A model generated the notes under the pieces. It made no database searches. It worked only from the letters and a program-made list of their open reading frames with translations, and was not told the origin of the DNA. A program made the translations under genes and the position numbers. A DNA stretch of 63,866 bases, filler included, from Asterionella formosa (taxonomy: Eukaryota): assembly GCA_002256025.1 (NCBI GenBank). It is 11 parts of 11 records of this genome, joined end to end, with 100 filler letters (N's around TTAATTAATTAA, not from the genome) between each part and the next. Parts side by side here need not be neighbours in the genome. Positions count along the whole stretch, not along the records: positions 52,789 to 58,539 come from NKIB01012938.1; 10 more parts are not named here. One strand, 5' to 3'. This document shows positions 1-63,866 of this stretch, in pieces (the stretch's first letter is position 1; each line of letters starts with the position of its first letter).

Positions 1-962
1 GCTGACGGGTATGCCCGGTGTTCCCGGAAAGGACCTGACACTGTTTTGTTGTACAATGCGCTCACAGCAAAAATGGTGGTTTCTATCTGAGGCAGACGAA
101 GAGCAACTGGGAACGGATAGAGACATTAATTATTACCAGTACAAGTCGAAGGAAGATAAGGAGTTGCAACCTCCCCCTCGCGTGGTTGGGTAACATGCCG
201 AAATGCCGGCATTGATCCTCCACCGCAGTTGCGGGGCGGAGGTCTGATGGTACCAAAGGGTGAAGTGTACAATACTCTCGAGCACTTACTAGCAAGATGG
301 GCAATTGAAAATAATATTGTTGAACTTGTCTTGGGCGCATCGTTGCACCGTGAAGTTGTAAATAGATCAACTCCAATTGATTGACTGTCTTGCTTCCATG
401 TGCGAGCACGATGAGCCAGTCAAGGGGGTACCGGATGGTGGAGTCGGTCCTAATGCATTTTGCTTGAAAGCAGAGCATTTGCTCCTTGCTTGGAGAACTT
501 GTGCAAGCAAGGCGGATGCAGCTGTTTTCCGATGAGATTTATCACCTGCTTGTATCCATTCTTCCATCGCTTCCAAGAAATCTCCATGCAATATCGCTTG
601 TCCGGGCTGTGGAGGACACTCTTAATGCTGCAAAAGGTAGCTCACTGTTTGAAGTTGCGGAGTTTTGTGGTGCACTTGCAACATGAGCAAACATGGACGC
701 CAAAGCAGGGCAACTTGGTGTGCACTACTTTCGCTCAGAAGTGGTCCGCGTTGAGGTACTTATGCTTCTCTGGGCTGTACTGACCCACCCAAATGCGTCC
801 GCTCTGAAAAACTACGAGATTTTGAAGCAGTATGTTACCAACGAGCTTCGTATTGACCCATTGGGTGGATCGCATCGTGAAACATTCTTTGAATCATGCA
901 CAAAATCGCTGGCATTGAATGCGGAACAATTGGCAGGAGGTACACTCAAGACGACATTGACA

Positions 963-3531
963 ATGCTAAGAGCCTTAGGTTGGAAAACAGAATTGGAGAA
1001 ATCTGTCAAACGGTTGAAAGCGAATGATCCAAGTTTGACTGAACTTGATCTCCGTAGTAATTCAATTGGTGTTGATGGAGCCAAGGCCATTGCAGAGGCT
1101 CTCAAGGTCAATACTGTCTTGACTACACTTAATCTCGGAAGTAATTCAATTGGTGATGACGGAGCCAAGGCCATTGCAGAGGCTCTCAAGGTCAATACTG
1201 TCTTGACTACACTTGATCTCTATAATAATTCAATTGGTGATGACGGAGCCAAGGCCATTGCAGAGGCTCTCAAGGTCAATACTGTCTTGACTACACTTGA
1301 TCTCGATGATAATTCAATTGGTGATAGCTTACTTAATAAAATCCAAAGAGCAGTTGATGCAAACAAGAACCGCAAACCAACAGTAGCCAACACAACTCAG
1401 CCAACATCATCAAAAACAACAACAAATGCAGCACATCCTTCTTCCCCAACAACTCCAACACCAAGCAGTAACAATCCCACTGATCCAATTTCCATAGGCC
1501 GGTCGAAAATGAAGGAGGCCATGGAAAATGTGAATTCAAGACCAATCGAGCTTCCTGTGGAATTCATTACTTATTGTACAAACAACTTTGATGATGCCTT
1601 CAAACTTGGTGAAGGCGGTTTTGGTGCTGTCTACAAAGGCAAGGACGACAATCGGTATTTTGCTGTTAAACGCATTCTTTTCAATATCGCTGTTGCACAA
1701 GATAAGGTGAAGGAAGTTAGCAAAACTTTCAAAATTGAATTGGAGGTGAGCTCATGTGTGGTATCATCTATTGGATGTTGTTTCAATTCTTTATGTTTCT
1801 CATTCTTCTCTTTTACTATTTCAGGCATTAAAGAGGTTCCGACACCCTCATATTGTATCTTTGTATGGCTATCATTTGTCCCCTGATTCGCCTTCTCAAT
1901 ACCTGGTGTATGAGTTTGCATCCAGGGGTTCGCTTGATACATTTTATGCGAGTGAACAAAGCATGGCAAGTCTCTCGAGTGAGAGACGACTTCGAATCAT
2001 GTTTGACATTATTCGTGCCATCCACTGCCTTCATACAGAGAAAAGTGACAACTTCATTCTGTTTCATCGCGACATAAAGTCAGCTAATATCTGTCTTGAA
2101 CGAAACTATACTGCCAAGCTGATTGATTGTGGTCTAGCCAAGTTTGTGCCTGTTGATGACTCCATTTCAACCAGTGCAATTCCTTTTTCAGTTCGGAACA
2201 CATCAAGTGGTGGAGTCTTTGGGACACCTGGCTACACATGTCCATGGTATTCTCGTGGACATAAGACATTTGAAGCATCATGTGATGTTTTCTCGTTTGG
2301 CATTGTCATGATCGAGCTTGTGACAGGCTGCCTCCAAAATGATAAGAATAGGTTGGGAGATTTCTATGATCGCTACATTCAAGAGTGTGCAGGTTACTCA
2401 TTGGTGGACGATGTTGATACTCTTGCAGAGGAATGGGAAGATGGAAATCTGGCCTCTGTGTGCTCATTAGCCATTCGTTGCATTCAGACCAAACGCGAGA
2501 AAAGGCCAAAGACTATTGAATTGGTGGAAGAAATGGGTCGACTTGTAAGTCAAACACATCATAATGTTGGTGGATTTCCCACAGCATCCTGTGGTGGAAA
2601 TATGGGAACACTGAGCTCGAATGAAAATGCTGAACTTTGTTTTTTGTGCGCCAAACTTTCAACTCCTGTTTCCATTTGCCAAAACCATTCCACATGCCAA
2701 CAATGCTTTGAGGATCATGTCCATATGCATCTTGGTGATATGACCATTCAGTGCCCAATCGTTGGTTGTGACCAGTTTTTTTCAAATAAGGAAATGTTCA
2801 ATAACCCTTTCATGTCCCGCAATCTGTATGACCTTCACGTGAAGAAACAAGATGAAAATGGCAAATGGTCAAAACTTTATCAGCACCAAAACGAGATTCT
2901 CAAGCAGATCACTCGTGTTGCCAGTCAATTGTCACGAACAACACAGGCCCTTGCCAATCTTACAGCTGGAGTGGATGCAAAGTGTCCCAGAATTGTCTAT
3001 ATTGTACCACTCAATGAAAAAAGGGAACCAATCTGGAAATGGCCAAAAAACTGGATAAAAACTGAAGTGCAGATTTTCTTTGTTTGTCAGCATTCATTTG
3101 ATGTTGTAACAGAAAGCTGTATTACTACAAAGGTTACCAAGCAATGGGTGACATGTGTTGCACCTGCCATCAAATGTGCAATGTCACTTCTCAGAGCTGC
3201 TATATCTGCTGGCTTATTTACCACTGGGATTCATTTTCCAATAGAATCGATTGAGAAATTTGTCTTGGATATGATAGTTGATCCACTTACAAAACAGCTC
3301 ATCGCAAGGACTGAAGAATTCCTCACAGGCATAAGTGCTACTCAAAATAATTCTATTCTTGAATAGGATAGGAAGAAACTTACTGAAATTGTTGGAGCAT
3401 CATATGAAGTAATTTCTCAAAAGGCTCAGAAGGATAAGCATTCTGAGTGGAAGAACCACCTGGTTCCTGTTTTGGACCGTGCTGGTAATATCATATGGGT
3501 GAAGAAGAAATTTCAAGGTTTATATCAATGA
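963..3531 (+). CDS. LRR(RI/NLRC3-like x4)-IRAK/Pelle-like TKL kinase-RING-like finger-coiled coil-C-terminal domain (copy A); premature TAG at 3364-3366
   Basis: Exons 963-1745 and 1825-3531, with a 79-nt intron 1746-1824 (GTGAGC...TTTCAG) giving ...KIELE/ALKRFRHP. Kinase motifs GEGGFGAVY, AVKR, HRDIKSAN, DCG, GTPGY, DVFSFG. Cys/His pattern CFLC...CQNHSTCQQC...CPIVGC. ATG 963 is chosen by homology to the paralog ATG at 54284, although the ORF is open from 693. The frame continues 54 codons past the TAG to TGA 3529-3531. Confidence 0.85.
1037..1333 (+). repeat. Tandem 84-nt (28-aa) LRR units of copy A
   Basis: Repeated aattcaattggtg(a/t)tga(c/t)ggagccaaggccattgcagaggctctcaaggtcaatactgtcttgactacactt; about 3.5 units. 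Confidence 0.95.
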
Positions 3532-3768
3532 TTGGTTGTTTGTATTCTTTCTGCATTTTGAATGTTAAATGTCATTTCTTGTGGGTGGAGAATTTCAAGG
3601 CTATTAAATAGTCTTGTTTATTCCCAGCACAAGCAATATTTGTTGATTTTGGCAACATTATAGTAATAGTTTTGAATTTACAATACATTTTTTGACTTGA
3701 GAAGGGGGAAATCATTTTTGGAAATAAAATTTGAATTTCATTATATGATATTTTTATTCTGACTTGTA

Positions 3769-4664
3769 ATGTATACCAGTAGTCACCACGTTGAACTTGC
3801 AACTCATATCTTGATTTTGAGGAGATATGAGTTGCAAGTTCTAGCTTCCCTGACAAAACACTCTTGTCAATCATTCAAGTATGATGTGGAGTGCTTTGCT
3901 AGAATAATGGTATGGGCATTGCATGCTGACCAAACATTTGGCTCCATTGATGACAAGTTTGGGAAATTCAAAACATCCATGCTGCTGTTGCTGGCTGAGA
4001 GAGCAAACTCACCAGCAAGGGAAAAAGGATGTGCAGTTGCTAACTGTGCTCTTGCTCACATAATGAAGCCAGGAGTAGATACTCCTCTCTACAATCTTAT
4101 CGATAGTTTCAATTTCGAGATAATCATGCATGAATGTCTTGCTGCAAATACCTTGAACATGTCTATTGATGAAGTTAAAAAGCTACCAAAGTTTCAACTT
4201 CCAAATGCAGTCACTGTCATACATGCAAATCCTGCGTTACCGACAAAACGAAAGTGGTCAGTGATAAAGACGCCTTGATCATCCAAGGATCCAGTGGAGT
4301 TGATGTGGGTTTTCTTTTCAAGGAACTGGAAAACTTGAAAGTTTCCCATGCTGAAGAAGCGAAAAGGTGGAGAGATTCTCAAAAGCAACATTCCAAGAGG
4401 TTGAATGATTCTCTTGCAGATAGAGCCAAACTTGAGCATGAATTAGATGCACTTAAAAAAGATTTGGCCACAATGAAGGCCCCTCCACAAAGTGATGGCG
4501 GTCTAATCCATGCAGATCATCGTGAAGCTTACAAGGATGAAGTTTGTAGGATTACTCAGGACATGTATGAGCTGAAGGACCAAACAACATTGCTTTGTGA
4601 AGAAATTTCCGCACTTAAGAATATGATAGCAAAGCTGCAGGAAGGTGATGGCACAAAGATGTAA
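3769..4664 (+). pseudogene. Unknown protein remnant with C-terminal coiled coil, split over two frames
   Basis: ORFs 3769-4278 and 4254-4664 overlap in different frames; the second has heptad-like helices (LEHELDALKKDL, LCEEISALKNMIAKLQ). No recognisable family. Confidence 0.35.
3793..3841. repeat. Perfect 19-bp inverted repeat, 11-nt loop
   Basis: gaacttgcaactcatatct (3793-3811) / agatatgagttgcaagttc (3823-3841). Confidence 0.9.
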
Positions 4665-5016
4665 AAACAGCCAAAACGCTCAATATTTCGGAGGAAGAAC
4701 ATTAAGTGATACGTTATCTGTTTTCTTGATGTAGTCATGATAAAAATTGATTAAGATATAACTGCATACTAGTGATTCTCGCCTAGTTCGATTCTCTTTT
4801 TCCAACCAATGCTCTTCCAAATTGTTGTCATTAGAAAAGATTGCTTGTTGCTGCTGTGGTGCCTCCAAAATATATTTCTGATCCCTGGTAGTTGTACATG
4901 TGACCTTAGCTATGTCTTGGTGCTGGATACTCATGATCAAACGTGATCCATACTTTCTCAGGTGTTGACAGAAAAAGGTGATGATGTGGTGTTGGTGGTG
5001 GTGCGCAGTCCTCCCT

Positions 5017-5772
5017 AATGACTACTTCACTAGGAGGTCGTGATTTACTCCTTTGTTGATGTTTGTATCTTATTTTCTCCTTTTTCCTGCGCAACAACTT
5101 TTGGCGAGTCTCATTGATATTAATAGTTGTTGTTGCTGTAGTAGCTGAACAGCTTTCTCCCTTTGCGTATGTTGCAATGTCAGGTCTCGTCGAGTATTAT
5201 CCTTTTGTTCACCATGAACGTGACCATGACCATGACCATGACGACTATGGCGTATTTTTGCTCCTTCTTCATCCTTTACTGTAGCATCAGCAGGAGTTGT
5301 ATCATGAATGATGCCTCCTTTACGTTTCTGCTGGCGGGTCGAGCCAAGACGGATGTGATGTTCCTTTTCCTGTCTCAATAGCCGGAATCGCTCATCCGTC
5401 ACTCCAAAAAGTCGTCTTGTGCTTCAGTGTCAGTGTCAATAGCTACCAGTAGTGCATCCCCCAGTATCCTTCGAAGAAACAGGACTTTATCTTTATGGAA
5501 CGCAAAGTGATGGAAAGCAACAGCAAGTCGGTTTTCCGTACATTTAGCTAAATACTCGAAGAACCTGAAAAGGACGTTTGATTCTTTCGTGTGGTAGGCA
5601 GTGTGGCCTTGTACCAACATTCAACTGTACATATATGTTGAAAGGTCTCATACTCCTTCCCGTCTGACGGGTTTCCTCTTACGTAGGACTTGCATGTTAT
5701 ACCACTACCGGTAGTATTGTTATCTTCTTTCTGCTGCTAGCCTTTGTGCTAGTTTTTGCTATTGACCTTACT
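5017..5772 (+). repeat. Dispersed repeat family, copy 1
   Basis: About 5017-5630 matches 52070-52688 in reverse complement; about 5635-5772 matches 41535-41665 in reverse complement. Confidence 0.85.
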
Positions 5773-5872
5773 NNNNNNNNNNNNNNNNNNNNNNNNNNNN
5801 NNNNNNNNNNNNNNNNTTAATTAATTAANNNNNNNNNNNNNNNNNNNNNNNNNNNNNNNNNNNNNNNNNNNN
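5773..5872. other. Assembly gap with synthetic TTAATTAATTAA spacer (same at 11644, 17515, 23381, 29248, 35112, 40974, 46833, 52689, 58540; plain gap 14684-15438)
   Basis: Identical N44-TTAATTAATTAA-N44 pattern; the spacer places stops in all six frames. Confidence 0.97.
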
Positions 5873-6833
5873 AGTCATCGTTCAAGTGTTCGGTACGAAT
5901 CGCAATAATTTTGCGATTTGCTGGAATCTGAGAAAGATAAAACCCAAAATTGTACTTGTTGTGAGTAGAGAAACCTTGCTCTCCTTTTATGGCCATGCTT
6001 GCCCGATTTTGGCAAACAGATTTCTGCTTGCCCTTTCTCCCTAAGCCTTTCTCCGCTAATTCATTTAATGTTGAGTAGCATTCCACAAACAGGGGCGCCT
6101 TTGCCTTGTAGCGATCGTCTTTTTGATCCTTCCTTATCTTCTCATATTGGAACCATGATATTATTCGTTTCAAGGGGTTGCGAAGTATGAACAAATAATA
6201 GTTGAAGTCGCCGTTCGCACAATCATCGAGTGTTGTATGCATCACGTTAGTAGTGAATCTTGGGAGACGACCTAGGGGAATGGCGAAGTTTTTCCCGCAG
6301 GCAGGATAGCGAAAGCCAAAATAACAGGCCAAAGTGCTTCCTGCAGTCTTTCCTACGTGGACGAAGCACACTTTACGGCCTGGTGGCACTTCCGGTGGCC
6401 TCATTGGAAATTTTGTATACCAGGGCATTTCTTTCGTACCGTTCACTGCTGGTGTTACAATTTTGTCCTTTTCCTTGCCGACCGGTGCTACAACTTTGTT
6501 CTTCTCCTTGAAGGCCCGTGTCAAACCTTTGTTCTTCTCCTTGAAAACCGGCGTTACAACTCTATTCTTTTCCTGTACTTCTGGTGTTACAACTTCTTTC
6601 GTCCACTTAACTGAGATTGGTTCAACTTCTTCTTTGTCTTTGACTATCTGTGATACAATGGTTGCTGGAACCTGTGCGCCAAATTCATGATAAGAAATGT
6701 TCACCATTTTGGACGACCCTTGCGCCTCCACTAAAAACTGACTGAAAATGAAGGCTGTGGACAGCCATAAAGACGCTAGCCCGATGATGACAATCAATCG
6801 CATGAATACGGGCATTGTTGCGGGACTCTTCAT
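5873..6833 (-). CDS. Golgi-type (type II membrane) sulfotransferase family protein, 3' end lost in gap
   Basis: N-terminal TM helix; Lys-rich stem with KEKNKVVxP-like repeats; 5'-PSB-like motif FVHVGKTAGST; 3'-PB-like motif LRNPLKRIISWFQY. Confidence 0.75.
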
Positions 6834-9699
6834 CGCGAAATTAAAAAATTCTAGGGATTGGGAAAGTCAAAAGAACGAGGTGAGTGAAGGGTGAACCTAC
6901 ATGGTACCCGTGGTACTGGTACCTGGTACCCTGGTACCGGTTCTACTGTGTATACCACCATGATATACCGGTAGTACCTGCTACTATGATGTTAATATGT
7001 GTTTATACACAAACGAAACTGATGAATGATATGATATATTTATTGGGCAGCAAATTATATACGGTATTTATTTTTATAGATATGAGAATAGTTTGTTGTC
7101 ATTAAATATTTATGCTTCGCATAATAGCAACCAATGTTGTCACGATGATGGGAATGAAAAATATAATGGTCATTCTTACCTAAGAGCTGACGGGTTCTTA
7201 ACGGTCGTCTGTTACAACGGGCGAGGTAGAGCCCATACAGAAATGTACAGGAGTGCGCCAGCTGGCTCCGAGGAGAGTGAGCAATGTTGGAAGGCAAACC
7301 TGGCTGGCGAGCAACCCCTGACTGTACTCACGAATCGCGTTCCGGTGACAGTACGACGTATACCGGAACTAGATAACGTCCAGTTTTAAGAGTATAACGT
7401 CAAGGTGCCCCGCTTGCTTCTTGTCCCGGATTTTTCGAATTTTTCGTTTTGCTTACCTCTTGTACCTCTGGGAGGTACGGGAAACTCCGTACTTCCTCGC
7501 TACGTGGAAAATTCAATATGTGTATCGTGCACAGACCTTGCTGTTTTTTCCAAATAAAATTCTAGTCGCGCGTTCTTCTGCGAAGTTCGCGTACTTCTTG
7601 AAAAGTACGCGCGACTACCATTTCAAATATTTTTTGATACTCGTTGTCACACCATGCTCAACGCATCGTTCTTGGTTTCAAAAAAGCAGTCATTCTCCAT
7701 TTGACCAGTGGATCATAATGACAAATATTTGACACACTGACGGAGATCGAACGAAAAGACCGCAAAAGAACGAGAATCCCGGATATACGACGTTTTTCTG
7801 CGGTCTTTTGCGAACTTCGCGTTCTTTTGCGGTCCTTTGGGAAAACATGATGCGAGGTCGATTTTAGATAAAACACCGTTTCGTACGTTACTTTTCGTAC
7901 TTCGGAGTTTCCGTCAACTCCCTGTGCTACATAAACGTATTGCATGGTTGAAACAAAACCCTGATGACCAGAACAGTGGGAGACGTATGTGGGTCTTAGT
8001 ATCTTGGAGTTGTGGTAAAAGACGGTTCTTACTACCAGGTAAATAGAGATAAGTTTTTCATTTTGCGCAACTTGCTGGTAGTTTACATGTCTGAGCTGGG
8101 CTAATGTGTGCCAAACAGCCATGCTGGACCTATGAAGAAAACCCAGTTACAAGTAGTCCATGTAGATAGAAATCATGTTGCTTATCAGCAATAAATCAAC
8201 AAACAGAGCTCCTTGTTGGATGCTGCCCACTGTAGTAGGTCAACAATGGCATATGGTGATCCAACTATTCTAAACTAATAAATAGTGAATTATAAATCAA
8301 TTTTTGCTTTTGGCCTGAGCCCTTGTAGACAATGGAGCATTGTAGAGCACACATATGTACAAATAAATCTCTTTTCGATGAAACAATGAGGCATCGAGAT
8401 GTTGTTCTTTGTCATCAAGCCCACTTGTGGGTTTCCGAAACTAATGTTTCTGCTATATCTAAACGAATGTAATAGATACAGTTAAAATCATTTACAATAC
8501 GCTAGCGACTATTCGATTCTATCTATTTGACTAGTATACAATAACCAATGAGAGAGAGACGACATGATTACTGTTGTCAAATTGTCAGCGATTTGTTGTA
8601 GTTGTTGCCGACATAATGACAATGAATTTTGACTTATACCGTTATACTTTTACCGTTTCAAGGGTCAGTGTCCAGGGTATAAACCGGTATATTAAGACAT
8701 GTACGCAATGTATACTGACTCGAAGATGAGCAGAATAATTGGGTTTGTGCTTGATACATTCTAAGCAGTCAACACGGAATCCTACGTCGTGTAGGTAACT
8801 GTGAAAAAATTACATAAATAACATGATAATGCGTTTAGGTAAAACTTATTGGGATGCGTATAGGCACGGAATCTCCTACCAGGTACAGTACCAGTAATGC
8901 AAACAACGCGTTTGCGTTGGGATTTTCACTCCCGTTGGCATCGCATTTTATGGTTACAGAAGTCGAAACACTGTTTGGTTGGCATTTTTGTTCATCATGG
9001 TTAGCAGCAGCCTTAACCATCAAACCCTTATTTACTTTTAACTTAAGCAGCATGGGTCACGAGCACAAGCCAAGCCTCCATGGAAAGCCGCCAGCCCTTG
9101 CACAACGCGCTCTAAATATATAAATGAAGTTCTGTATAATTAGCTAATAATAAATAGCCCCCCCCAAAAAATTGCCATTATACGGTTTTAAGCATGTTTT
9201 CTGGATATCCCAGGTACAATCAATATACCGGTATATCATATCTTCCCCTTTAGTCTACCGGTATGCATTTATTACCACTCCCTGAGATCCACTGGCATAA
9301 GACATAAAACAAGGAAGAGTGATTGCTTTACTGGTAGTATGAATGGTATCATGAAGAAGCTTGGATTATGGTTTACAGAAGCTCAAAAGAGGACCTGATG
9401 GGGATGGCGAAATTGATGGTCGGCTCTTTTTATTGGGTAAATATTTGGTGGGCCGATTCAAAGTTGATAAAACAACTAGACAACAACGTATTTGGAACCG
9501 CGCGCTTGAATCTTTTTATGACGGTGATACTGACGTGTTCCATCGCCTTCCCGCAAATTCTTGGCTGGGCGTCCTCTCAAATGTAATTGTGAGGAAATAA
9601 TTACAGCGATTGCAGATATCCTGTATCGCAAGCGTAGTAGTACATATCTTAAATTACCACGCTTGCCCTTCCCAAGTCAACAGTTTTTGATAATAGAGG

Positions 9700-10305
9700 G
9701 GATGTGTGTGTTTGATGGTAAAATTGGTATTTGGCCATTTGTTCACCAAGTGGCAGCCCAAAGGACTTCCACTTATCGACCAGCAGGGACCATGGAAACA
9801 AAATCCCTCCCAGTTACCAAGCAGACATATGCTGACATGATCATGAATAATTTTTTACCTGTGATCAAAGAGAAGTGGCCCGATGACAACAAACGAATAT
9901 ATCTACAGCATGACAATGCATCCACACATTTCAGTTCCAATTATGCTCCCTTTGTACTACTACTAGCTACAGCAAAAGCGGAAGGCTGGGATATTCAATT
10001 GACAAAGGAACCAGCAAACAGTCAAGATTTAAATATCAATGATCTATCGTTTTTCAGGGCATTGCAGCCAGGTCAATGGGACTTCATGGAGGAATCAAAC
10101 GATGATGTTGACAGCTTGATAGAGGCAATGCAGTCAGCATTCAATTCATGTGATCCCAAACTATTAAATTTTTTCTTTTTTACCATCACAGGGTTGTATG
10201 GAGGAAATCATTTTGGTGAATGGCAATAATAACTATGATATACCGCACATGGGGAAGGCAACTTTAAATCCGGTGGGATTGCTTCCAGATAGGCTATCTG
10301 CATGA
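9700..10305 (+). mobile_element. Plant-type mariner (IS630/Tc1/mariner, DD39D-like) transposase C-terminal remnant
   Basis: FDGKIGIWPFV...AQRTSTYRPAGTMETK...KEKWP...IYLQHDNASTH...EPANSQDLNINDLSFFRALQ. A frameshift in the T-run at about 10170-10181 leads to QGCMEEIILVNGNNNYDIPHMGK. The N-terminal half is absent. Confidence 0.85.
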
Positions 10306-10619
10306 AAAGGAGCAGATGAATTGGCCTCACATTTCTCAATGAAGAGTTCTAATAATAAGGTGGTGTGCAGGTAGGGTTTTTTCGTTGCCAGCACCTCTAT
10401 GGCTGCATTGGATTGACAGACAATCCTCCTCCTTTTCATTTTTTAAATATATATAAATATGGTGCTACTCGGAGTGCATCTAATTGTAACTTAGAGCTTC
10501 AACTGAATAGCAACAAGTCTATTTTATTAACACAGCAGTAGAATTGCTATTATCTAACAAGTGATCACCTATTTTGATGACTTCCTCCTCCTTAACAGCA
10601 TCTTCAATCTTGACGATTT

Positions 10620-11057
10620 CATCAAGAAACGTGAATAGCGCAATTCCATAACCTCGCATATTCATTCTTTTTTCTTTTGCTGATTAGAGTCTTTGAGTAG
10701 TTCAATAACTACTGCAGTACGATGAACACAATTCGTTGCCTCAAATGTGTCACGAACAATTCTCCTGGAAAGATATCCAGCTCTGCACCTTTGACCTTCT
10801 GGATGGAGGTCACAATCCATCATCACCTGGATTGTATCCTTGAGTTCTTGTAGGACCTCACCCAGCACTGTACACTGCCGATGAACAAAGACCACTGATC
10901 CAACTTTCACAGTTGATCCGCAACAGCAATCACGATGGGCACAGCTGCGCCCATTATTGCTTACCATCAAGCCGAGGATCTGACCATCAGGAATGGGCAT
11001 GTTGTCAATGTCAACATCCATTTTGACGATAATGATGATGGTGATGGTGATGGACAT
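10620..11057 (-). pseudogene. Small Cys/His-motif protein (GRSCxxH..C.CG), frameshifted at 3' end
   Basis: GQILGLMVSNNGRSCAHRDCCCGSTVKVGSVV...CRAGYLSRRIV...AVVIEL; the tail MNMRGYGIAIH lies in another frame. It resembles uncharacterised stramenopile proteins (recollection, not searched). Confidence 0.45.
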
Positions 11058-11757
11058 AATAATACTAGTAGAATCAACACATTGGCATTGTTTGATATAT
11101 AAATGTACCCAATGTATATATATGTATGTTAAATTGCTTTCGATTAATTTATTTAGATGCTAAATATTTAATTTAAAAAACAGAGTTAATGTTCACATTT
11201 ATGTAACTCATATAAATCGCCATTTTCCGAGTAAGCCGACCCTCATGTAGAAAATTGGTATGTAGTCGACATAATCCGTGCCAAAATAAGCTGCTCGGCA
11301 ATGAGGGTTCCGATATTCGATCCAACTATTTCGGACAGAGGAAGTACCAGTTACTCTGACCTATGCTCCGTAATAAACCATCAGCCAGCAAGGGCAGTAA
11401 ACGAAAGTGTGGTCGCTGATATTACTGGTATGCATTTCGGTCCTGCAAGCAAACATACTAACGAGTTTCATTTTTTCACGGAACAATAGCACTACCAGGT
11501 GCCTACGACCATTCTCCTTTGCCTTGTTGCTATCGAACAATAAAGGAATATCATGCAATCAAATGTTCATCAGATCCCTGAAGAATACCTTGACGCCCAA
11601 CGAGCGGCGATTGAAGCTGTCTATGTCGGACGTGCCACACTGGNNNNNNNNNNNNNNNNNNNNNNNNNNNNNNNNNNNNNNNNNNNNTTAATTAATTAAN
11701 NNNNNNNNNNNNNNNNNNNNNNNNNNNNNNNNNNNNNNNNNNNAAACACAACTCTCC

Positions 11758-12723
11758 ATGAAGAAGATCCTAGTTACAGTAGTTTTAACTTTCATCATGA
11801 TGCGACGATTTTGTTGTCCATTCACATTTTCAGTTTTGAACAAGAATGTTAAAAGCAACTACAACAAGAAGAAAAATGGCCGACCATTCTCAGCACTACT
11901 GCATTGTCATCAGTATCAGCAATCCATCCTTGGTTACAATCAAAACGACAACTTGACTCCATATACAATTGTGGATTGTCCCCCCACCGATCCAGAGGTA
12001 CTGTCAAGTGTCGTACAGAAATACTCAACACAATTCAATGTATGGTTAAAACACAAGCCCATTGCGAATCATACGAGACAAGCCTTTGATATGCTCCATT
12101 TGACAACCACCATGAACAGCACTACAAAAATTATACTTGATAGTGGCTGTGGGACTGCTAGATCTACGGAATTATTAGCTGATTTGTATCCAGATCATTT
12201 AGTGATTGGGATTGATCGATCCTTTGTACGGTTGAATCGAAATGTTGTCTATCGAAAGAACAACAACTTCAATACTCATAACGATCTCATCCACACAAGA
12301 CGTGACAAACCAAATCTACGATTGGTACGAGCCGAGTTGGCGGATTTTTGGAGATGTTGTTTAGAAGCCAATCTTACTATATCACGTCATTATCTCTTAT
12401 ACCCCAACCCATATCCCAAAAAATGTCGATTAACATCACGATGGTATGCACATCCGTCCTTTCCATTATTATTTCGTTTGGGGGGGAGTCAAATTATTAT
12501 CAAGAGCAATTGGAACTTGTATTTACAAGAATTTAGTCAAGCAGTATTGTATAGCACTACATTTGATGAACATGCAAGACCCTATATGGATTCGGCAAAG
12601 AAAGGGCCAGTGGAACGAATCGACAAGTCAGTGGCATGGACCAATTTTGAAAAAAAGTATGATGATGTGGGAGAAAAGACATTTGAATTGGTGTTGGAAA
12701 AGTCCGACATGATGCTATCATAA
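11758..12723 (+). CDS. trmB: TrmB-like tRNA (guanine-N7) SAM-dependent methyltransferase, possibly organelle-targeted
   Basis: IILDSGCGTARST, VIGIDRS, HYLLYPNPYPKK...RWYAHPSF, KSNW.LY.QEF, TNFEKKY; hydrophobic N-terminus followed by a basic/Asn-rich leader. Confidence 0.8.
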   Translation: MKKILVTVVLTFIMMRRFCCPFTFSVLNKNVKSNYNKKKNGRPFSALLHCHQYQQSILGYNQNDNLTPYTIVDCPPTDPEVLSSVVQKYSTQFNVWLKHKPIANHTRQAFDMLHLTTTMNSTTKIILDSGCGTARSTELLADLYPDHLVIGIDRSFVRLNRNVVYRKNNNFNTHNDLIHTRRDKPNLRLVRAELADFWRCCLEANLTISRHYLLYPNPYPKKCRLTSRWYAHPSFPLLFRLGGSQIIIKSNWNLYLQEFSQAVLYSTTFDEHARPYMDSAKKGPVERIDKSVAWTNFEKKYDDVGEKTFELVLEKSDMMLS

Positions 12724-12999
12724 TAGGTACATCTAGCTAATAAAAAATATTATCGTTACTAGCCATCCATCTCGATTTGTTCTTTTTGTAACTTTGTATA
12801 ACAGGAGTACCGGTATTATGCAAGTGACTTATGTAATAGATATACTAGTATATGTTTCGTTTGCTATATATCCATATATACTCCTCACCTTTGCCTGTTC
12901 TCCAAGTATACCATACCATATTTTATATCGATATACACACGCCATCATGTTGTTTCTCCCCACTTCCACTCAACACTCCATCACATCCAAGTTTTCTTT

Positions 13000-14422
13000 T
13001 TAAGAAAATACTTTTTCATATGTGCCCACTTGCAAATAACAAGTTGGCTGTTGTCCTCCAGCCAACAACCAACTCTCCAAATGAATTACAGCTGCACCAC
13101 CATCTCGAAGTTCCGTCACTACTCCAATTCCATACACCGACTTGACCTTATCTCCAACTCTAGCCCATGCACTTCCTACCGCCACCATTTGTTGTGCATC
13201 ATCTTCTTGTGCCGCAAGTATAGCATTTTCACTCAATCCCGTGGCATCTAAAATGCCATACACCACCTTTTCCAAGTTAAGTGTATAGAAATGCAAGACT
13301 GGGATACCAAAGTCCAACAATTCCTTGCACATGTTAGCGCCAAAGGCAATCCCAAAGGCCTTGACTGCCTCAGCATCGTCTTGGAGTGATTCCATGGTAT
13401 CATGTAATTCTTGGGGGACACGAGTTTTGCAAAATTTGGCCATTTTTTTGAATCCAGCATAGGCATTAATGCACATGAGTCCAGGAACAACGGGACAATG
13501 GATACCCCAAGAACGACAATCTGTAACAAATTGTTTATACACTTGCACATCAAAGAACATTTGTGTCATGATAAAGTCTTTTTGTGTGTAATGTGTGAGT
13601 GAAAGAGAGTGCCAAAATTGCAATTAGCCGTAACCAACAGTTTAATATATTTACCTGCCCCAGCATCCACTTTTCGTTTCAAATAGTCCATTTCTTTAGC
13701 ATAGTCCACGTCCTTGCAACAGTAATACTTTCCATCAAAGGTCGAACAACGTAACAATTCTTGTGGAGACAATCCTTCCGTGGTATCCAATTCCGAAATG
13801 GCATTTGGATGTCCTTCTGGATATCCAGCCACGGAAATTCCAAATGCATCACCAAATTCCGCACGAATGAACTCTACCAAATCCAAGGCACATTCAAATC
13901 CACCATTTGTAGCTACCCATTGATCTTGTCCACTTGGTGGATCCCCACGTAGCGCCACAATGTTACGTATCCCTCCGAGTAGTGCCGTTTCTAGGGCTTG
14001 TCGGACTGCTGCTTTTGGATCAGTAGTAGTAGTTGTTGTTGTTGTTGTTGAGGTCAAGTTGGTACAAGTGAGATGCAAATTGCAGACATGTCCAGTTTCA
14101 TGAGCGTGTTGGGCAATGCGAAGTGACAAATCAGCTGTCGATCCTCCAGCACCCCACGTCACGTCAGTAAAGAGTGGATGGAGTGTGGTCTTCATGCGCT
14201 CCATGCGAGAGTAGAGGTTCTGTTGGAATGAATGATTATGAGTGTGTGTGTGAGAGAGAGAGTGAATGTATACTACGAGAGATAGAGAGAGAAGGATGCA
14301 ACAGAACGTACAGCGACTCCTTCTTCAGAGCGAGGGGGGAAATACTCGAGGGAAGTAAAAGGAGCATCGTCTTCCGTTTTGGCGTTGAGCAAGTCGATGA
14401 TCTTTGGGTCTGGGGATGCCAT
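13000..14422 (-). CDS. MTHFR: Methylenetetrahydrofolate reductase (short form)
   Basis: Exons 14422-14312, 14219-13655, 13577-13000; GT-AG introns of 92 and 77 nt keep frame. Motifs SLEYFPP, DVTWGAGGST, LHLTC, ALRGDPP, VAGYPEGH, KVDAGADFIMTQMFFD, HFYTLN. Confidence 0.95.
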
Positions 14423-15497
14423 GATGTTGCCTTAACAAAAAAGAGAGAGATACGGGAAGTGACGCGGATCGAGTGGAGCACTAGGCTATTTTATGCAATA
14501 AAGGAACTGACAAACAGAACGAGCAATGCCAATCAGCATTGACATAGAAGAAAGATTGCCAGTAAACTAGAAACGAGCGGAGGCACGACGTGAATCTCAA
14601 TAGGAAGTGACGTTCTAAATTATGGAACGTTCGAAACCCGGAACCTTGTTTTGGCGGGAACAAGGAAGGACCTACTATGCATANNNNNNNNNNNNNNNNN
14701 NNNNNNNNNNNNNNNNNNNNNNNNNNNNNNNNNNNNNNNNNNNNNNNNNNNNNNNNNNNNNNNNNNNNNNNNNNNNNNNNNNNNNNNNNNNNNNNNNNNN
14801 NNNNNNNNNNNNNNNNNNNNNNNNNNNNNNNNNNNNNNNNNNNNNNNNNNNNNNNNNNNNNNNNNNNNNNNNNNNNNNNNNNNNNNNNNNNNNNNNNNNN
14901 NNNNNNNNNNNNNNNNNNNNNNNNNNNNNNNNNNNNNNNNNNNNNNNNNNNNNNNNNNNNNNNNNNNNNNNNNNNNNNNNNNNNNNNNNNNNNNNNNNNN
15001 NNNNNNNNNNNNNNNNNNNNNNNNNNNNNNNNNNNNNNNNNNNNNNNNNNNNNNNNNNNNNNNNNNNNNNNNNNNNNNNNNNNNNNNNNNNNNNNNNNNN
15101 NNNNNNNNNNNNNNNNNNNNNNNNNNNNNNNNNNNNNNNNNNNNNNNNNNNNNNNNNNNNNNNNNNNNNNNNNNNNNNNNNNNNNNNNNNNNNNNNNNNN
15201 NNNNNNNNNNNNNNNNNNNNNNNNNNNNNNNNNNNNNNNNNNNNNNNNNNNNNNNNNNNNNNNNNNNNNNNNNNNNNNNNNNNNNNNNNNNNNNNNNNNN
15301 NNNNNNNNNNNNNNNNNNNNNNNNNNNNNNNNNNNNNNNNNNNNNNNNNNNNNNNNNNNNNNNNNNNNNNNNNNNNNNNNNNNNNNNNNNNNNNNNNNNN
15401 NNNNNNNNNNNNNNNNNNNNNNNNNNNNNNNNNNNNNNTATCATTGTTGTGCCTCACATCAATAACGACCAAACAAACAACCATCCACCCACCCACC

Positions 15498-16856
15498 ATG
15501 CCACCTAAAAAGAACAAAAACGACGACCTCCTCGGCATGATGCGTGCTGCTCGCTTTGGCCGTGTCAAGAACGATTTGTCCATGGGATTTGTTGGATTGC
15601 CCAATGTGGGGAAGTCAACCTTGACCAACTTATTGGCTGGTGCTATGCATGCCGAGGCTGCCAATTATCCTTTCTGTACCATTGATCCAAACATTGTTCA
15701 AGCCATTGTTCCTGATCAGAAATTCAAGTACTTGGTAGATGTCTACAAACCAACATCGATTGTCCCGGCGGTGCTCAAGATTGTGGACATTGCTGGACTG
15801 ATCAAGGGCGCCTCCGAGGGGGCGGGATTGGGAAATGCCTTTTTAAGTCACATTGCAGCAGTCGATGGGATATTTCATCTTATTAGAGCTTTTGATAATG
15901 ATGAAGTGATACATGTGGATGATAGTGTAGATCCCATTAGAGACCTCAATACTATTGAAGGGGAACTGTGCCTCAAGGACAAGGATACACTTTCAAAGGT
16001 ATTGGAACGAGAGAAAGACAGAGTACGCAAGGAAAAGGGAATTGCTCGAGCCAACGATCCACCATTGTCAGAAGCATTCCAATCGGCATTGGAAAAGTGC
16101 ATCAAATTGATTGAATCGACAACGCCAGTGCAAACTGGGGAATTTACTTCGGCTGAAGTGGAAATTATCAAGGATTGGGGACTTATCACGACCAAGCCTC
16201 AAGTATATGTCATAAACATGACGCAAAAGAACTTTATTCGAAAGGGGAGTAAGTGGCTTCCCAAGATTTCCGAATGGGTCAAACAACATGGTGGAGGACA
16301 AATTATTCCCATGAGTTGTGAATTTGAACAAAAGTTGTTTGATTTGAAGGATGATGCAGATGCATCCAAGGGTACGTTTATATCATGTGTGTGTGTGTGT
16401 CATGACTAATATTAAATATTTATATACATAACTAACGAATAACGGAACATTTTAGCATTCCTTGATCAATGCTGTGAAGAAGCCAAGGCGCTTGGTCTCA
16501 AGGGACCCAATGCAGATGTCAAGTCGGTTGTCCCTCGTATCATTCGTTCAGGCCGAGCTGCATTATGCTTGCAATCGTTTTACACATGTGGACCCAAGGA
16601 AGTCAGAGCATGGACCATTCAACAAGGCACTCTGGCACCACAAGCGGCAGGAGTTATTCATACTGACTTTGAACGAGGATTCATCAAGGCAGAAGTGGCA
16701 AACTTTGATGACTTTAAAGAATTGCATGGAGGGTTGCCAAGTATGGCGAAAATTAAGGAAGCTGGAAAGTATAGACAAGAGGGGAAAACCTATGTCATGG
16801 CCGAAGGAGATATTTGTATTTTTATGCACAATGTCACGACAGCAAAGAAGAAGTAG
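15498..16856 (+). CDS. OLA1: Obg-like ATPase OLA1/YchF
   Basis: Exons 15498-16371 and 16456-16856 (84-nt intron GTACGT...TTTAG). Motifs GLPNVGKST, NYPFCTIDPN, DIAGL, GLGNAFL, and TGS domain APQAAGVIHTDFERGFI...YRQEGKTY. Confidence 0.97.
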
Positions 16857-17804
16857 TAGGCAAAAAATTTGCTCAACTACCTCATTGATTGTCCTTGTGC
16901 TTGATACATTACCCGGCATATGATGTTGTATCGTAGCAAAACAGAAGAAAAATGAATAATTTAGTGAAGCACACCGTTTAGCAATCATGACTGCAAATCA
17001 TGTATTATATGCGGAGGGTTCTTGCCGCCATACTTATGCTTTGTGTCGCTGCAATTTCGACGTGCACAACAACTAGACACTAATCAACTACCGGTAGTAG
17101 CACTTGTGAGTTGATACTTGGTAGTTTCTTGATGTGGATGTAGATAACAAATTTGTAGGAGGCCTCAAGTTTCATTGTTGTATCCCTTGTTTTTGACGAT
17201 CACGAGGTGGTATAGGAATCAGAAATAATTGTTCAGACCAAACTTTAATTGCAATGCAAGTGTTTCCTTCACTCTTTTGTGGTTATGTGCTATTCTTTGA
17301 TATCGTCGTCTGATATGTGGTTCAGTATTGATAATCTAAATATATTTAGGTCCAGTCCTTTACAGCTAGCTACAGACGAAAAGTACCTGGTACATAAGGT
17401 TTGAACATCAAGAACACCAAGCAAATCGCATAAAGATGTTGCTTCACACAACGAGAAGAACATGGCGAAACTACAGAAATGCATACCCGGTAGACGACTG
17501 TTGTATGTGTGCATNNNNNNNNNNNNNNNNNNNNNNNNNNNNNNNNNNNNNNNNNNNNTTAATTAATTAANNNNNNNNNNNNNNNNNNNNNNNNNNNNNN
17601 NNNNNNNNNNNNNNTATCCATACCAACACCACAACTACAGTCCTTCAAGCCAATCGCACCAACAGCAACAAGAACAGAAAGCGTCGCTTGGTTGAGGACA
17701 CAAATACTGCCACCACTCATACTGCTGCAGCGGCCACTGCGACTGACAACACGTCAAGTGCTATTATTAGTGCAGACAAAAACAGTAGCAGCAACAACAA
17801 CAAG

Positions 17805-20800
17805 ATGGAAAGTGGTGGATGGCGTGTGAAATTATATCGTCTCAATGCTGACGGATCATGGGATGATTGTGGTACTGGTCGAATTTTATGCCTTTACAAG
17901 CAAGCAATCAACAGAACACAACAGCAACAACAACAACAACAACAACAATACTACCAGTCCCACTATTACTTCTACAAATAATGAACAACAACTACATCAT
18001 CATCAACAACAACAACAACAACATCTTCTGTATCAGGTGGAGAACCAACCTTGTGCATGTATTCAGAACCACCACCATCACGTGTCCTATTACGAACAAG
18101 AATATTATTACGCGATGCCTATCAACGACAAGGGGATAATATTATTACATGGTGTGAACCGTATGATGAAGAAACTAATCCAACATCTGTACATGCTTCT
18201 ACAAACAATACTACTTCTAGTAGTACTAATACTCTTTATCAAGATCAAGGAGGAGGACCAGTTTCTCAAGGGGTACGTACATTGTGGGTGAGGGTGTGCT
18301 TGGATTTCGTATTTCCTGTCCTTTAGACTTCCTCACACAGCAACAACAACCACCCCCGATTATTTTACAGGTTGATCTAGCACTCTCATTTCAAGACAAT
18401 GCAGGATGTTTAGATATATGGCGTCAAATTACCCATGTTCAAACTCTTGCTGCTGCTACTGTTGTTGCATCATCATCATCTGCTATAACATCAACATTAT
18501 CAACAACAATATCACCTTCATCGTCTGTTACTGATATGGCACATGCTATTGCTGTTGCACATCACGCTGCATTACAACAGCAGCAGCAGCAACAACAACA
18601 TGCGATGTGGATGCATGCTGCAAGAGATGCAAGATTAATGCAACAACAAGATGTTGATGATGAAGATGATGTTGGTGGTCACAATAGTAACAACAACCAC
18701 AATGCAATGGCAGCAGCAGCTGCTGCTGCTTCCGTTGCTTCTTATCATCACCATCATAATCATCATCTTTCGACAGCATTTACAGAATCATCCTCACTAT
18801 TACCAGTTCCACCAACATTACAAAATTTAGAGGAAGTTGCAGATTTAATTGCTGCTGCACAACAAGCCATGCAACAACGAGATTCATTGGCCATGTATAT
18901 TTCTCAACAAGATTGTGCATATTTGAAAGCTTTGTTAAATTTATTCCCTGCTGCAGAAATTAAACAAGATTATGGGGCGTTGGCGACATTGGCAGCATGT
19001 ATCAAAACTATTCTTTTATTGAATGATCCAGCTATTATTGAATGCATCGTATCGCAAGGATTCATGTATGAACAAGTTTGCAGTGCTCTGGAATATGATC
19101 CGGATTTACGAGACAAGGCCAATCATCGATGGTTTTTGAGGGAGCGATGTAAGTTTAGAACAGTGGTCTGGATGGACGATGAGGCGTTGGTAGAAACGAT
19201 TCATAGGTCATTTAGAGTCACGTATTTGAGGGATACACTGTTACGACCTACAATGGATGAGTCATCCTTGTCCACCTTGTCATCCTTGCAAACATTTACG
19301 CATGCTGATGTTGTCAAGGGTGTTACGTGTCCATTGCAAGGATCAAGGGGAGACTCTTATTTAATCAAAGTCATTCGGGTATTGGGCATAGAACTTGGGG
19401 AAATCAGTACATTAGAATGGGCAGCTCTCGAGGAGGACAAACGTATACCCTATAAGGCTGTTGAATCCCCGCAATCGGCTGAACCAACAAAGGAGAAGAA
19501 CAGCAGCAACACGACATGGAGACAGCACCTGTGCCCACAGGATGGGTCTCTACAAAGTCGCAAGATTCGAAGACGGGGATGTCTGAGCTTCTTTCGAGAG
19601 CTGTTTAACATGGTTCGAATATCACTACAACAAAGTGATAAAGACGACTTTTACGCTGCCATTGTGGGGATGGAAGTTGAATTACAAGAAAATTCGGATG
19701 GCACTCCACCAGCTTTAGTTAACATACTATCTCTTCTCGGGTCTGTCATATCTGATCCAAACGCCGACGTGACGGAAATTTCCGGGATCTTGGAAATCAT
19801 TGGAGGTATTGCAATACATGATCCAAGTCACATCCGGCGACATTGCCTGGAATATCACGAGATCTGGAAGCGATCCCCTCGGGCACAAGCAGAGTTGACC
19901 GGACCAGCCAAGCCATATCCCAACGACCGTCGCCAAATACTATTTCGGATCCCCCCGAACGATATCTTGGCGTCTCTCTTATTCTTAATGGCCGCAGAAA
20001 CAGACGCAGGCATTTTGCTGCAAACATCTGAAATTATGCGAATCATTTTAGAAACTGACATGATGGGAGAACACGGACCAATGGGTACCATTGGTGCAGA
20101 AGAAATGGAAGGACCGGGACTACATGACACAATATTAGGAGAATTTCCAAATGGAGTGGATCAAGCAACCAGATCAGGCGAAGGAGGGTCCGATCAAAGT
20201 CAATTCTTGGCCCTCTTTTATGAATACTACGTTCATTGGTTAGTTGCACCGTTTCAATGCACAATCGTATACCCTGCATCTCGCTTTCCTGATAGCGTCA
20301 TTGCGGATCCGGCCAAGTCGAAACTATTGCAATGTCTCCGTGATACCTTTCATCGTGGAGTATCTAGAACGGATACTCTTTTGCGAACCGTACATCCTTG
20401 TTCCATTCGGGGATCCTTTGCCGTGGAACTTCTTAGTTTTTGTGTTCGAGCGCATTTGTATCGAATGAAGTTCTTTCTGTTGAGATCGCGAGTTCTTGGA
20501 AATGTGTTGAAGCTCCTTTCCCCAACAGCATCCGCCACTTCTGGTGATCGATGTCTGAAGTTGGCCGCACTACGATTTCTTCGATCTATTTTATCAGTCA
20601 AGGATGAATTCTACCATCGGCACATAATTCAACACAACCTCTTTGCACCAGTGTTTGACGCCTTTCGAGCTAATCCTGTTGGCGATAACTTAGTCTCGTC
20701 CGCTATTGTTGAAATGTGCGACTTTATTCAGGGACAGAAAATCAAGTCTTTGATTGAATACATTGCAACACAACACTTGATAACTCCAGGTGCTGGCCAG

Positions 20801-21265
20801 AAAAGCCTTGAAGAAGTGGCTACTCCTTATGTCAACACGTTGACGACTTTGCGGAAAACATACGACAGCAACCAGCACACAGATGTGTCAGACGGGTTGA
20901 AGGAAGGACCCATGGACCATGACAGTCCAAATAGTCCAACTTCTTATGGCAATCGTCTTTTCCCCACTATGGGAGGCCGACGCTCCGAGCCGACAAGCGA
21001 AAGAGCCATGGAAGACCAGCGAAAATTCCGAGTGTCGGGATCTGAGGAGTCATATTTTGATGACGACGATGACGAGGACGATCCACTTTCGCCCCGAAGT
21101 ACTTCAATGACAACGGAACAACCCGATGGTCAACTTGTTGATGGGACATCACTTTCAAACCACACGCAAACAAGTACAAATATGTTCCTACAAGTGGGAC
21201 GTATAGACGATGAAACAATCAGTGATTACAAGCCAATGGATATCGACCTAGAGCCAATTCTATAA
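17805..21265 (+). CDS. PPP4R3: Ser/Thr phosphatase 4 regulatory subunit 3 (SMEK/PSY2/falafel); 5' structure uncertain
   Basis: EVH1-like start [30 protein letters not shown]; intron 18273-18370 then [56 protein letters not shown]. In-frame stops at 17979-17984 are unresolved, and the ORF may start upstream toward the gap. Confidence 0.9.
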
Positions 21266-21483
21266 TGTAAACTTGTGACGTAATATAAATGGGAATCTAA
21301 TTTTTTTTAAGTATGCCTGAAACGAGCCTCAACTGTAGAGTAAGTTCATTGGGTATATGTGCGGGTATATTAACTCATGGCTCATGGCGTAAATATAGAC
21401 TCGAGAAAAACATATATTTGGAAAAGTTCCCATCTGTCAAACCAGGCTCAATAATAGCAGAAACAGTGTTACACCATGACACT

Positions 21484-23310
21484 TTATACTAGAAGCGTAG
21501 ACTCCAATCCATCAGCATTAAGGCTCCTGCCTGATGAGGGACGACAGAGATCCCATATATTGGTCCTCCGAAACTTGAACGATAACGGCATAGCCCTTGA
21601 GGTAATTCTATTCTTGACGCCATGTGATGGCATCTTTTCCGTCTCCATCTGAAAGGCATGGACCACAAGTTCGTGCAAGTCCACTGTGATCATATTTATA
21701 CCTTTAGGGGCCATTGTAATGATATCATTGGTCCGACTTTCAGCAAATTTTTTGCGCTTATTTTTTCTGAATTTCTTTTTGCTTTTCTTTCTACTCAATG
21801 TCTCCTTGACAAGCTTGTCAAAGGAGCGATCGGCTGATGTGCACTTGTCTTTTTTCTCGTTCAAGTACCCGGTTTCAGCAACATTGTTGCCTTCACTGCT
21901 TTGCGATGACTGGCCGGATGGGGCCCAATTCTCATTATTTCTCAAGTGTCGACTGGTTAAGGCAAGTTTTCTCGCTATCGTGGCTCGGCGCGAGATCCCG
22001 ACAAAGGGACCGATAACAGCTTCACTCCTTGTTTTGACAAGTGTCAGATTTCGGCAATTCGGAAATCCACCTTGTTCAAAAAGCTCATCAACAAAATGCA
22101 CAGACTTGTTCCGATTAGCAATTGGCCTACCGAACAGGGATGGATCAATGCTCTTGTGACTGCATGTCGATTTCAATGTTCTGTTAGAATTCAGGCGCTG
22201 TAATTGGCCCATTGTTATAATCGCCTTGGTCCCTCCTCCTCCATTGCCGCTGCGATCAAACTTCTTGTTTTTGCTTTTCGTGTGTTTCGTTTCCTTTGGT
22301 CTACTATTCGTACTGTCGTGTTTGTCACCCACATTTCCGTTTTCATAGATATGGATACCTTTGCCGTCGCGGCTTTTCCTTCGCAACGAATCCCGTCCAG
22401 TTTGTAGCAGCAGACTGGATGATTTCCGCTTCTCGTCGTCACTACTACTAGTAGTAGCACGCCATGGAGATGCAGTCGTACCACGCTTCCAAGAAATGTC
22501 CGAGGAATCCCTACAACTTAAGCTCCGACTGGTCAAGAATGTCGTTTTCACCGATGCTGTATGATTATTAAAGGAAGAACCTAAAACGGATCCTAAAACA
22601 GATTCGCTTCTTGCTTCAAGACGTGTCAAAAATCGACCATCCGGTAACTTTCCACCTTTCCCCAAAAAGTCCTCCACCAAACGCACTGATTTGTTCCGTT
22701 CTACAGGCGGTCTTTCAAAAAATGCTGGATCAAAGGCTGGATCAACAAGAGTCGTTTGACTGCTGCGTAGGTTGGGACTCAGCGTTGTTCTACTTTTACT
22801 TTTTGCGGATGATGGTAGTGTCGACAAATCGACACGTTTCTGATCAACATGATGATGATGCGCCATTGCAATGATACTGCCATTTGTGTCTCTCTTGGTT
22901 AGTGATGATGGCAAGGATCGTTCTTCTTTCGTTGACTCATCATATATGACCATGAGATCAGGGGAATTGGACTTTTTGGCTTTTGTAGTAGGAACAGTGG
23001 CGATGGTGGAATTTTGGATATTATTCATGACATTCATATTAGTTGTTGTACTTGCAGATTTTGTCCCCAGCCGACGTTGAGGTTTCATGTCATCAGATTG
23101 ATGTGAACGACGAGACGATCGATCGAACAATTGTTCCGATAATGCTCGATTCAATAATGATCTCTGGTGTTGTTGCTGAAAAGGAGCGCCTGCGCCTGCT
23201 GCCAAAAGGCCCTTTTGAACGTTCCCTGATCGTGGAGTGATCTCGCCCATGTCGACGAGATTGTCATCGTATAGTCTATTGGGTGAACCATGTCTCACCA
23301 TGTGTTGCAT
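21484..23310 (-). CDS. Unknown Ser/Lys/Arg-rich, probably disordered protein with an internal two-copy motif
   Basis: 608-aa uninterrupted ORF from an ATG, convergent with PP4R3; duplicated DPxxFxRPxxxRNKSV...RSExVxG motif. Confidence 0.7.
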   Translation of the reverse strand: MQHMVRHGSPNRLYDDNLVDMGEITPRSGNVQKGLLAAGAGAPFQQQHQRSLLNRALSEQLFDRSSRRSHQSDDMKPQRRLGTKSASTTTNMNVMNNIQNSTIATVPTTKAKKSNSPDLMVIYDESTKEERSLPSSLTKRDTNGSIIAMAHHHHVDQKRVDLSTLPSSAKSKSRTTLSPNLRSSQTTLVDPAFDPAFFERPPVERNKSVRLVEDFLGKGGKLPDGRFLTRLEARSESVLGSVLGSSFNNHTASVKTTFLTSRSLSCRDSSDISWKRGTTASPWRATTSSSDDEKRKSSSLLLQTGRDSLRRKSRDGKGIHIYENGNVGDKHDSTNSRPKETKHTKSKNKKFDRSGNGGGGTKAIITMGQLQRLNSNRTLKSTCSHKSIDPSLFGRPIANRNKSVHFVDELFEQGGFPNCRNLTLVKTRSEAVIGPFVGISRRATIARKLALTSRHLRNNENWAPSGQSSQSSEGNNVAETGYLNEKKDKCTSADRSFDKLVKETLSRKKSKKKFRKNKRKKFAESRTNDIITMAPKGINMITVDLHELVVHAFQMETEKMPSHGVKNRITSRAMPLSFKFRRTNIWDLCRPSSGRSLNADGLESTLLV

Positions 23311-23480
23311 ATCTACGTTTGTCTATGGAATAGAGATGGAAGGAGAGGTGCGTTTGATACGCGAAATGGTAGACAGTGCCNNNNNNNNNNNNNNNNNNNN
23401 NNNNNNNNNNNNNNNNNNNNNNNNTTAATTAATTAANNNNNNNNNNNNNNNNNNNNNNNNNNNNNNNNNNNNNNNNNNNN

Positions 23481-24836
23481 TGTACACTAGTATCCCGCAA
23501 GATATATGCAATTACGCCTCTGTATTTTATGGAGTCAAAGGTATCAAAAAAATATCTTCAGATTTTAAAGATCTTGCATATTGGGACCTTGAAACAATTA
23601 CCTCTATATTTGAAGAAAAAGCATCACATAGCTATGATACATTAATCTTAAAATTATGATGATTTTATAAAATGTATATGATATAATTTTGATCAAAATA
23701 TGATCATGTAAAAATAGTACAATGACAATAAAATACGATAAAATATGTACGCAAGTGTTACCAAGACATCATAGAATATAAATCAAGCAATCATAAAGTA
23801 TGTTAATTAATATATATGTTTGTCGTTTAATGTATACAGTTAAAGTCAACAGTTAATATGATAGTATCATACAGTGGATAGGATCTAAGTACATGGATGC
23901 GTTGATATGTACATCACTATAATATGATTTGTGATATGGATTGATGCATATCACATACCGGTATTCTCAACAACCAGCCATCACGTTCATTTTCGTGTCG
24001 TCTTTCCTTGTTTTAGCTATATACCGGTATATGCCAGCATGTGTATTGTGTAAACACTACGCTGGCGGAACATGCATATTACACTGTGCTCTGTTCAACA
24101 ATTACTACATTCGCTTACCATCACACCAGTTCCACCTCCACAGGCGCCGCAATAAGCTCTGCGAAAAGCTCCGTGTTTCCCTTCCATTGTTTTACATCAT
24201 TGTCTTCTGGCCCTTTGACAACTTTCCAAATGGCATTTCACGGATCACGGATTTCATGGAAAGGATCAGTCAAACAAGAAACGAGACTTACTTCCATGGT
24301 TTACACTACACGACTTTATGCTTTCGGAAAAGAAGATGAAGAAAGTTATGAAATCAATCGAAGATTCCTTTGAATACACTCAAAGATCAAATGAATTTGA
24401 ACAGATTCATAATACTCCAGAAAAAATAATGAAGTATGCCAATCGTCTCAATAGTGGCAGATATTGAAAAGAAGGAATGATTGCTTTCGAAGAGGAAACC
24501 CAAACAGTTGGTCTTCGTGGATGAAGACTCTATTAATACAGAGTCACAGTTCCACCATCCAGTGTCGTATTATGCTCCTCATTCTCCCGAAATCGCTGAT
24601 AATGAAGAAGAACTCAGTGATTCTCATTCATTTGATAAACAAATTCATGCGATGAATGAAAATATCGGCGGAAATATGGCAGACAACACTTCAGAAGTAG
24701 AAATGCTTGAAAATTTGCAAAACCAAGAAACATATCTTACTATCCGTCCAGAACATCAAGATGAACATCATTAAGCAGAGAAACTATTGAATTTCTAAAA
24801 GAACCGATATTGAAGAAAAAGTCTGAGCTAGATCAA
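23481..24836 (+). mobile_element. Truncated second copy of the accessory-ORF region of the Plavaka-like element
   Basis: 23481-23607 matches 30542-30668; about 23792-24836 matches 29348-30257, with an extra ~130 nt at about 24146-24275. Confidence 0.8.
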
Positions 24837-26634
24837 TATATAATAATGAATTAAATTGAACACCACTTCGAACATGCTGTACTGGACAATACAGAGTCGT
24901 GAAATTACCACTCCACAATAGCAGTAAAAATGGAGGTATACCGCTTCATATAGTACAGGCGGCACTAATAGTAATAGTAGTATAGAGCAGAATCAATGTT
25001 TTCCTATCATCTATGATATGGCTTGCATTGTTGTAAAAGTCTCACACTAGCTATATTTATTATGTAACTACTAAGTGTGCAGTGGATTCTATTAGATCCA
25101 TTCAAAATCAAATCTTCATCAATGTCCCGTTCATTAATGCGGTCATTATAATCAATATTCTTCTCAGAAACATTTGGTTGAAGTGATTCAACAAATTGAT
25201 GCATATCCTCTTTACTTACGTCGGGAAATGAGAAGTATGAGTGTAGGTAGATGATATTTGTGGTGGGAGTAGCAATTCCACTAGGAATCCTTCCATGTTC
25301 AGATTGGATCGATTCTTTTGTGAAAGTCCATTGTAGATTTCCTTATAAAAAACGAGTAAATCGATATCATCAGTCCGTTGATCAGTGAGACCATTTGAAA
25401 CGCACTGAACTTTCTTCCCTCACACTTTTTTATAAGTGGTTTCCTACCAATGTCGTCAAAATCGGTAGAATGACAAATATCTATCGTTCTCTGAAATTTC
25501 ATGGGTATCTGGATTGAAACCCAAATATTTTTGTTGCAATCGGAATTTTCCTCTATGAACTATTTTAGCATTTTAAATTGAAACATATTTGATAAGAATG
25601 TAATCACCGACTCAAAACATCATGCTGTCGGAGCAAGAACTTACCTAAGATTCCCTTAAATTGATGATTCAATACGTACATTCTGACATTCTCTCGCTCA
25701 ACTTTTTTATGCACCAAATGTTGATTTGATGTAATCAAAACGTGCCTTGTTGGTACGTTCAATGGCAAGCTCTGGGTCACTCTCCACTTTTTTGCCTTAC
25801 TCCGGTTTCACTCTTTGTAGCCGAGTTAGGCAGGTCAACATTGGGCAAACCAATCCTATTTGTGATTGGAAATGCCTTTCATACTACTTGGACCAGATAG
25901 GGCAGGATGTTTGATTCTCTTTTGGGACCAGAAAAAAGCACATTAGATTGATATTCTATTTTACAGTACTACCTGCAATTCACGATCAAACTTACATGTT
26001 GTTCACAGCAAAACTTCTTGGTCTTGAAAATAAAACTCATATCCTTTGTGACAATTGATGGTTAAATTTTAGCTAAGCGGGAACGACGTTCTGATAAGGC
26101 TGTTGAAAATGAAGAGTCTTGATAACCTCATTTGGACGAGTTTTGAACCGAATTACAACCTTTGTAGTGATTGAGTTCAGTATCAATAACTGAAGCAGAA
26201 AAGTCATCATTGCTGTCAGTATCAATTACGGGATCCTTTGTACTAGTAGCTGATGGTGTCCCCATCGATGATGGGGTATTACCCCCAACATCTCCCAATC
26301 GCCGATTGGGTTGCCTCGGATAATTGCCTATTCGCTTTTTCTTTGTTAACTCATTTTGGTATTTGCTTTTTTGTTCCATACTGGCGGTATTTGCCACATG
26401 TCGCTTGTTTCCATGAACCTCTTAATGGTTTCTTGAGGACACTGTACTACTAGATAACTGTTGTCGTTGTTTTCTTCCTTTAAGTTCGATGATCCTCAAT
26501 TCAGGTGTTGCTAGTTACAATGAAATGAATCATCAGCCACTACAAATAATATTTTGCTTACACTGTCTACATATTATGATACCATACTGACACTGCTAAC
26601 CCTGTGCCTGTTCCACATGCTTGTATGTTAGTAA

Positions 26635-27775
26635 ATGCATGGGGTCATAATACTTATTCATCCGGTTGGGGTACCAGGTACCGTGCCATGTGCCGATCCT
26701 ATCGAGAATACATCTGCCCAGGAAATTTCAGTGGTCGCGAACCCTCCTGCTGGTCAGATAGTGACTTTTGTCCCTACTACACAACAGCAGATTGCTGATC
26801 GCCATCACAGAGGCGGTATGTGCGATAATAGCGATGCTATTTATTATGACTCGTTGAGTATATCTCACGTTAATCATCACCTGAACAATATTGTTTACTT
26901 ACAGGTTGAATACACTCAGGATACCGGTGTTGTTGTAACGCGGGACATATATAACTGTATTGATGGACATGACGTTCCACATACATATCAGGGCCCAATT
27001 CCGGTTTCCTGTTTTACTTCTAAGGATATAATAACATCAATTGATTTGATTCCGATGTCCCTTTTAGCGCCACGATTGGTGGATGATATACCTATTCATA
27101 AAATACTACGAGTGTTATTTGATAGTGGAGGATCATTATCCTTAATACATGAAAGGGTTATGCCTCAAGGTATTTCTTTGTCTAACGAGACTTTACAGTT
27201 AATACAACAAAAATGTCAAGTCTTTAATGGTCTAGTATGCACATTTGATGTTATTTTAGGATGTGATTTCCTCTGTCAAGTTGGTTTAACCATTGATTTC
27301 GTAAATAACACCATGTCCTGTATTGATATGATTGTTCCTATGCATCCTCTCACATTCTTTGATGATGGAGAACGTTTAAGTGATGCATAATTATATTTTG
27401 ATGCACCTATGATTGTGGAATCTTCATATGCGCTGGAAATCAAAGCTGCTGAATATAATTACGTAAATATTGATACAGTGGTGGATAAACAGATACATTT
27501 GACAACAATACAACGATCATGTTTACAAACTATATTGGTTAAATATCAAACATTATTTGATGGAAAATTAAAAGTCAATCCTCATAAATAGTTACATTTG
27601 GAATTATTATCAAATGCTATCCCTCGTCATCAACGAGCATATCCGGTCGCTCATAGTCATTTAGAAGTTTTCAAAACCGAATTACAAAGATTTTGTGATA
27701 TTGGAGTTCTACAAAAATGTGGTGCTTCTAAATGGGCATCTTCCACTTTTATTATTCAAAAAAAGGATGGAAGTG
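26635..27775 (+). mobile_element. Ty3/Gypsy pol remnant (aspartic protease + start of RT)
   Basis: LRVLFDSGGS, FDVILGCDFL, then RAYPVAHSHLEVFKTELQRFCDIGVL...SKWASSTFIIQKKDGS; interrupted by stops and truncated. Confidence 0.85.
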
Positions 27776-28059
27776 ACCGAATGGCAAATGCATTAGAGTG
27801 TTTTGAACGAGTAAATGCAGTGAAACTTCAAGTGCTTCAGTCTTCAGCAGCACCAAGACGCGAGAAAGAGATCCTAGATGTTCTGGACCTCTATAAAAGT
27901 CGTCTCAAGAATGCTCGGAAGGATTTGGAAGAGTTGGAGAATCATGGGTATGACTCCAATAATTCTGATGTAGTTCAGGCTTGACCAGAAATTAAGATAT
28001 GCAAGAGAAAGCGGGATCACTATTTTTATCTGCTTTCAGAAGGTGAAACATCAGATTAA
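27776..28059 (+). mobile_element. Helical C-terminal remnant, probably of a Harbinger accessory ORF
   Basis: Coiled-coil-like reading frame joined to the Gypsy RT breakpoint and convergent with the Harbinger transposase; assignment is by position only. Confidence 0.4.
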
Positions 28060-28089
28060 ATCCAACTAATTAATAAAATATATATTTGT

Positions 28090-29247
28090 CTACATTAAAT
28101 TTATTTCATGTAATTCTTTCCTTCTCTTCACTATATTGACAGGAGGTCGTTGCACGCCCAAGGTTTGCAATCTGGTAAGAATCACATCTCGCATCACAGA
28201 GCTTCCAGGCAATATACACAATGGTTCCACGGTTGGCAAGTAGCCCCAACCAAGGGGTGACAAACTGACTGGAATTATCTCTGTAAGTATTTGATCATCA
28301 TCCAAAATCTCGTTATCAATTATCTTCTTATTAATCACATAGTTATGAAGTCGAGCACATGAATCAAGAATGCGTGCAGATGTTTCCAAGCTTGTCGATA
28401 GGTTTTTTTCAGTACGCACCATTTTGTCTGAAGAAGACCAAATGCCATTTCTATTCTTATCCTTAGCTGTGAAAGGAAAAAGTTAAATGTATCCTGTGTT
28501 GGATCATCACGTTGTGAGCCAACAAAGGGAACAAGCATTACATCAGACAATGTGTAAGCTGCATCGCCGACCAGATAAAAAACCTGTGTTGAATGCTGCA
28601 ACTCGATCGAAAATGGAAGTTCGTTCAAAAGCTACTTGGTCACTGCAAATTCACGGTGCAATTACACCAAAATAAATAAATCTTGAGTCAGCATCACAAA
28701 CAGCCTGGACATTGATTTCATAAGTCATGTAGTGACCGAAAAAAATGAACCAGGGTTGTTGCCACTTTCAACTATAGTCGGGCGGTTGATGGTGGCTAGG
28801 AAGCCGTCAATAGCACCAACACATCCTCTCATCATGCCCTCTGAGCTTTTGCATTCAAAGCTGGAAGCCAATTTGATAAATTCTTCTTTTTCTTTTGGAA
28901 AAACAATTTCGAGTTCTCCACAGTTTAGTACAGCATCAATGAACAAATCACGACATCGATTAAGTGAAGCAATGCTACAACCATAGGCATGACGAATGTC
29001 GATGTAACTGCCACCAGCCAGCCATCGCAAACCAATGGCTACCACAATTTCGGGAATTATGGGCTCAGAAGTGCCACATTTGGAATAATTCCCTGCAATC
29101 TGAATTTCCAGCATGGAGGTGAGTTTTTTGAATGCTCTGTGTGACATTCTGTATGTCTTCTCGAAAGCAATCTCGTGATTGAGTTTCTTGACATGTGATT
29201 GCCAGGAGATTCTTTCGTGGTGACACTTGTGCCTTTGTTGTCGTCGT
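28090..29247 (-). mobile_element. PIF/Harbinger (HARBI1-like) transposase pseudogene
   Basis: YRMSHRAFKKL, LRWLAGGSYIDI, CVGAIDG, NVQAVCDA, YLVGDAAY, FNFFLSQLRIRIEMAFGLL..KW, CARLHNY; several frameshifts; 5' end in gap. Confidence 0.92.
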
Positions 29248-29859
29248 NNNNNNNNNNNNNNNNNNNNNNNNNNNNNNNNNNNNNNNNNNNNTTAATTAAT
29301 TAANNNNNNNNNNNNNNNNNNNNNNNNNNNNNNNNNNNNNNNNNNNNCATAAAGTATGTTAATTAATATATGTGTTTGTCGTTTAATGTATACAGTTAAA
29401 GTCAACAGTTAATATGATAGTATTATACAGTGGATAGGATCTAAGTATACGGATGCGTTGATATGTACATCACTATAATATGATTTGTGATATGGATTGA
29501 TGCATATCACATACCGGTATCCTCAACAACCGGCCATCACGTTCATTGTCGTGTCGTCTTTCGTTGTTTTAGCTATATATGTGCCAGAATGTGTATTGTG
29601 TAAACACTACGCTGGCGGAACATGCATATTACACTGTGCTCTGTTCAACAATTACTACACTCGGTTACCATCACACCAGTTCCACCTCCACAGGCTCCAA
29701 AAAGAAACGAGACTTACTTCCATTGTTTACACTACACGACTTTATGTTTTCGGAAAAGAAGATGAAGAAAGTTATGAAATCAATCGAAGATTCTTTTGAA
29801 TACACAAAGATCAAATGAATTTGAACAGATTCATAATACTCCAGAAAAAATAATGAAGT

Positions 29860-31840
29860 ATGCCAATCGTCACAATAGTGGATGAGATTGAAAAGAAGGA
29901 AAGATTGCTTTCGAAGAGGAAACCCAAACAGTTGGTCTTCGTGGATGAAGACTCTATTCGTACAGAGTCACAGTTCCACCATCCATTATCGTATTTTGCT
30001 TATTCACCCAAAATCGCTGATAATGAAGAAGAACTCATTGATTCTCATTCATTTGATGAACAAATTCATGCGATGAATGAAAATATCGGCGGAAATGTGG
30101 CAGACAACACTTCAGAAGTAGAAATGGTTGAAAAGTTGCAAAACCAAGAAACATATCCCACTATCCGTCCAGAACATCAAGATGAACATCATGAAAGCAG
30201 AGAAACTATTGCATTTCTAAAAGATCAGATATTCAAGAAAAAAACTGAGCTAGATCAAGAACTCGAATTCAAGAAAATCAATGCAGACAGAGATGTGATG
30301 CTGGCTAAGGCAGTTGATGCTCTAAATAGGGAACGAAGTCAGAAACACAAAATTGAATCTTTTTCCAAATCTTACATGGAAGAAAAAGAATTTCTTTGTA
30401 AAATCATTGAAAACAATCCAGAAGGCAGCTACTTTTGTGAAAAGTCGGCATGTGAAATGTGTAGAGTTATTATGCCAAAGCAAACGGCATTTTCCTTGAG
30501 TTTGCCGAAATCGCATGGATAACTAAAATTGTGGAAAGAGTTGTACACTCGTACCCCTCAAGATATATTCAATTACGCCTCTGTATTTTATGGAGTCAAA
30601 GGTATCAAAAAATCATGTTCAGATTTTAAAGATCTTGCATATTGGGACCTTGAAACAATTACCTCTATGATCCATTATGTAATTCATGAACTTCAATCAA
30701 GTGATGTAAAGGTTATATTTGATCTGGATGAGAACCCAGAAAAGGGTAATAACAATGCATATATATACCAAGGTGATTGTCATCCACTTCATCACAAAAG
30801 TAACTATGTGCTAATTGTGTATTGCAAAAGATCAGAGGAGGAGGAAAACAATCATTTTGTGCATTATCTTTTTACTATAAATGATGGACTATTTCAAGTC
30901 CGTGATCCAGGAAAAGATGCAAGTGTGGATGAACAAACATTATGATCAAGTATTTCACCTTGCCTGTAATAAAGGTACTGCATCATCCCCGGATGCATAA
31001 AAGAATCGGAATTGTTATGCACCGATGCAGGATATCTTCCACAAGAATCCCATATACCTGAAGAAATTGGGTTCTCGGAATCTTTCTATACTGGCACCAA
31101 AGCACCATTGCAGATCACTATGGCCACTGAACATGATTCCATGTTATTTCAACCAGAAGATGACAGTGGATGGTCATGTGGACCTTTTACAATTGTGAAA
31201 GTGTTGGAAACTCTATTGCAATTAGAAAGGAATGGCAAAACCAATTTTCTTGGCAAACGGGCACATTTCCGTTTGGAGACTGAGTCCTGGAAAGTTTTAA
31301 AACGTCAGGTGGTAGCAACAGATCGAACAGACGATTTCTTATCCATTACATCTGACCCACCAACCAAGTCAACATACTTTCATCTTGGAACAGTTTGGCC
31401 TCAAGTGACAACGACAAATTCTCGTTAGGATATGCATGTTTCAGTTGGAAAAAACTGTTCTTCAATTTTGTATCGACAAAATTTTGACATCCTATTTAGA
31501 TTTAAAAATGTTGAACGAAGTATTTGGACGAATTCCTTGCAACTCTTCTATCAAGAAGGATGAAGTTGTCTAAGTAAAATCCATGATACAACAAAGTAAT
31601 GACAAACTTGCTCCCTTCAAATGGTATAATCATGCACCTCTTGGCCAACTTTCTGGATGCATCAAAATTGACAAAAAGTTGAAAGAAAATTTTGTATCTG
31701 ATGATAGCCCTTCTGGAATCAAATTGAAGAAGTTTGCAGACTCATATCGAACTGCAGTTGAAAAGTGGAGAAGCAAAGTTTCGGACGAAACGAGAAGGAC
31801 CATCTTAGGTTGTTCTTTGGGAGTGAAAAAGAACAAATAA
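29860..31840 (+). mobile_element. Degraded TE accessory ORF with Ulp1/C48-like cysteine protease motifs
   Basis: Collinear ORF fragments: acidic and coiled-coil N-terminus, then NNHFVHY...VRDPG...QPEDDSGWSCGPF (His-Asp-Gln/Cys order of C48 proteases). Confidence 0.55.
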
Positions 31841-31999
31841 TGGACCGTTGGATAATCATTTCTTAGGAAATTGTAGTTTGTGAAAACCTCATAATAACCA
31901 ATTTAGTATGCGAAACTATATTGTTACCATTATCATTTATATTATTCTTATATATTTATCAGCGTTCGCTTGTTAGCTTTTGGTTCCACCCGATTGATT

Positions 32000-34900
32000 T
32001 TCATAAATTACGTGGAGGCATGACAACATAAAAATTATCTTTCCGTATCTGTTCCAAAACTTCTTGCGGTGCATTTCAGAGATTTCCTTGATTCCTGTGG
32101 TTTCAAAGCAGGAACAACAAATGCTGCCGAAAGTATGTTATGAAATTCAACAACGCTCAATTCAGCCAGTTGTATCATTGCATAAGGTGTCTCCTCTTGC
32201 AAAAAAGCAGAATACGTTTATGAATTTTCATTTCAGTTGAACTTTTCAAGGAACGAATACACGCTAAGAGAATGGTTGTTGAGTTGGAGAAAATAACATT
32301 TCCCAAAAGAAGTAGTTTTGCAGGAACTGTGTAGAAACGTGATCCATCTCCCTTCTCCCAGTTCACTTCGACCCAGTCAAACCATTCACGACCAAGAGAT
32401 TCCTGCCTTTGAATCATTATTCCATTTCGGAAGGCATCTGAAAATAGTAGTTTGGCCGGGAACATTACTTTCAATTTTAACATGATAATAAAAGTCAATC
32501 CTTACAATGGAAACAGGCCCAATCCCATCTTCAAGAGTTTTGATTTTTGCTATTTCTATTGCTGAATTCGCAATGCTCTTTACGTAGTAGTGGGCCCCCT
32601 TTAGTAAATCAGGATGAACCAATTGAGACAAGGGTGCATCCTTACTCCGTGATACATGCCCAATCTTATTAGGTACACCTGCTATAGTCCATAGACCATT
32701 TGATGATGAAGCAGAAAATTGAACTTTAACAGGAAGGGCTGGTGAATGGATTTTGGTAGGCGATATTCCAACATTTTAAGGCGACCTACTAGGCAACATC
32801 ATTGTATCCGGAATCATTTCTTCGAAATCAATTTCTGTTGAAAGACCCTCAGTTGCATTGATGTATACTTTACTCATCTTCTTTTGTTTGTTTTCTGTAT
32901 GTAATGAATCACTAACAAAAAAAACCAATATTTTTCGTGCCAAGGAAAACTGCCTTGTTTCATATGACCTTGTTAAAATGTCATGCTTTAATCGATGTAA
33001 TTGTCCATTGACACGCTTACTGGTTCGTTTCAATTTGTCTTTCAAAAAAGACTCCAAATATCCACCAAAGAAATTAAGAGGAGATCCGAACTTCCTAATC
33101 AGATGAGGGTAATGTTTCATTCCATGAAATTTTGCCATTCGTAAGCCAATTTGAGATATCATTTCCCGTTGGGGACCAATCATAATCTTAGTAACTGACA
33201 TAAATCTCTTCAGACTTTCCTCTAAAATATCAATACATGTTGATGTATATTGTGGTATGAATAAAGTGTTATTGATAAATATACATAACCATAACAGCAA
33301 TGTGAAATCCTTTTCTAGGTGCATGTTCTCTGAACCCATCATTCCACCCATTGAAAAAATAGTTAACAGACATAATCCGGGAATTTCTTGCCCTGACATT
33401 TTCGACAAAGCTGTCATCACAGATCTGTATGACGATTTTGGAATATCACGATCGCTTTGCCTTTCCAAATGAGTAATGATATATCTAGCACTTTGTTCGA
33501 AGTATAGTTTCGAAAATACATTTCTGGTGCTGGTACAAGTGTTGGGTCTTGATTTTTGCCAGTGTAGATATTTTTGATAACTGGAGCGTGTGTCCTTTTT
33601 GGTCTTTGCCCGTTTCTTCGGTTGCTCTTGATCAAGAAAAGCAGAGTCTGTTGTTTCAGTCTTACGTTTTATATTGTAGATGTTTTCTGGAATATCTGGA
33701 GATTTTCTTTCTTTAAAAAAACATGTCCATTCTTCAGGGATAGTCCGATAATTGTACAAAAATTCCAAAATGTAGCTACTTAAATATTTCAAGTAGTAAT
33801 TGATGAAGAACCTCAAATGGAGTTGCAACAAATAATCCTTCTAAGTCACCACCAAAATAATGATTTATTAGTGCAGGCATAATAGGATTATGCGATATAA
33901 CACGGCACCACTCGTTTGCTGTTGCGTATTTGCCATTAGATTGGGAGATACAATGATACTCAGGTGGGATACATGGCAATTTTCCATCGGGATATGCATT
34001 TTTGTCAAGAAACTTGTTTAAAAACTTTTTAACATCTGACACTTTACAACGTTCACATCCAATATCAGGATTATCAGCATCCTCAGTTGAAACCAGGCAA
34101 TCACGACAAACATATCGTCAATATAATCCATTACCACCCCTGAAGCCACAAATTTTATTGTGTTCTTCTGTTTCACCAATGATCATTCCAATCTGGAAAT
34201 AAACTTTTGTCATACCAAGACCATGAACCCAAATATCGTACGACTTGTTTGGCTCTTCGAAAGGCGACAATAGAATTCCTGTAACAGAATGATATAATTT
34301 GAGTCTACATAAGGACAAGTCGTCACCAGATAACTTATTATTCATTTGTTTCTCCAGATCACTGACCTGCTCCAATGTCTGGCAAAAGAGATACTAATTG
34401 CCATCCATCAATTTTTTCTTTCTTCTAACGTTAAGTTTTAACATTGTCAGCAAAAACGGATGCTCGGAATGTTTCATTTGTTCATCAATAGGTGAACCAT
34501 CACTGAAAACTGCTAGGGCAACAAATAAACACCCTGTCTTCAACACTCCATTTTCTGATGCAGGAGAATTGTTGAATGCATTTTCAAACCAGTCGCAGAA
34601 GTTACTTCGTCATATATGCGTTCTCCACAAGTTGTAAGTTTCACTTGTGGGTGACATACAAAATGTTGCATGATATCGGAATCACGTAGCAATCCTGCCA
34701 TGAGCTGTACTGGTTCGAAATAATGGAGTGTGCGTGGGATGATCATATTTGAATTGTTATCAATCTTTATTTGTTTGGTCAATAGTTTACCACCAGCTAA
34801 TGTTGGTGGAAATGAAATATCCTTGCGTTTTTTCAAAGTCTGGTAGGATGGAGCTTGATACCTTCCATCAAAATAGTTCATTGCTTTTGCCTTGAACAGC

Positions 34901-35111
34901 CATTTCATTAGATGATCAAAGTAAACTGGTGGAAGATAATTCTCGCTGAGGAATAACATGAGTTCTAATTCAATTGGATGGATGTTCAGAGAATGTTTAC
35001 TCGGAAGTTGAAATTGAGGAGGAAGGGGCATTTCCATTGCATTTTCAGGGAGAAAGCCGGTGCGATCTTGAAAATCTGAATATTGCATGGTTTCTGAATT
35101 CAACCCTTGGA
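32000..35111 (-). mobile_element. Plavaka/CMC-like DNA transposase pseudogene
   Basis: IYDEVTS/DWFENAF, ALAVFSDGS, MIIGETEEHNKICG, CRDCL, TPFEVLHQLLL, KFHGMKHYPHLIRKFGSPLNFFGGYLESFLKDKLK, WFDWVEVNW; multiple frameshifts. Confidence 0.7.
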
Positions 35112-35391
35112 NNNNNNNNNNNNNNNNNNNNNNNNNNNNNNNNNNNNNNNNNNNNTTAATTAATTAANNNNNNNNNNNNNNNNNNNNNNNNNNNNNNNNN
35201 NNNNNNNNNNNTAATGACAACGAAAATTGAGATCGCCGATAACAACATGAAGTCGCGTTTTTCTTGCGAGGTGAAGAACTCTCTCATTTTTCACAAGACG
35301 GAAATAATTGTCATATTAATACATCTTAGAAAAATGTGCGCTATCCTGTAGAACTAAAGAAATTTACTTAGGTCCATTATAAGGGAAATCT

Positions 35392-35474
35392 CTTCATTGT
35401 CCTGGGCCCCCCTTAAGTAAAATCAGTCAAATTCAGTCACGGCAGTGTACATTGGGGGGTCCAGGACAATGAAG
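35392..35474. repeat. 21-bp inverted repeat with 41-nt spacer
   Basis: cttcattgtcctgggcccccc / ggggggtccaggacaatgaag (1 mismatch). Confidence 0.85.
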
Positions 35475-37422
35475 TATACGGTATGTATGTTATTTAGGCC
35501 GTTGCTAACCCTGGACCAAAACCAAAACCAAACTATGTTTTGGTTTCGGTATCCCTAAAAAACCATGCTTTCAAGTGAGCTCATCTACTGGTCACATGCA
35601 ACCTTCATTGTAGTCAAACATTTGTATTTTCCGGGTTGTTTTAGTCTGTTTTTCCTTTAATAGGTAAAACTTCTTTTTCGAGTTTCACCAAAATTTTAGT
35701 GGAGTCTCTCAACAAATACCTAAATGTAGTACTTACTGTTACTCCTTGCTTATTTTGGAAAATTGGCCATTGACATACCCCTCGAGCACAATTAACCACG
35801 ACAAAATCACCGGCAATGATGCTAAATCAATCAATGATTGACAATGGTGGTGCTTTTGGTAGTGTTGGTGACCTCATAAATAGGGTAAATGATAGCAAAC
35901 TATAGAAAATAATGATTAGCTAGTATTCTTTTATGTTTTGGGGTACTTTGACGATCTGATGGATCAGTAGGCTGTTCGCTAGTAATTTGCATGTAATAGA
36001 TGAATAGAAAGTATATCTCCGAACAATCCATCTGAGAATCGCATTTGCCACTCCTCCATTGCTACAGCTGTAGATAGAAGGACCCGTTTGTTGCTTCCCT
36101 TGTCCCTGTTGATCTGTTGATTGCTGTGTTGCTTGAAACCTTTGCCAATCGGTTCCTTGTGTGGTTGCCAATGTCCAACTTGAAGGATATTTCGACTTCC
36201 ATTGCGCAACTTATCATTCAAATCAAAAACCCTTTCCTCGTCGTTATCGCTGCTTCCACAAGAACAAAGACGAATGGAACAAAGGTACAACTGAGTGAAA
36301 CTCTGGTGGAAAAAGTTGTGCGACAATATCCGGTCTGTTGCTTGTCACTTAATATTGGAAAGTTACTCTGTTTGATTGTCAAACATCGGCGACACTGTGC
36401 ACAATTCCCTCAGCTCCAGGCGACTGCCCAAACGCTACAATCAACCACCTGTGAGGTGCTGCATGACAAACACAAAGCAATCAAGACAAATGGAGGACAA
36501 GGATCACGATTCCGGAGGTGTGTTACAATGTAATATTTACGGTGAAGTTGGATTGTTCACTATGCTAGCTTTACCGTGTTGTGATCACAGGGAGAACAAA
36601 GCCTACGGAGGTTTCTAAGAACAAAAATATGAGTGATGAATCTTAGAAATTTCATATTGCCGCGATTTGCGATTTTCAACTTCTTCATCTCGTGGAAGAA
36701 ATGAAGAAGTTTTGAAAATCTAAATGCAGCGATTGACCCCTCATTCCGCTTCAGTCGATTGGCATCATGAAAACAATATTTATTTCGATACGGAAACAAA
36801 ATACTAATTAGGATATCTTTACAATGACTTTCAAGTGCCCATTTTATCAAAGAACCTGTGAAGCACAAAAGGCGGGTTGCATGTGGTGTGTATTTATGAC
36901 TCACAGTCGAAGGAGTCGACTTTGATGTACCAAGCTCTCATCAATCAATCATTATTACTCTGATTGTAATAAGCCGGACAATAAGACCAATAGTTTGAAT
37001 TGAATGATCAATGGTCATAAACCTGTGATCAATAAGTGTGAGATATACATGAGTCTATCTACGAATGTATGTTCCTGTAAATGCAAACAGCATTTAGAGA
37101 TATAGTTCGTTTGATTTTTCAAACTGGACAAACCAATTTTAGTAACTCACAAATAAGAATACAGAAACGAAGGATTGAAAATTTCACTAAATGTAGCCTT
37201 CTTTGTCTAACGATAGATCTAGTATCTAAAAGGTAATAATTTAACATACGTATACATATTTAGTGCGTGGCGCCAATACAGACACTTTTTATGTGTAACG
37301 TCATGTACAGCAACTTGCGGTATTTTTGCTGGCAACGGTCAGATGTGTATATGATAACCTACGTGAATAAAATAAAAAGGCTTAAAAATTCAAAACTTTG
37401 AAGTTGGCACGCCATCATTTTT

Positions 37423-37600
37423 GCTATAAATATGATCAGTTTGGCAGTTATAGCAAATGTTTTTGATTTGGCAGATAAAGTAAACTTTACTCGAATCGAG
37501 CAATGACCCAATGACCCAATTTATTCGATTTGAGTAAAGTTTACTTTATCTGCCAAATCAAAACATTTGCTATACCTGCCAAAATGATCATATTTAGAGC
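37423..37600. repeat. Fold-back hairpin, ~75-bp arms (MITE-like)
   Basis: 37423-37499 is the reverse complement of 37526-37600 with about 4 mismatches and 1 indel. Confidence 0.92.
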
Positions 37601-39379
37601 TTAAAAACCTTATTCGAAATCATGCCACAAATACCGGTAGGTGAGCAAACCCATCACATGGGGTACATAGCACCTAGATGCCTCACATGGGGCATGGCTG
37701 GATTCAAGCTTAGACTGTTACATGAACATGCACAACTATGTACAATAGACCCCCTAATAGCCGTGCTAATGCTGCTATGAACATACGTACTGCTACATCT
37801 ATATTCATAGTCACAGTCATGATCACGCCTAATGCAACAGCGTACTGTACCAGGTACCAGCATATTTGCAAACAATGTAATACACTTTTTTTGCCAAGTA
37901 TAAAGGCGAGTTTAAGAAAGACTACTACAGTACTACAGCGCTGATCACAGAATTTAGTGGTGCGTAAGCTACATGGACCTCCGGGTCCCGATAGTTACTA
38001 ATTCCTAATAACGACCAATACACCATGACGAAAGGCGCTATCCAAGCGGCCAACCAAGCAAAGAAATGAACAAATCATACATAGGGGACATAACCATAAG
38101 ATAGTAATGAAATCCGACAGAAAGAGCATGCAGAAAGAGGAGGATATGGAAAAGCAAACAAAGATTAACACAGAGTGGTGAAAAACAGCGATTGCATGGA
38201 TGTCGATTTGGCTTTTTCACAAACACTACGCACAGTTGGGGAATTCATGGCAATGGTATCAACAAAACGCAAACAGAAGAAGAACCAGGCAAAGACAGCA
38301 ACAATAGAAAAGAAAAGAAGAAGTTTAACCCCTTTTTCACTACAGTTAGCGCTATTGCAGTGCAAGAAGCAAGAAGAATACAATAATGACGATATGTTAA
38401 ACATTAACAGGAATAAAGAAGAAGGCAGAGAAATAAAGAAGTCACTGACAAAGAAATTGCGCCAGAGCTGGATGTGCTGCTCACAGCAATAATTTTAGTG
38501 ATAATGAAGACAATGATAAAAACAATGAGTTGGCAGCCCTGGAATCACCAATTGTTATGGAGACTTCAACTTGAATCACCAGAAGTGGGGCCAAAATGTA
38601 AACCTTTAACCCAATCCACATTCACCATTCCATTCTCTGGCTGGCACAAGAAGTGCAGTCATAGAGAACTGAACCAAGAACAAGCAAAGCTACCACAATT
38701 ATTTTTAGACCACTTCCATACAAGGAAGTGACTACCAACCAAACCTTTCCACCGCCCCACCTTATATGGGCCATGGAGCGCAATGAAGGCAACTCTAGAA
38801 ATAGAGTAGTACGAATGCGCTATAAAAATGATTAATATATATGGCTACATAGGATATATGCCTTGGGTACCCGAGGCAGCCCTTGTAGAAGCTGGTATAT
38901 AATTATTTAGCTTAGATGTTACGATTTTTTCTATACATAAAACGCTACAGTGTAGTTGTTATGAGCGGCTAGAGAATCCTGCATCATGCCATCTCTGCCT
39001 TGACTGGCCATGACGAGACCATGACGAAAACAACAAATTTCTCCATGGAAAATGAGAACAATGCTATGCTATTTGGTACATAAATTATGGATCATTTATT
39101 CAATGCAGTTGTAGAAGAATTATTGTGATATCACTAATAATGACAAGGAAATTGAAGTCGCTGATGGCGCATTGCTTCACATAGTTGAGACAATGCACAA
39201 ATCAAACGACGAAGTTATGACGAGATTAACACTTTCACAGTATGCAACATGCTACACTACGGCAATCTGTCGGTCGAACCAAATTTTGTTTGATTCATTA
39301 TTTAACAATATCAAATAATAGACCATTGATATTTTCAAAATGACTTAACAAGTGCTGATCCAGTCGGTGACTCCATATG

Positions 39380-39526
39380 ACTAGAAATTTGCTGACAACG
39401 ACTAGAACTTGCTGAATACAACTAGAAATTGCAGACTACGAATAGGATTTGCTGAGTATACATAGAATTTGCAGACTAAGAATAGAATTTGCTGGCTACG
39501 AATAGAATTTGCTGACTACCACTAGA
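39380..39526 (+). repeat. Minisatellite, ~7 units of 20 bp
   Basis: Consensus a(c/a)tagaatttgctgactacg, without unique spacers. Confidence 0.9.
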
Positions 39527-39844
39527 TGAGCGATTTGTGAACTCTATAACCAAACCGTCTTCCAGTTCCTGAATACTATTACCAGTAGAAGTACTAGTTA
39601 AACTAGTTAAACACGGTTTCAACAATCAGAAAAAGACTTGCATTTAAGGTTGCTGCATTTGAACCCCTAGCTCGAGGTAGGGTTAAGAAAATAATATTCA
39701 GTCAGACTAATCAAACACGTACATTACACATATAAATTAAAAATGTATAACGCTCAACGGAGCTTTCACCAATAGACACCCTTTCCATATGCTTAAATAC
39801 AGTCTTCGGACAAAGTAGGGGTGTAGGTTCACTCAATATATCGT

Positions 39845-39997
39845 CAGTATATAGGATCTGGTCAGAAACTGCAGAAAGGAACTTCGGTTTTTTAGCTATG
39901 CTAAAAAGACTCGAAATTTCGGGGGAAATCTGTTTATTTGGCATAGTAAAAAAACCGAAGTTCCTTTCTGCAGTTTCTCGCCAGAAGTTATATACTG
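39845..39997. repeat. Fold-back hairpin, ~65-bp imperfect arms
   Basis: Perfect 30-bp core agaaactgcagaaaggaacttcggtttttt (39864-39893) versus 39949-39978; outer cagtatata/tatatactg. Confidence 0.9.
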
Positions 39998-40552
39998 GTG
40001 CTATTTGAAAGTTACCTATGTATCTAAATCGCCGTCAGACCCAGCCAACGTTTAGCTATCGTCGTCCAAAAACTCGACAAAATCGGCCTTTTCTACGGTC
40101 GCCAAAATATCGGAATCAGAATTATTAAGTGCCGAAACGTCATCATTGGAATGGCAGTCGTGTGCCGGAATTTTTAGTCCTAAAATCTCCTGTCCGAAAA
40201 CTTCCATTGTAAGTACCCGCTTCCACATACATAATATGATTGGTGATCATGAAGTACATTCCTCTGTTTGATTGGCCTGGTTTGCGAGGTCGTGCAAACC
40301 CACGCTGGCCACATTGGATTAACATGTAACATTTTCTTGGGTGTACTGACAGTCCGGTGCTATATTCACGAAGGGTACCAGTAGATGATCATCATTGGAC
40401 ATACCGGTACGCGTACCGCTCCTTGGGTGCACTTTCAAATATTTGCCGAGCCGCCGGGTCGTATACATGACCCATATTCGTCGATAGGAGAATACATTGT
40501 AGTACTGGTGTATGCACATGAAGCGATGTACATCTAAGACGCGAAATACGCC

Positions 40553-40949
40553 ACTTTTCGAAATTTCGTCTACGTATGAGTGTTAATTATGTGGTACTTC
40601 ACATGCATTAATGCCACTCTTCACGTAAAAAAGATTACTTTTAACTGTTTTATGTGAAGTTTTAACTGTTTCATGTGAAGTTTTCACAATGAATTTTGAA
40701 CGCGAGACTGAATTAGTTGATGTTTCAAATAATTCATTTGACTTTTCGAAATTTCGTTTACGTACGAGTGTTAATTATGTGGTACTTCACATGCATTAAT
40801 GCCACTCTTCACGTAAAAAGGTTACTTTTAACGGTTTCATGTGAAGTTTTAACGGTTTCATGTGAAGTTTTAACGGTTTCATGTGAAGTTTTCACAATGA
40901 ATTTTGAACGCGAGACTGAATTAGTTGATGTTTCAAATAATTCATTTGA
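40553..40949 (+). repeat. Tandem duplication (~188/208 bp) with nested 20-bp subrepeat
   Basis: Units start near 40553 and 40741; the second has one extra ttttaacggtttcatgtgaag-type subunit. Confidence 0.92.
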
Positions 40950-41073
40950 AAGTTCAACTAAGATCCTGCTCTTNNNNNNNNNNNNNNNNNNNNNNNNNNN
41001 NNNNNNNNNNNNNNNNNTTAATTAATTAANNNNNNNNNNNNNNNNNNNNNNNNNNNNNNNNNNNNNNNNNNNN

Positions 41074-42978
41074 GGCGTTAACATGATCTGCTATGCTGGG
41101 ATGTCTATCCTTGAGTCGAGAACAGGATGTGCCTTGCGGCCAGAATTACTACTGACACCAAGAATTATTGAACGTCTCGAGAACAAATGCAACGCGGCAA
41201 AATGCACATCGTGCGATTACTTTCTACCGGTAGTCGTGCCGGTAGTACATCTCTATGAAGAATATAGCATCGATGGCTACTATAGCCAGTCACAAGGGCT
41301 GTGGACGCGACTGTAGTCAAATGAGTCAAAATGGTGCATCCCCATGTCAAGAAGCTTGCTACCTGGTACCAAGATTGATGTTTTAGATCAATCAGAAGAG
41401 GGTTTGCATCAGCGAAAAGGGAACATGAAGAACAGGTTCCCAAATTGTGATAAATGGGATTAATACTAGGACTTAGCTAGTTTAAGCTTATAGCTGGTGG
41501 TAGGTAATTAAGAAACAGTGAGAATTGACAGGAGAGTAAGAAGTCAATAGCGAAAACTAGCAAAAAGGCTAGCAGCAAAAGATAACAGTACTAGCAGTAC
41601 AACTGGTGAAACCTACGTAAGATGATAGCCATTGGACGGGAAGAAGTACATGACCTTTTAACATGCTTTAAAGCAACGGTCAATGCTTTGAGCGAGGCTA
41701 CATGCTACACCCCCAAAAAACAATGGGAAGTGACAAAGCCACATCTGGGGCGGAGTTTGCCTACATTCAATGTGTAAGATGCCAAATGTCACATGCAGAA
41801 AGCGAGGTTGGTCGCATTCGCATGCTACAAGAACTTTCAATGAATACTCAACGGTGACAAACAATCAAGAGGAGAGAAAGACCTAAACAAGGGTGATAAA
41901 ATCATGTCAAGTGAATGTCCCCAGAATATGAGCTGCTCCAAGCGGAAATGACCATCGCTGCAAAGCTTAAAATCATTGCTGTTCCTCGCCATGTCAAATC
42001 TTATCAGGATAAGGAAGTCGATAATCTATTACTACCCTTGGAGGCTAAACTTAATTGTGACATCGACCGCCTTGCAGGAACAGTGCGTACACTCTTGTGC
42101 AAGCAACCCGTACACAGCCAGACGACTCCTTGACACTACAACTTACCCCCAGGCCACTGGGCTACATTACCAATTGCTCACAATTGGATTACAAACCGCT
42201 TACCTCTTGCTGTCCATGAGGAATGCCATCGAGAGGCCGTCGAGCACTATATGCTTAAGCACAGGGGATGGGGGGAGACAATGGAGATCTATAACATAGT
42301 GGATTGGTCAGCCCGACAGGCAGCGTGCCGGAAAACTGGTAAAAATGGCTCCCAAAAGACGACGATTTTTTAACTCGAATTTGATCTCTTCGCCACAATA
42401 AAACGTCGTCGTAAGTACGAACCAACCAACAACGGCCAGTGTCCTCGCTCGCTGTGGCCGCTTCAACGAAGATATTCCTCATGTCATTAGATGCCCACAC
42501 AACCGCATCACCCGCCAAAAATCTTGGACTAACCAATTTTTATTTCTCAGTGGCCGTTATTCATGTCCCTTGCTGATCACAGTTTTTTCTAAGCAAGGGG
42601 ATGGAGCAATGGTTTGCTGAGCAATAGATGACAACTTGGTTGGGGGGCGTCCCCGCTCAGGACAAAGCCTTTTTAAACCAGCCACCAACAGCAGGATATT
42701 GGTTGGGATCAAGCCCTATGAGGCTGAGTTAGCAAATATTGGGGCATTGCAAACTCGAGCGAAGAACTGTTGGCAGTGCAGCATTCCTTCCGATTCTAGT
42801 ATAGTAGACGATAAACGGACAATGAGTTTGGTGAATGAATTGTAGCTCTTTAGCATAGACCAATGGAAAGAACGGAATAGTTTTTTTAACGGGACAACAT
42901 CAGAGGACTAACAAATTGAATACCTTGGCAAGACCGCAGATGCCACAATTACAAAATATTATAAGCATACGGATACAA
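41074..42978 (+). mobile_element. Non-LTR retrotransposon (LINE) 3' remnant: RNase H + zinc knuckle, interrupted
   Basis: SPEYELL...RHVKSYQD...LPLEAKLNCDIDRLAG (RNase H C-terminal part); IVDW; degenerate CP.....EDIPHVIRCP knuckle; IGW and WKERN-type tail. Unrelated DNA lies at about 41310-41910. Confidence 0.7.
41535..41665 (-). repeat. Dispersed repeat family, partial copy
   Basis: Diverged reverse complement of about 5635-5772. Confidence 0.7.
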
Positions 42979-42979
42979 C

Positions 42980-43327
42980 TAAGCCGCGTATTATGTGAAG
43001 TGACCTTTGCGTAAATAAGCCTAGTTGATTTTGAATGGATCACATAAATTAGTTGAATACATGAAATGCTTACTTGAATATATCTATATATTACCTGAAT
43101 ACATTACGTTTATTATTTGATCAGAGTATCATGCATGCAATCGTTATCATCACTACATTATATGATCATCTTCATGAAATTATTTGAAATAATTCACATA
43201 ATTATTTGAAATACTTGAATTAATTCTGTAATTTAGTTCACATTGTTGCCTTATAATTTTTTCACGTAATTCTATAATATAGTTCACGTAAGGTATTAAA
43301 TTTGTTAACGTAATTTAAAAGTACTAT
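42980..43327 (+). mobile_element. Non-autonomous element end, copy 1
   Basis: Starts (c)taagccgcgtatta(t/c)gtgaagtgacc and aligns for ~350 bp with 46486-46832; upstream flanks differ. Confidence 0.75.
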
Positions 43328-45951
43328 CAATAATGTTGATTACTAATTCAACTACCAGTATTTCACATTACATTGTAAACAAATCTCGATATGCAATCAA
43401 AAAAAGCTGTTAGCACCACAACTCACCGATGCGTTCAAAAGAATGCTCCTGTTGTGAAATGGACGGCTAAAATGTAAAATAAGTGTAGAGAACAATAATA
43501 GAACCATGTGATTTATCGCTCGCTTTGCTGATACAATGACAAAAACTGAAGATTAAGCTTACCTTAAAGGCCTCCATTGCGGGTCTCCATATTGTATCAT
43601 TTCACCTTCTATCACTCATGCTTTCCAAAGAACACTCCTCTTCTGAAAAGGTCTGCTCAACTGTCGAATGAATGTTGAAAAAAACAGCATATCATTATGA
43701 GTTATCCCTCGCTTGGTGATATGATAGCAAAATTAGCAAGCAAATAAATCGTACTTACGATCTCAATATTGCATCATTCCACCTTCTGTTGCTGCAACAA
43801 ATAATATGTGAGTTCTTGGCTGATGAAGGATTTGTTCATAGTGAGGCGTTGGAAAGACAGAAAGGGGATGCTACCACGTCTGCAAATAGAAAACATCTAA
43901 TTTGTGTGATGCATCTTATAATGGCGATCATATGATCATATAAAATCGATTTTTCATCTAATATGAATAATATTTATTCTCACAGAGATTATTGTAAATA
44001 TATATATATATATTAATTCATGTATTTTTGCATGTTTACCATCACTGGCTGCAAACAGCAACAATCGCTCAATCTGAATTTGAATCATTCGTGTTGCATT
44101 AGGACAGTCGTACATGGGTATACAGACAAATAAAATCAGTACTAATTGTGTCCATCTATTTGGTGGGCCCAAGTGCAATTATTGGATAGCTTTAATGTAC
44201 TATAAAATTTAACTGACATTTTTAATACACCAAAAAAGGTCGTCCGAAAAAGCAGAAATTGGGAAACTTTCATCGCCTGGCGCATCACTTACTTGCGCAT
44301 CCAAGCACCAAGCCCATGCCACAGCCCCCTTCAATGGCTTCTACTACATAGCTACACCATTGCTGGACCTATTTCCTTGCCACCAATATCACTGTCACTC
44401 TGTGGGCCTCTACTACCGCCCTCATCAGAACATCTTGAGGTTTTCTTCCCTCTGATGCTGTCAGTGCCCACTCTCTTCATGCGTGCAGTGCTATGGCCCT
44501 ACATTGCTTGCGCTCATGTCGATACCAACCGCATCTGCTTGATCGCCCTCTGCTGGCGCTCCAATGAAATGATACGTTACTTACATCTAAAAGCCCAGCA
44601 CCCCATCATGCAGTGCTGACTAGCTACGAAAGCAAGGTCAAGAGCCAAAGGAAGGATAACAGCGCGTTTATATACCAAAAGATGTCGTCCGCAAAAGCAT
44701 AAACCACAGTTGCCCACCCGGAAACCTAGTCTACAGACTCTGTGTATGGTGGTGCAAAGGTGGTATCGGGAACCCTACTAGTAAACCCACCATTACCACC
44801 ATCACCCAGCATTACCTACACAGGTGTCTACATAGACCCCCGCAAAAGAGTTGCTGTGTAGTAAACGGGAGTCCTAGGCAACAAAGGGGCTACAGCTGCT
44901 GAGAATAACAAGTCCCTCTGTCATATAGCCAACATCGATACGGACTCTAAAATAACACGCACATGCAGATGACAACAACTGTGCAACGTTAAAACATCGA
45001 TAGCAGCAGATTCAAAAAAATAATCTTTAAGATATGCTATACTTAAAGTTTATCAGCAATACAATGGCACTACTCCATTTATTGATGTTTAATCGATTTT
45101 CAATGGTGCATCTATAATTCACAGGATAACAACCGGCTGTATATGATGATATGCAAGGGATCTTTCGGTTGTCAGGTGAATTCTTGAGGGAACCATCACA
45201 AAAGGTTTGCAAAAACTCACTATTATCAAGACACTTCTGCATGATAATGAGAATTAGTTGTTGTTGTATCGTTGTATTCTTGTTGTATTGTTATTCGATA
45301 TTGTGTTTGTCGTTGCCTTAATAAGAACCATCAAAAATTGATATGCATGGCAACTTTCGGTTGTGAGGTGAATTGTTGAGAGAATCATCACGGAATTCAT
45401 ACAAACACTCCATACAGCCACTCAATATACTGTGGCGTGATAATGTCAGAATAGCACTTAGCTACATTATGAAGGCTTCCTTGAGCAACCACAGTGTATT
45501 TGGACAAACATTGAAGTCGTTGTTGTCGATTCTTCGCTGGATCACCAACAGTGTAGTATGCTGCAAAGGTCAGCGGAACCATCATTTCTCGGTTGTCACA
45601 TCGATTCTTGGTGGAATCATTGTCACACCAGAGCGTTTACAAGGACAAATTACGATGAAAAATGAAAATGCCCATAGCAATCACGTCATTGAGACTTGAG
45701 GAACAATACAATAATTCAAATTGTGGTCGTTGTTTGAGTTTTGAAGACAGAGCAAGAAGCGGAGCAAGTGATGATGATCACAAATAACCCAATATTTTCG
45801 TTGGTACATCAACCTACAAGGAAACTGAACCATAGGAACAAAAATGCAAAGTATATATATAATTGTACAATAAACATAGTCCAAAATGGTTTCTGTTTAA
45901 TTTATGTTAATTCTTGTTATACAGATTAGATAGTATATTGAAATTAAACAA

Positions 45952-46484
45952 TCATATGATCATCATCATAGTAAGGTACATCACATGAATAGTATGATGT
46001 TTTCTATTTGCAGACAATTTATGGGCGTATCTGACCTCAGCAGGACATGTTGGGTCCCCAGTTGGTTTCTTAACTTTGTGAAGCTTTGTAAACTTTCGGC
46101 GAAGTGAACATCCTGTTTGTTCTTTGTCTGGGAAATTCTCGTTGTGTTGTGAAGCAACAACTTCCCATTCATGGGACCCAATCGGCAGGTGAGTAGAATT
46201 AGAGTCCAGCAATACGAGGATCTCATTTATCCTGAACTGTTGACCCATGTTTCGGCAAGCCCTTGAAAAAATTGGTGGTCACCTGGCAGTTGCCGTTCTT
46301 TCAAATGAACTATTGTTGTTCCTTGATGGGGAATGAGTAACCCCAGAAACAACAACAGGGACATCCATCCTGGCGTTGTCCTCAACATCACTGGCAAACT
46401 TGTCATCACCAGTGCCATATTCATTTTACTCCTCCTCCTCTTCTTCTTCTTCTTCTTCTGGTTGAATCTGTTGTTGTTCTTCAT
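45952..46484 (-). mobile_element. Myb/SANT-like (DUF6818-type) ORF remnant, as found beside Harbinger transposases
   Basis: LPIGSHEWEVVASQHN...SLRRKFTKLHKVKKPTGDPTCPAEVRYAHK; frameshifted; 5' end abuts the repeat at 46486. Confidence 0.65.
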
Positions 46485-46485
46485 C

Positions 46486-46832
46486 TAAGCCGCGTATTAC
46501 GTGAAGTGACCATCACGTAAATAAGCCTAGTTGATTTTGAATGCATCACATGAATTAGTTGAATACATCAAAATACGTAGTTGAATATATCTATATATTA
46601 TCTGAATACATCACGTTAAATATTTGATCAGAGTATCATGCATGCATTCCTGATCATCACTATATTACGTGATCACCTTCACATAATTATTTGAAATACT
46701 TCACATAATTATTTGAAATACTTCAATTAATTCTGTAATTCAGTTCACATTGCCTTAAATTTTTGTTCACGTAATTCTATAATATGGTTCATGTAATTTA
46801 TTAAATTTTTTTAGGTATTTTAAAAGTACTAT
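46486..46832 (+). mobile_element. Non-autonomous element end, copy 2
   Basis: Direct copy of 42980-43327; runs into a gap. Confidence 0.75.
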
Positions 46833-46932
46833 NNNNNNNNNNNNNNNNNNNNNNNNNNNNNNNNNNNNNNNNNNNNTTAATTAATTAANNNNNNNNNNNN
46901 NNNNNNNNNNNNNNNNNNNNNNNNNNNNNNNN

Positions 46933-47067
46933 CTAGATTTGTCCTTCAATTCTTTCACTGGCACACTTCCGACTGAGATTGGTCTTTTGACAACAAGTCT
47001 CAGTGGACTAGGATTGAGTAACAATTCATTTACTGGTTCAGTTCCCCTAGACTTTGGTCTTATCTAA
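46933..47067 (+). CDS. 3' fragment of a plant-specific-type (24-aa) LRR protein
   Basis: Manual translation LDLSFNSFTGTLPTEIGLLTTSLSGLGLSNNSFTGSVPLDFGLI*; upstream part in gap; absent from the ORF track. Confidence 0.8.
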   Translation, partial: LDLSFNSFTGTLPTEIGLLTTSLSGLGLSNNSFTGSVPLDFGLI

Positions 47068-49290
47068 TATTCGTTGTGCACGTGTGAGGGACAGAATCAA
47101 ACAATGTAAGTATGACATACGGTTGGATTAATGTTTACTTGGATGACAATTTAACTATGAATATACATAAATACATTTATTTTATATATAATAAGGTGAG
47201 TTAAAAGTATGTACATAATAATAATGTAGTAGTGGTATGAACGAAATTGATACACTCCTCAGCGTACACTTCGCTGTACACCAATACGGATAGGAAAGGT
47301 ACAGTGCTGTGTAAGGTACCAGGTATTCCCTCACTCATCTCTGTCTGCTTCGAAAAGCTGATTTGCTTGTTGCTGTTGTGACGATCACTTCCTTACTTGA
47401 TTGAGACTTTCTCCAGAGCGAGTTCGCTCATGACGGAGAAACAACGACGACATAAAGTCATCAATGAATGACATGGAACCGAATGAACTACTCAGACAAC
47501 ACTCCAGTAAGAAGCTGCTAAAGTACTACAGTACAACTACCGGTACACTGCTTGTGTTGAGAACAGAGTCGACCAGCCATGTCTGTTCGTCCCTCTAGTA
47601 TTACCAGTACTCGACTACTCTTATTCCTACTGGTATGAACTGATATGAGTTCATCGTTGTGCATCGTAATTGCAGAGGTGGTTGGCAGCCAGCCAGCAGT
47701 TCGTTTGGATTAGGCTTTACATAGCTATTACAGTGCTCTGGATGCTTCCGGTTCCAGAACTCATCAAGGCTTTTTATGCTGCTGGGTTGGCTTGGCTTGG
47801 CTTGGCTTGGGTATCTCTTCACACAACTGCAGCGTTGTGAACCAGCAGTTCAGCTGCTACTGCCATTGCCACTGCTGTCAAATCCTGATTCATCATTAGA
47901 ATCAGAAGACAACAACACTTGAGTTGGATCCAGCGACGAGTGAAACTACCAGTATTGTTCCTGACTTGGAGGCGACCTCAATACACTGTGATCTCAGTCT
48001 CGCTACTGCTTGTATGGTACTTGATGGATTCTGGAGAGAACCTCCACTTGGATCATTGAATCAAACTTTATCACAAGAAAGGAACCTCGATTATCGAATG
48101 GCTAGACATGAGAAGCGGCCACAACGACGACATTGAAACCAGCCACACAGCAAATACAAATTTATTGTTTCTAGACCAAAGCTTAAAAGTCTGCATACCG
48201 GTATTCGCTTCAAGCTGTTCACCAGCCACGGGGGGGGGCATTGATTGTTCTCTACATGTGATTCAACTATGGTACCCTTACTGAAGCTTTGAGGGAAGCT
48301 GCCAAGTTCTTTCTTGTCACGATCTGGAACCTGACTTAATCATGGAGAATGAAAGCCACAATCAAAATAATGAACAACTTGCCCTTTAGTATAGTTTATT
48401 TATTTTTTCATTTATTTGCCAATCCGCAGGTTTCCTTTTTGATGGCAAACTATTGTGGTAACGGTACATACAAAGCTATCAAACATGGAAGGACCTATAT
48501 ACATTACCGGTACTATTCATCATCAGTGCAACTGCCCTATTAAATATCACTTGAATGCTGATTATTCTACTTTGAAACTTGTCCTTGGACATCATTACAC
48601 CGGCAGCAGATTCTGCTACTGGTACTTAGTATGGAGTAGCAAATTCGGCTATTGGATCTTCATCAGAATAGGAGTCCTTGCGAAGAGTGAATTTCTATTT
48701 GGAAATATCTTGTATATGATATATCATATGATGTCCAAGCGCCAATTTCATTTTATCAAATAATTCCAATGGAACCATATACCATATCTTTGGTGACTTA
48801 CCGCTTACTGCACCAACTGATGAATCAGATATCCATAGTACTTGATGGGTACTGGTACAACGTGGTTGTACCATCTACGTAGATACATTACAACCTTGTA
48901 AAAAGTAGTGCTGGAACGGCCTCAAGTCCCAACTTGTTGGACCTACCATTACAGCAGGGCACTAATAGGCCAATTCGTCTTTAGATTGCATCTTATCAGC
49001 ATGTCTGAAAATTTTAAGGTCCGGCCACTGCTGACCATGTGGAAAAGGCCCATTAATCCAAACTATATCGCCCGTGCAGATGCATAACCCAACCTCGTAG
49101 CGAACACCAGGGCCATTGAATGAAGACAACATGTTTCAAAGCCCCCCTCAAGGAAAGCGTCAGAGGTATTTAGTGCGTGCTCGTCACGAAACAGTGAACA
49201 GTGAAATTGATGTGGACAAGCATGGTCCTGTATTTGAACAAACTTATTCACCATGTCTGTCGTAGCTTCCCGTAAGCAGCCTGGAGGAAA

Positions 49291-49750
49291 TTATCTATGG
49301 TGGTAGATATTAAAGTTGGGTTCGTAAATTTTGCTAAAATGATTGTTCGAAGGCGATGCCTTGGTGGCAAGTTCTCGTAGCTTTTCCATTAGTAGCTCTA
49401 ATCGTTTGAAATACTCTGTCACTTCCTGCAGCAGTGACATCGTACTTGGCTCGATATTGGCTGTCAGCATCGCCACGTGCCATGCGAGAGGTTTGGCCCT
49501 ATCGATTATCTCGATGAGCTCCTTGTTGGGAAGTTTTGCTGGTACACCATTTCCCGTGGGAAAATGTGTTAAATAATTATTTACTTCAATTAGACGGTCT
49601 ACGAAGGCTTTTATCCCGCCGTTACATAGTCTTAATTGATAACGCATATAAGTTTTCTGCTTAGAGAGCCCATCTAAAGGTATGAACCGGTTGTTTAGGG
49701 CTTCAATTGCAGAATTGTATAAGGCTTCGTCTGCAGCGGGAGAGTCCTCA
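49291..49750 (-). mobile_element. Ty3/Gypsy gag-like remnant
   Basis: FIPLDGLSKQKTYMRYQL...FVDRLIEVNNYLTHFP...ELIEIIDRAKPLAW, resembling stramenopile Gypsy gag; next to an integrase remnant. Confidence 0.65.
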
Positions 49751-49754
49751 AAAA

Positions 49755-50160
49755 TGTTAGCCTACCGGTAGCATTCTTACGTGCATCTATTCTAGAGGTA
49801 CATAGCTATATACCAATAATTATCTCGTAGCATAAATAGCTGCGGGTACATAATGCAATATGTACTATGGGCTAGTATACAGCATCACGTACTAATCATG
49901 ATCAATCCCGTGTACATGTATGTGTACCACATATGGGTACCCTGGTACCATGGTAGTCATGTGCGTTATATGAAAGGGTACACCTTTCATTAGGGTTGAC
50001 CTGGTATACATACACAGTGTGTATTGCGTAAATCTCTTCGTTGAGAGTAAACAAGTATATGGTCTGTATAGAAGAGCCTATAAAATAAGGTTAACATTAT
50101 AGAGGACTTATACCATCTAATATAGTATTTCTAGCTTGGTACATACTGTACCATAGGTCA
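49755..50160 (-). mobile_element. Putative LTR
   Basis: On the minus strand TG begins right after a PPT-like catgggggcaag following the integrase end; the distal CA boundary (~49755) is a guess. Confidence 0.4.
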
Positions 50161-50470
50161 CTTGCCCCCATGAATTGCCAAGGCAAAATACGGGTGGACA
50201 CGGCGAATGTTAAGACGCTGAGACACGATGCCACGGAGTATTTGGACAGTGCCATTTGTATATACCTGTGTGACAGTATGTGGCCCATCAGTGGGGCTCA
50301 TCAATTTCGGGAGGAGTCCTGGACGGATGACCGTGATTTGGTCACTGATCTTATATGTATGGGGAATACAAGATTTGTTTTCCTTGGCATTCGAAGCATT
50401 TATGCTGACCTGTTTGTTGTGGCGGATGGCCTCCCAATTCACCTTAAAGGCAATATTGAGGAGCATGACA
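50161..50470 (-). mobile_element. Ty3/Gypsy integrase C-terminus + PPT
   Basis: MLLNIAFKVNWEAIRHNKQ...KENKSCIPHTYKISD...KLMSPTDGPHTVTQVYTNGTVQI...LNIRRVHPYF (GPY/F-type module). Confidence 0.85.
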
Positions 50471-50686
50471 CTGCAATTTGTCACTGGAACGTCTGTATTG
50501 CAAGGAAATGATGGAAATATCAAAAAGTTTGCCATTCATGGAGTGGATAAAAATTCATGTTTTTACCCATGGGCACATACATGTTTCAATCGCCTTGACC
50601 TACCTGACTACCAGTCAAAGAAGGAGCTTGAAGAAAAACTTAGGCTGGCTGTGACCACTTCTTGCATTGGTTTTGGCTTGGATTAG
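50471..50686 (+). pseudogene. Orphan HECT E3 ligase C-lobe fragment
   Basis: LQFVTGTS...LQGNDGNIKKFAI...PWAHTCFNRLDLPDYQSKKELEEKLRLAV...GFGLD*; catalytic Cys motif present, upstream gene missing. Confidence 0.88.
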
Positions 50687-50929
50687 GTAGAATGCAAACA
50701 TTATGACTAGTTTCCCATCTTTTGTATGGCTGTAGTGGTAGTAAACACCAGAAGCTGTCCATTGATTTAAATAACCAAAATAATTAGGGTTAGGTAAAGG
50801 AAGGAGCTACAATGACGATTATCCAATGACGATGAGGTGACTAATTAACTTGCCAAAAAGTAATGAGACTACTGGTATTTTGCTTTTCGCCTGATGCTAG
50901 GGTTAGGGTTAGGTTGGTTGTAGTGATAA

Positions 50930-51830
50930 CATCTTCTGCAGCAATCTTCAATGTGTTTGGGCAGTATTCACAACCAATTTCCGATGTGCTGTGCAAGCAT
51001 AGAGTACTGCAAAGTATCATTCTCATTTGATATCAGATTCTTCATAGTGATTTATTTGCAGCACGCTTTGTTGTTGTAATTCAAAGCCAAGTTCCCAAGT
51101 ATTGAACAACCATATTCTTGCACAGTAGCATTCTTAGGTTGTTCTTCCATAGCAGACAAAATTGTAGTGATACCTCCTTCTTTAACAATCATCAACTTAT
51201 TATTGTCATTATTCACAACGAAGTTCTGAAGCTTCATGAAACCTTCTTCTTGCCCAGTAGCATTGACTAAAGAAATCATCATCATCATCATAGAAGGCAT
51301 AATTGTTGTAATTTCTTCTATAGTCAAGTCAGTATTGACCTTGTGGATACAATTCTTTTTTGGATTAACAAGTCCTTCAAATTTTGTTAATAAATTATCA
51401 TCATGAATTGGATATCACTTGACAAAAAGTGAAATCCAGACTTTATGGTCCTTGAGTGCCTCAGCTATGATGGCCTTGGTACCCTCATTACCAATTGAAT
51501 TACCATTGAGATATAGTAGCATACTGAGATCAAGTGCAGTCAAGATGGTATTGACCGTGAGGAGGGCCTCTGCAATGGCCTTGGCATGATCAGCAACAAT
51601 AGATTTACCTCCAAGATAAAAAAGTGTGGTCAAGACAGCATTGACCAAGACGGCCAGCAATGCAATTTCCTTGGCGCCATCATCACCAATTGAATTATAA
51701 CAGAGACTAATAAGTTCAGTCAAACTTGGATCATTTTCTTTCCACCATTTGACACAGCCATCTTTCCAATTCCTCTGTTACTGTTTTCCCTCCAGATGAT
51801 AGTGAAACCATTGTCAATCTCATCTTGAAT
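50930..51830 (-). pseudogene. Degraded LRR-ARM family member (copy C)
   Basis: Same 5' leader ttcaaga(c/t)ga(c/g)attgacaatg, KENDPSLTEL cap, NSIGDDGAK LRRs and GGITTILSAM...VQEYGC ARM repeat; many indels. Confidence 0.85.
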
Positions 51831-52069
51831 GAAATTTAAGTTTTTTTAGCAACTTGCTCCCCATCCCAGTATAAAAGTGTCCAGTGTTTCTGACTTGGTA
51901 CATAATAACCAGGTTATAAATACTGCCTTACTAAAATAATGCATAACTGTGGTTATTTGTCATCAAGTCTGACTTGGTGGCATCAGACTTTGGACTCTAG
52001 TCCAGACTTGGGATAAATAAGTCAGTGTATTCATTTATAAATAAATATATATACTATGAATAATAATAT

Positions 52070-52688
52070 ACATGTACAGCCGAATGTTGGGACAAGGCAA
52101 CCTGCTATGTACACAGAAAGAATCTAACGTCTAGTAATTAAGATAGCCAAATGTACGGAAAACCGACTCGCTGTTGCTTTCCATCTTTTTGTGTTCCATA
52201 AAGATAAAGTCCTGGTTCTTCGAATGATACGGGATGATGCACTACCGGTAGCTATTGACACTGACACTGAAGCACGAGACGACTCTTTGCAGTGACGGAT
52301 GAGCGATTCCGGCTATTGAGACAGGAAAGTAACATCAGATCCATCTTGGCTCGACCCACCAGCAGAAACGTAAAGGAGGCATCATTCATGATACAACTCC
52401 TGCTGATGCTGCAGTAAAACATGAAGAAGGAGCAAAAATACGCCGTAGTCGTCATGTTCATGTTCATGATCATGGTGAACAAAAGGGTACTACTCGACGA
52501 GAACTGACATTGCAACATGCCGGAAGGGAGAAAGCTGTTGCTACTACAGCAACAACAACAACTACTACTTTCAATGAGGCATGAAATATCAATGAGACTC
52601 GCCAGAAGTCGTTTCACAGGAAAAAGGAGAAAATAAGATACAAGCATTAACAAAGGAGTCAACCACAACCTCCTAGTGAAGTAGTCAT
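52070..52688 (-). repeat. Dispersed repeat family, copy 2
   Basis: Reverse complement of about 5017-5630; cut by gap. Confidence 0.85.
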
Positions 52689-52788
52689 NNNNNNNNNNNN
52701 NNNNNNNNNNNNNNNNNNNNNNNNNNNNNNNNTTAATTAATTAANNNNNNNNNNNNNNNNNNNNNNNNNNNNNNNNNNNNNNNNNNNN

Positions 52789-53361
52789 AAAAGTCATTGG
52801 ATCCTTGCCCTCTCGAACCTCACCCAATCCATCATTGTTTTCAAGAGCAATAATTCGGAAGAAACCTCGCATTAAATTGCTTAACTCTTGCTCAAAGGTA
52901 GCAGAGAAGCCTGTTCCATTATGTAGACGAAATAAATTGTAGATTGCAGATCTTTTGTTTCCATAACCGCTCTTGGACAGCCTCTCTTTTGTACGCCAAT
53001 GCCGCAATCCTTGCAAGTAGACCATGAAGCCTGATGGTGTGATCTCGTTTTGCAAAATAACAGGTTCCTCTGCTGTATTCTGTAGCAAAAGGGCAAAGCC
53101 TGATTTGATGTGCATCCCGCCTTGCCTTGTTCCCATTCCTTCTGCTTCAATTTCCAGTTGTTGGAGTCGGTTTCTAGCATTTGCTGTGAGCCACCCAGTT
53201 TGATGCTCCAAGCACCACCTTGCAAACAGGAGGCTATCAGCGATGTATGCCCGCCTTGTTCCACCAGCCACAATATTTTCTATCATCATTTGTTCATTAA
53301 CATCCTGGAGAGGATGCCCATGAATAGGGACAGTATTTGCCATCATGAGGTGGAGATGCAA
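52789..53361 (-). mobile_element. Crypton-like tyrosine recombinase, N-terminal part
   Basis: LSKSGYGNKRSAIYNLFR...FEQELSNLMRGFFRIIA...REGKDPMTF resembles the region preceding the YR catalytic domain in stramenopile Cryptons; the catalytic part would lie in the gap. Confidence 0.6.
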
Positions 53362-53422
53362 TGAATGATGAGTATGATGTGGTGTGTGCTTTTGAAATTT
53401 CTTGCTTGATGCCGATCCTCAA

Positions 53423-53585
53423 TGAAATCGCCCATAAACACATTATACTCATGTAATTTTCATCATATGAATGCATTTTTTTCCTCGCTGAAATCGCCCA
53501 TAAACACATTATACTCATGTAATTTTCATCATATGAATGCATTTTTTTCCTCGCTGAAATTGCCCATACACACATGATACTTTCG
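53423..53585. repeat. 66-bp tandem repeat x~2.5
   Basis: tgaaat(c/t)gcccata starts at 53423, 53489 and 53555. Confidence 0.9.
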
Positions 53586-54283
53586 TAGTTAGCATCAAAG
53601 TGTATAAAAAAAGATTCCATCAGGACAACTACTACATATGTAAAATGCCACGAGAAAACAGCTACCAGAAAAAAACGGCCATTTGTCCGGTATTCCCCTC
53701 TAATGATCAAACTTCACTCCAAGTTCAACATAGAAGTGCTAGATATACCGTGTGAAACTATAAACTGGGAATGAACTGAAGTTCAGACATTGGTCGAAAA
53801 ACCGGCCTACTGTCCGAACATTTCTACGAAAATCAGCGTAAGTGTCCGGTAGATGTCTGATGATGTACGTCCACAAAGCACACCCAGATAGTTGAAGTTG
53901 AAAGTATACACTTGAGTGTATACTTTTGTACGGCTACCTGAGGAGCATCGTGGAACCTGGTACGTGAGAGGTATTGAGTAGAGTCTAAAAGTATACAAAA
54001 AGTGTAGACTAACCACCAGATAACTGCCGTTTAGTGCATACTATTTGCGGGTATGTATGAGGAGGAGAGATGAACAAAATTTCCGCCATTTTCCATCTAT
54101 CATGCATGAGGCATGAGTTGCATCGTGGAATTCTACGACAAGTGGCTAAGAAACTATTTGGCAGAAGGGCTGATGAATTACTTTTCAATCACGACGACGA
54201 GGAGAACACGAACAAGAACCAAACAAAGAAGTCGCTCGAATAAACAATAGACAACTCTCATTACATTCAAGACGACATTGACA

Positions 54284-57200
54284 ATGCTAAGAGCATTTGG
54301 TAGGAAAACAAAATTGGAAAGAAATGTCAAACGGTTGAAAGCGAATGATCCAAGTTTGACTGAACTTAATCTCTTTAATAATTCAATTGGTGATGACGGA
54401 GCCAAGGCCATTGCAGAGGCTCTCAAGGTCAATACTGTCTTGAATGGACTTTCTCTCTCTTATAATTCAATTGGTGATGACGGAGCCAAGGCCATTGCAG
54501 AGGCTCTCAAGGTCAATACTGTCTTGACTACACTTGATCTCATTAGTAATTCAATTGGTGATGACGGAGCAAAGGCCATTGCAGAGGCTCTCAAGGACAA
54601 TACTGTCTTGACTGCACTTTATCTCGGAGGTAATTCAATTGTTGAAGATTTACTAAAAGATATAAAGAAACTCATTGATGCAAACAAGAACCGCGATCCG
54701 ATTGCTGCAATTCTTTCAAAGATGCAAATGAATGAACGGAATGCTGACCTTCAAATAAAAGGTTGTTCAGAACTTTGGGACTTGGCTTTGAATGAAGACA
54801 ACAGGGTGGCAATTGCTGATGCAGAAGGTATCACTACGATTCTGTCTGCAATGAAGACTCATTCCTCAAATGCTACTGTGCAAGAAAAAGGTTGTGGAAC
54901 ACTTCAGAACTTGGCTTTGAATGACAACAACAAGGTGACGATTGCTGAAGCAGGAGGTATCACTACGATTCTGTCTGCAATGAAGATTCATTCCTCAAAT
55001 GCTAATGTGCAACACTATGGTTGTGGAGCACTTTCTAGCTTGGCTTCGAAGAATAACAACAACAAGGTGACGATTGCTGAAGCAGGAGGTATCACTACGA
55101 TTCTGTCTGCAATGAAGAATCATTCCTCAAATGCTAATGTGCAATACAATGGTTGTGCAGCACTTGATGACTTGGCTGATAGTAATGAAAATAACAAGGT
55201 GGCAGTTGCTGATGCAGGAGGTATCCCTATGATTCTGCCAGCTATGAATAATTTTTCATCCAATGCTAATGTACAATTCCAAGGTTGTTCAGCATTTTGG
55301 AACTTGGCTGACAATAATGAAAACAACAAGGTGATTATTGCTGAAGCTGGAGGTATTCCTACAATTCTCTCTGCGATGAGGACTCATTCCTCAAATGCTA
55401 GGGTTCAAGAGTATGGTTGTGGAGCACTTTGGAAATTGGCTTTGAATAATGGCAGCAACAAGGTGACGATATCCAATGCTGGTGGAAAAGCTGTAATTGA
55501 GTCTGCTATGCGAAATTACTCATCCAATGCTGGTGTTCAAGAAAATGGTAATGAAGCACTTAGCATATTGACCCAACATTGGAAAAAGACAGAAAAAGAA
55601 TTGGAAAGATATGTCAAACTGTTGAAAGCAAACAATCCAAGTTTGTCGTACCTTGGTCTTGGATGGAATTCAATTGGTGTTGGTGGAGCCAAGGCCATTG
55701 CAGAGGCTCTCAAGGAAAATACTGTCTTGACTAAACTTTCTCTCACAGGTAATTCAATTGGTGTTGACGGAACCAAGGCCATTGCAGAGGCTCTCAAGAT
55801 CAATAATTCTGTCTTGACTAGACTTTATCTCGGAGATAATTCAATTGGTGATGACGGAGCCAAGGCCATTGCAGAGGCTCTAAAGGTCAATACTGTCTTG
55901 ACTACACTTGATCTCTTTGGTAATTCAATTGGTGTTGACGGAGCCAAGGCCATTGCAGAGGCTCTCAAGGTCAATACTGTCTTGACTACACTTCATCTCT
56001 ATTGTAATTCAATTGGTGTTGATGGAGCCAAGGCCATTGCAGAGTCTCTCAAGGTCAATACTGTCTTGACTACACTTGATCTTGATCGTAATTCAATTGG
56101 TGACAGCTTACTAAAAGATATTCAAATTTTGGTTGAGGCCAAGAGGGACCGCAAACAAAATCCTTCTTCCCCAACAAAGCCAACACCAAGTGATAGCAAT
56201 CCCACTGAATCCATTTCCATAGATGAGTCGATACAGAAGGCAGCTACAGAGCTTCACAACTTGCCTTCGAATGCCAACAACAATGTGCCACTTGATGAAG
56301 CAGGAGGGCTTACTGCTACTTTAATTTCGTCTCAAATTGATGCAATTCTTTCAAAGATGCAAGAGGATGAGCAGAATGATGTCATTCAAATGAATGGTCT
56401 CTTGAAGCTTGCGAACTGGGCTGAGAATAATTACAGCAACCAAGTGACAATTGCTAAAGCAGGAGGTATCACTACAATTGTGTCTGCGATGAAGGTACAT
56501 CCTAAGAATGCTGAGGTTCAACAATGTGGTTGTGAAGCACTTATTCACTTGGCTGAGAAGAATGACATCAACCAGGTGAAGATTTCCAATGCTGGTGGAA
56601 AAGTCGCAATTGAGTCTGCTATGCGAAATCACTCATCCAATGCTGGTGTGATTGAAAAAGCTAAAAGAGCACTTTCTATCATTCAACCAATCCCACCAAC
56701 AACACCTAATAATCTCATTTCCATAGGTCGATCGAAAATGAAGGACGCTATGGACAATGTGGATTCAAGACCAATCGAGCTTCCTGTCGAATTCATTAAT
56801 AGTTATACAAACAACTTTTATGAAGCCTTGAAACTTGGTGAAGGAGCTTTTGGTGTTGCCTACAAAGGCCAGATTGAAAATCGGGTCTTTGCTGTTAAAC
56901 GTATGCTTGCCAATATTGCTGTTGAGAGCGATAAAGTGGAGGAAGTTAGAGATATTTTAAAAAGAGAATTGCAGGTGAGCTCATTTGAGGTATCATCTGT
57001 AGCATGTCGTTTCAAGTCTTTATGTTTCTCATGCTCCTGTCATACTGTTTCAGGCATTAAAGAGGTTCCGACACCCCAATATTGTAACTTTGTACGGTTA
57101 TCATTTGTCCTCTGATTTGACTTCTCTATACCTGGTATATGAGTTTGCATTGAAAGGTTCGCTTGATACATTCTATAAGAATGAACGAAGCAGAGCAAGA

Positions 57201-58539
57201 CTCTCGAGTGAGATCCGACTTCAAATCATGTACGACATTATTAGTGCCATCCACTTCCTGCATACTGTTACAAATGACTACCTTGGTCTGTTTCATCACG
57301 ACATCAAGTCATCTAATATCTACCTTCAACGGAACAATGCTGCCAAGCTGATTGATTGTGGTCTAGCCAAGTTTGTTCTTGTGGATGAATCCATTGAAAA
57401 CAGTGCAATTACTTTTTCAGTTATGAACACATCACATGGTGGAGTCTTTGGGACATCTGGCTACTTATGTCCATGGTATTCTAAGGGAGGTAACAAATAT
57501 GAAGCATCATGTGATGTTTACTCATTTGGCATTGTCATGATTGAGCTTGTGACAGGCTGCCTCCAAAATGATAGTGAGAAGTTTCGAGATTTCTATGAAC
57601 GCTACTTCCCATACGATTTTGAAGGAACTCAAGCAGAGGCACTGGAGTTGGCAATTTCAAAATTGGTGGAGGATGTTGATCCTCTTGCAGAGGAATGGGA
57701 AGATGGAATTCTGTCCTCGGTGTGTGCATTAGCCATTCATTGCATTCAGACGAATTGCGCAAAGAGGCCAAAGACTAATGAGTTGGTTGAAAAGTTGGAT
57801 CAACTTGTAAGGCAAACAGATCCTGATGTTGGTGGTGGAAGGCCCAAAGCATCCTTGAATAAAGGGCCTCATGGACCCTATGAGTCACCCTACGAGTGGT
57901 CTCAAACAACAGAATTGGAAAAATATGTTGAACGGATAAAAGAAAATGATCCAAGTTTGACTGCAATTGATCTCGTAGCCAAATCAATTGGTGACGATGG
58001 TGCCACGTTAACTTTGTCTCCGATTGCTGCAACTCTTTCAAAGATGCAAATGAATGAGCAGAATGCTGACTTTCAAAAAGAAGGTCTCGTTGAGCTTGCG
58101 AACTTGGCTAAGGCTAAGAATAATGAGAACAACAAGTTGATAATCGTTGATGAAGGAGTTATCAGTACAATTGTGTCTGAGAATGAAAACAACCTGAAGG
58201 CAATAGCTGATGAAGAAGGCATCGCTAGGACTCTGTCTGCAATGAAGGTACATCTAAAGAATACAGAGGTGCAAAAATATGGATGTGAAGCACTTTTTGC
58301 CTTGGCTGTGACTAGAAACAACCAGGAGACAATTGCTAAAGAAGAAGGTATCACTATGATTCTGTCTGTGATGAAGATTCATTCCTCCAATGCTGATGTG
58401 CAACATTATGGTTGTGCAGCACTTCAGAACTTGGCTTTGAATAAAAACAACCAGGAGACAATTGCTAAAGAAGAAGGTATCACTACAATTCTGTCTGCAA
58501 TGAATCATCATTCATATAATGCTGATGTTCTAGAATATG
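54284..58539 (+). CDS. LRRx4-ARM-LRRx6-ARM-IRAK/Pelle-like kinase-LRR-ARM protein (copy B), 3' end in gap
   Basis: Exons 54284-56974 and 57054->58539; 79-nt intron 56975-57053 at the same position and phase as in copy A. Kinase motifs GEGAFG, AVKR, HHDIKSSN, DCG, GTSGY; ~43-aa ARM-like repeats GGITTILSAMKxHSSNAxVQxxGC. Confidence 0.88.
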
Positions 58540-58640
58540 NNNNNNNNNNNNNNNNNNNNNNNNNNNNNNNNNNNNNNNNNNNNTTAATTAATTAANNNNN
58601 NNNNNNNNNNNNNNNNNNNNNNNNNNNNNNNNNNNNNNNC

Positions 58641-58918
58641 GTAGCAGCAGTCATAGACATATGGTGTTCTGTTGCTTGCTTATTACTCCAACTATTGGTT
58701 TTTAGTTTTACGATCATACGATCCTAAAACTATGATGATTTACTGTCCCACTGCAGTAGCAACAGTCCTGAACATATGGTGTTCTATTGGTTTTTAGTTT
58801 TACGATCATACGATCCTAAAACTATGATGATTTCCTGTTCCACTGCAGTAGCAACAGTCCTGAACATATGGTGTTCTATTGGTTTTTAGTTTTACAATCA
58901 TACAATCCTAAAACTATG
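58641..58918 (+). repeat. Left arm of long inverted repeat, made of ~91-115-bp tandem subunits
   Basis: catatggtgttct recurs at 58658, 58773 and 58864; 58641-58785 is nearly identical to the reverse complement of 63721-63865. Confidence 0.9.
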
Positions 58919-61900
58919 TATCACTTATTACCTGATACTGGTACTCTGTATATATATATGATATATTGTTTTTGTCATATGATGTACCAGTACACATGAA
59001 GAGCTCCCGCCCAAAAAAGGGGCTTAAACAATTTGCTACCAAAACCCTGGCGGTTTTGACATACACCAATTGAATGGTCTAAATAATTTGTTTCAACGGA
59101 CGTAGAAAATATCGATGCAAACAAATTTCAGAAATAATACCGGTACACGTAGTCGTGGAAAACAATGGACATATAGTGCATTTTTTTTCGAATTATTTAT
59201 ATGCAAGTATGATCATCTCAACCATATCAGATGTTCCATATCGAGAGCGCCTTTGAATTTTATAAATGTATAGCACTATATATATATTTACAAAAATTTA
59301 TTACTATATTTATGGCATATATATATTTGAAATCGTTCTGTCATGTTAACAAACAATGCCTGCTGCTTCATGAAAAATTACGTCGTAGTAAAGCACATGA
59401 CAAGAAAAGAAAGTTTACGCAATACATAACGAATAACATTGTGGCTTCGACACATTGCGCCTTCGAAGGATGGAGAATGTTTAAGGTAATGAAGCCATCA
59501 ATGTGGTAGTACTTGGATGACAATCGTTGGGAGGCAGGCAGGCAGCACAACAACAAATTGTTAACTAAATGCACATTTCCTTTTTTCTCAGTTGATTCAA
59601 CAGCTCGTTTTGCTTGTTGGGGAGCATCAATGTAAAACAAAACCAAATTGCGTAAGTGCTCTTGTCGCTCGTTTGACCTATTCACTTCTGTTGGAACAAA
59701 ACTGACAAAACGTTTACCTTCTCTCAAAGTTAAGATGACAAAAATGAACCGGTAAGTTTTATTCGACAACATTGGAAACCCGAAACTTACTTATTCAAGA
59801 ATTTGGCTTACTGACAAGTTACTATTACAGACTTATGCATCAGTTGCATTGATTTGTGGTAAGTGAAGCAAGAGGATATGATGGAATTGCGTGTTCTTGT
59901 GTCAATGTAACATGACTAGCTAACAAATCAATCCTTCTCATTGTTACTGTAACTGCATGCATAGGAATATAAAACCGATCAAACGGAATAGCCGGCGAGT
60001 TCACAATGAAACTAACAGCAGGGGGAGAGACACAACATCATAAGTAAGACATTGCTTGGCACAAGCTTGGCACAAGATTCAGAAAAGAGGAAGAAAAGGG
60101 TGAGACAGGAACAATATACATTGAGCCGAGTAGAGAGAGAAACATTGGGTTGCTGCCATGTAGATTAATAGATAGCTTTGCTTAATTTGATAGTCAAATT
60201 ACGATCCATTTCAATCTATTTTGAAACTATGCTTGTGATTAGAATTATGATCATGTTTACGATAGAATTACAATGAAACAATTCACATGATAGCATAGAG
60301 TTGAGCTGGTTTCAGGATACGTTGTAGTTATAATTTACATCAGGCGATCACGAGAAGTGAAAATCATATGAGAAGGTTTATTATATTGATGGGAAATGTT
60401 GTGGATCAGTTTATAAACATTGTGTGATGATAATGTTCTTATAATCATTATACTTCAAGGTCGGTAAAAAATTAATAAATCATCATAGTTACAAGATACC
60501 TTGATCATATTTTTGATCCAAAAATTATCATATATACAAAAGTCCTGTGCCACTTAGCTTACGATACCCTTGATCCTGTATGCATGATACTTTTTATTTG
60601 CAGACGTAGCAGGCGATATGCAAAAAGAAGCATGAGACTGTCTACTTATAGTAACACTGTGATTCTGGTTTCCTAATTTTCATGTCTCATTAGATTTTCT
60701 TTGTCATTGTAATAGTTCCTTAGCTTTGAAGACAGGAGCGTATTCTTTGGTGTATCTGGACTATTTCAATTGATGGCAGCAGTTGGATTTAGACACAAAC
60801 CTCGACAAAAGCACTAGTACTTTGTAGATGTTCATGAAGAGCCAGACACTTTGGCCTATCGAACACCAGTCAGTCTATAGTACTGCAAAAATGCAAGAAG
60901 CACAAGTTGAATGCCCATTTATGGATTCAAGTTTCAGTAGTGCAACAATGTAAATTATTAGAAACCGGAAGTCACATTTCATCTAATTACGGTTTTCATT
61001 AGCTATACTAGTAGCTAGTATTGATTGATGCGAGGAAGCAATGGTAGAATGGCTGCCAAACGGGCGGGGCAAACACAGAGAATCCTACTAATTTTTGTCC
61101 CCAATGATCCCAGACCCTTCTTGAATGTCACTTGCTACAGAAATTGTAGAACAGCCGCCATGATCTGTTGATTGTTGTTTTATGGTGCCAATGACCAAAA
61201 TCTCCAGAAATCTCAATGACTTGCTTGTTTCTTGACTTGAATGCAAAAGGGATCGAAACCAATGGGAAAATCAAAAGGGCACTAAAAATGCTCTCCAAAC
61301 ATCAGGACAATTATGAAAGAGATATGAAGGTCCTTGGGAGGAGAAGTAAAGGGCTGCTAATTGCTTGTTCTGGTCTTGCGGGAACAAGAATAGATTGACC
61401 CAAACAATGTTGACAAATAGGTACCTAGCTACCGGAAAAGGAAGCAATGCTTTCGGCATCATCAATCTAGCTATACACAAGCCTGCGCCACCTGACATCA
61501 ATATAGCTACCTCGACTTTATCAATGAAGAAGTCAATGGGTGGAGCATATGAGGAAAATCGGGGTTGAGGTTTTCTTGACGCCAATGTGGGCCTGATTGG
61601 TTGAAATCCTTGCAGATGAAGGCTTTGAGTAACCTGGGCCTGTGAAGCCAAAGGATAAAGAAAAATCTACAACAAAGGTGGTGAAATAGTGTTTAGGAGG
61701 GTGGAGCAAAAGTCATCATAGCTGAACGCATTCCAAAATTGTATAGACAATAAATGGTGGCATAACCTTGACTTGGCTGCTCTTGGCTGACAGCTGCCAA
61801 GTCAAGTACAAAGACAACGAGGGTGCACAAAAGCAAGACAGTCCAATTTTAATCAACTGGCTGATACTTAGTTGTGAGACTCACCATTCTGCAATGGGGT

Positions 61901-63709
61901 GGACTTTGATCATTGATTCATTTGAAGCACTATCAATTCGAATGCTGTTCAGTGAAACAGCCAATGAAAACAATTGTGGTGGCGAAAAAGCGCAGAACAG
62001 ATCAAGAGATTTCACAGGATGATACACTGCTCCTTGTGTAGACTATATTTGATCATTTCCATATTTCATACTATACAGGTGCATGGATGACTCCTCCCGC
62101 CCTTTCATTAGATATGCAGCAGCCATGTTGCGATAATTCTACAGGACCTATAGTAGGATTGGTAGTCTGGTGGTCATCATTTCCGCATTGTATATACCAG
62201 TAGGAGTCATGTATGCATGCATGCTGCGATAATTCTTACAAGACATAAAAATTTGGTAGCTTGGGGGCTATCACTTCCATACTTTAAACAGGGGGGCGAA
62301 GGCATCGCCAATTTTTCAAATGGTCGAAATCATACATTTATTGTCTATAGACATGTTGACCAAAATTCATATGGCCTACCGATAGTACTGTATACTTGCC
62401 GGGAATTATTTCTATCATGGAAATGCCACAATAGTGAAGCGGAAAACTAAATATGCTCATGTGTATAGGATCATTTGATCATATTTTTAAGATCAATTTA
62501 TCCTGATTCTTGAAAGTAAATGTTGATTGTTCATTTTCTCATCAACGACACCGTTCATCATAGTATGATCAATATGTTAAGATCAAAGTTATAGGATAAA
62601 CGAATCTAAATTCATTGATTAAAGATCATAGTTTATACCGGAGTGGTTGCTCATGCATGCAACCACTCCCGTTTATTAAGGGGCTTAATTAAATGAGCCA
62701 CTGACTTTTTGCATACCTACTACGCAGGACTCCTATGTCTACAAGAACCCATTCAGACGTACAAATTCCGATTTCAATATTTTGGGCGACTGTCGAAAAA
62801 GCCGATCGGGTCGGCTTTTTTGAGGAGGATTGCTCTACATCTAGTACGGGATGTCATGAAGAATAAAATAGATAGCCGTGTACCCTATAATATCAGGAGT
62901 TAACTTCTGGAGAAGTGGCACCTAGTTATCCCTCGTAGATTTTTCAAAGCTTGATAGCTCCCTTTATTGACTATTTTTTGGATAGTTACTAGCTACGATT
63001 CCAAGAGGGATACCTGCCACTTCCCTCCAGAAATGAGCGAGGTCCTTACCATATCTGAATACTAGGCTAAAGAACATGTCCCTAAGTCGAGGAATGTCTG
63101 TATCAAAGCATATGAAAAGTGGTTGTATTGGTGAAAGCTTATTTTTCCTTTATTCAGTTGTAAAAGGGACCTCGCAAGGTGTAACTGCGGGGCCGCAACC
63201 TTAAGCAAAATTTTGCTTAAAGTAGAGTCTACTTTCTTAAACTAACATAGTACCTAAATACTTTAACCCAAAATTAGTACGATTTGTCAGAACCTGCTTT
63301 GTCCCTAATTATCTGAATTTATCGAATTTTTTACAGTCGTCATTTTTATACAGCCTGCGGACGCAAGCCGTTAGAAGTTTCATGCTTTGATTTCTTAACA
63401 GCTGCCAAGTCGAGGAATATTTGTCGATTTTGGGATTGAGTAGATACACAAATGAGCAAAATTACCGCAACTTGCTGGTATGTACATATGCCTTAGGATG
63501 TTGCTAACATACTGTCCATACGAATAGTAGCTGTGTTGATGCCCCATCGTCAGATGGTACGAGGTACTACCAGTATACTTGAGGGTGACATTCATGCGTT
63601 GAGCAGTGCCTTAGCATAGTAACATTATTATATCACACATATACAGAGTACCAGTAGCAGGTATGAAGTGATATACTGAGAATACCAGGTAGTCAGAGTA
63701 CCAGGTAGT

Positions 63710-63866
63710 AAGCGAGCAACAGAACACCATATGTTCATGACTGTTGCTACTGCAGTGGGACAGTAAATCATCATAGTTTTAGGATTGTATGATCGTAAAA
63801 CTAAAAACCAATAGTTGGAGTAATAAGCAAGCAACAGAACACCATATGTCTATGACTGCTGCTACT
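63710..63866 (-). repeat. Right arm of long inverted repeat (runs off window)
   Basis: Reverse complement of 58641-58785 with about 2 mismatches. Confidence 0.9.

Follow-up and report, generated by a model that had tools for sequence, protein, structure and literature searches.

The palindrome TACCGGTA, present 18 times in this DNA of the freshwater diatom Asterionella formosa, is probably the scar of TA-inserting cut-and-paste DNA transposons of the Tc1/mariner superfamily type. In four of the eight motif events that could be tested, homologous sequences differed by the exact presence or absence of six letters at a single TA, with gain and loss unpolarised as there was no outgroup; the count of six-nucleotide indels at TA in paralogs and haplotypes that the preliminary description had called for was thus positive.

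The window (the whole stretch analysed, 63,866 nucleotides with filler, or ~62 kb of sequence) consists of 11 non-contiguous contigs of the assembly set end to end, each of ~5.8 kb (5772 down to 5751 bases, the last cut at 5227) and joined by N44-TTAATTAATTAA-N44 linkers. Because the window is made of joined pieces, distances across linkers are meaningless, and ‘scattered’ means that TACCGGTA is present in nine of 11 separate contigs. All 18 previously reported sites were found at their positions, and are given here with two homologous empty sites (no strand assigned).

5706-5713, TACCGGTA; paralog 41592-41593 has a single TA, with an exact six-letter gap
41592-41593, empty TA, homologue of the 5706 motif in a paralog with 74% BLAST identity
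6966-6973, TACCGGTA; 133 bases upstream of the start codon (ATG, 6833) of an ORF on the minus strand, with TACTGGTA and TACCTGGTA at 6914-6928
9226-9233, TACCGGTA
9256-9263, TACCGGTA; 30 bases past the 9226 site
12808-12815, TACCGGTA; between convergent 3' ends of a methyltransferase ORF (to 12720) and an MTHFR ORF (from 13003), both Pfam-supported
17089-17096, TACCGGTA; downstream of the YchF/OLA1 gene
23956-23963, TACCGGTA; common to the paralogous copy at 29512 (one event)
24022-24029, TACCGGTA; exact six-letter gap at TA in a 95-97% identical copy
29512-29519, TACCGGTA; paralog of 23956
29574-29579, empty TA site (TATATA), homologue of the 24022 motif
37632-37639, TACCGGTA
40402-40409, TACCGGTA; TACCAGTA 26 bases upstream
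41225-41232, TACCGGTA
47538-47545, TACCGGTA; six letters absent in run contigs X2 and X4, kept in X1 and X7
48196-48203, TACCGGTA; indel-free among the rows listed
48505-48512, TACCGGTA; indel-free among the rows listed
49763-49770, TACCGGTA; six letters absent from X1 and X4 contigs and from some of those of X7
52243-52250, TACCGGTA; the homologous position in another contig (5444) is TACCAGTA, a CpG transition
59138-59145, TACCGGTA

The abundance of the motif far exceeds its expectation, which the preliminary description had put at about one from base composition. The 18 copies compare with 0.23 in 100 dinucleotide shuffles (maximum 2, none reaching 18) and with 0.25 and 0.63 expected from Markov models of order 1 and order 3, respectively; by order-3 z-score TACCGGTA ranks first among the 8-mers of the window. 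An order-6 (maximal) model nearly matches it (33.3 expected against 36 both-strand counts), because its 7-mers are found almost solely within the 8-mer itself. At the 6-mer level, ACCGGT was counted 48 times (15.0 expected) and CCGGTA 49 times (14.9 expected), and 18 of the 24 ACCGGT sites are TACCGGTA. None of the 18 lies in a Pfam-supported ORF (23.2% of non-N bases; P = 0.009), in agreement with the earlier statement that conserved coding sequences are free of the motif, nor in these ORFs and four more long ones together (30.4%; P = 0.0015).

Two of the four six-letter differences, at 24022 and 5706, lie between paralogous copies. At 24022, copies that are 95-97% identical read AGCTATA-TACCGG-TATATG and AGCTATA------TATGTG; the end of a contig (5635-5772) and its paralog (41535-41664; 74% BLAST identity) read CAC-TACCGG-TAGTAT and TGC------TAGTAC. 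Both sites therefore have the form of a footprint, i.e., extra letters between two TAs opposite an unscarred homologue with one TA. A self-BLAST of the window gave 94 HSP pairs with 216 gap runs, of which only six were six letters long, and two of those six were TACCGG at TA.

The other two differences, at 47538 and 49763, emerged when the window was compared with contigs from other sequencing runs. For four public runs (X1, X2, X4 and X7), contigs were aligned to 46933-52688, with 12 indels listed and 32 more unlisted. Only two of the 12 are six-letter indels, and these start exactly at the first letter (the first T) of motif sites, two of the five that the region holds. At 47538, six letters were left out in X2 (115/115) and X4 (85.5/85.5), which X1 and X7 keep; at 49763, they were left out in X1 (1050/1050), X4 (20.1/20.1) and X7 (4.2/11.4). 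Among the rows listed for 46933-52688 (32 indels and 519 loose ends being unlisted) there was no insertion of an element at a motif site. Origin by insertion and not by substitution, as had been proposed, is supported: the motif would arise by addition of CCGGTA at TA, and the one kind of substitution observed is CpG decay once the motif is complete.

In the proposed mechanism, insertion at TA would duplicate the TA, and at excision the transposase would cut one strand a few letters inside each element end. Each flank would retain TA and the first element letters (on the top strand, CC on one side and GG on the other), and end-joining would give TA-CC-GG-TA, leaving the site six letters longer than the single TA that it had been. 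Joins retaining one extra letter would produce TACC(A/T)GGTA and, rarely, TACCATGGTA, while older scars would decay at the central CpG to TACCAGTA/TACTGGTA. Every hop along one lineage would leave one scar and, because of this, scars would build up at the hopping rate. The observed excess of ~47 scar-type sites over expectation in 62 kb, ~0.8 per kb, would thus be reachable by accumulation. A transposon would be the agent of the six-letter change, and its activity would be sufficiently recent that sites vary from one sample to another.

In Tc1/mariner transposons the non-transferred strand is described as being cut a few nucleotides inside the element, with joined 3' overhangs leaving element-derived footprints, that of Sleeping Beauty being CAG (PMC8151067). 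Sleeping Beauty/mariner footprints (three-letter 3' overhangs; PMC8151067) and Stowaway/mariner scars in plants (PMC4561436) resemble the proposed scars in their TA target, the staggered cutting within the element ends, the end-joining and a limited set of related scar words. The Tc1 footprint of Caenorhabditis elegans, taCATGta or TACATGTA (Eide and Anderson 1988, cited in PMC3520976), also has a duplicated TA around two letters per element end, and is a palindromic 8-mer with a net gain of six; its centre is CATG, whereas here it is CCGG. Tc1 footprints are described as rare in C. elegans (PMC3520976), whereas TACCGGTA is the top-ranked 8-mer here; TACATGTA is not enriched in the window (2 against 1.48 expected).

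The one-letter variants of the motif were also counted. The CpG-transition class, TACCAGTA/TACTGGTA, occurs 21 times in the window against 2.49 expected, in line with the earlier remark that such words are common; the other 11 of the 12 classes together are not enriched (10 against 11.6 expected). A paralog pair, 52243 and 5444, has TACCGGTA opposite TACCAGTA, giving a direct view of the CpG substitution. Judged from these counts, the variant spectrum fits scars followed by CpG decay and does not fit a degenerate protein-binding site. The 21 variants are as follows (no strand assigned).

134-141, TACCAGTA
3774-3781, TACCAGTA
5444-5451, TACCAGTA; CpG-decayed homologue of the motif at 52243
6914-6921, TACTGGTA
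8889-8896, TACCAGTA; left end of a weak inverted-repeat candidate, 448 bases long (12/14 letters) and ending at 9336
9329-9336, TACTGGTA; right end of the weak 8889-9336 candidate
11423-11430, TACTGGTA
39580-39587, TACCAGTA
40376-40383, TACCAGTA
43353-43360, TACCAGTA
47602-47609, TACCAGTA; pairs with TACTGGTA 18 bases on
47628-47635, TACTGGTA
47947-47954, TACCAGTA
48617-48624, TACTGGTA
48850-48857, TACTGGTA
50870-50877, TACTGGTA
58936-58943, TACTGGTA; common to the inverted copy at 63649
58985-58992, TACCAGTA
62195-62202, TACCAGTA
63568-63575, TACCAGTA
63649-63656, TACCAGTA; inverted copy of the 58936 site

The longer forms bear on the ends of the donor element, which the preliminary description had taken to be CCG, annealing through CG. 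The by-products predicted by that model were not enriched in the window: TACCGCGGTA was absent, and TACCGTA/TACGGTA was found twice against 3.99 expected. Instead, TACC(A/T)GGTA, earlier described as common, occurs 11 times against 0.42 expected, all six previously named sites among them, and TACCATGGTA once against 0.13. This enrichment argues against CCG and for element ends that would start with CC, probably as CCA or CCT; three-letter CCA overhangs overlapping at a single mismatched position would be expected to yield TACC(A/T)GGTA. Typical one-sided mariner scars, by contrast, consist of TA, three letters and TA, and are not enriched here (TACCATA/TATGGTA, 8 against 11.69 expected in the window). 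Neither a nine-letter form nor TACCATGGTA was caught as an indel in the paralog comparisons or the self-BLAST, the single seven-letter gap run being unrelated. The longer forms are listed below (no strand assigned); the one at 57129 is probably not a scar but a coincidental or coding match, because its paralog has TACCTGGTG.

6920-6928, TACCTGGTA, nine-letter form
8033-8041, TACCAGGTA, nine-letter form
8877-8885, TACCAGGTA, nine-letter form
17384-17392, TACCTGGTA, nine-letter form
26672-26680, TACCAGGTA, nine-letter form; the surrounding ORF has a retroviral-protease match that falls short of Pfam's cut-off (E 0.005)
37848-37856, TACCAGGTA, nine-letter form
41360-41368, TACCTGGTA, nine-letter form
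47317-47325, TACCAGGTA, nine-letter form
49946-49955, TACCATGGTA, ten-letter form, sole copy
57129-57137, TACCTGGTA; within a kinase ORF, paralog TACCTGGTG
63683-63691, TACCAGGTA, nine-letter form
63699-63707, TACCAGGTA, nine-letter form

The donor element was sought in the window, which holds one transposase relic.

9534-10226, plus strand, degenerate Tc1/mariner-superfamily transposase gene with QHDNASTH and NSQDLNINDLSFF motifs

The relic lacks 367 bases relative to a marine relative, and its ORF keeps the conserved QHDNA..H and NSxDLN..D motifs. Pfam and PDB searches by themselves returned nothing for this ORF; it has 58 homologs at E <= 0.001, among them proteins annotated as transposase or Tc3 transposase that contain PF01498, and matches the family profile with E 3e-86. 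The relic shows that TA-targeting transposons have been in this genome. Among 80 loci of its metagenome relatives, the best inverted repeat starts with CTCCCTC after the TA in 20 and with CC in none. Plant-type mariner-like elements with Stowaway-like ends (TA followed by CTCCCTCCGT) belong to the same protein family as the relic, but their ends would leave CTC/GAG scars and not CCGG; for this reason the relic's family is probably not the donor. The search for terminal-inverted-repeat elements that had been suggested, for CCG...CGG ends next to TA, found no element with TA-CC...GG-TA ends in the 62-kb window; the best inverted-repeat candidate, 8889-9336, is weak (12/14 letters, with ~0.15 such pairs expected by chance by our estimate). 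The earlier reading as Tc1/mariner excision is thus supported as regards the addition of CCGGTA at TA, seen in four exact differences, and not as regards CCG ends or a CC...GG-ended donor within these 62 kb.

An alternative explanation is that TACCGGTA is a palindromic transcription-factor site kept by selection, the six-letter differences being incidental turnover. This would make it the diatom counterpart of oomycete motifs: the identical 8-mer is described as the over-represented promoter motif M94 of Phytophthora infestans, alongside M93, TACATGTA (PMC3597505), both hosts are stramenopiles and the excess lies in non-coding DNA in both, while ATACCGGTAT is streme-5 of Plasmopara halstedii (PMC10031896). 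The sister palindrome TACATGTA (motif-1; PMC3520976) is reported to be bound by the MYB-related PsMyb37 in yeast one-hybrid and gel-shift assays (PMC11134190). In the window, some sites cluster a short way upstream of the start of an ORF (6914-6973; ATG at 6833), and the flanks are biased at -1, with A or C at 30 of 36 half-sites and T at one. However, binding sites turn over by substitution, whereas half of the testable events here are exact indels; a binding matrix would be expected to give graded variants, whereas only the CpG class rises above background; and a spacing variant carrying an additional central letter is just as enriched. The oomycete motifs were found by expression-linked promoter searches and are read there as binding sites, whereas here the motif is not confined to promoters: the site at 12808 is in a non-promoter position, and several others lie in contigs without supported genes (by ORF-based gene models, which are coarse). 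Selection for binding is accordingly improbable as the origin of the motif. A protein-binding role at some sites or more is nevertheless plausible, because the same 8-mer is an oomycete promoter motif and TACATGTA binds a MYB-related factor there, and binding may be a secondary use of scars. A footprint origin of TACATGTA was considered for oomycetes and, in the available part of that account, set aside without an indel test (PMC3520976). It is conceivable, though doubtful, that the TA-flanked ‘promoter motifs’ of stramenopiles (TACCGGTA here and in oomycetes, TACATGTA in oomycetes) began as Tc1/mariner scars and were later bound by host MYB-related factors. If so, transposon hopping would continuously seed ready-made palindromic regulatory sites throughout non-coding DNA.

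The indels themselves prove only that TA becomes TA-CCGG-TA, and the six letters could have been added by another TA-duplicating superfamily, or by repair-templated insertion at breaks from a TA-specific nuclease. The lack of a donor in the 62-kb window and the different ends (CTCCCTC) of the relic's relatives leave room for such a process. To our knowledge, no other process places a constant insert of four letters between duplicated TAs. TA duplication around a few constant letters is described as the signature of Tc1/mariner-type excision (PMC8151067; for Tc1, PMC3520976), and a different agent is consequently unlikely. It is far less probable still that the motif belongs to the interior or the end of a dispersed repeat (MITE), or is an artefact of sequencing, assembly or linkers. 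The flanks of the 18 sites are unrelated, save one duplicated pair (23956 and 29512), which implies that the motif is not part of a repeat, and contigs of independent runs from other studies carry it, with no difference listed at 48196, 48505 and 52243 and with 47538 kept in X1 and X7. These observations contradict both readings. Artificial linkers do exist in the window, but no TACCGGTA site touches one; the false excess that they create is of TTAATTAA, for which they account for 20 of the 23 sites.

The window consists of 11 pieces separated by ten spacers, all of them identical (44 N, TTAATTAATTAA, 44 N). The first ten pieces are 5772, 5771, 5771, 5766, 5767, 5764, 5762, 5759, 5756 and 5751 bases long, and the last is cut at 5227 bases. 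The window is a concatenation of draft-assembly contigs sorted by length, not contiguous DNA, and its pieces can therefore be treated as a small sample drawn at random from the genome. The excess of one word, TTAATTAA (23 sites versus 1.64 expected), was artificial, as 20 of its 23 sites are spacer sequence.

Spacers in the window
5773-5872, spacer
11644-11743, spacer
17515-17614, spacer
23381-23480, spacer
29248-29347, spacer
35112-35211, spacer
40974-41073, spacer
46833-46932, spacer
52689-52788, spacer
58540-58639, spacer

The palindrome TACCGGTA (TA-CCGG-TA) was found at 18 sites, and all 18 coordinates listed in the preliminary description were exact. Dinucleotide shuffles gave an expectation of 0.23 sites, and none of 100 shuffles reached 18. 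An order-1 model gave 0.25 and an order-3 model 0.63, and by order-3 z-score TACCGGTA ranked first among 8-mers. An order-6 model matched the count (33.3 expected and 36 observed on both strands) because the 7-mers of TACCGGTA almost never occur outside it; 18 of the 24 ACCGGT sites belong to the palindrome. The sites were present in nine of the 11 pieces, and their flanks were unrelated, with the exception of one duplicated pair, so TACCGGTA is not a repeat family.

The window carries eukaryotic genes (LRR/armadillo/kinase proteins, MTHFR, YchF/OLA1, PP4R3 and a HECT fragment). The best named relatives of the YchF/OLA1 protein were diatoms, with 79% identity to Fragilaria and 75-77% to Mayamaea, Thalassiosira, Epithemia and Proboscia, and the window DNA occurs in sequencing runs labelled as algae, freshwater and lake metagenomes. 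All of this points to a freshwater diatom. The palindrome had been described as absent from conserved coding sequences, and this held on recounting: none of the 18 sites fell within Pfam-supported ORFs, which occupy 23.2% of bases (P = 0.009), and there were still none when four more long ORFs were added (30.4% of bases; P = 0.0015).

The check proposed with the excision reading, which was to compare paralogs and haplotypes for +6 indels of CCGGTA at TA sites, was positive for half of the eight testable events (5706, 24022, 23956=29512, 52243=5444, 47538, 48196, 48505 and 49763): at 5706, 24022, 47538 and 49763 there was an exact six-letter presence/absence difference that left a single TA. 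Self-BLAST of the window placed five of the 18 sites within paralogous alignments. At 24022, the sequence AGCTATA-TACCGG-TATATG is matched by AGCTATA------TATGTG in the paralogous copy (95% identity in the BLAST match, 97% over 201 aligned columns), and at 5706 CAC-TACCGG-TAGTAT is matched by TGC------TAGTAC in a paralog with 74% identity by BLAST. The paired copies at 23956 and 29512 both carry TACCGGTA and therefore represent one event, and at 52243 TACCGGTA lies opposite TACCAGTA at 5444 in its paralog, a CpG transition. Across 94 HSP pairs there were 216 gap runs, six of them six letters long, and two of those six were TACCGG at TA.

Differences between samples were sought by aligning contigs of four public sequencing runs (X1, X2, X4 and X7), from three studies, to the ninth piece (46933-52688), which contains five TACCGGTA sites. 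Among the 12 of 44 indels listed, judged from position and length in the contigs, only those at 47538 and 49763 were six letters long; both were 'left out 6', and both positions are the first letter of a TACCGGTA site. The six letters at 47538 were absent from all depth in X2 and X4 and from none in X1 or X7, and those at 49763 were absent from all depth in X1 and X4 and from 4.2 of 11.4 in X7. Taken together, these differences, each unpolarised as to gain or loss, are read as showing that TACCGGTA originates via six-letter insertion at TA.

Words related to TACCGGTA were counted in the same way, and its one-letter variants were sorted into 12 classes. The sole class in excess was transition at the central CpG; the other 11 summed to 10 sites versus 11.6 expected. 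TACCGGTA is thus an all-or-none word accompanied by CpG decay, and the graded variants of a binding matrix are not seen. The 6-mer palindrome TAGCTA was also about 3-fold over-represented (31 sites versus 9.74 expected), and no four-letter gaps matching it were found between paralogs of the window.

Words related to the palindrome: sites in the window, sites expected, outcome
TACCAGTA/TACTGGTA (CpG-transition variants): 21, 2.49, enriched
TACC(A/T)GGTA (9-letter form): 11, 0.42, enriched
TACCATGGTA (10-letter form): 1, 0.13, enriched
TACTAGTA: 6, 1.02, enriched
TACATGTA (sister palindrome): 2, 1.48, not enriched
TACCATA/TATGGTA: 8, 11.69, not enriched
TACCGTA/TACGGTA: 2, 3.99, not enriched
TACCGCGGTA: 0, 0.01, not enriched

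Tc1/mariner-type excision characteristically leaves a constant four-letter insert flanked by duplicated TAs, and it is the best-supported reading of TACCGGTA and probably the correct one. These elements duplicate TA on insertion. Excerpts of PMC8151067, a review, describe how the non-transferred strand is cut within the element, a few letters from its end, and how end-joining of the 3' overhangs leaves element-derived letters; the Tc1 footprint of C. elegans is taCATGta (as cited in an excerpt of PMC3520976). By analogy, a TA-CC-GG-TA scar would require element ends that start with CC and finish with GG. The 9- and 10-letter forms would fit CCA or CCT ends with one mismatched-letter overlap or no overlap, and the CpG-decayed forms would be older scars. 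The density, an excess of about 47 sites over the expected number across 62 kb, would be attainable, because each hop along one lineage would leave one scar. The claim in the preliminary description that these sites are excision footprints is upheld as regards six-letter insertion at TA; its model of CCG ends annealing through CG is not, the predicted by-products being absent, and the donor element was not found in the window.

The same word is known from oomycetes, which, like this diatom, are stramenopiles, and TACCGGTA could instead, though with much lower probability, be a binding site maintained by selection, as in oomycete promoter motifs. It is motif M94 of Phytophthora infestans promoters, listed beside M93, TACATGTA (PMC3597505, in extract); ATACCGGTAT is a promoter motif in Plasmopara halstedii (extract of PMC10031896), and the MYB-related PsMyb37 of P. 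sojae binds TACATGTA (extract of PMC11134190). In this diatom, the exact six-letter indels at TA argue against a site maintained by selection as the origin, as do the missing degenerate variants and the location of sites such as 12808 between convergent 3' ends. Proteins may nevertheless bind the scars after their formation. In the excerpted text of PMC3520976, Seidl et al. weighed a Tc1 footprint origin of TACATGTA in Phytophthora and then dismissed it because of the abundance and conservation of that motif. The present observations reopen that dismissal and connect the diatom word, in a way that can be tested, with a 'promoter motif' already published for stramenopiles. The indel test is directly applicable to Phytophthora genomes.

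Candidate donors were sought in the window, which contains a degenerate Tc1/mariner-superfamily transposase gene.

Transposase gene and further ORFs and fragments
9534-10226: degenerate Tc1/mariner-superfamily transposase gene
26635-27387, plus strand: ORF, sole match a retroviral protease (E 0.005, sub-threshold for Pfam)
28338-28631, minus strand: PIF/Harbinger-type DDE_Tnp_4 fragment (E 6.7e-10)
45955-46278, minus strand: DUF6818 fragment
52744-53418, minus strand: ORF resembling a recombinase N-terminal region by eye, with no Pfam match

Apart from known large repeats, searches for inverted repeats starting TA-C or TA-CC, over spans of 8 kb and 6 kb, gave a single weak candidate, 8889-9336, in which 12 of 14 letters match. 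A possible 5' end of the transposase relic at 9273 (TA followed by CCACTCCCTGAG) was rejected, having no inverted partner with three or fewer mismatches in 8000-11640 or in L001, a related 2-kb marine metagenome contig. A possible element end at 50006 (TA followed by CCAGGTCAACCC) also had no partner (4 matches versus 3.16 expected). The joint from 47666 to 48469, which jumps over 802 letters and has TA at either side, was rejected as an element: its ends (ATTGCAG... and ...GGTACA) do not form an inverted repeat, and its sides are at most 35 letters long.

The relic had no match in Pfam or PDB, and all Atlas leads were under 0.9; its family was established from homologs, conserved motifs and a family-profile match. 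Among 80 related metagenome loci, the best inverted repeat started with TA followed by CTCCCTC in 20 and with CC in none, so the relic's family is probably not the donor of TACCGGTA; the palindrome itself was present in eight of the 80, one copy each. L001:176-2007 matches 9481-9689, 9703-10343 and 10626-11040 with 78-80% identity, spanning the transposase-like gene and the adjoining minus-strand ORF 10665-11159. The transposase frame of L001 is intact and, over aligned residues 73-398, shares 96% identity with P0004, a 398-residue protein from a cluster of 55 member sequences; the window's copy is 367 bases shorter than that of L001. Two readings fit the shared locus: a transposase gene that has long been resident and may be domesticated, or a larger element comprising both genes. 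Bases 1-175 of L001 did not align to the window upstream of 9481, and L001 is therefore no outgroup for site 9329.

Excision footprints at single loci are textbook knowledge, and LTR retrotransposons are generally regarded as the main component of diatom mobile DNA. The probable TACCGGTA scars would represent a familiar type of event on an unusual scale that shapes the genome, as a single scar word rarely ranks first in over-representation among a genome's 8-mers while still segregating between natural samples. Titles and abstracts yielded no published link of TACCGGTA to diatoms, the literature searched held no description of diatom mariner-like elements, and no publication on genome-wide scar enrichment was found, as judged by titles. 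If the excision reading is true, a very active cut-and-paste transposon has operated in a diatom, and the passage from intact to CpG-decayed scars would offer a simple clock of past hopping that can be read from sequence alone.

Several other features of the window were observed. Two paralogous genes, 687-3363 and 54251-58592, encode RNI-type leucine-rich repeats and a protein kinase domain, with about 81% DNA identity across 1.1 kb; only the second has armadillo repeats, and further LRR fragments lie at 51055-51777. A 66-base unit is present in three tandem copies at 53416-53613 (97% and 62% identity to the first). The last piece has inverted copies of one sequence at its two ends (58641-58965 and 63629-63865; 149 letters, 98%), which reflect a true inverted-repeat structure or else a fold-back in the assembly, and contains a 92-base tandem repeat at 58692-58967. 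Summed contig depth over 48853-49044 and 49813-50196 was about 5 to 20 times that of neighbouring stretches in all four runs compared, and several runs had the same loose ends, at 48790 and 49836. The high-depth stretches are probably short dispersed repeats.

Follow-up and report, generated by a model that had tools for sequence, protein, structure and literature searches.

The two paralogous genes described here, gene A and gene B of the freshwater microalga Asterionella formosa, carry LRR units of 84 nt that are almost identical at the DNA level and differ from one another mainly at four codons per unit. Three controls within the window (the whole stretch of 63,866 nt that was analysed), neutral or nearly so, have diverged about six times as much as the silent sites of the unit scaffold, and the variable block shares the young age of the scaffold that surrounds it. 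We consider it probable that these units are HIC LRR repeats, shaped by concerted evolution together with diversifying selection on the binding face, and that they serve as the sensors of soluble kinases.

Gene and domain architecture

The features of gene A, gene B and a decayed paralogue, copy C, are given in Table 1. Exon 1 of gene B reads, in this order, N-cap, LRR array B1, ARM array, second N-cap, LRR array B2, linker, ARM array and kinase N-lobe, and the gene matches the Pfam families LRR_6 (E = 1.9e-43), ARM_LRRK2 (E = 2.1e-29), Arm (E = 3.4e-19) and Pkinase (E = 4e-21). In agreement with the initial annotation, the LRR units are not separate exons: each array lies in one open frame, and an RNA contig is collinear with the genome over 55538–55707. 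The reading frame of copy C is interrupted by frame breaks and stop codons. A gap of 755 N's is present in the window. The organism is an ochrophyte; a raphidophyte transcript, the best named relative for MTHFR, reaches only 50% identity.

Table 1. Positions of the genes, their parts and the decayed paralogue along the joined stretch.
Feature	Position	Strand	Description
Gene A	963–3366	+	LRR array, kinase and C-terminal region
Gene A exon 1	963–1745	+	ORF; ATG conserved with gene B; Pfam LRR_6 E = 9.6e-24
Gene A N-cap helix	963–1034	+	
Gene A, three full LRR units	1035–1286	+	Units in register
Gene A terminal half-unit with C-cap helix	1287–1370	+	
Gene A exon 1, downstream part			Ser/Thr/Pro-rich linker, then kinase N-lobe (GxGxxG at 1608)
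Gene A intron	1746–1824	+	79 nt, GT..AG; frame check
Gene A exon 2	1825–3366	+	Remaining kinase, Pfam Pkinase E = 1.1e-24; stop codon 3364–3366
Gene A kinase motifs	2065; 2125	+	HRD; DCG
Gene A Cys/His motif	2638–2769	+	C3HC4-like spacing; read from sequence only
Copy C, decayed paralogue	50918–51800	-	nhmmer, sequence, ORFs
Copy C parts	51723–51440; 51319–50918	-	Three LRR units with indels; ARM remnants; also an N-cap remnant
Gene B	54284 to beyond 58539	+	Paralogue of gene A; 3' end masked by N's
Gene B exon 1	54284–56974	+	ORF; RNA contigs with 0 differences
LRR array B1	54356–54691	+	Three full 84-nt units (54356, 54440, 54524) and terminal half-unit with C-cap (54608)
Gene B ARM repeat array	54702–55570	+	About 7 units, 132-nt period; TRF, nhmmer
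Gene B second LRR module (array B2)	55589–56149	+	N-cap helix 55589–55642; stretch that was modelled
Array B2 units	55643–56149	+	Five full (55643, 55727 [87 nt], 55814, 55898, 55982) and terminal half-unit with C-cap (56066–56149)
Gene B kinase N-lobe GxGxxG	56837	+	
Gene B intron	56975–57053	+	79 nt
Gene B exon 2	57054–58539	+	ORF; remaining kinase, HHD at 57294, DCG at 57354
Gene B third N-cap with one degenerate LRR	57957–58006	+	nhmmer
Gene B further ARM units	58024–58539	+	nhmmer

The kinase had been called IRAK-like at the outset, and this holds for its fold, which lies near plant RLCK/RLK kinases and IRAK1/4 (E of about 1e-17 against the latter), but not for the domain that accompanies it in IRAKs, as Pfam detects no death domain. 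Its closest solved relatives are RIPK, PBL2, BIK1, SYMRK, Pto, BRI1 and IRAK1/4, and its best named relatives are diatom proteins at 31–36%. DCG takes the place of DFG in 66 of 69 relatives. Between gene A and gene B the kinase shows a pN/pS of about 0.8, which, together with HHD in place of HRD in gene B, suggests that constraint on the output domain may be relaxed.

A cytosolic location, likewise proposed before, is consistent with a crude 19-residue hydropathy scan, which predicts no hydrophobic segment of transmembrane strength (the highest window, 1.66, lies inside the kinase) and gave no sign of the plant-type RLK layout of signal peptide, extracellular domain and single TM helix before the kinase. 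In gene A and gene B, Pfam found no NACHT or NB-ARC ATPase, placing them outside the NLR/STAND class, no NOD or TIR domain, and neither ROC GTPase nor COR; the families detected are ARM_LRRK2, LRR and Pkinase only. The C-terminal region of gene A matched no Pfam family at E ≤ 0.001 and gave sub-threshold matches, without a RING, only at E ≤ 5; its atlas scores of 0.79 were below use.

Variation within the LRR unit

The unit is an RI/NLR-type LRR with a period of 28 residues and a consensus of the type LxxLxLxxNxIGxxGAxxLAxAL. Arrays with a period of 84 nt were detected by TRF at 1035–1325, 54356–54625 and 55662–56102 (88–91% matches), and a 27-nt scaffold stretch occurs 11 times at ≤1 mismatch, compared with 0 matches in any of 100 shuffles. 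When set in register, gene A and gene B comprise 11 full units, 3 terminal half-units and 1 degenerate unit (57957). Statements on 14 units refer to the full and the terminal half-units together, and the diversity figures derive from a small sample, the 11 full units in two genes; the pairwise values of pN and pS among them are interdependent.

The initial annotation had listed 14 pentapeptides and described units that are almost identical, synonymous sites included, and that vary at the x positions of xLxLxxN, chiefly through changes at the first two codon positions. The pentapeptides were all found exactly as listed, and the counts agree with the description. Outside codons 3, 5, 7 and 8 the full units are about 97% identical. 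These four codons make up 14% of the sites and account for 64% of the summed nucleotide diversity (6.11 of 9.60); variation is thus not spread evenly over the unit. Among the 26 variable columns of 84, the four codons contribute 11 of their 12 columns, vs. 15 of 72 elsewhere (Fisher p = 4e-6). Mean diversity is 0.60 at codon positions 1–2 and 0.20 at position 3, where the variable codons mostly carry T or A, and the 18-nt variable blocks all differ from one another (14/14). The replacement measure pN reaches 0.58 at codons 3, 5, 7 and 8, vs. a scaffold pS of 0.035–0.067; the 20 strictest scaffold codons have a pS of 0.035 and a pN of 0.012. By tree-free bounds, at least 18 changes fall on the 8 sites that are position 1 or 2 of a variable codon and at most 8 on the 24 third-position sites of the remaining codons, so that the rate per site is at least 6.75-fold higher at the variable codons; pairwise counts put this excess at about 9–17-fold.

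Moderate variation was also seen at codons 13, 14 and 25, a set of positions absent from the initial annotation. Units 55643 and 55727 are more diverged, the latter with an insertion of 3 nt. Amino-acid identity between units averages 80% (range 68–89%), slightly under the 85% applied by Dyrka et al., and DNA identity outside the variable block is 92–98% on average, depending on the array pair. The leucine codons are nearly fixed (L1 TTG, L4 CTT, L6 CTC, L23 CTC). As the Leu codon that is fixed depends on the position and the silent sites of ARM repeats and kinase have diverged, codon bias was rejected as the cause of the silent-site freeze.

Predicted position of the variable residues

According to an AF2 model of the second LRR module of gene B (pLDDT 97.4, 6 strand-helix units), the LRR module is predicted to be a horseshoe of alternating beta-strand and alpha-helix. 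Foldseek matched it to the LRR of NLRP1 (TMq 0.88), NOD2 (0.87) and RI (0.81), and also to NLRP3. A beta-strand occupies unit positions 3–5 in 6/6 modelled units, and the variable residues, which had been assigned to the concave binding surface from general knowledge of LRR solenoids, are predicted to lie there, with positions 3 and 5 in the strand and 7–8 directly after it. As judged from the pairwise counts and this predicted model, the locus therefore shares with HIC repeats the hypervariable codons at a binding surface with an excess of replacements. In the ARM array, the variable codons 26, 29, 30, 33, 36, 37 and 40 fall into the long third helix; the ARM model, built from a single sequence, is unreliable (pLDDT 55.5), and helix positions only were taken from it.

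Silent sites compared with internal controls

The intron served as a near-neutral yardstick for the divergence of gene A and gene B, being 83.5% identical (16.5% of sites differ), and the N-cap differs by 11% and the kinase by a pS of 0.19. The LRR scaffold of gene A and array B1, in contrast, differs by only 2.5%. Copy C was used as an internal neutral control: here, 35 of 212 scaffold sites (16.5%) are off consensus, vs. 2.5% in intact units, whereas its variable codons differ by 33%, vs. 34% in intact units. The ARM repeats of gene B have a pS of 0.21, and their silent sites are not frozen.

At the DNA level, intron, caps and kinase differ by 11–29% between gene A and gene B, and despite this divergence the unit scaffold is shared at 97.5%, which indicates that the LRR units are younger than the gene duplication. 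Concerted evolution between the two paralogues is indicated by this contrast. The freeze extends into the variable block, as L4 and L6, which lie between variable codons, have a pS of 0.09, vs. 0.30–0.88 in 41 arrays of another organism. Frozen silent sites are uncommon in this LRR class, with a pS of 0.13–0.46 in 46 other arrays. Some scaffold variants are retained in the window, e.g., GAT/GTT (codon 13), GAC/GAT (codon 14) and a number of singletons.

Transcripts and public sequence data

Gene B is both transcribed and spliced. RNA contigs from a polyA library and from an independent metatranscriptome match it with 0–1 differences, the spliced junction included. The intron is absent from the RNA contigs of two studies, whereas DNA contigs keep it; DNA records 4 (run X1) and 28 (run X4) run into the intron, and loose contig ends at 56975 in runs X3 and X2 run on into the first letters of exon 2. 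The RNA contig over 55538–55707 matches the N-cap and the first unit with 0 differences and is the only one to cross a unit boundary, public contigs measuring 100–260 nt in this region.

In run X1, 54,992 contigs were placed on the 4.3 kb at ≥95% identity, 14,433 of them at ≥99% and 40,559 at 95–99%, and near-identity of the units is hence also found in unassembled-scale data. Summed depth amounts to 0.58–1.2 million in 4 of 5 LRR bins and to 0.10 million in the fifth (55650–55794), and exact single contigs have a depth of 819–1,007; this hints at a large family, as a rough indication and not as a copy number. Two places fit 29,429 of the 54,992 placed contigs, and many contig joints link distant units, most likely because they stem from paralogues. 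The contigs end at branch points, which makes their base differences uninformative on scaffold variants, and stretches lacking long contigs prove nothing. The best-matching DNA run may be the source sample and therefore does not count as independent support.

Occurrence of the pattern in other sequences

At the amino-acid level, the pattern recurs in independent data. Positions 3, 5, 7 and 8 have an entropy of 2.9–3.7 bits across at least 396 unique units from metagenome loci; in a set of 120 related proteins, 36 of which contributed 69 units, it is 2.9–3.8 bits. Among the matches listed in the metagenome scan, which searched for the amino-acid-level pattern, most belong to a GC-rich organism, and one short locus (L006) is the only one close to the window. 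Fixed scaffolds with variable x positions are typical of this LRR class as a whole, and the amino-acid pattern alone marks no special system. RI-type LRRs also occur in non-immune proteins, e.g., axonemal proteins, tropomodulin and RanGAP-annotated proteins.

Discussion

The piling up of replacements at four positions of the concave face indicates diversifying selection for new binding specificities. In the mechanism that we propose, duplication, loss and gene conversion of units, within arrays as well as between paralogues, would keep the DNA of the units almost identical, and this homogenisation would reach both gene A and gene B, which lie at least 53 kb apart along the joined stretch. Amino-acid replacements would meanwhile accumulate at positions 3, 5, 7 and 8 of LxxLxLxxN, where they line the concave face. 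Each cassette of N-cap, LRR units and C-cap could act as a putative ligand-binding sensor, joined in this role by the ARM repeats, which appear to follow a weaker version of the same pattern, and the fusion of LRR-(ARM) cassettes to a kinase of the RLK/Pelle/IRAK type could convert binding into phosphorylation. Gene conversion is probably the homogenising process, and positive selection, rather than targeted mutation, presumably drives the replacements. The LRR cassettes may bind ligands, and they may have a role in non-self recognition, e.g., of viruses or parasites.

A more far-reaching version of this proposal is rather unlikely in its full extent. It envisages RI-type LRR units in their hundreds or more, and ARM units besides, laid out in the manner of a designed binder library with a fixed frame and four randomised paratope positions each, that would provide a protist with independent, NOD-less, kinase-wired innate recognition of viruses and parasites and would be renewed by unit exchange, possibly during clonal growth.

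Likewise, there is a modest chance that the same evolutionary mode serves a function outside defence, such as self or mating recognition or the binding of fast-evolving endogenous kinase partners. This would be in line with the first discovery of fungal repeats of this kind in allorecognition genes (PMC4986451), with the presence of RI-type LRRs in many non-immune proteins, and with the absence of NOD, TIR and death domains here (Pfam).

That the pattern is partly an artefact, with assembler collapse or consensus-polishing of a repeated family exaggerating identity and turning the arrays into mosaics, appears improbable. In its favour, the family is very repetitive: more than half of the placed contigs have two possible positions, none of the public contigs covers a whole array, and distant units are joined. 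The window also contains the N gap, and collapse or polishing could pull scaffold bases to a family consensus and thus overstate the freeze. Against this stand the scaffold variants retained at codons 13 and 14 and as singletons, the near-identical units among the contigs of run X1, and the RNA contig that matches without a difference. Moreover, the variable block of 18 nt is shorter than a read, so that the per-site pattern does not depend on the order of the units.

The initial annotation had proposed repeat shuffling or conversion combined with positive selection or targeted mutation. Homogenisation together with either of the two fits the roughly six-fold freeze and the rate at the variable codons, which exceeds that of scaffold third positions by a factor of at least about seven, and to this extent the proposal stands. 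A targeted or programmed diversification of the variable codons by site-directed hypermutation or micro-conversion, maybe mitotic and with selection in a minor role, is quite improbable in our view. It could account for the extreme rate excess at positions 1–2 of the four codons, for the T or A at most of their third positions and for the uniqueness of all 14 variable blocks, and it would find a very large donor pool of near-identical units. Yet, in the 16 window ORFs scanned (drawn from the frames of at least 150 aa, plus the C-terminal part of gene A), neither a reverse transcriptase nor any other diversifying enzyme was detected. A DGR is not supported in this window, as those ORFs hold no RT and the adenine rule does not fit: 13 of 14 units retain A as the last base of codon 3. 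Assembly of the VLR kind is not supported either and is unneeded, given that the arrays are complete in a germline gene.

We judge it very improbable that selection acts on the scaffold at the nucleotide level, e.g., through an RNA structure or a shared small-RNA target by which the whole family would be co-regulated, with the x positions merely free to vary. Conservation of the scaffold silent sites well past the neutral yardsticks would agree with such selection, as would the prediction of some repetitive LRR exons of Ectocarpus as miRNA targets (PMC3341825). However, free variation would cap the rate at the x positions at the neutral level, and the observed rate is many-fold higher; L4 and L6, which lie within the variable block, are conserved at their silent sites, too. 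Finally, a recent burst of unit duplication with relaxed constraint at exposed positions, involving neither homogenisation nor positive selection, is hardly credible: although no position of an LRR is under weaker constraint than the exposed x positions, which vary in unrelated organisms as well, neutral change cannot outrun silent sites (pN 0.58 vs. pS 0.035–0.09 in scaffold and L4/L6), and the units of gene A and gene B share a scaffold that their intron, caps and kinase do not match in identity.

The favoured combination of concerted evolution and diversifying selection has precedents of its kind in fungi, plants and brown algae; new are the RI-type LRR, the kinase output and the lack of a NOD. 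In the limited collection of papers searched, no description of this gene family or architecture was found. Among the closest parallels are the HIC WD40, ANK and TPR repeats of fungal NLRs, including the Podospora nwd/het-e family (Dyrka et al., 2014; PMC4986451), for which concerted evolution and positive selection at binding-surface positions are described (PMC4986451; Ament-Velasquez and Saupe, 2026, PMC13449251). A small number of hypervariable binding-surface codons per unit, concerted evolution within and between paralogues and a modular family are shared with the case presented here; the near-identity of the units is alike in kind, with a mean amino-acid identity that is slightly lower here than the 85% of Dyrka et al. 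In contrast to it, Dyrka et al. report no LRR in fungal NLRs (PMC4986451), the output described there is a NOD ATPase with a death effector instead of a kinase, and RIP, the mutator proposed, is a fungal process.

Among stramenopile algae, LRR-ROCO and LRR-kinase candidate receptors of Ectocarpus (Zambounis et al., 2012; PMC3341825) similarly couple LRRs with a signalling enzyme and lack TIR and NB domains, and their positively selected concave-face sites, recombination hot spot and nearby pseudogenes, as described in that paper, are reminiscent of the present locus. There, each LRR of 24 residues forms a separate exon of 72 nt and is subject to exon shuffling (PMC3341825), whereas here 28-residue units of the RI type follow head to tail in one exon, with no ROC-COR. 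The silent-site freeze is also much stronger here, the brown-algal case having been characterised as a sort of weak HIC (PMC13449251). Exon shuffling with one LRR per symmetric exon was rejected for the present arrays, which are continuous open frames collinear with RNA over 55538–55707. Tetrahymena offers a further massive, young and lineage-specific expansion of protist LRR genes, with some arrays fused to kinases (Xiong et al., 2019; PMC6564038); there, each 90-bp exon holds one LRR, exon shuffling is the mechanism proposed, and hypervariability of the binding face is not described in the part of that report available here.

Lamprey and hagfish VLRs resemble the arrays in their concave-face diversity and in cassette-like units that share a common frame (PMC3341825). 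A VLR gene is incomplete in the germline and receives its flanking cassettes in somatic cells, whereas the arrays here are complete in the genome; the comparison is an analogy only. LRRK2/ROCO proteins share the ARM repeats, which match Pfam ARM_LRRK2, but differ by their ROC-COR and WD40 domains. Kinases of the RLK/Pelle/IRAK group differ in the death domain, the transmembrane segment and DFG, for which DCG is found here.

In plant NLRs, RLPs and RLKs, the hypervariable xxLxLxx motif exposes beta-strand residues under diversifying selection, and the paralogues undergo unequal crossing-over and gene conversion. Diversified exposed strand residues are common to plants and to the present genes, but the repeat class and the identity of the units differ, as plant-specific LRRs have 24 residues, are extracellular or coupled to NB-ARC, and consist of units not known to be near-identical at the DNA level. 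TAL effector repeats and designed repeat-protein libraries, too, combine a fixed frame of near-identical DNA with few specificity codons per unit; fold, ligand and organisms are unrelated, which limits this likeness to an analogy.

Little is understood of the means by which unicellular algae detect viruses, chytrids and other parasites, and candidate receptors are few. In this context, the locus bears the most marked signature that would be expected of a rapidly evolving recognition surface, with intron, kinase, ARM repeats and a pseudogene as controls in the same window, and gene B is transcribed in lake samples. The HIC mode with hypervariable sites, hitherto known mainly from fungal NLR repeats, would thereby be extended to RI-type LRRs, to a kinase-coupled architecture without a NOD and to a stramenopile, and a concrete gene family becomes available for tests of a candidate role in recognition.

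Variation Is Clustered at Four Codons of the LRR Unit

TRF delineated three 84-nt arrays (88–91% matches), which comprise 11 full units in register and three terminal half-units, and each of the 14 pentapeptides listed by the initial annotation is present in the units of the window. Among the full units, 26 of 84 columns are variable. Instead of an even spread of variation, which was looked for, variation takes in 11 of 12 columns at codons 3, 5, 7, and 8 (hereafter variable codons), compared to 15 of the 72 others (Fisher p = 4e-6), and 64% of the summed nucleotide diversity resides in these four, confirming that the clustering is real and far beyond chance. Here, pN reaches 0.58, and the 20 strictest codons of the remaining unit (the scaffold) show a pN of 0.012 and a pS of 0.035. 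The earlier claim of near-identical unit DNA, silent sites included, was borne out by this low pS and by a difference of only 2.5% between the 66-nt scaffolds of gene A and B1, the first LRR module of its paralogue gene B; likewise, changes fall mainly on codon positions 1–2, as had been proposed, with a diversity inside the variable codons of 0.60 at these positions and 0.20 at position 3. Tree-free bounds taken from the column table of the 11 full units put the changes at the eight sites in positions 1 and 2 of the variable codons at no fewer than 18 and those at 24 scaffold third positions at no more than eight, and hence gave a per-site rate at least 6.75-fold higher at the variable codons.

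The LRR motif itself sets the x positions a priori, and these also vary in 69 units that come from 36 of 120 related proteins and, among the matches listed, in 396 unique units of a GC-rich organism. Many metagenome contigs of this organism (~60–66% G+C) carry very many RI-type LRR arrays (loci L001–L121, e.g., L005, L075, and L112) with a nearly matching amino-acid scaffold (GAKAIAEALKVNAV), the same variable positions and diverged silent sites; haptophyte, mortierellalean and Capsaspora LRR proteins are among the named proteins related to them.

The Silent-Site Freeze

All yardsticks for the scaffold freeze were taken from the same window. Between genes A and B, divergence amounts to 16.5% in the introns, 11% in the N-caps, 24–29% in the C-caps and 16.5% in the kinase DNA (pS 0.19), and the ARM repeats of gene B show a pS of 0.21. 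Copy C, the decayed third paralogue, serves as neutral control: its scaffold departs from the unit consensus at 35 of 212 sites (16.5%), compared to 2.5% for intact units, and the variable codons depart by 33% in copy C and 34% in intact units. The 18-nt variable blocks of gene A and B1 differ by 29%. Since the two Leu codons lying between variable codons have a pS of only 0.09, the variable block has the same young age as the remainder of the unit, and its replacements are recent. Codon bias was rejected as cause of the freeze, because the four Leu positions keep three different codons, each nearly fixed.

The scaffold pS of the window (0.053) is the lowest among 47 arrays compared, the metagenome arrays being those among the matches listed; 41 arrays of the GC-rich group, some of whose loci duplicate each other, range from 0.24 to 0.46, and five AT-rich arrays from 0.13 to 0.41. 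The pattern at the amino-acid level is thus common to this LRR class as a whole, and the silent-site freeze is what sets the window arrays apart.

Gene Architecture and Protein Families

The window represents eukaryote nuclear DNA (~40% G+C, short GT..AG introns), in which genes A and B lie 53 kb apart along the joined stretch, separated by housekeeping genes (Table). In the 774-residue product of gene A, an N-cap helix precedes three full LRR units and a 28-residue terminal unit, after which come a Ser/Thr/Pro-rich linker, the protein kinase, the Cys/His motif and an uncharacterised tail. Gene B encodes, one after the other, cap-LRR(3+1), about seven ARM repeats, cap-LRR(5+1), a linker, ARM repeats, the kinase, one degenerate LRR and more ARM repeats; gene A looks like gene B minus the first LRR-ARM cassette. 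Copy C, arranged head-to-head with gene B ~2.5 kb upstream, retains ARM remnants and three LRR units, all with indels, and contains frame breaks and stop codons, which shows gene birth and death at the locus.

Table. Positions of features along the window.
Feature	Position	Strand
Gene A exon 1	963-1745	+
Gene A intron (79 nt)	1746-1824	+
Gene A exon 2	1825-3366	+
Gene A kinase domain	1596-2556	
Gene A Cys/His motif	2638-2769	
MTHFR, PP4R3 homologue, GTPase, methyltransferase	between genes A and B	
Copy C, decayed LRR-ARM copy	50918-51800	-
Gene B (3' end hidden by N mask at 58540)	54284 to mask	+
Gene B LRR module B1	54356-54691	
Gene B LRR module B2	55589-56149	
Gene B ARM repeats	54702-55570, 56279-56676, 58024-58539	+
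Gene B kinase domain	56825-57818	
Gene B intron	56975-57053	+
Intergenic tandem repeats (periods 66, 92, 20, 21 nt)	53416-53581, 58692-58918, 39379-39526, 40826-40892	

Two of the four intergenic tandem repeats flank gene B. The N runs comprise ten pairs of 44 N with 12 bases within each pair at a spacing of ~5.86 kb (5773-5872, 11644-11743, ... 58540-58639), which seem to be masking and not assembly gaps, and a 755-N run (14684-15438), which resembles a scaffold gap. For MTHFR, the best named relative comes from a raphidophyte (50% identity), and for the kinase, the best ones are diatom proteins (31–36%), placing the host only broadly as a stramenopile.

Pfam assigns the repeats to LRR_6, the ribonuclease-inhibitor/NLR class. 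In a highly confident AlphaFold2 model of B2, the second LRR module of gene B (pLDDT 97.4, pTM 0.92), a predicted beta-strand spans positions 3–5 in all six units, so positions 3 and 5 would lie on either side of the buried Leu in the concave sheet, with positions 7–8 following the strand ahead of the Asn ladder. The predicted structure thus agrees with the proposal that the variable residues lie on the concave face. Structurally, the model was best matched by LRR domains from NLRP1, NOD2, NLRP3, ribonuclease inhibitor, tropomodulin and axonemal LRR proteins.

Nearest to the kinase are plant RIPK, PBL2, BIK1, SYMRK, Pto and BRI1 as well as IRAK1/4 (E 1e-17 to 1e-22). The designation "IRAK-like" therefore holds for the kinase, but not for a death domain; neither this nor NOD, TIR or ROC-COR was found by Pfam in genes A and B, nor did the gene products contain a hydrophobic segment of membrane-spanning strength. 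Of 69 kinase relatives, 64 have HRD and 66 an unusual DCG that replaces DFG; gene B has HHD where HRD is expected, making it a non-RD kinase. Between the two kinase domains, pN is 0.157 and pS 0.194, and the ratio of ~0.8 is unusually high for a kinase. The Cys/His motif downstream of the gene A kinase has C3HC4-like spacing, also seen in 40 of 74 relatives, and gave no RING match in Pfam; the C-terminal 250 residues of gene A matched no known family.

The ARM repeats match ARM_LRRK2 (Pfam) and show a weaker form of the LRR pattern, with a pN of 0.41–0.78 at codons 26, 29, 30, 33, 36, 37, and 40, which a low-confidence model (pLDDT 55.5) places in the long helix of every repeat. Since the silent sites of the ARM repeats are diverged, these repeats are not homogenised in the way of the LRR units.

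Expression and Family Size

The gene B stretch is contained in 20 of 24 listed rows of public runs (13 studies; nine on record as RNA), and four runs (X1–X4) were aligned to it. Contigs of X2, an independent freshwater metatranscriptome (records 9–16), match unique parts of gene B with 0–1 differences, and contigs of the polyA library X3 match as well. Those ending at 56975 carry on with the first letters of exon 2, whereas DNA contigs (X1 record 4, X4 record 28) read into the intron, demonstrating that the 79-nt intron is spliced. Rather than a lack of expression, spliced gene B RNA is thus present in two studies.

In X1, which may be the source sample of the window, 54,992 contigs aligned at ≥95% identity, 29,429 of them fitting two places. 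Summed depth, which is not a copy number, reaches 0.58–1.2 million in four of five LRR bins, 0.10 million in the bin with two diverged units and 0.6–1.3 million in the first three ARM bins, compared to 819–1,007 for contigs exactly matching unique parts, hinting at an LRR family of hundreds of near-identical units. Among the public contigs of the four runs, none spans a whole LRR array. Several X1 contig joints (54689->56148, 54306->57908, and others) connect an LRR cassette end directly to the linker following another cassette, which suggests paralogues with other cassette arrangements.

Evolutionary Interpretation

Concerted evolution by unit duplication and loss, with conversion inside and between paralogues, would keep the unit frame identical, and diversifying selection on the concave face would bring about replacements at four positions per unit; this combination is the simplest account. 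The evolutionary reading of the initial annotation is supported, but a receptor function of the LRR-kinase proteins is what we infer.

Repeat collapse in the assembly could exaggerate the freeze; however, the window retains scaffold variants, short contigs of the runs show the near-identity too and the first unit of B2 is crossed by an exactly matching RNA contig, all of which argue against a pure artefact. Selection of the scaffold as a small-RNA target would account for the conserved silent sites, but leaves the fast codons unexplained. Targeted mutation of the variable codons is conceivable, yet finds no support, as the 16 window ORFs scanned contain no RT and the adenine rule is not followed. 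Bare recent duplication is excluded because the LRR units postdate the gene duplication, and neutral relaxation at the x positions because of the rate excess.

The closest known phenomenon is that of the fungal NLRs, whose highly internally conserved WD40, ANK, and TPR repeats combine concerted evolution with positive selection at about four surface positions per repeat; in the available part of that source, no LRR was found among them (PMC4986451). A 2026 survey, as far as its accessible text goes, carried the concept of high internal conservation to LRR-annotated proteins throughout the tree of life, and describes the condition as rare and tied to NLR architectures (PMC13449251). By phylogeny and architecture, the nearest cases are LRR-ROCO and LRR-kinase genes in Ectocarpus, a brown alga, where, according to the portion available, every LRR of 24 residues forms a 72-nt exon, exon shuffling generates the diversity and the concave face holds the selected sites (PMC3341825). 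For Tetrahymena, the available text reports a massive young LRR expansion of 90-bp exons, some kinase-fused (PMC6564038). In the literature searched, we found neither this LRR-ARM-kinase family nor an alga with frozen RI-type LRR units described. New relative to the known cases is an RI-type LRR that is kinase-coupled and NOD-less in a stramenopile, with a silent-site freeze that is unusually strong and backed by internal controls.
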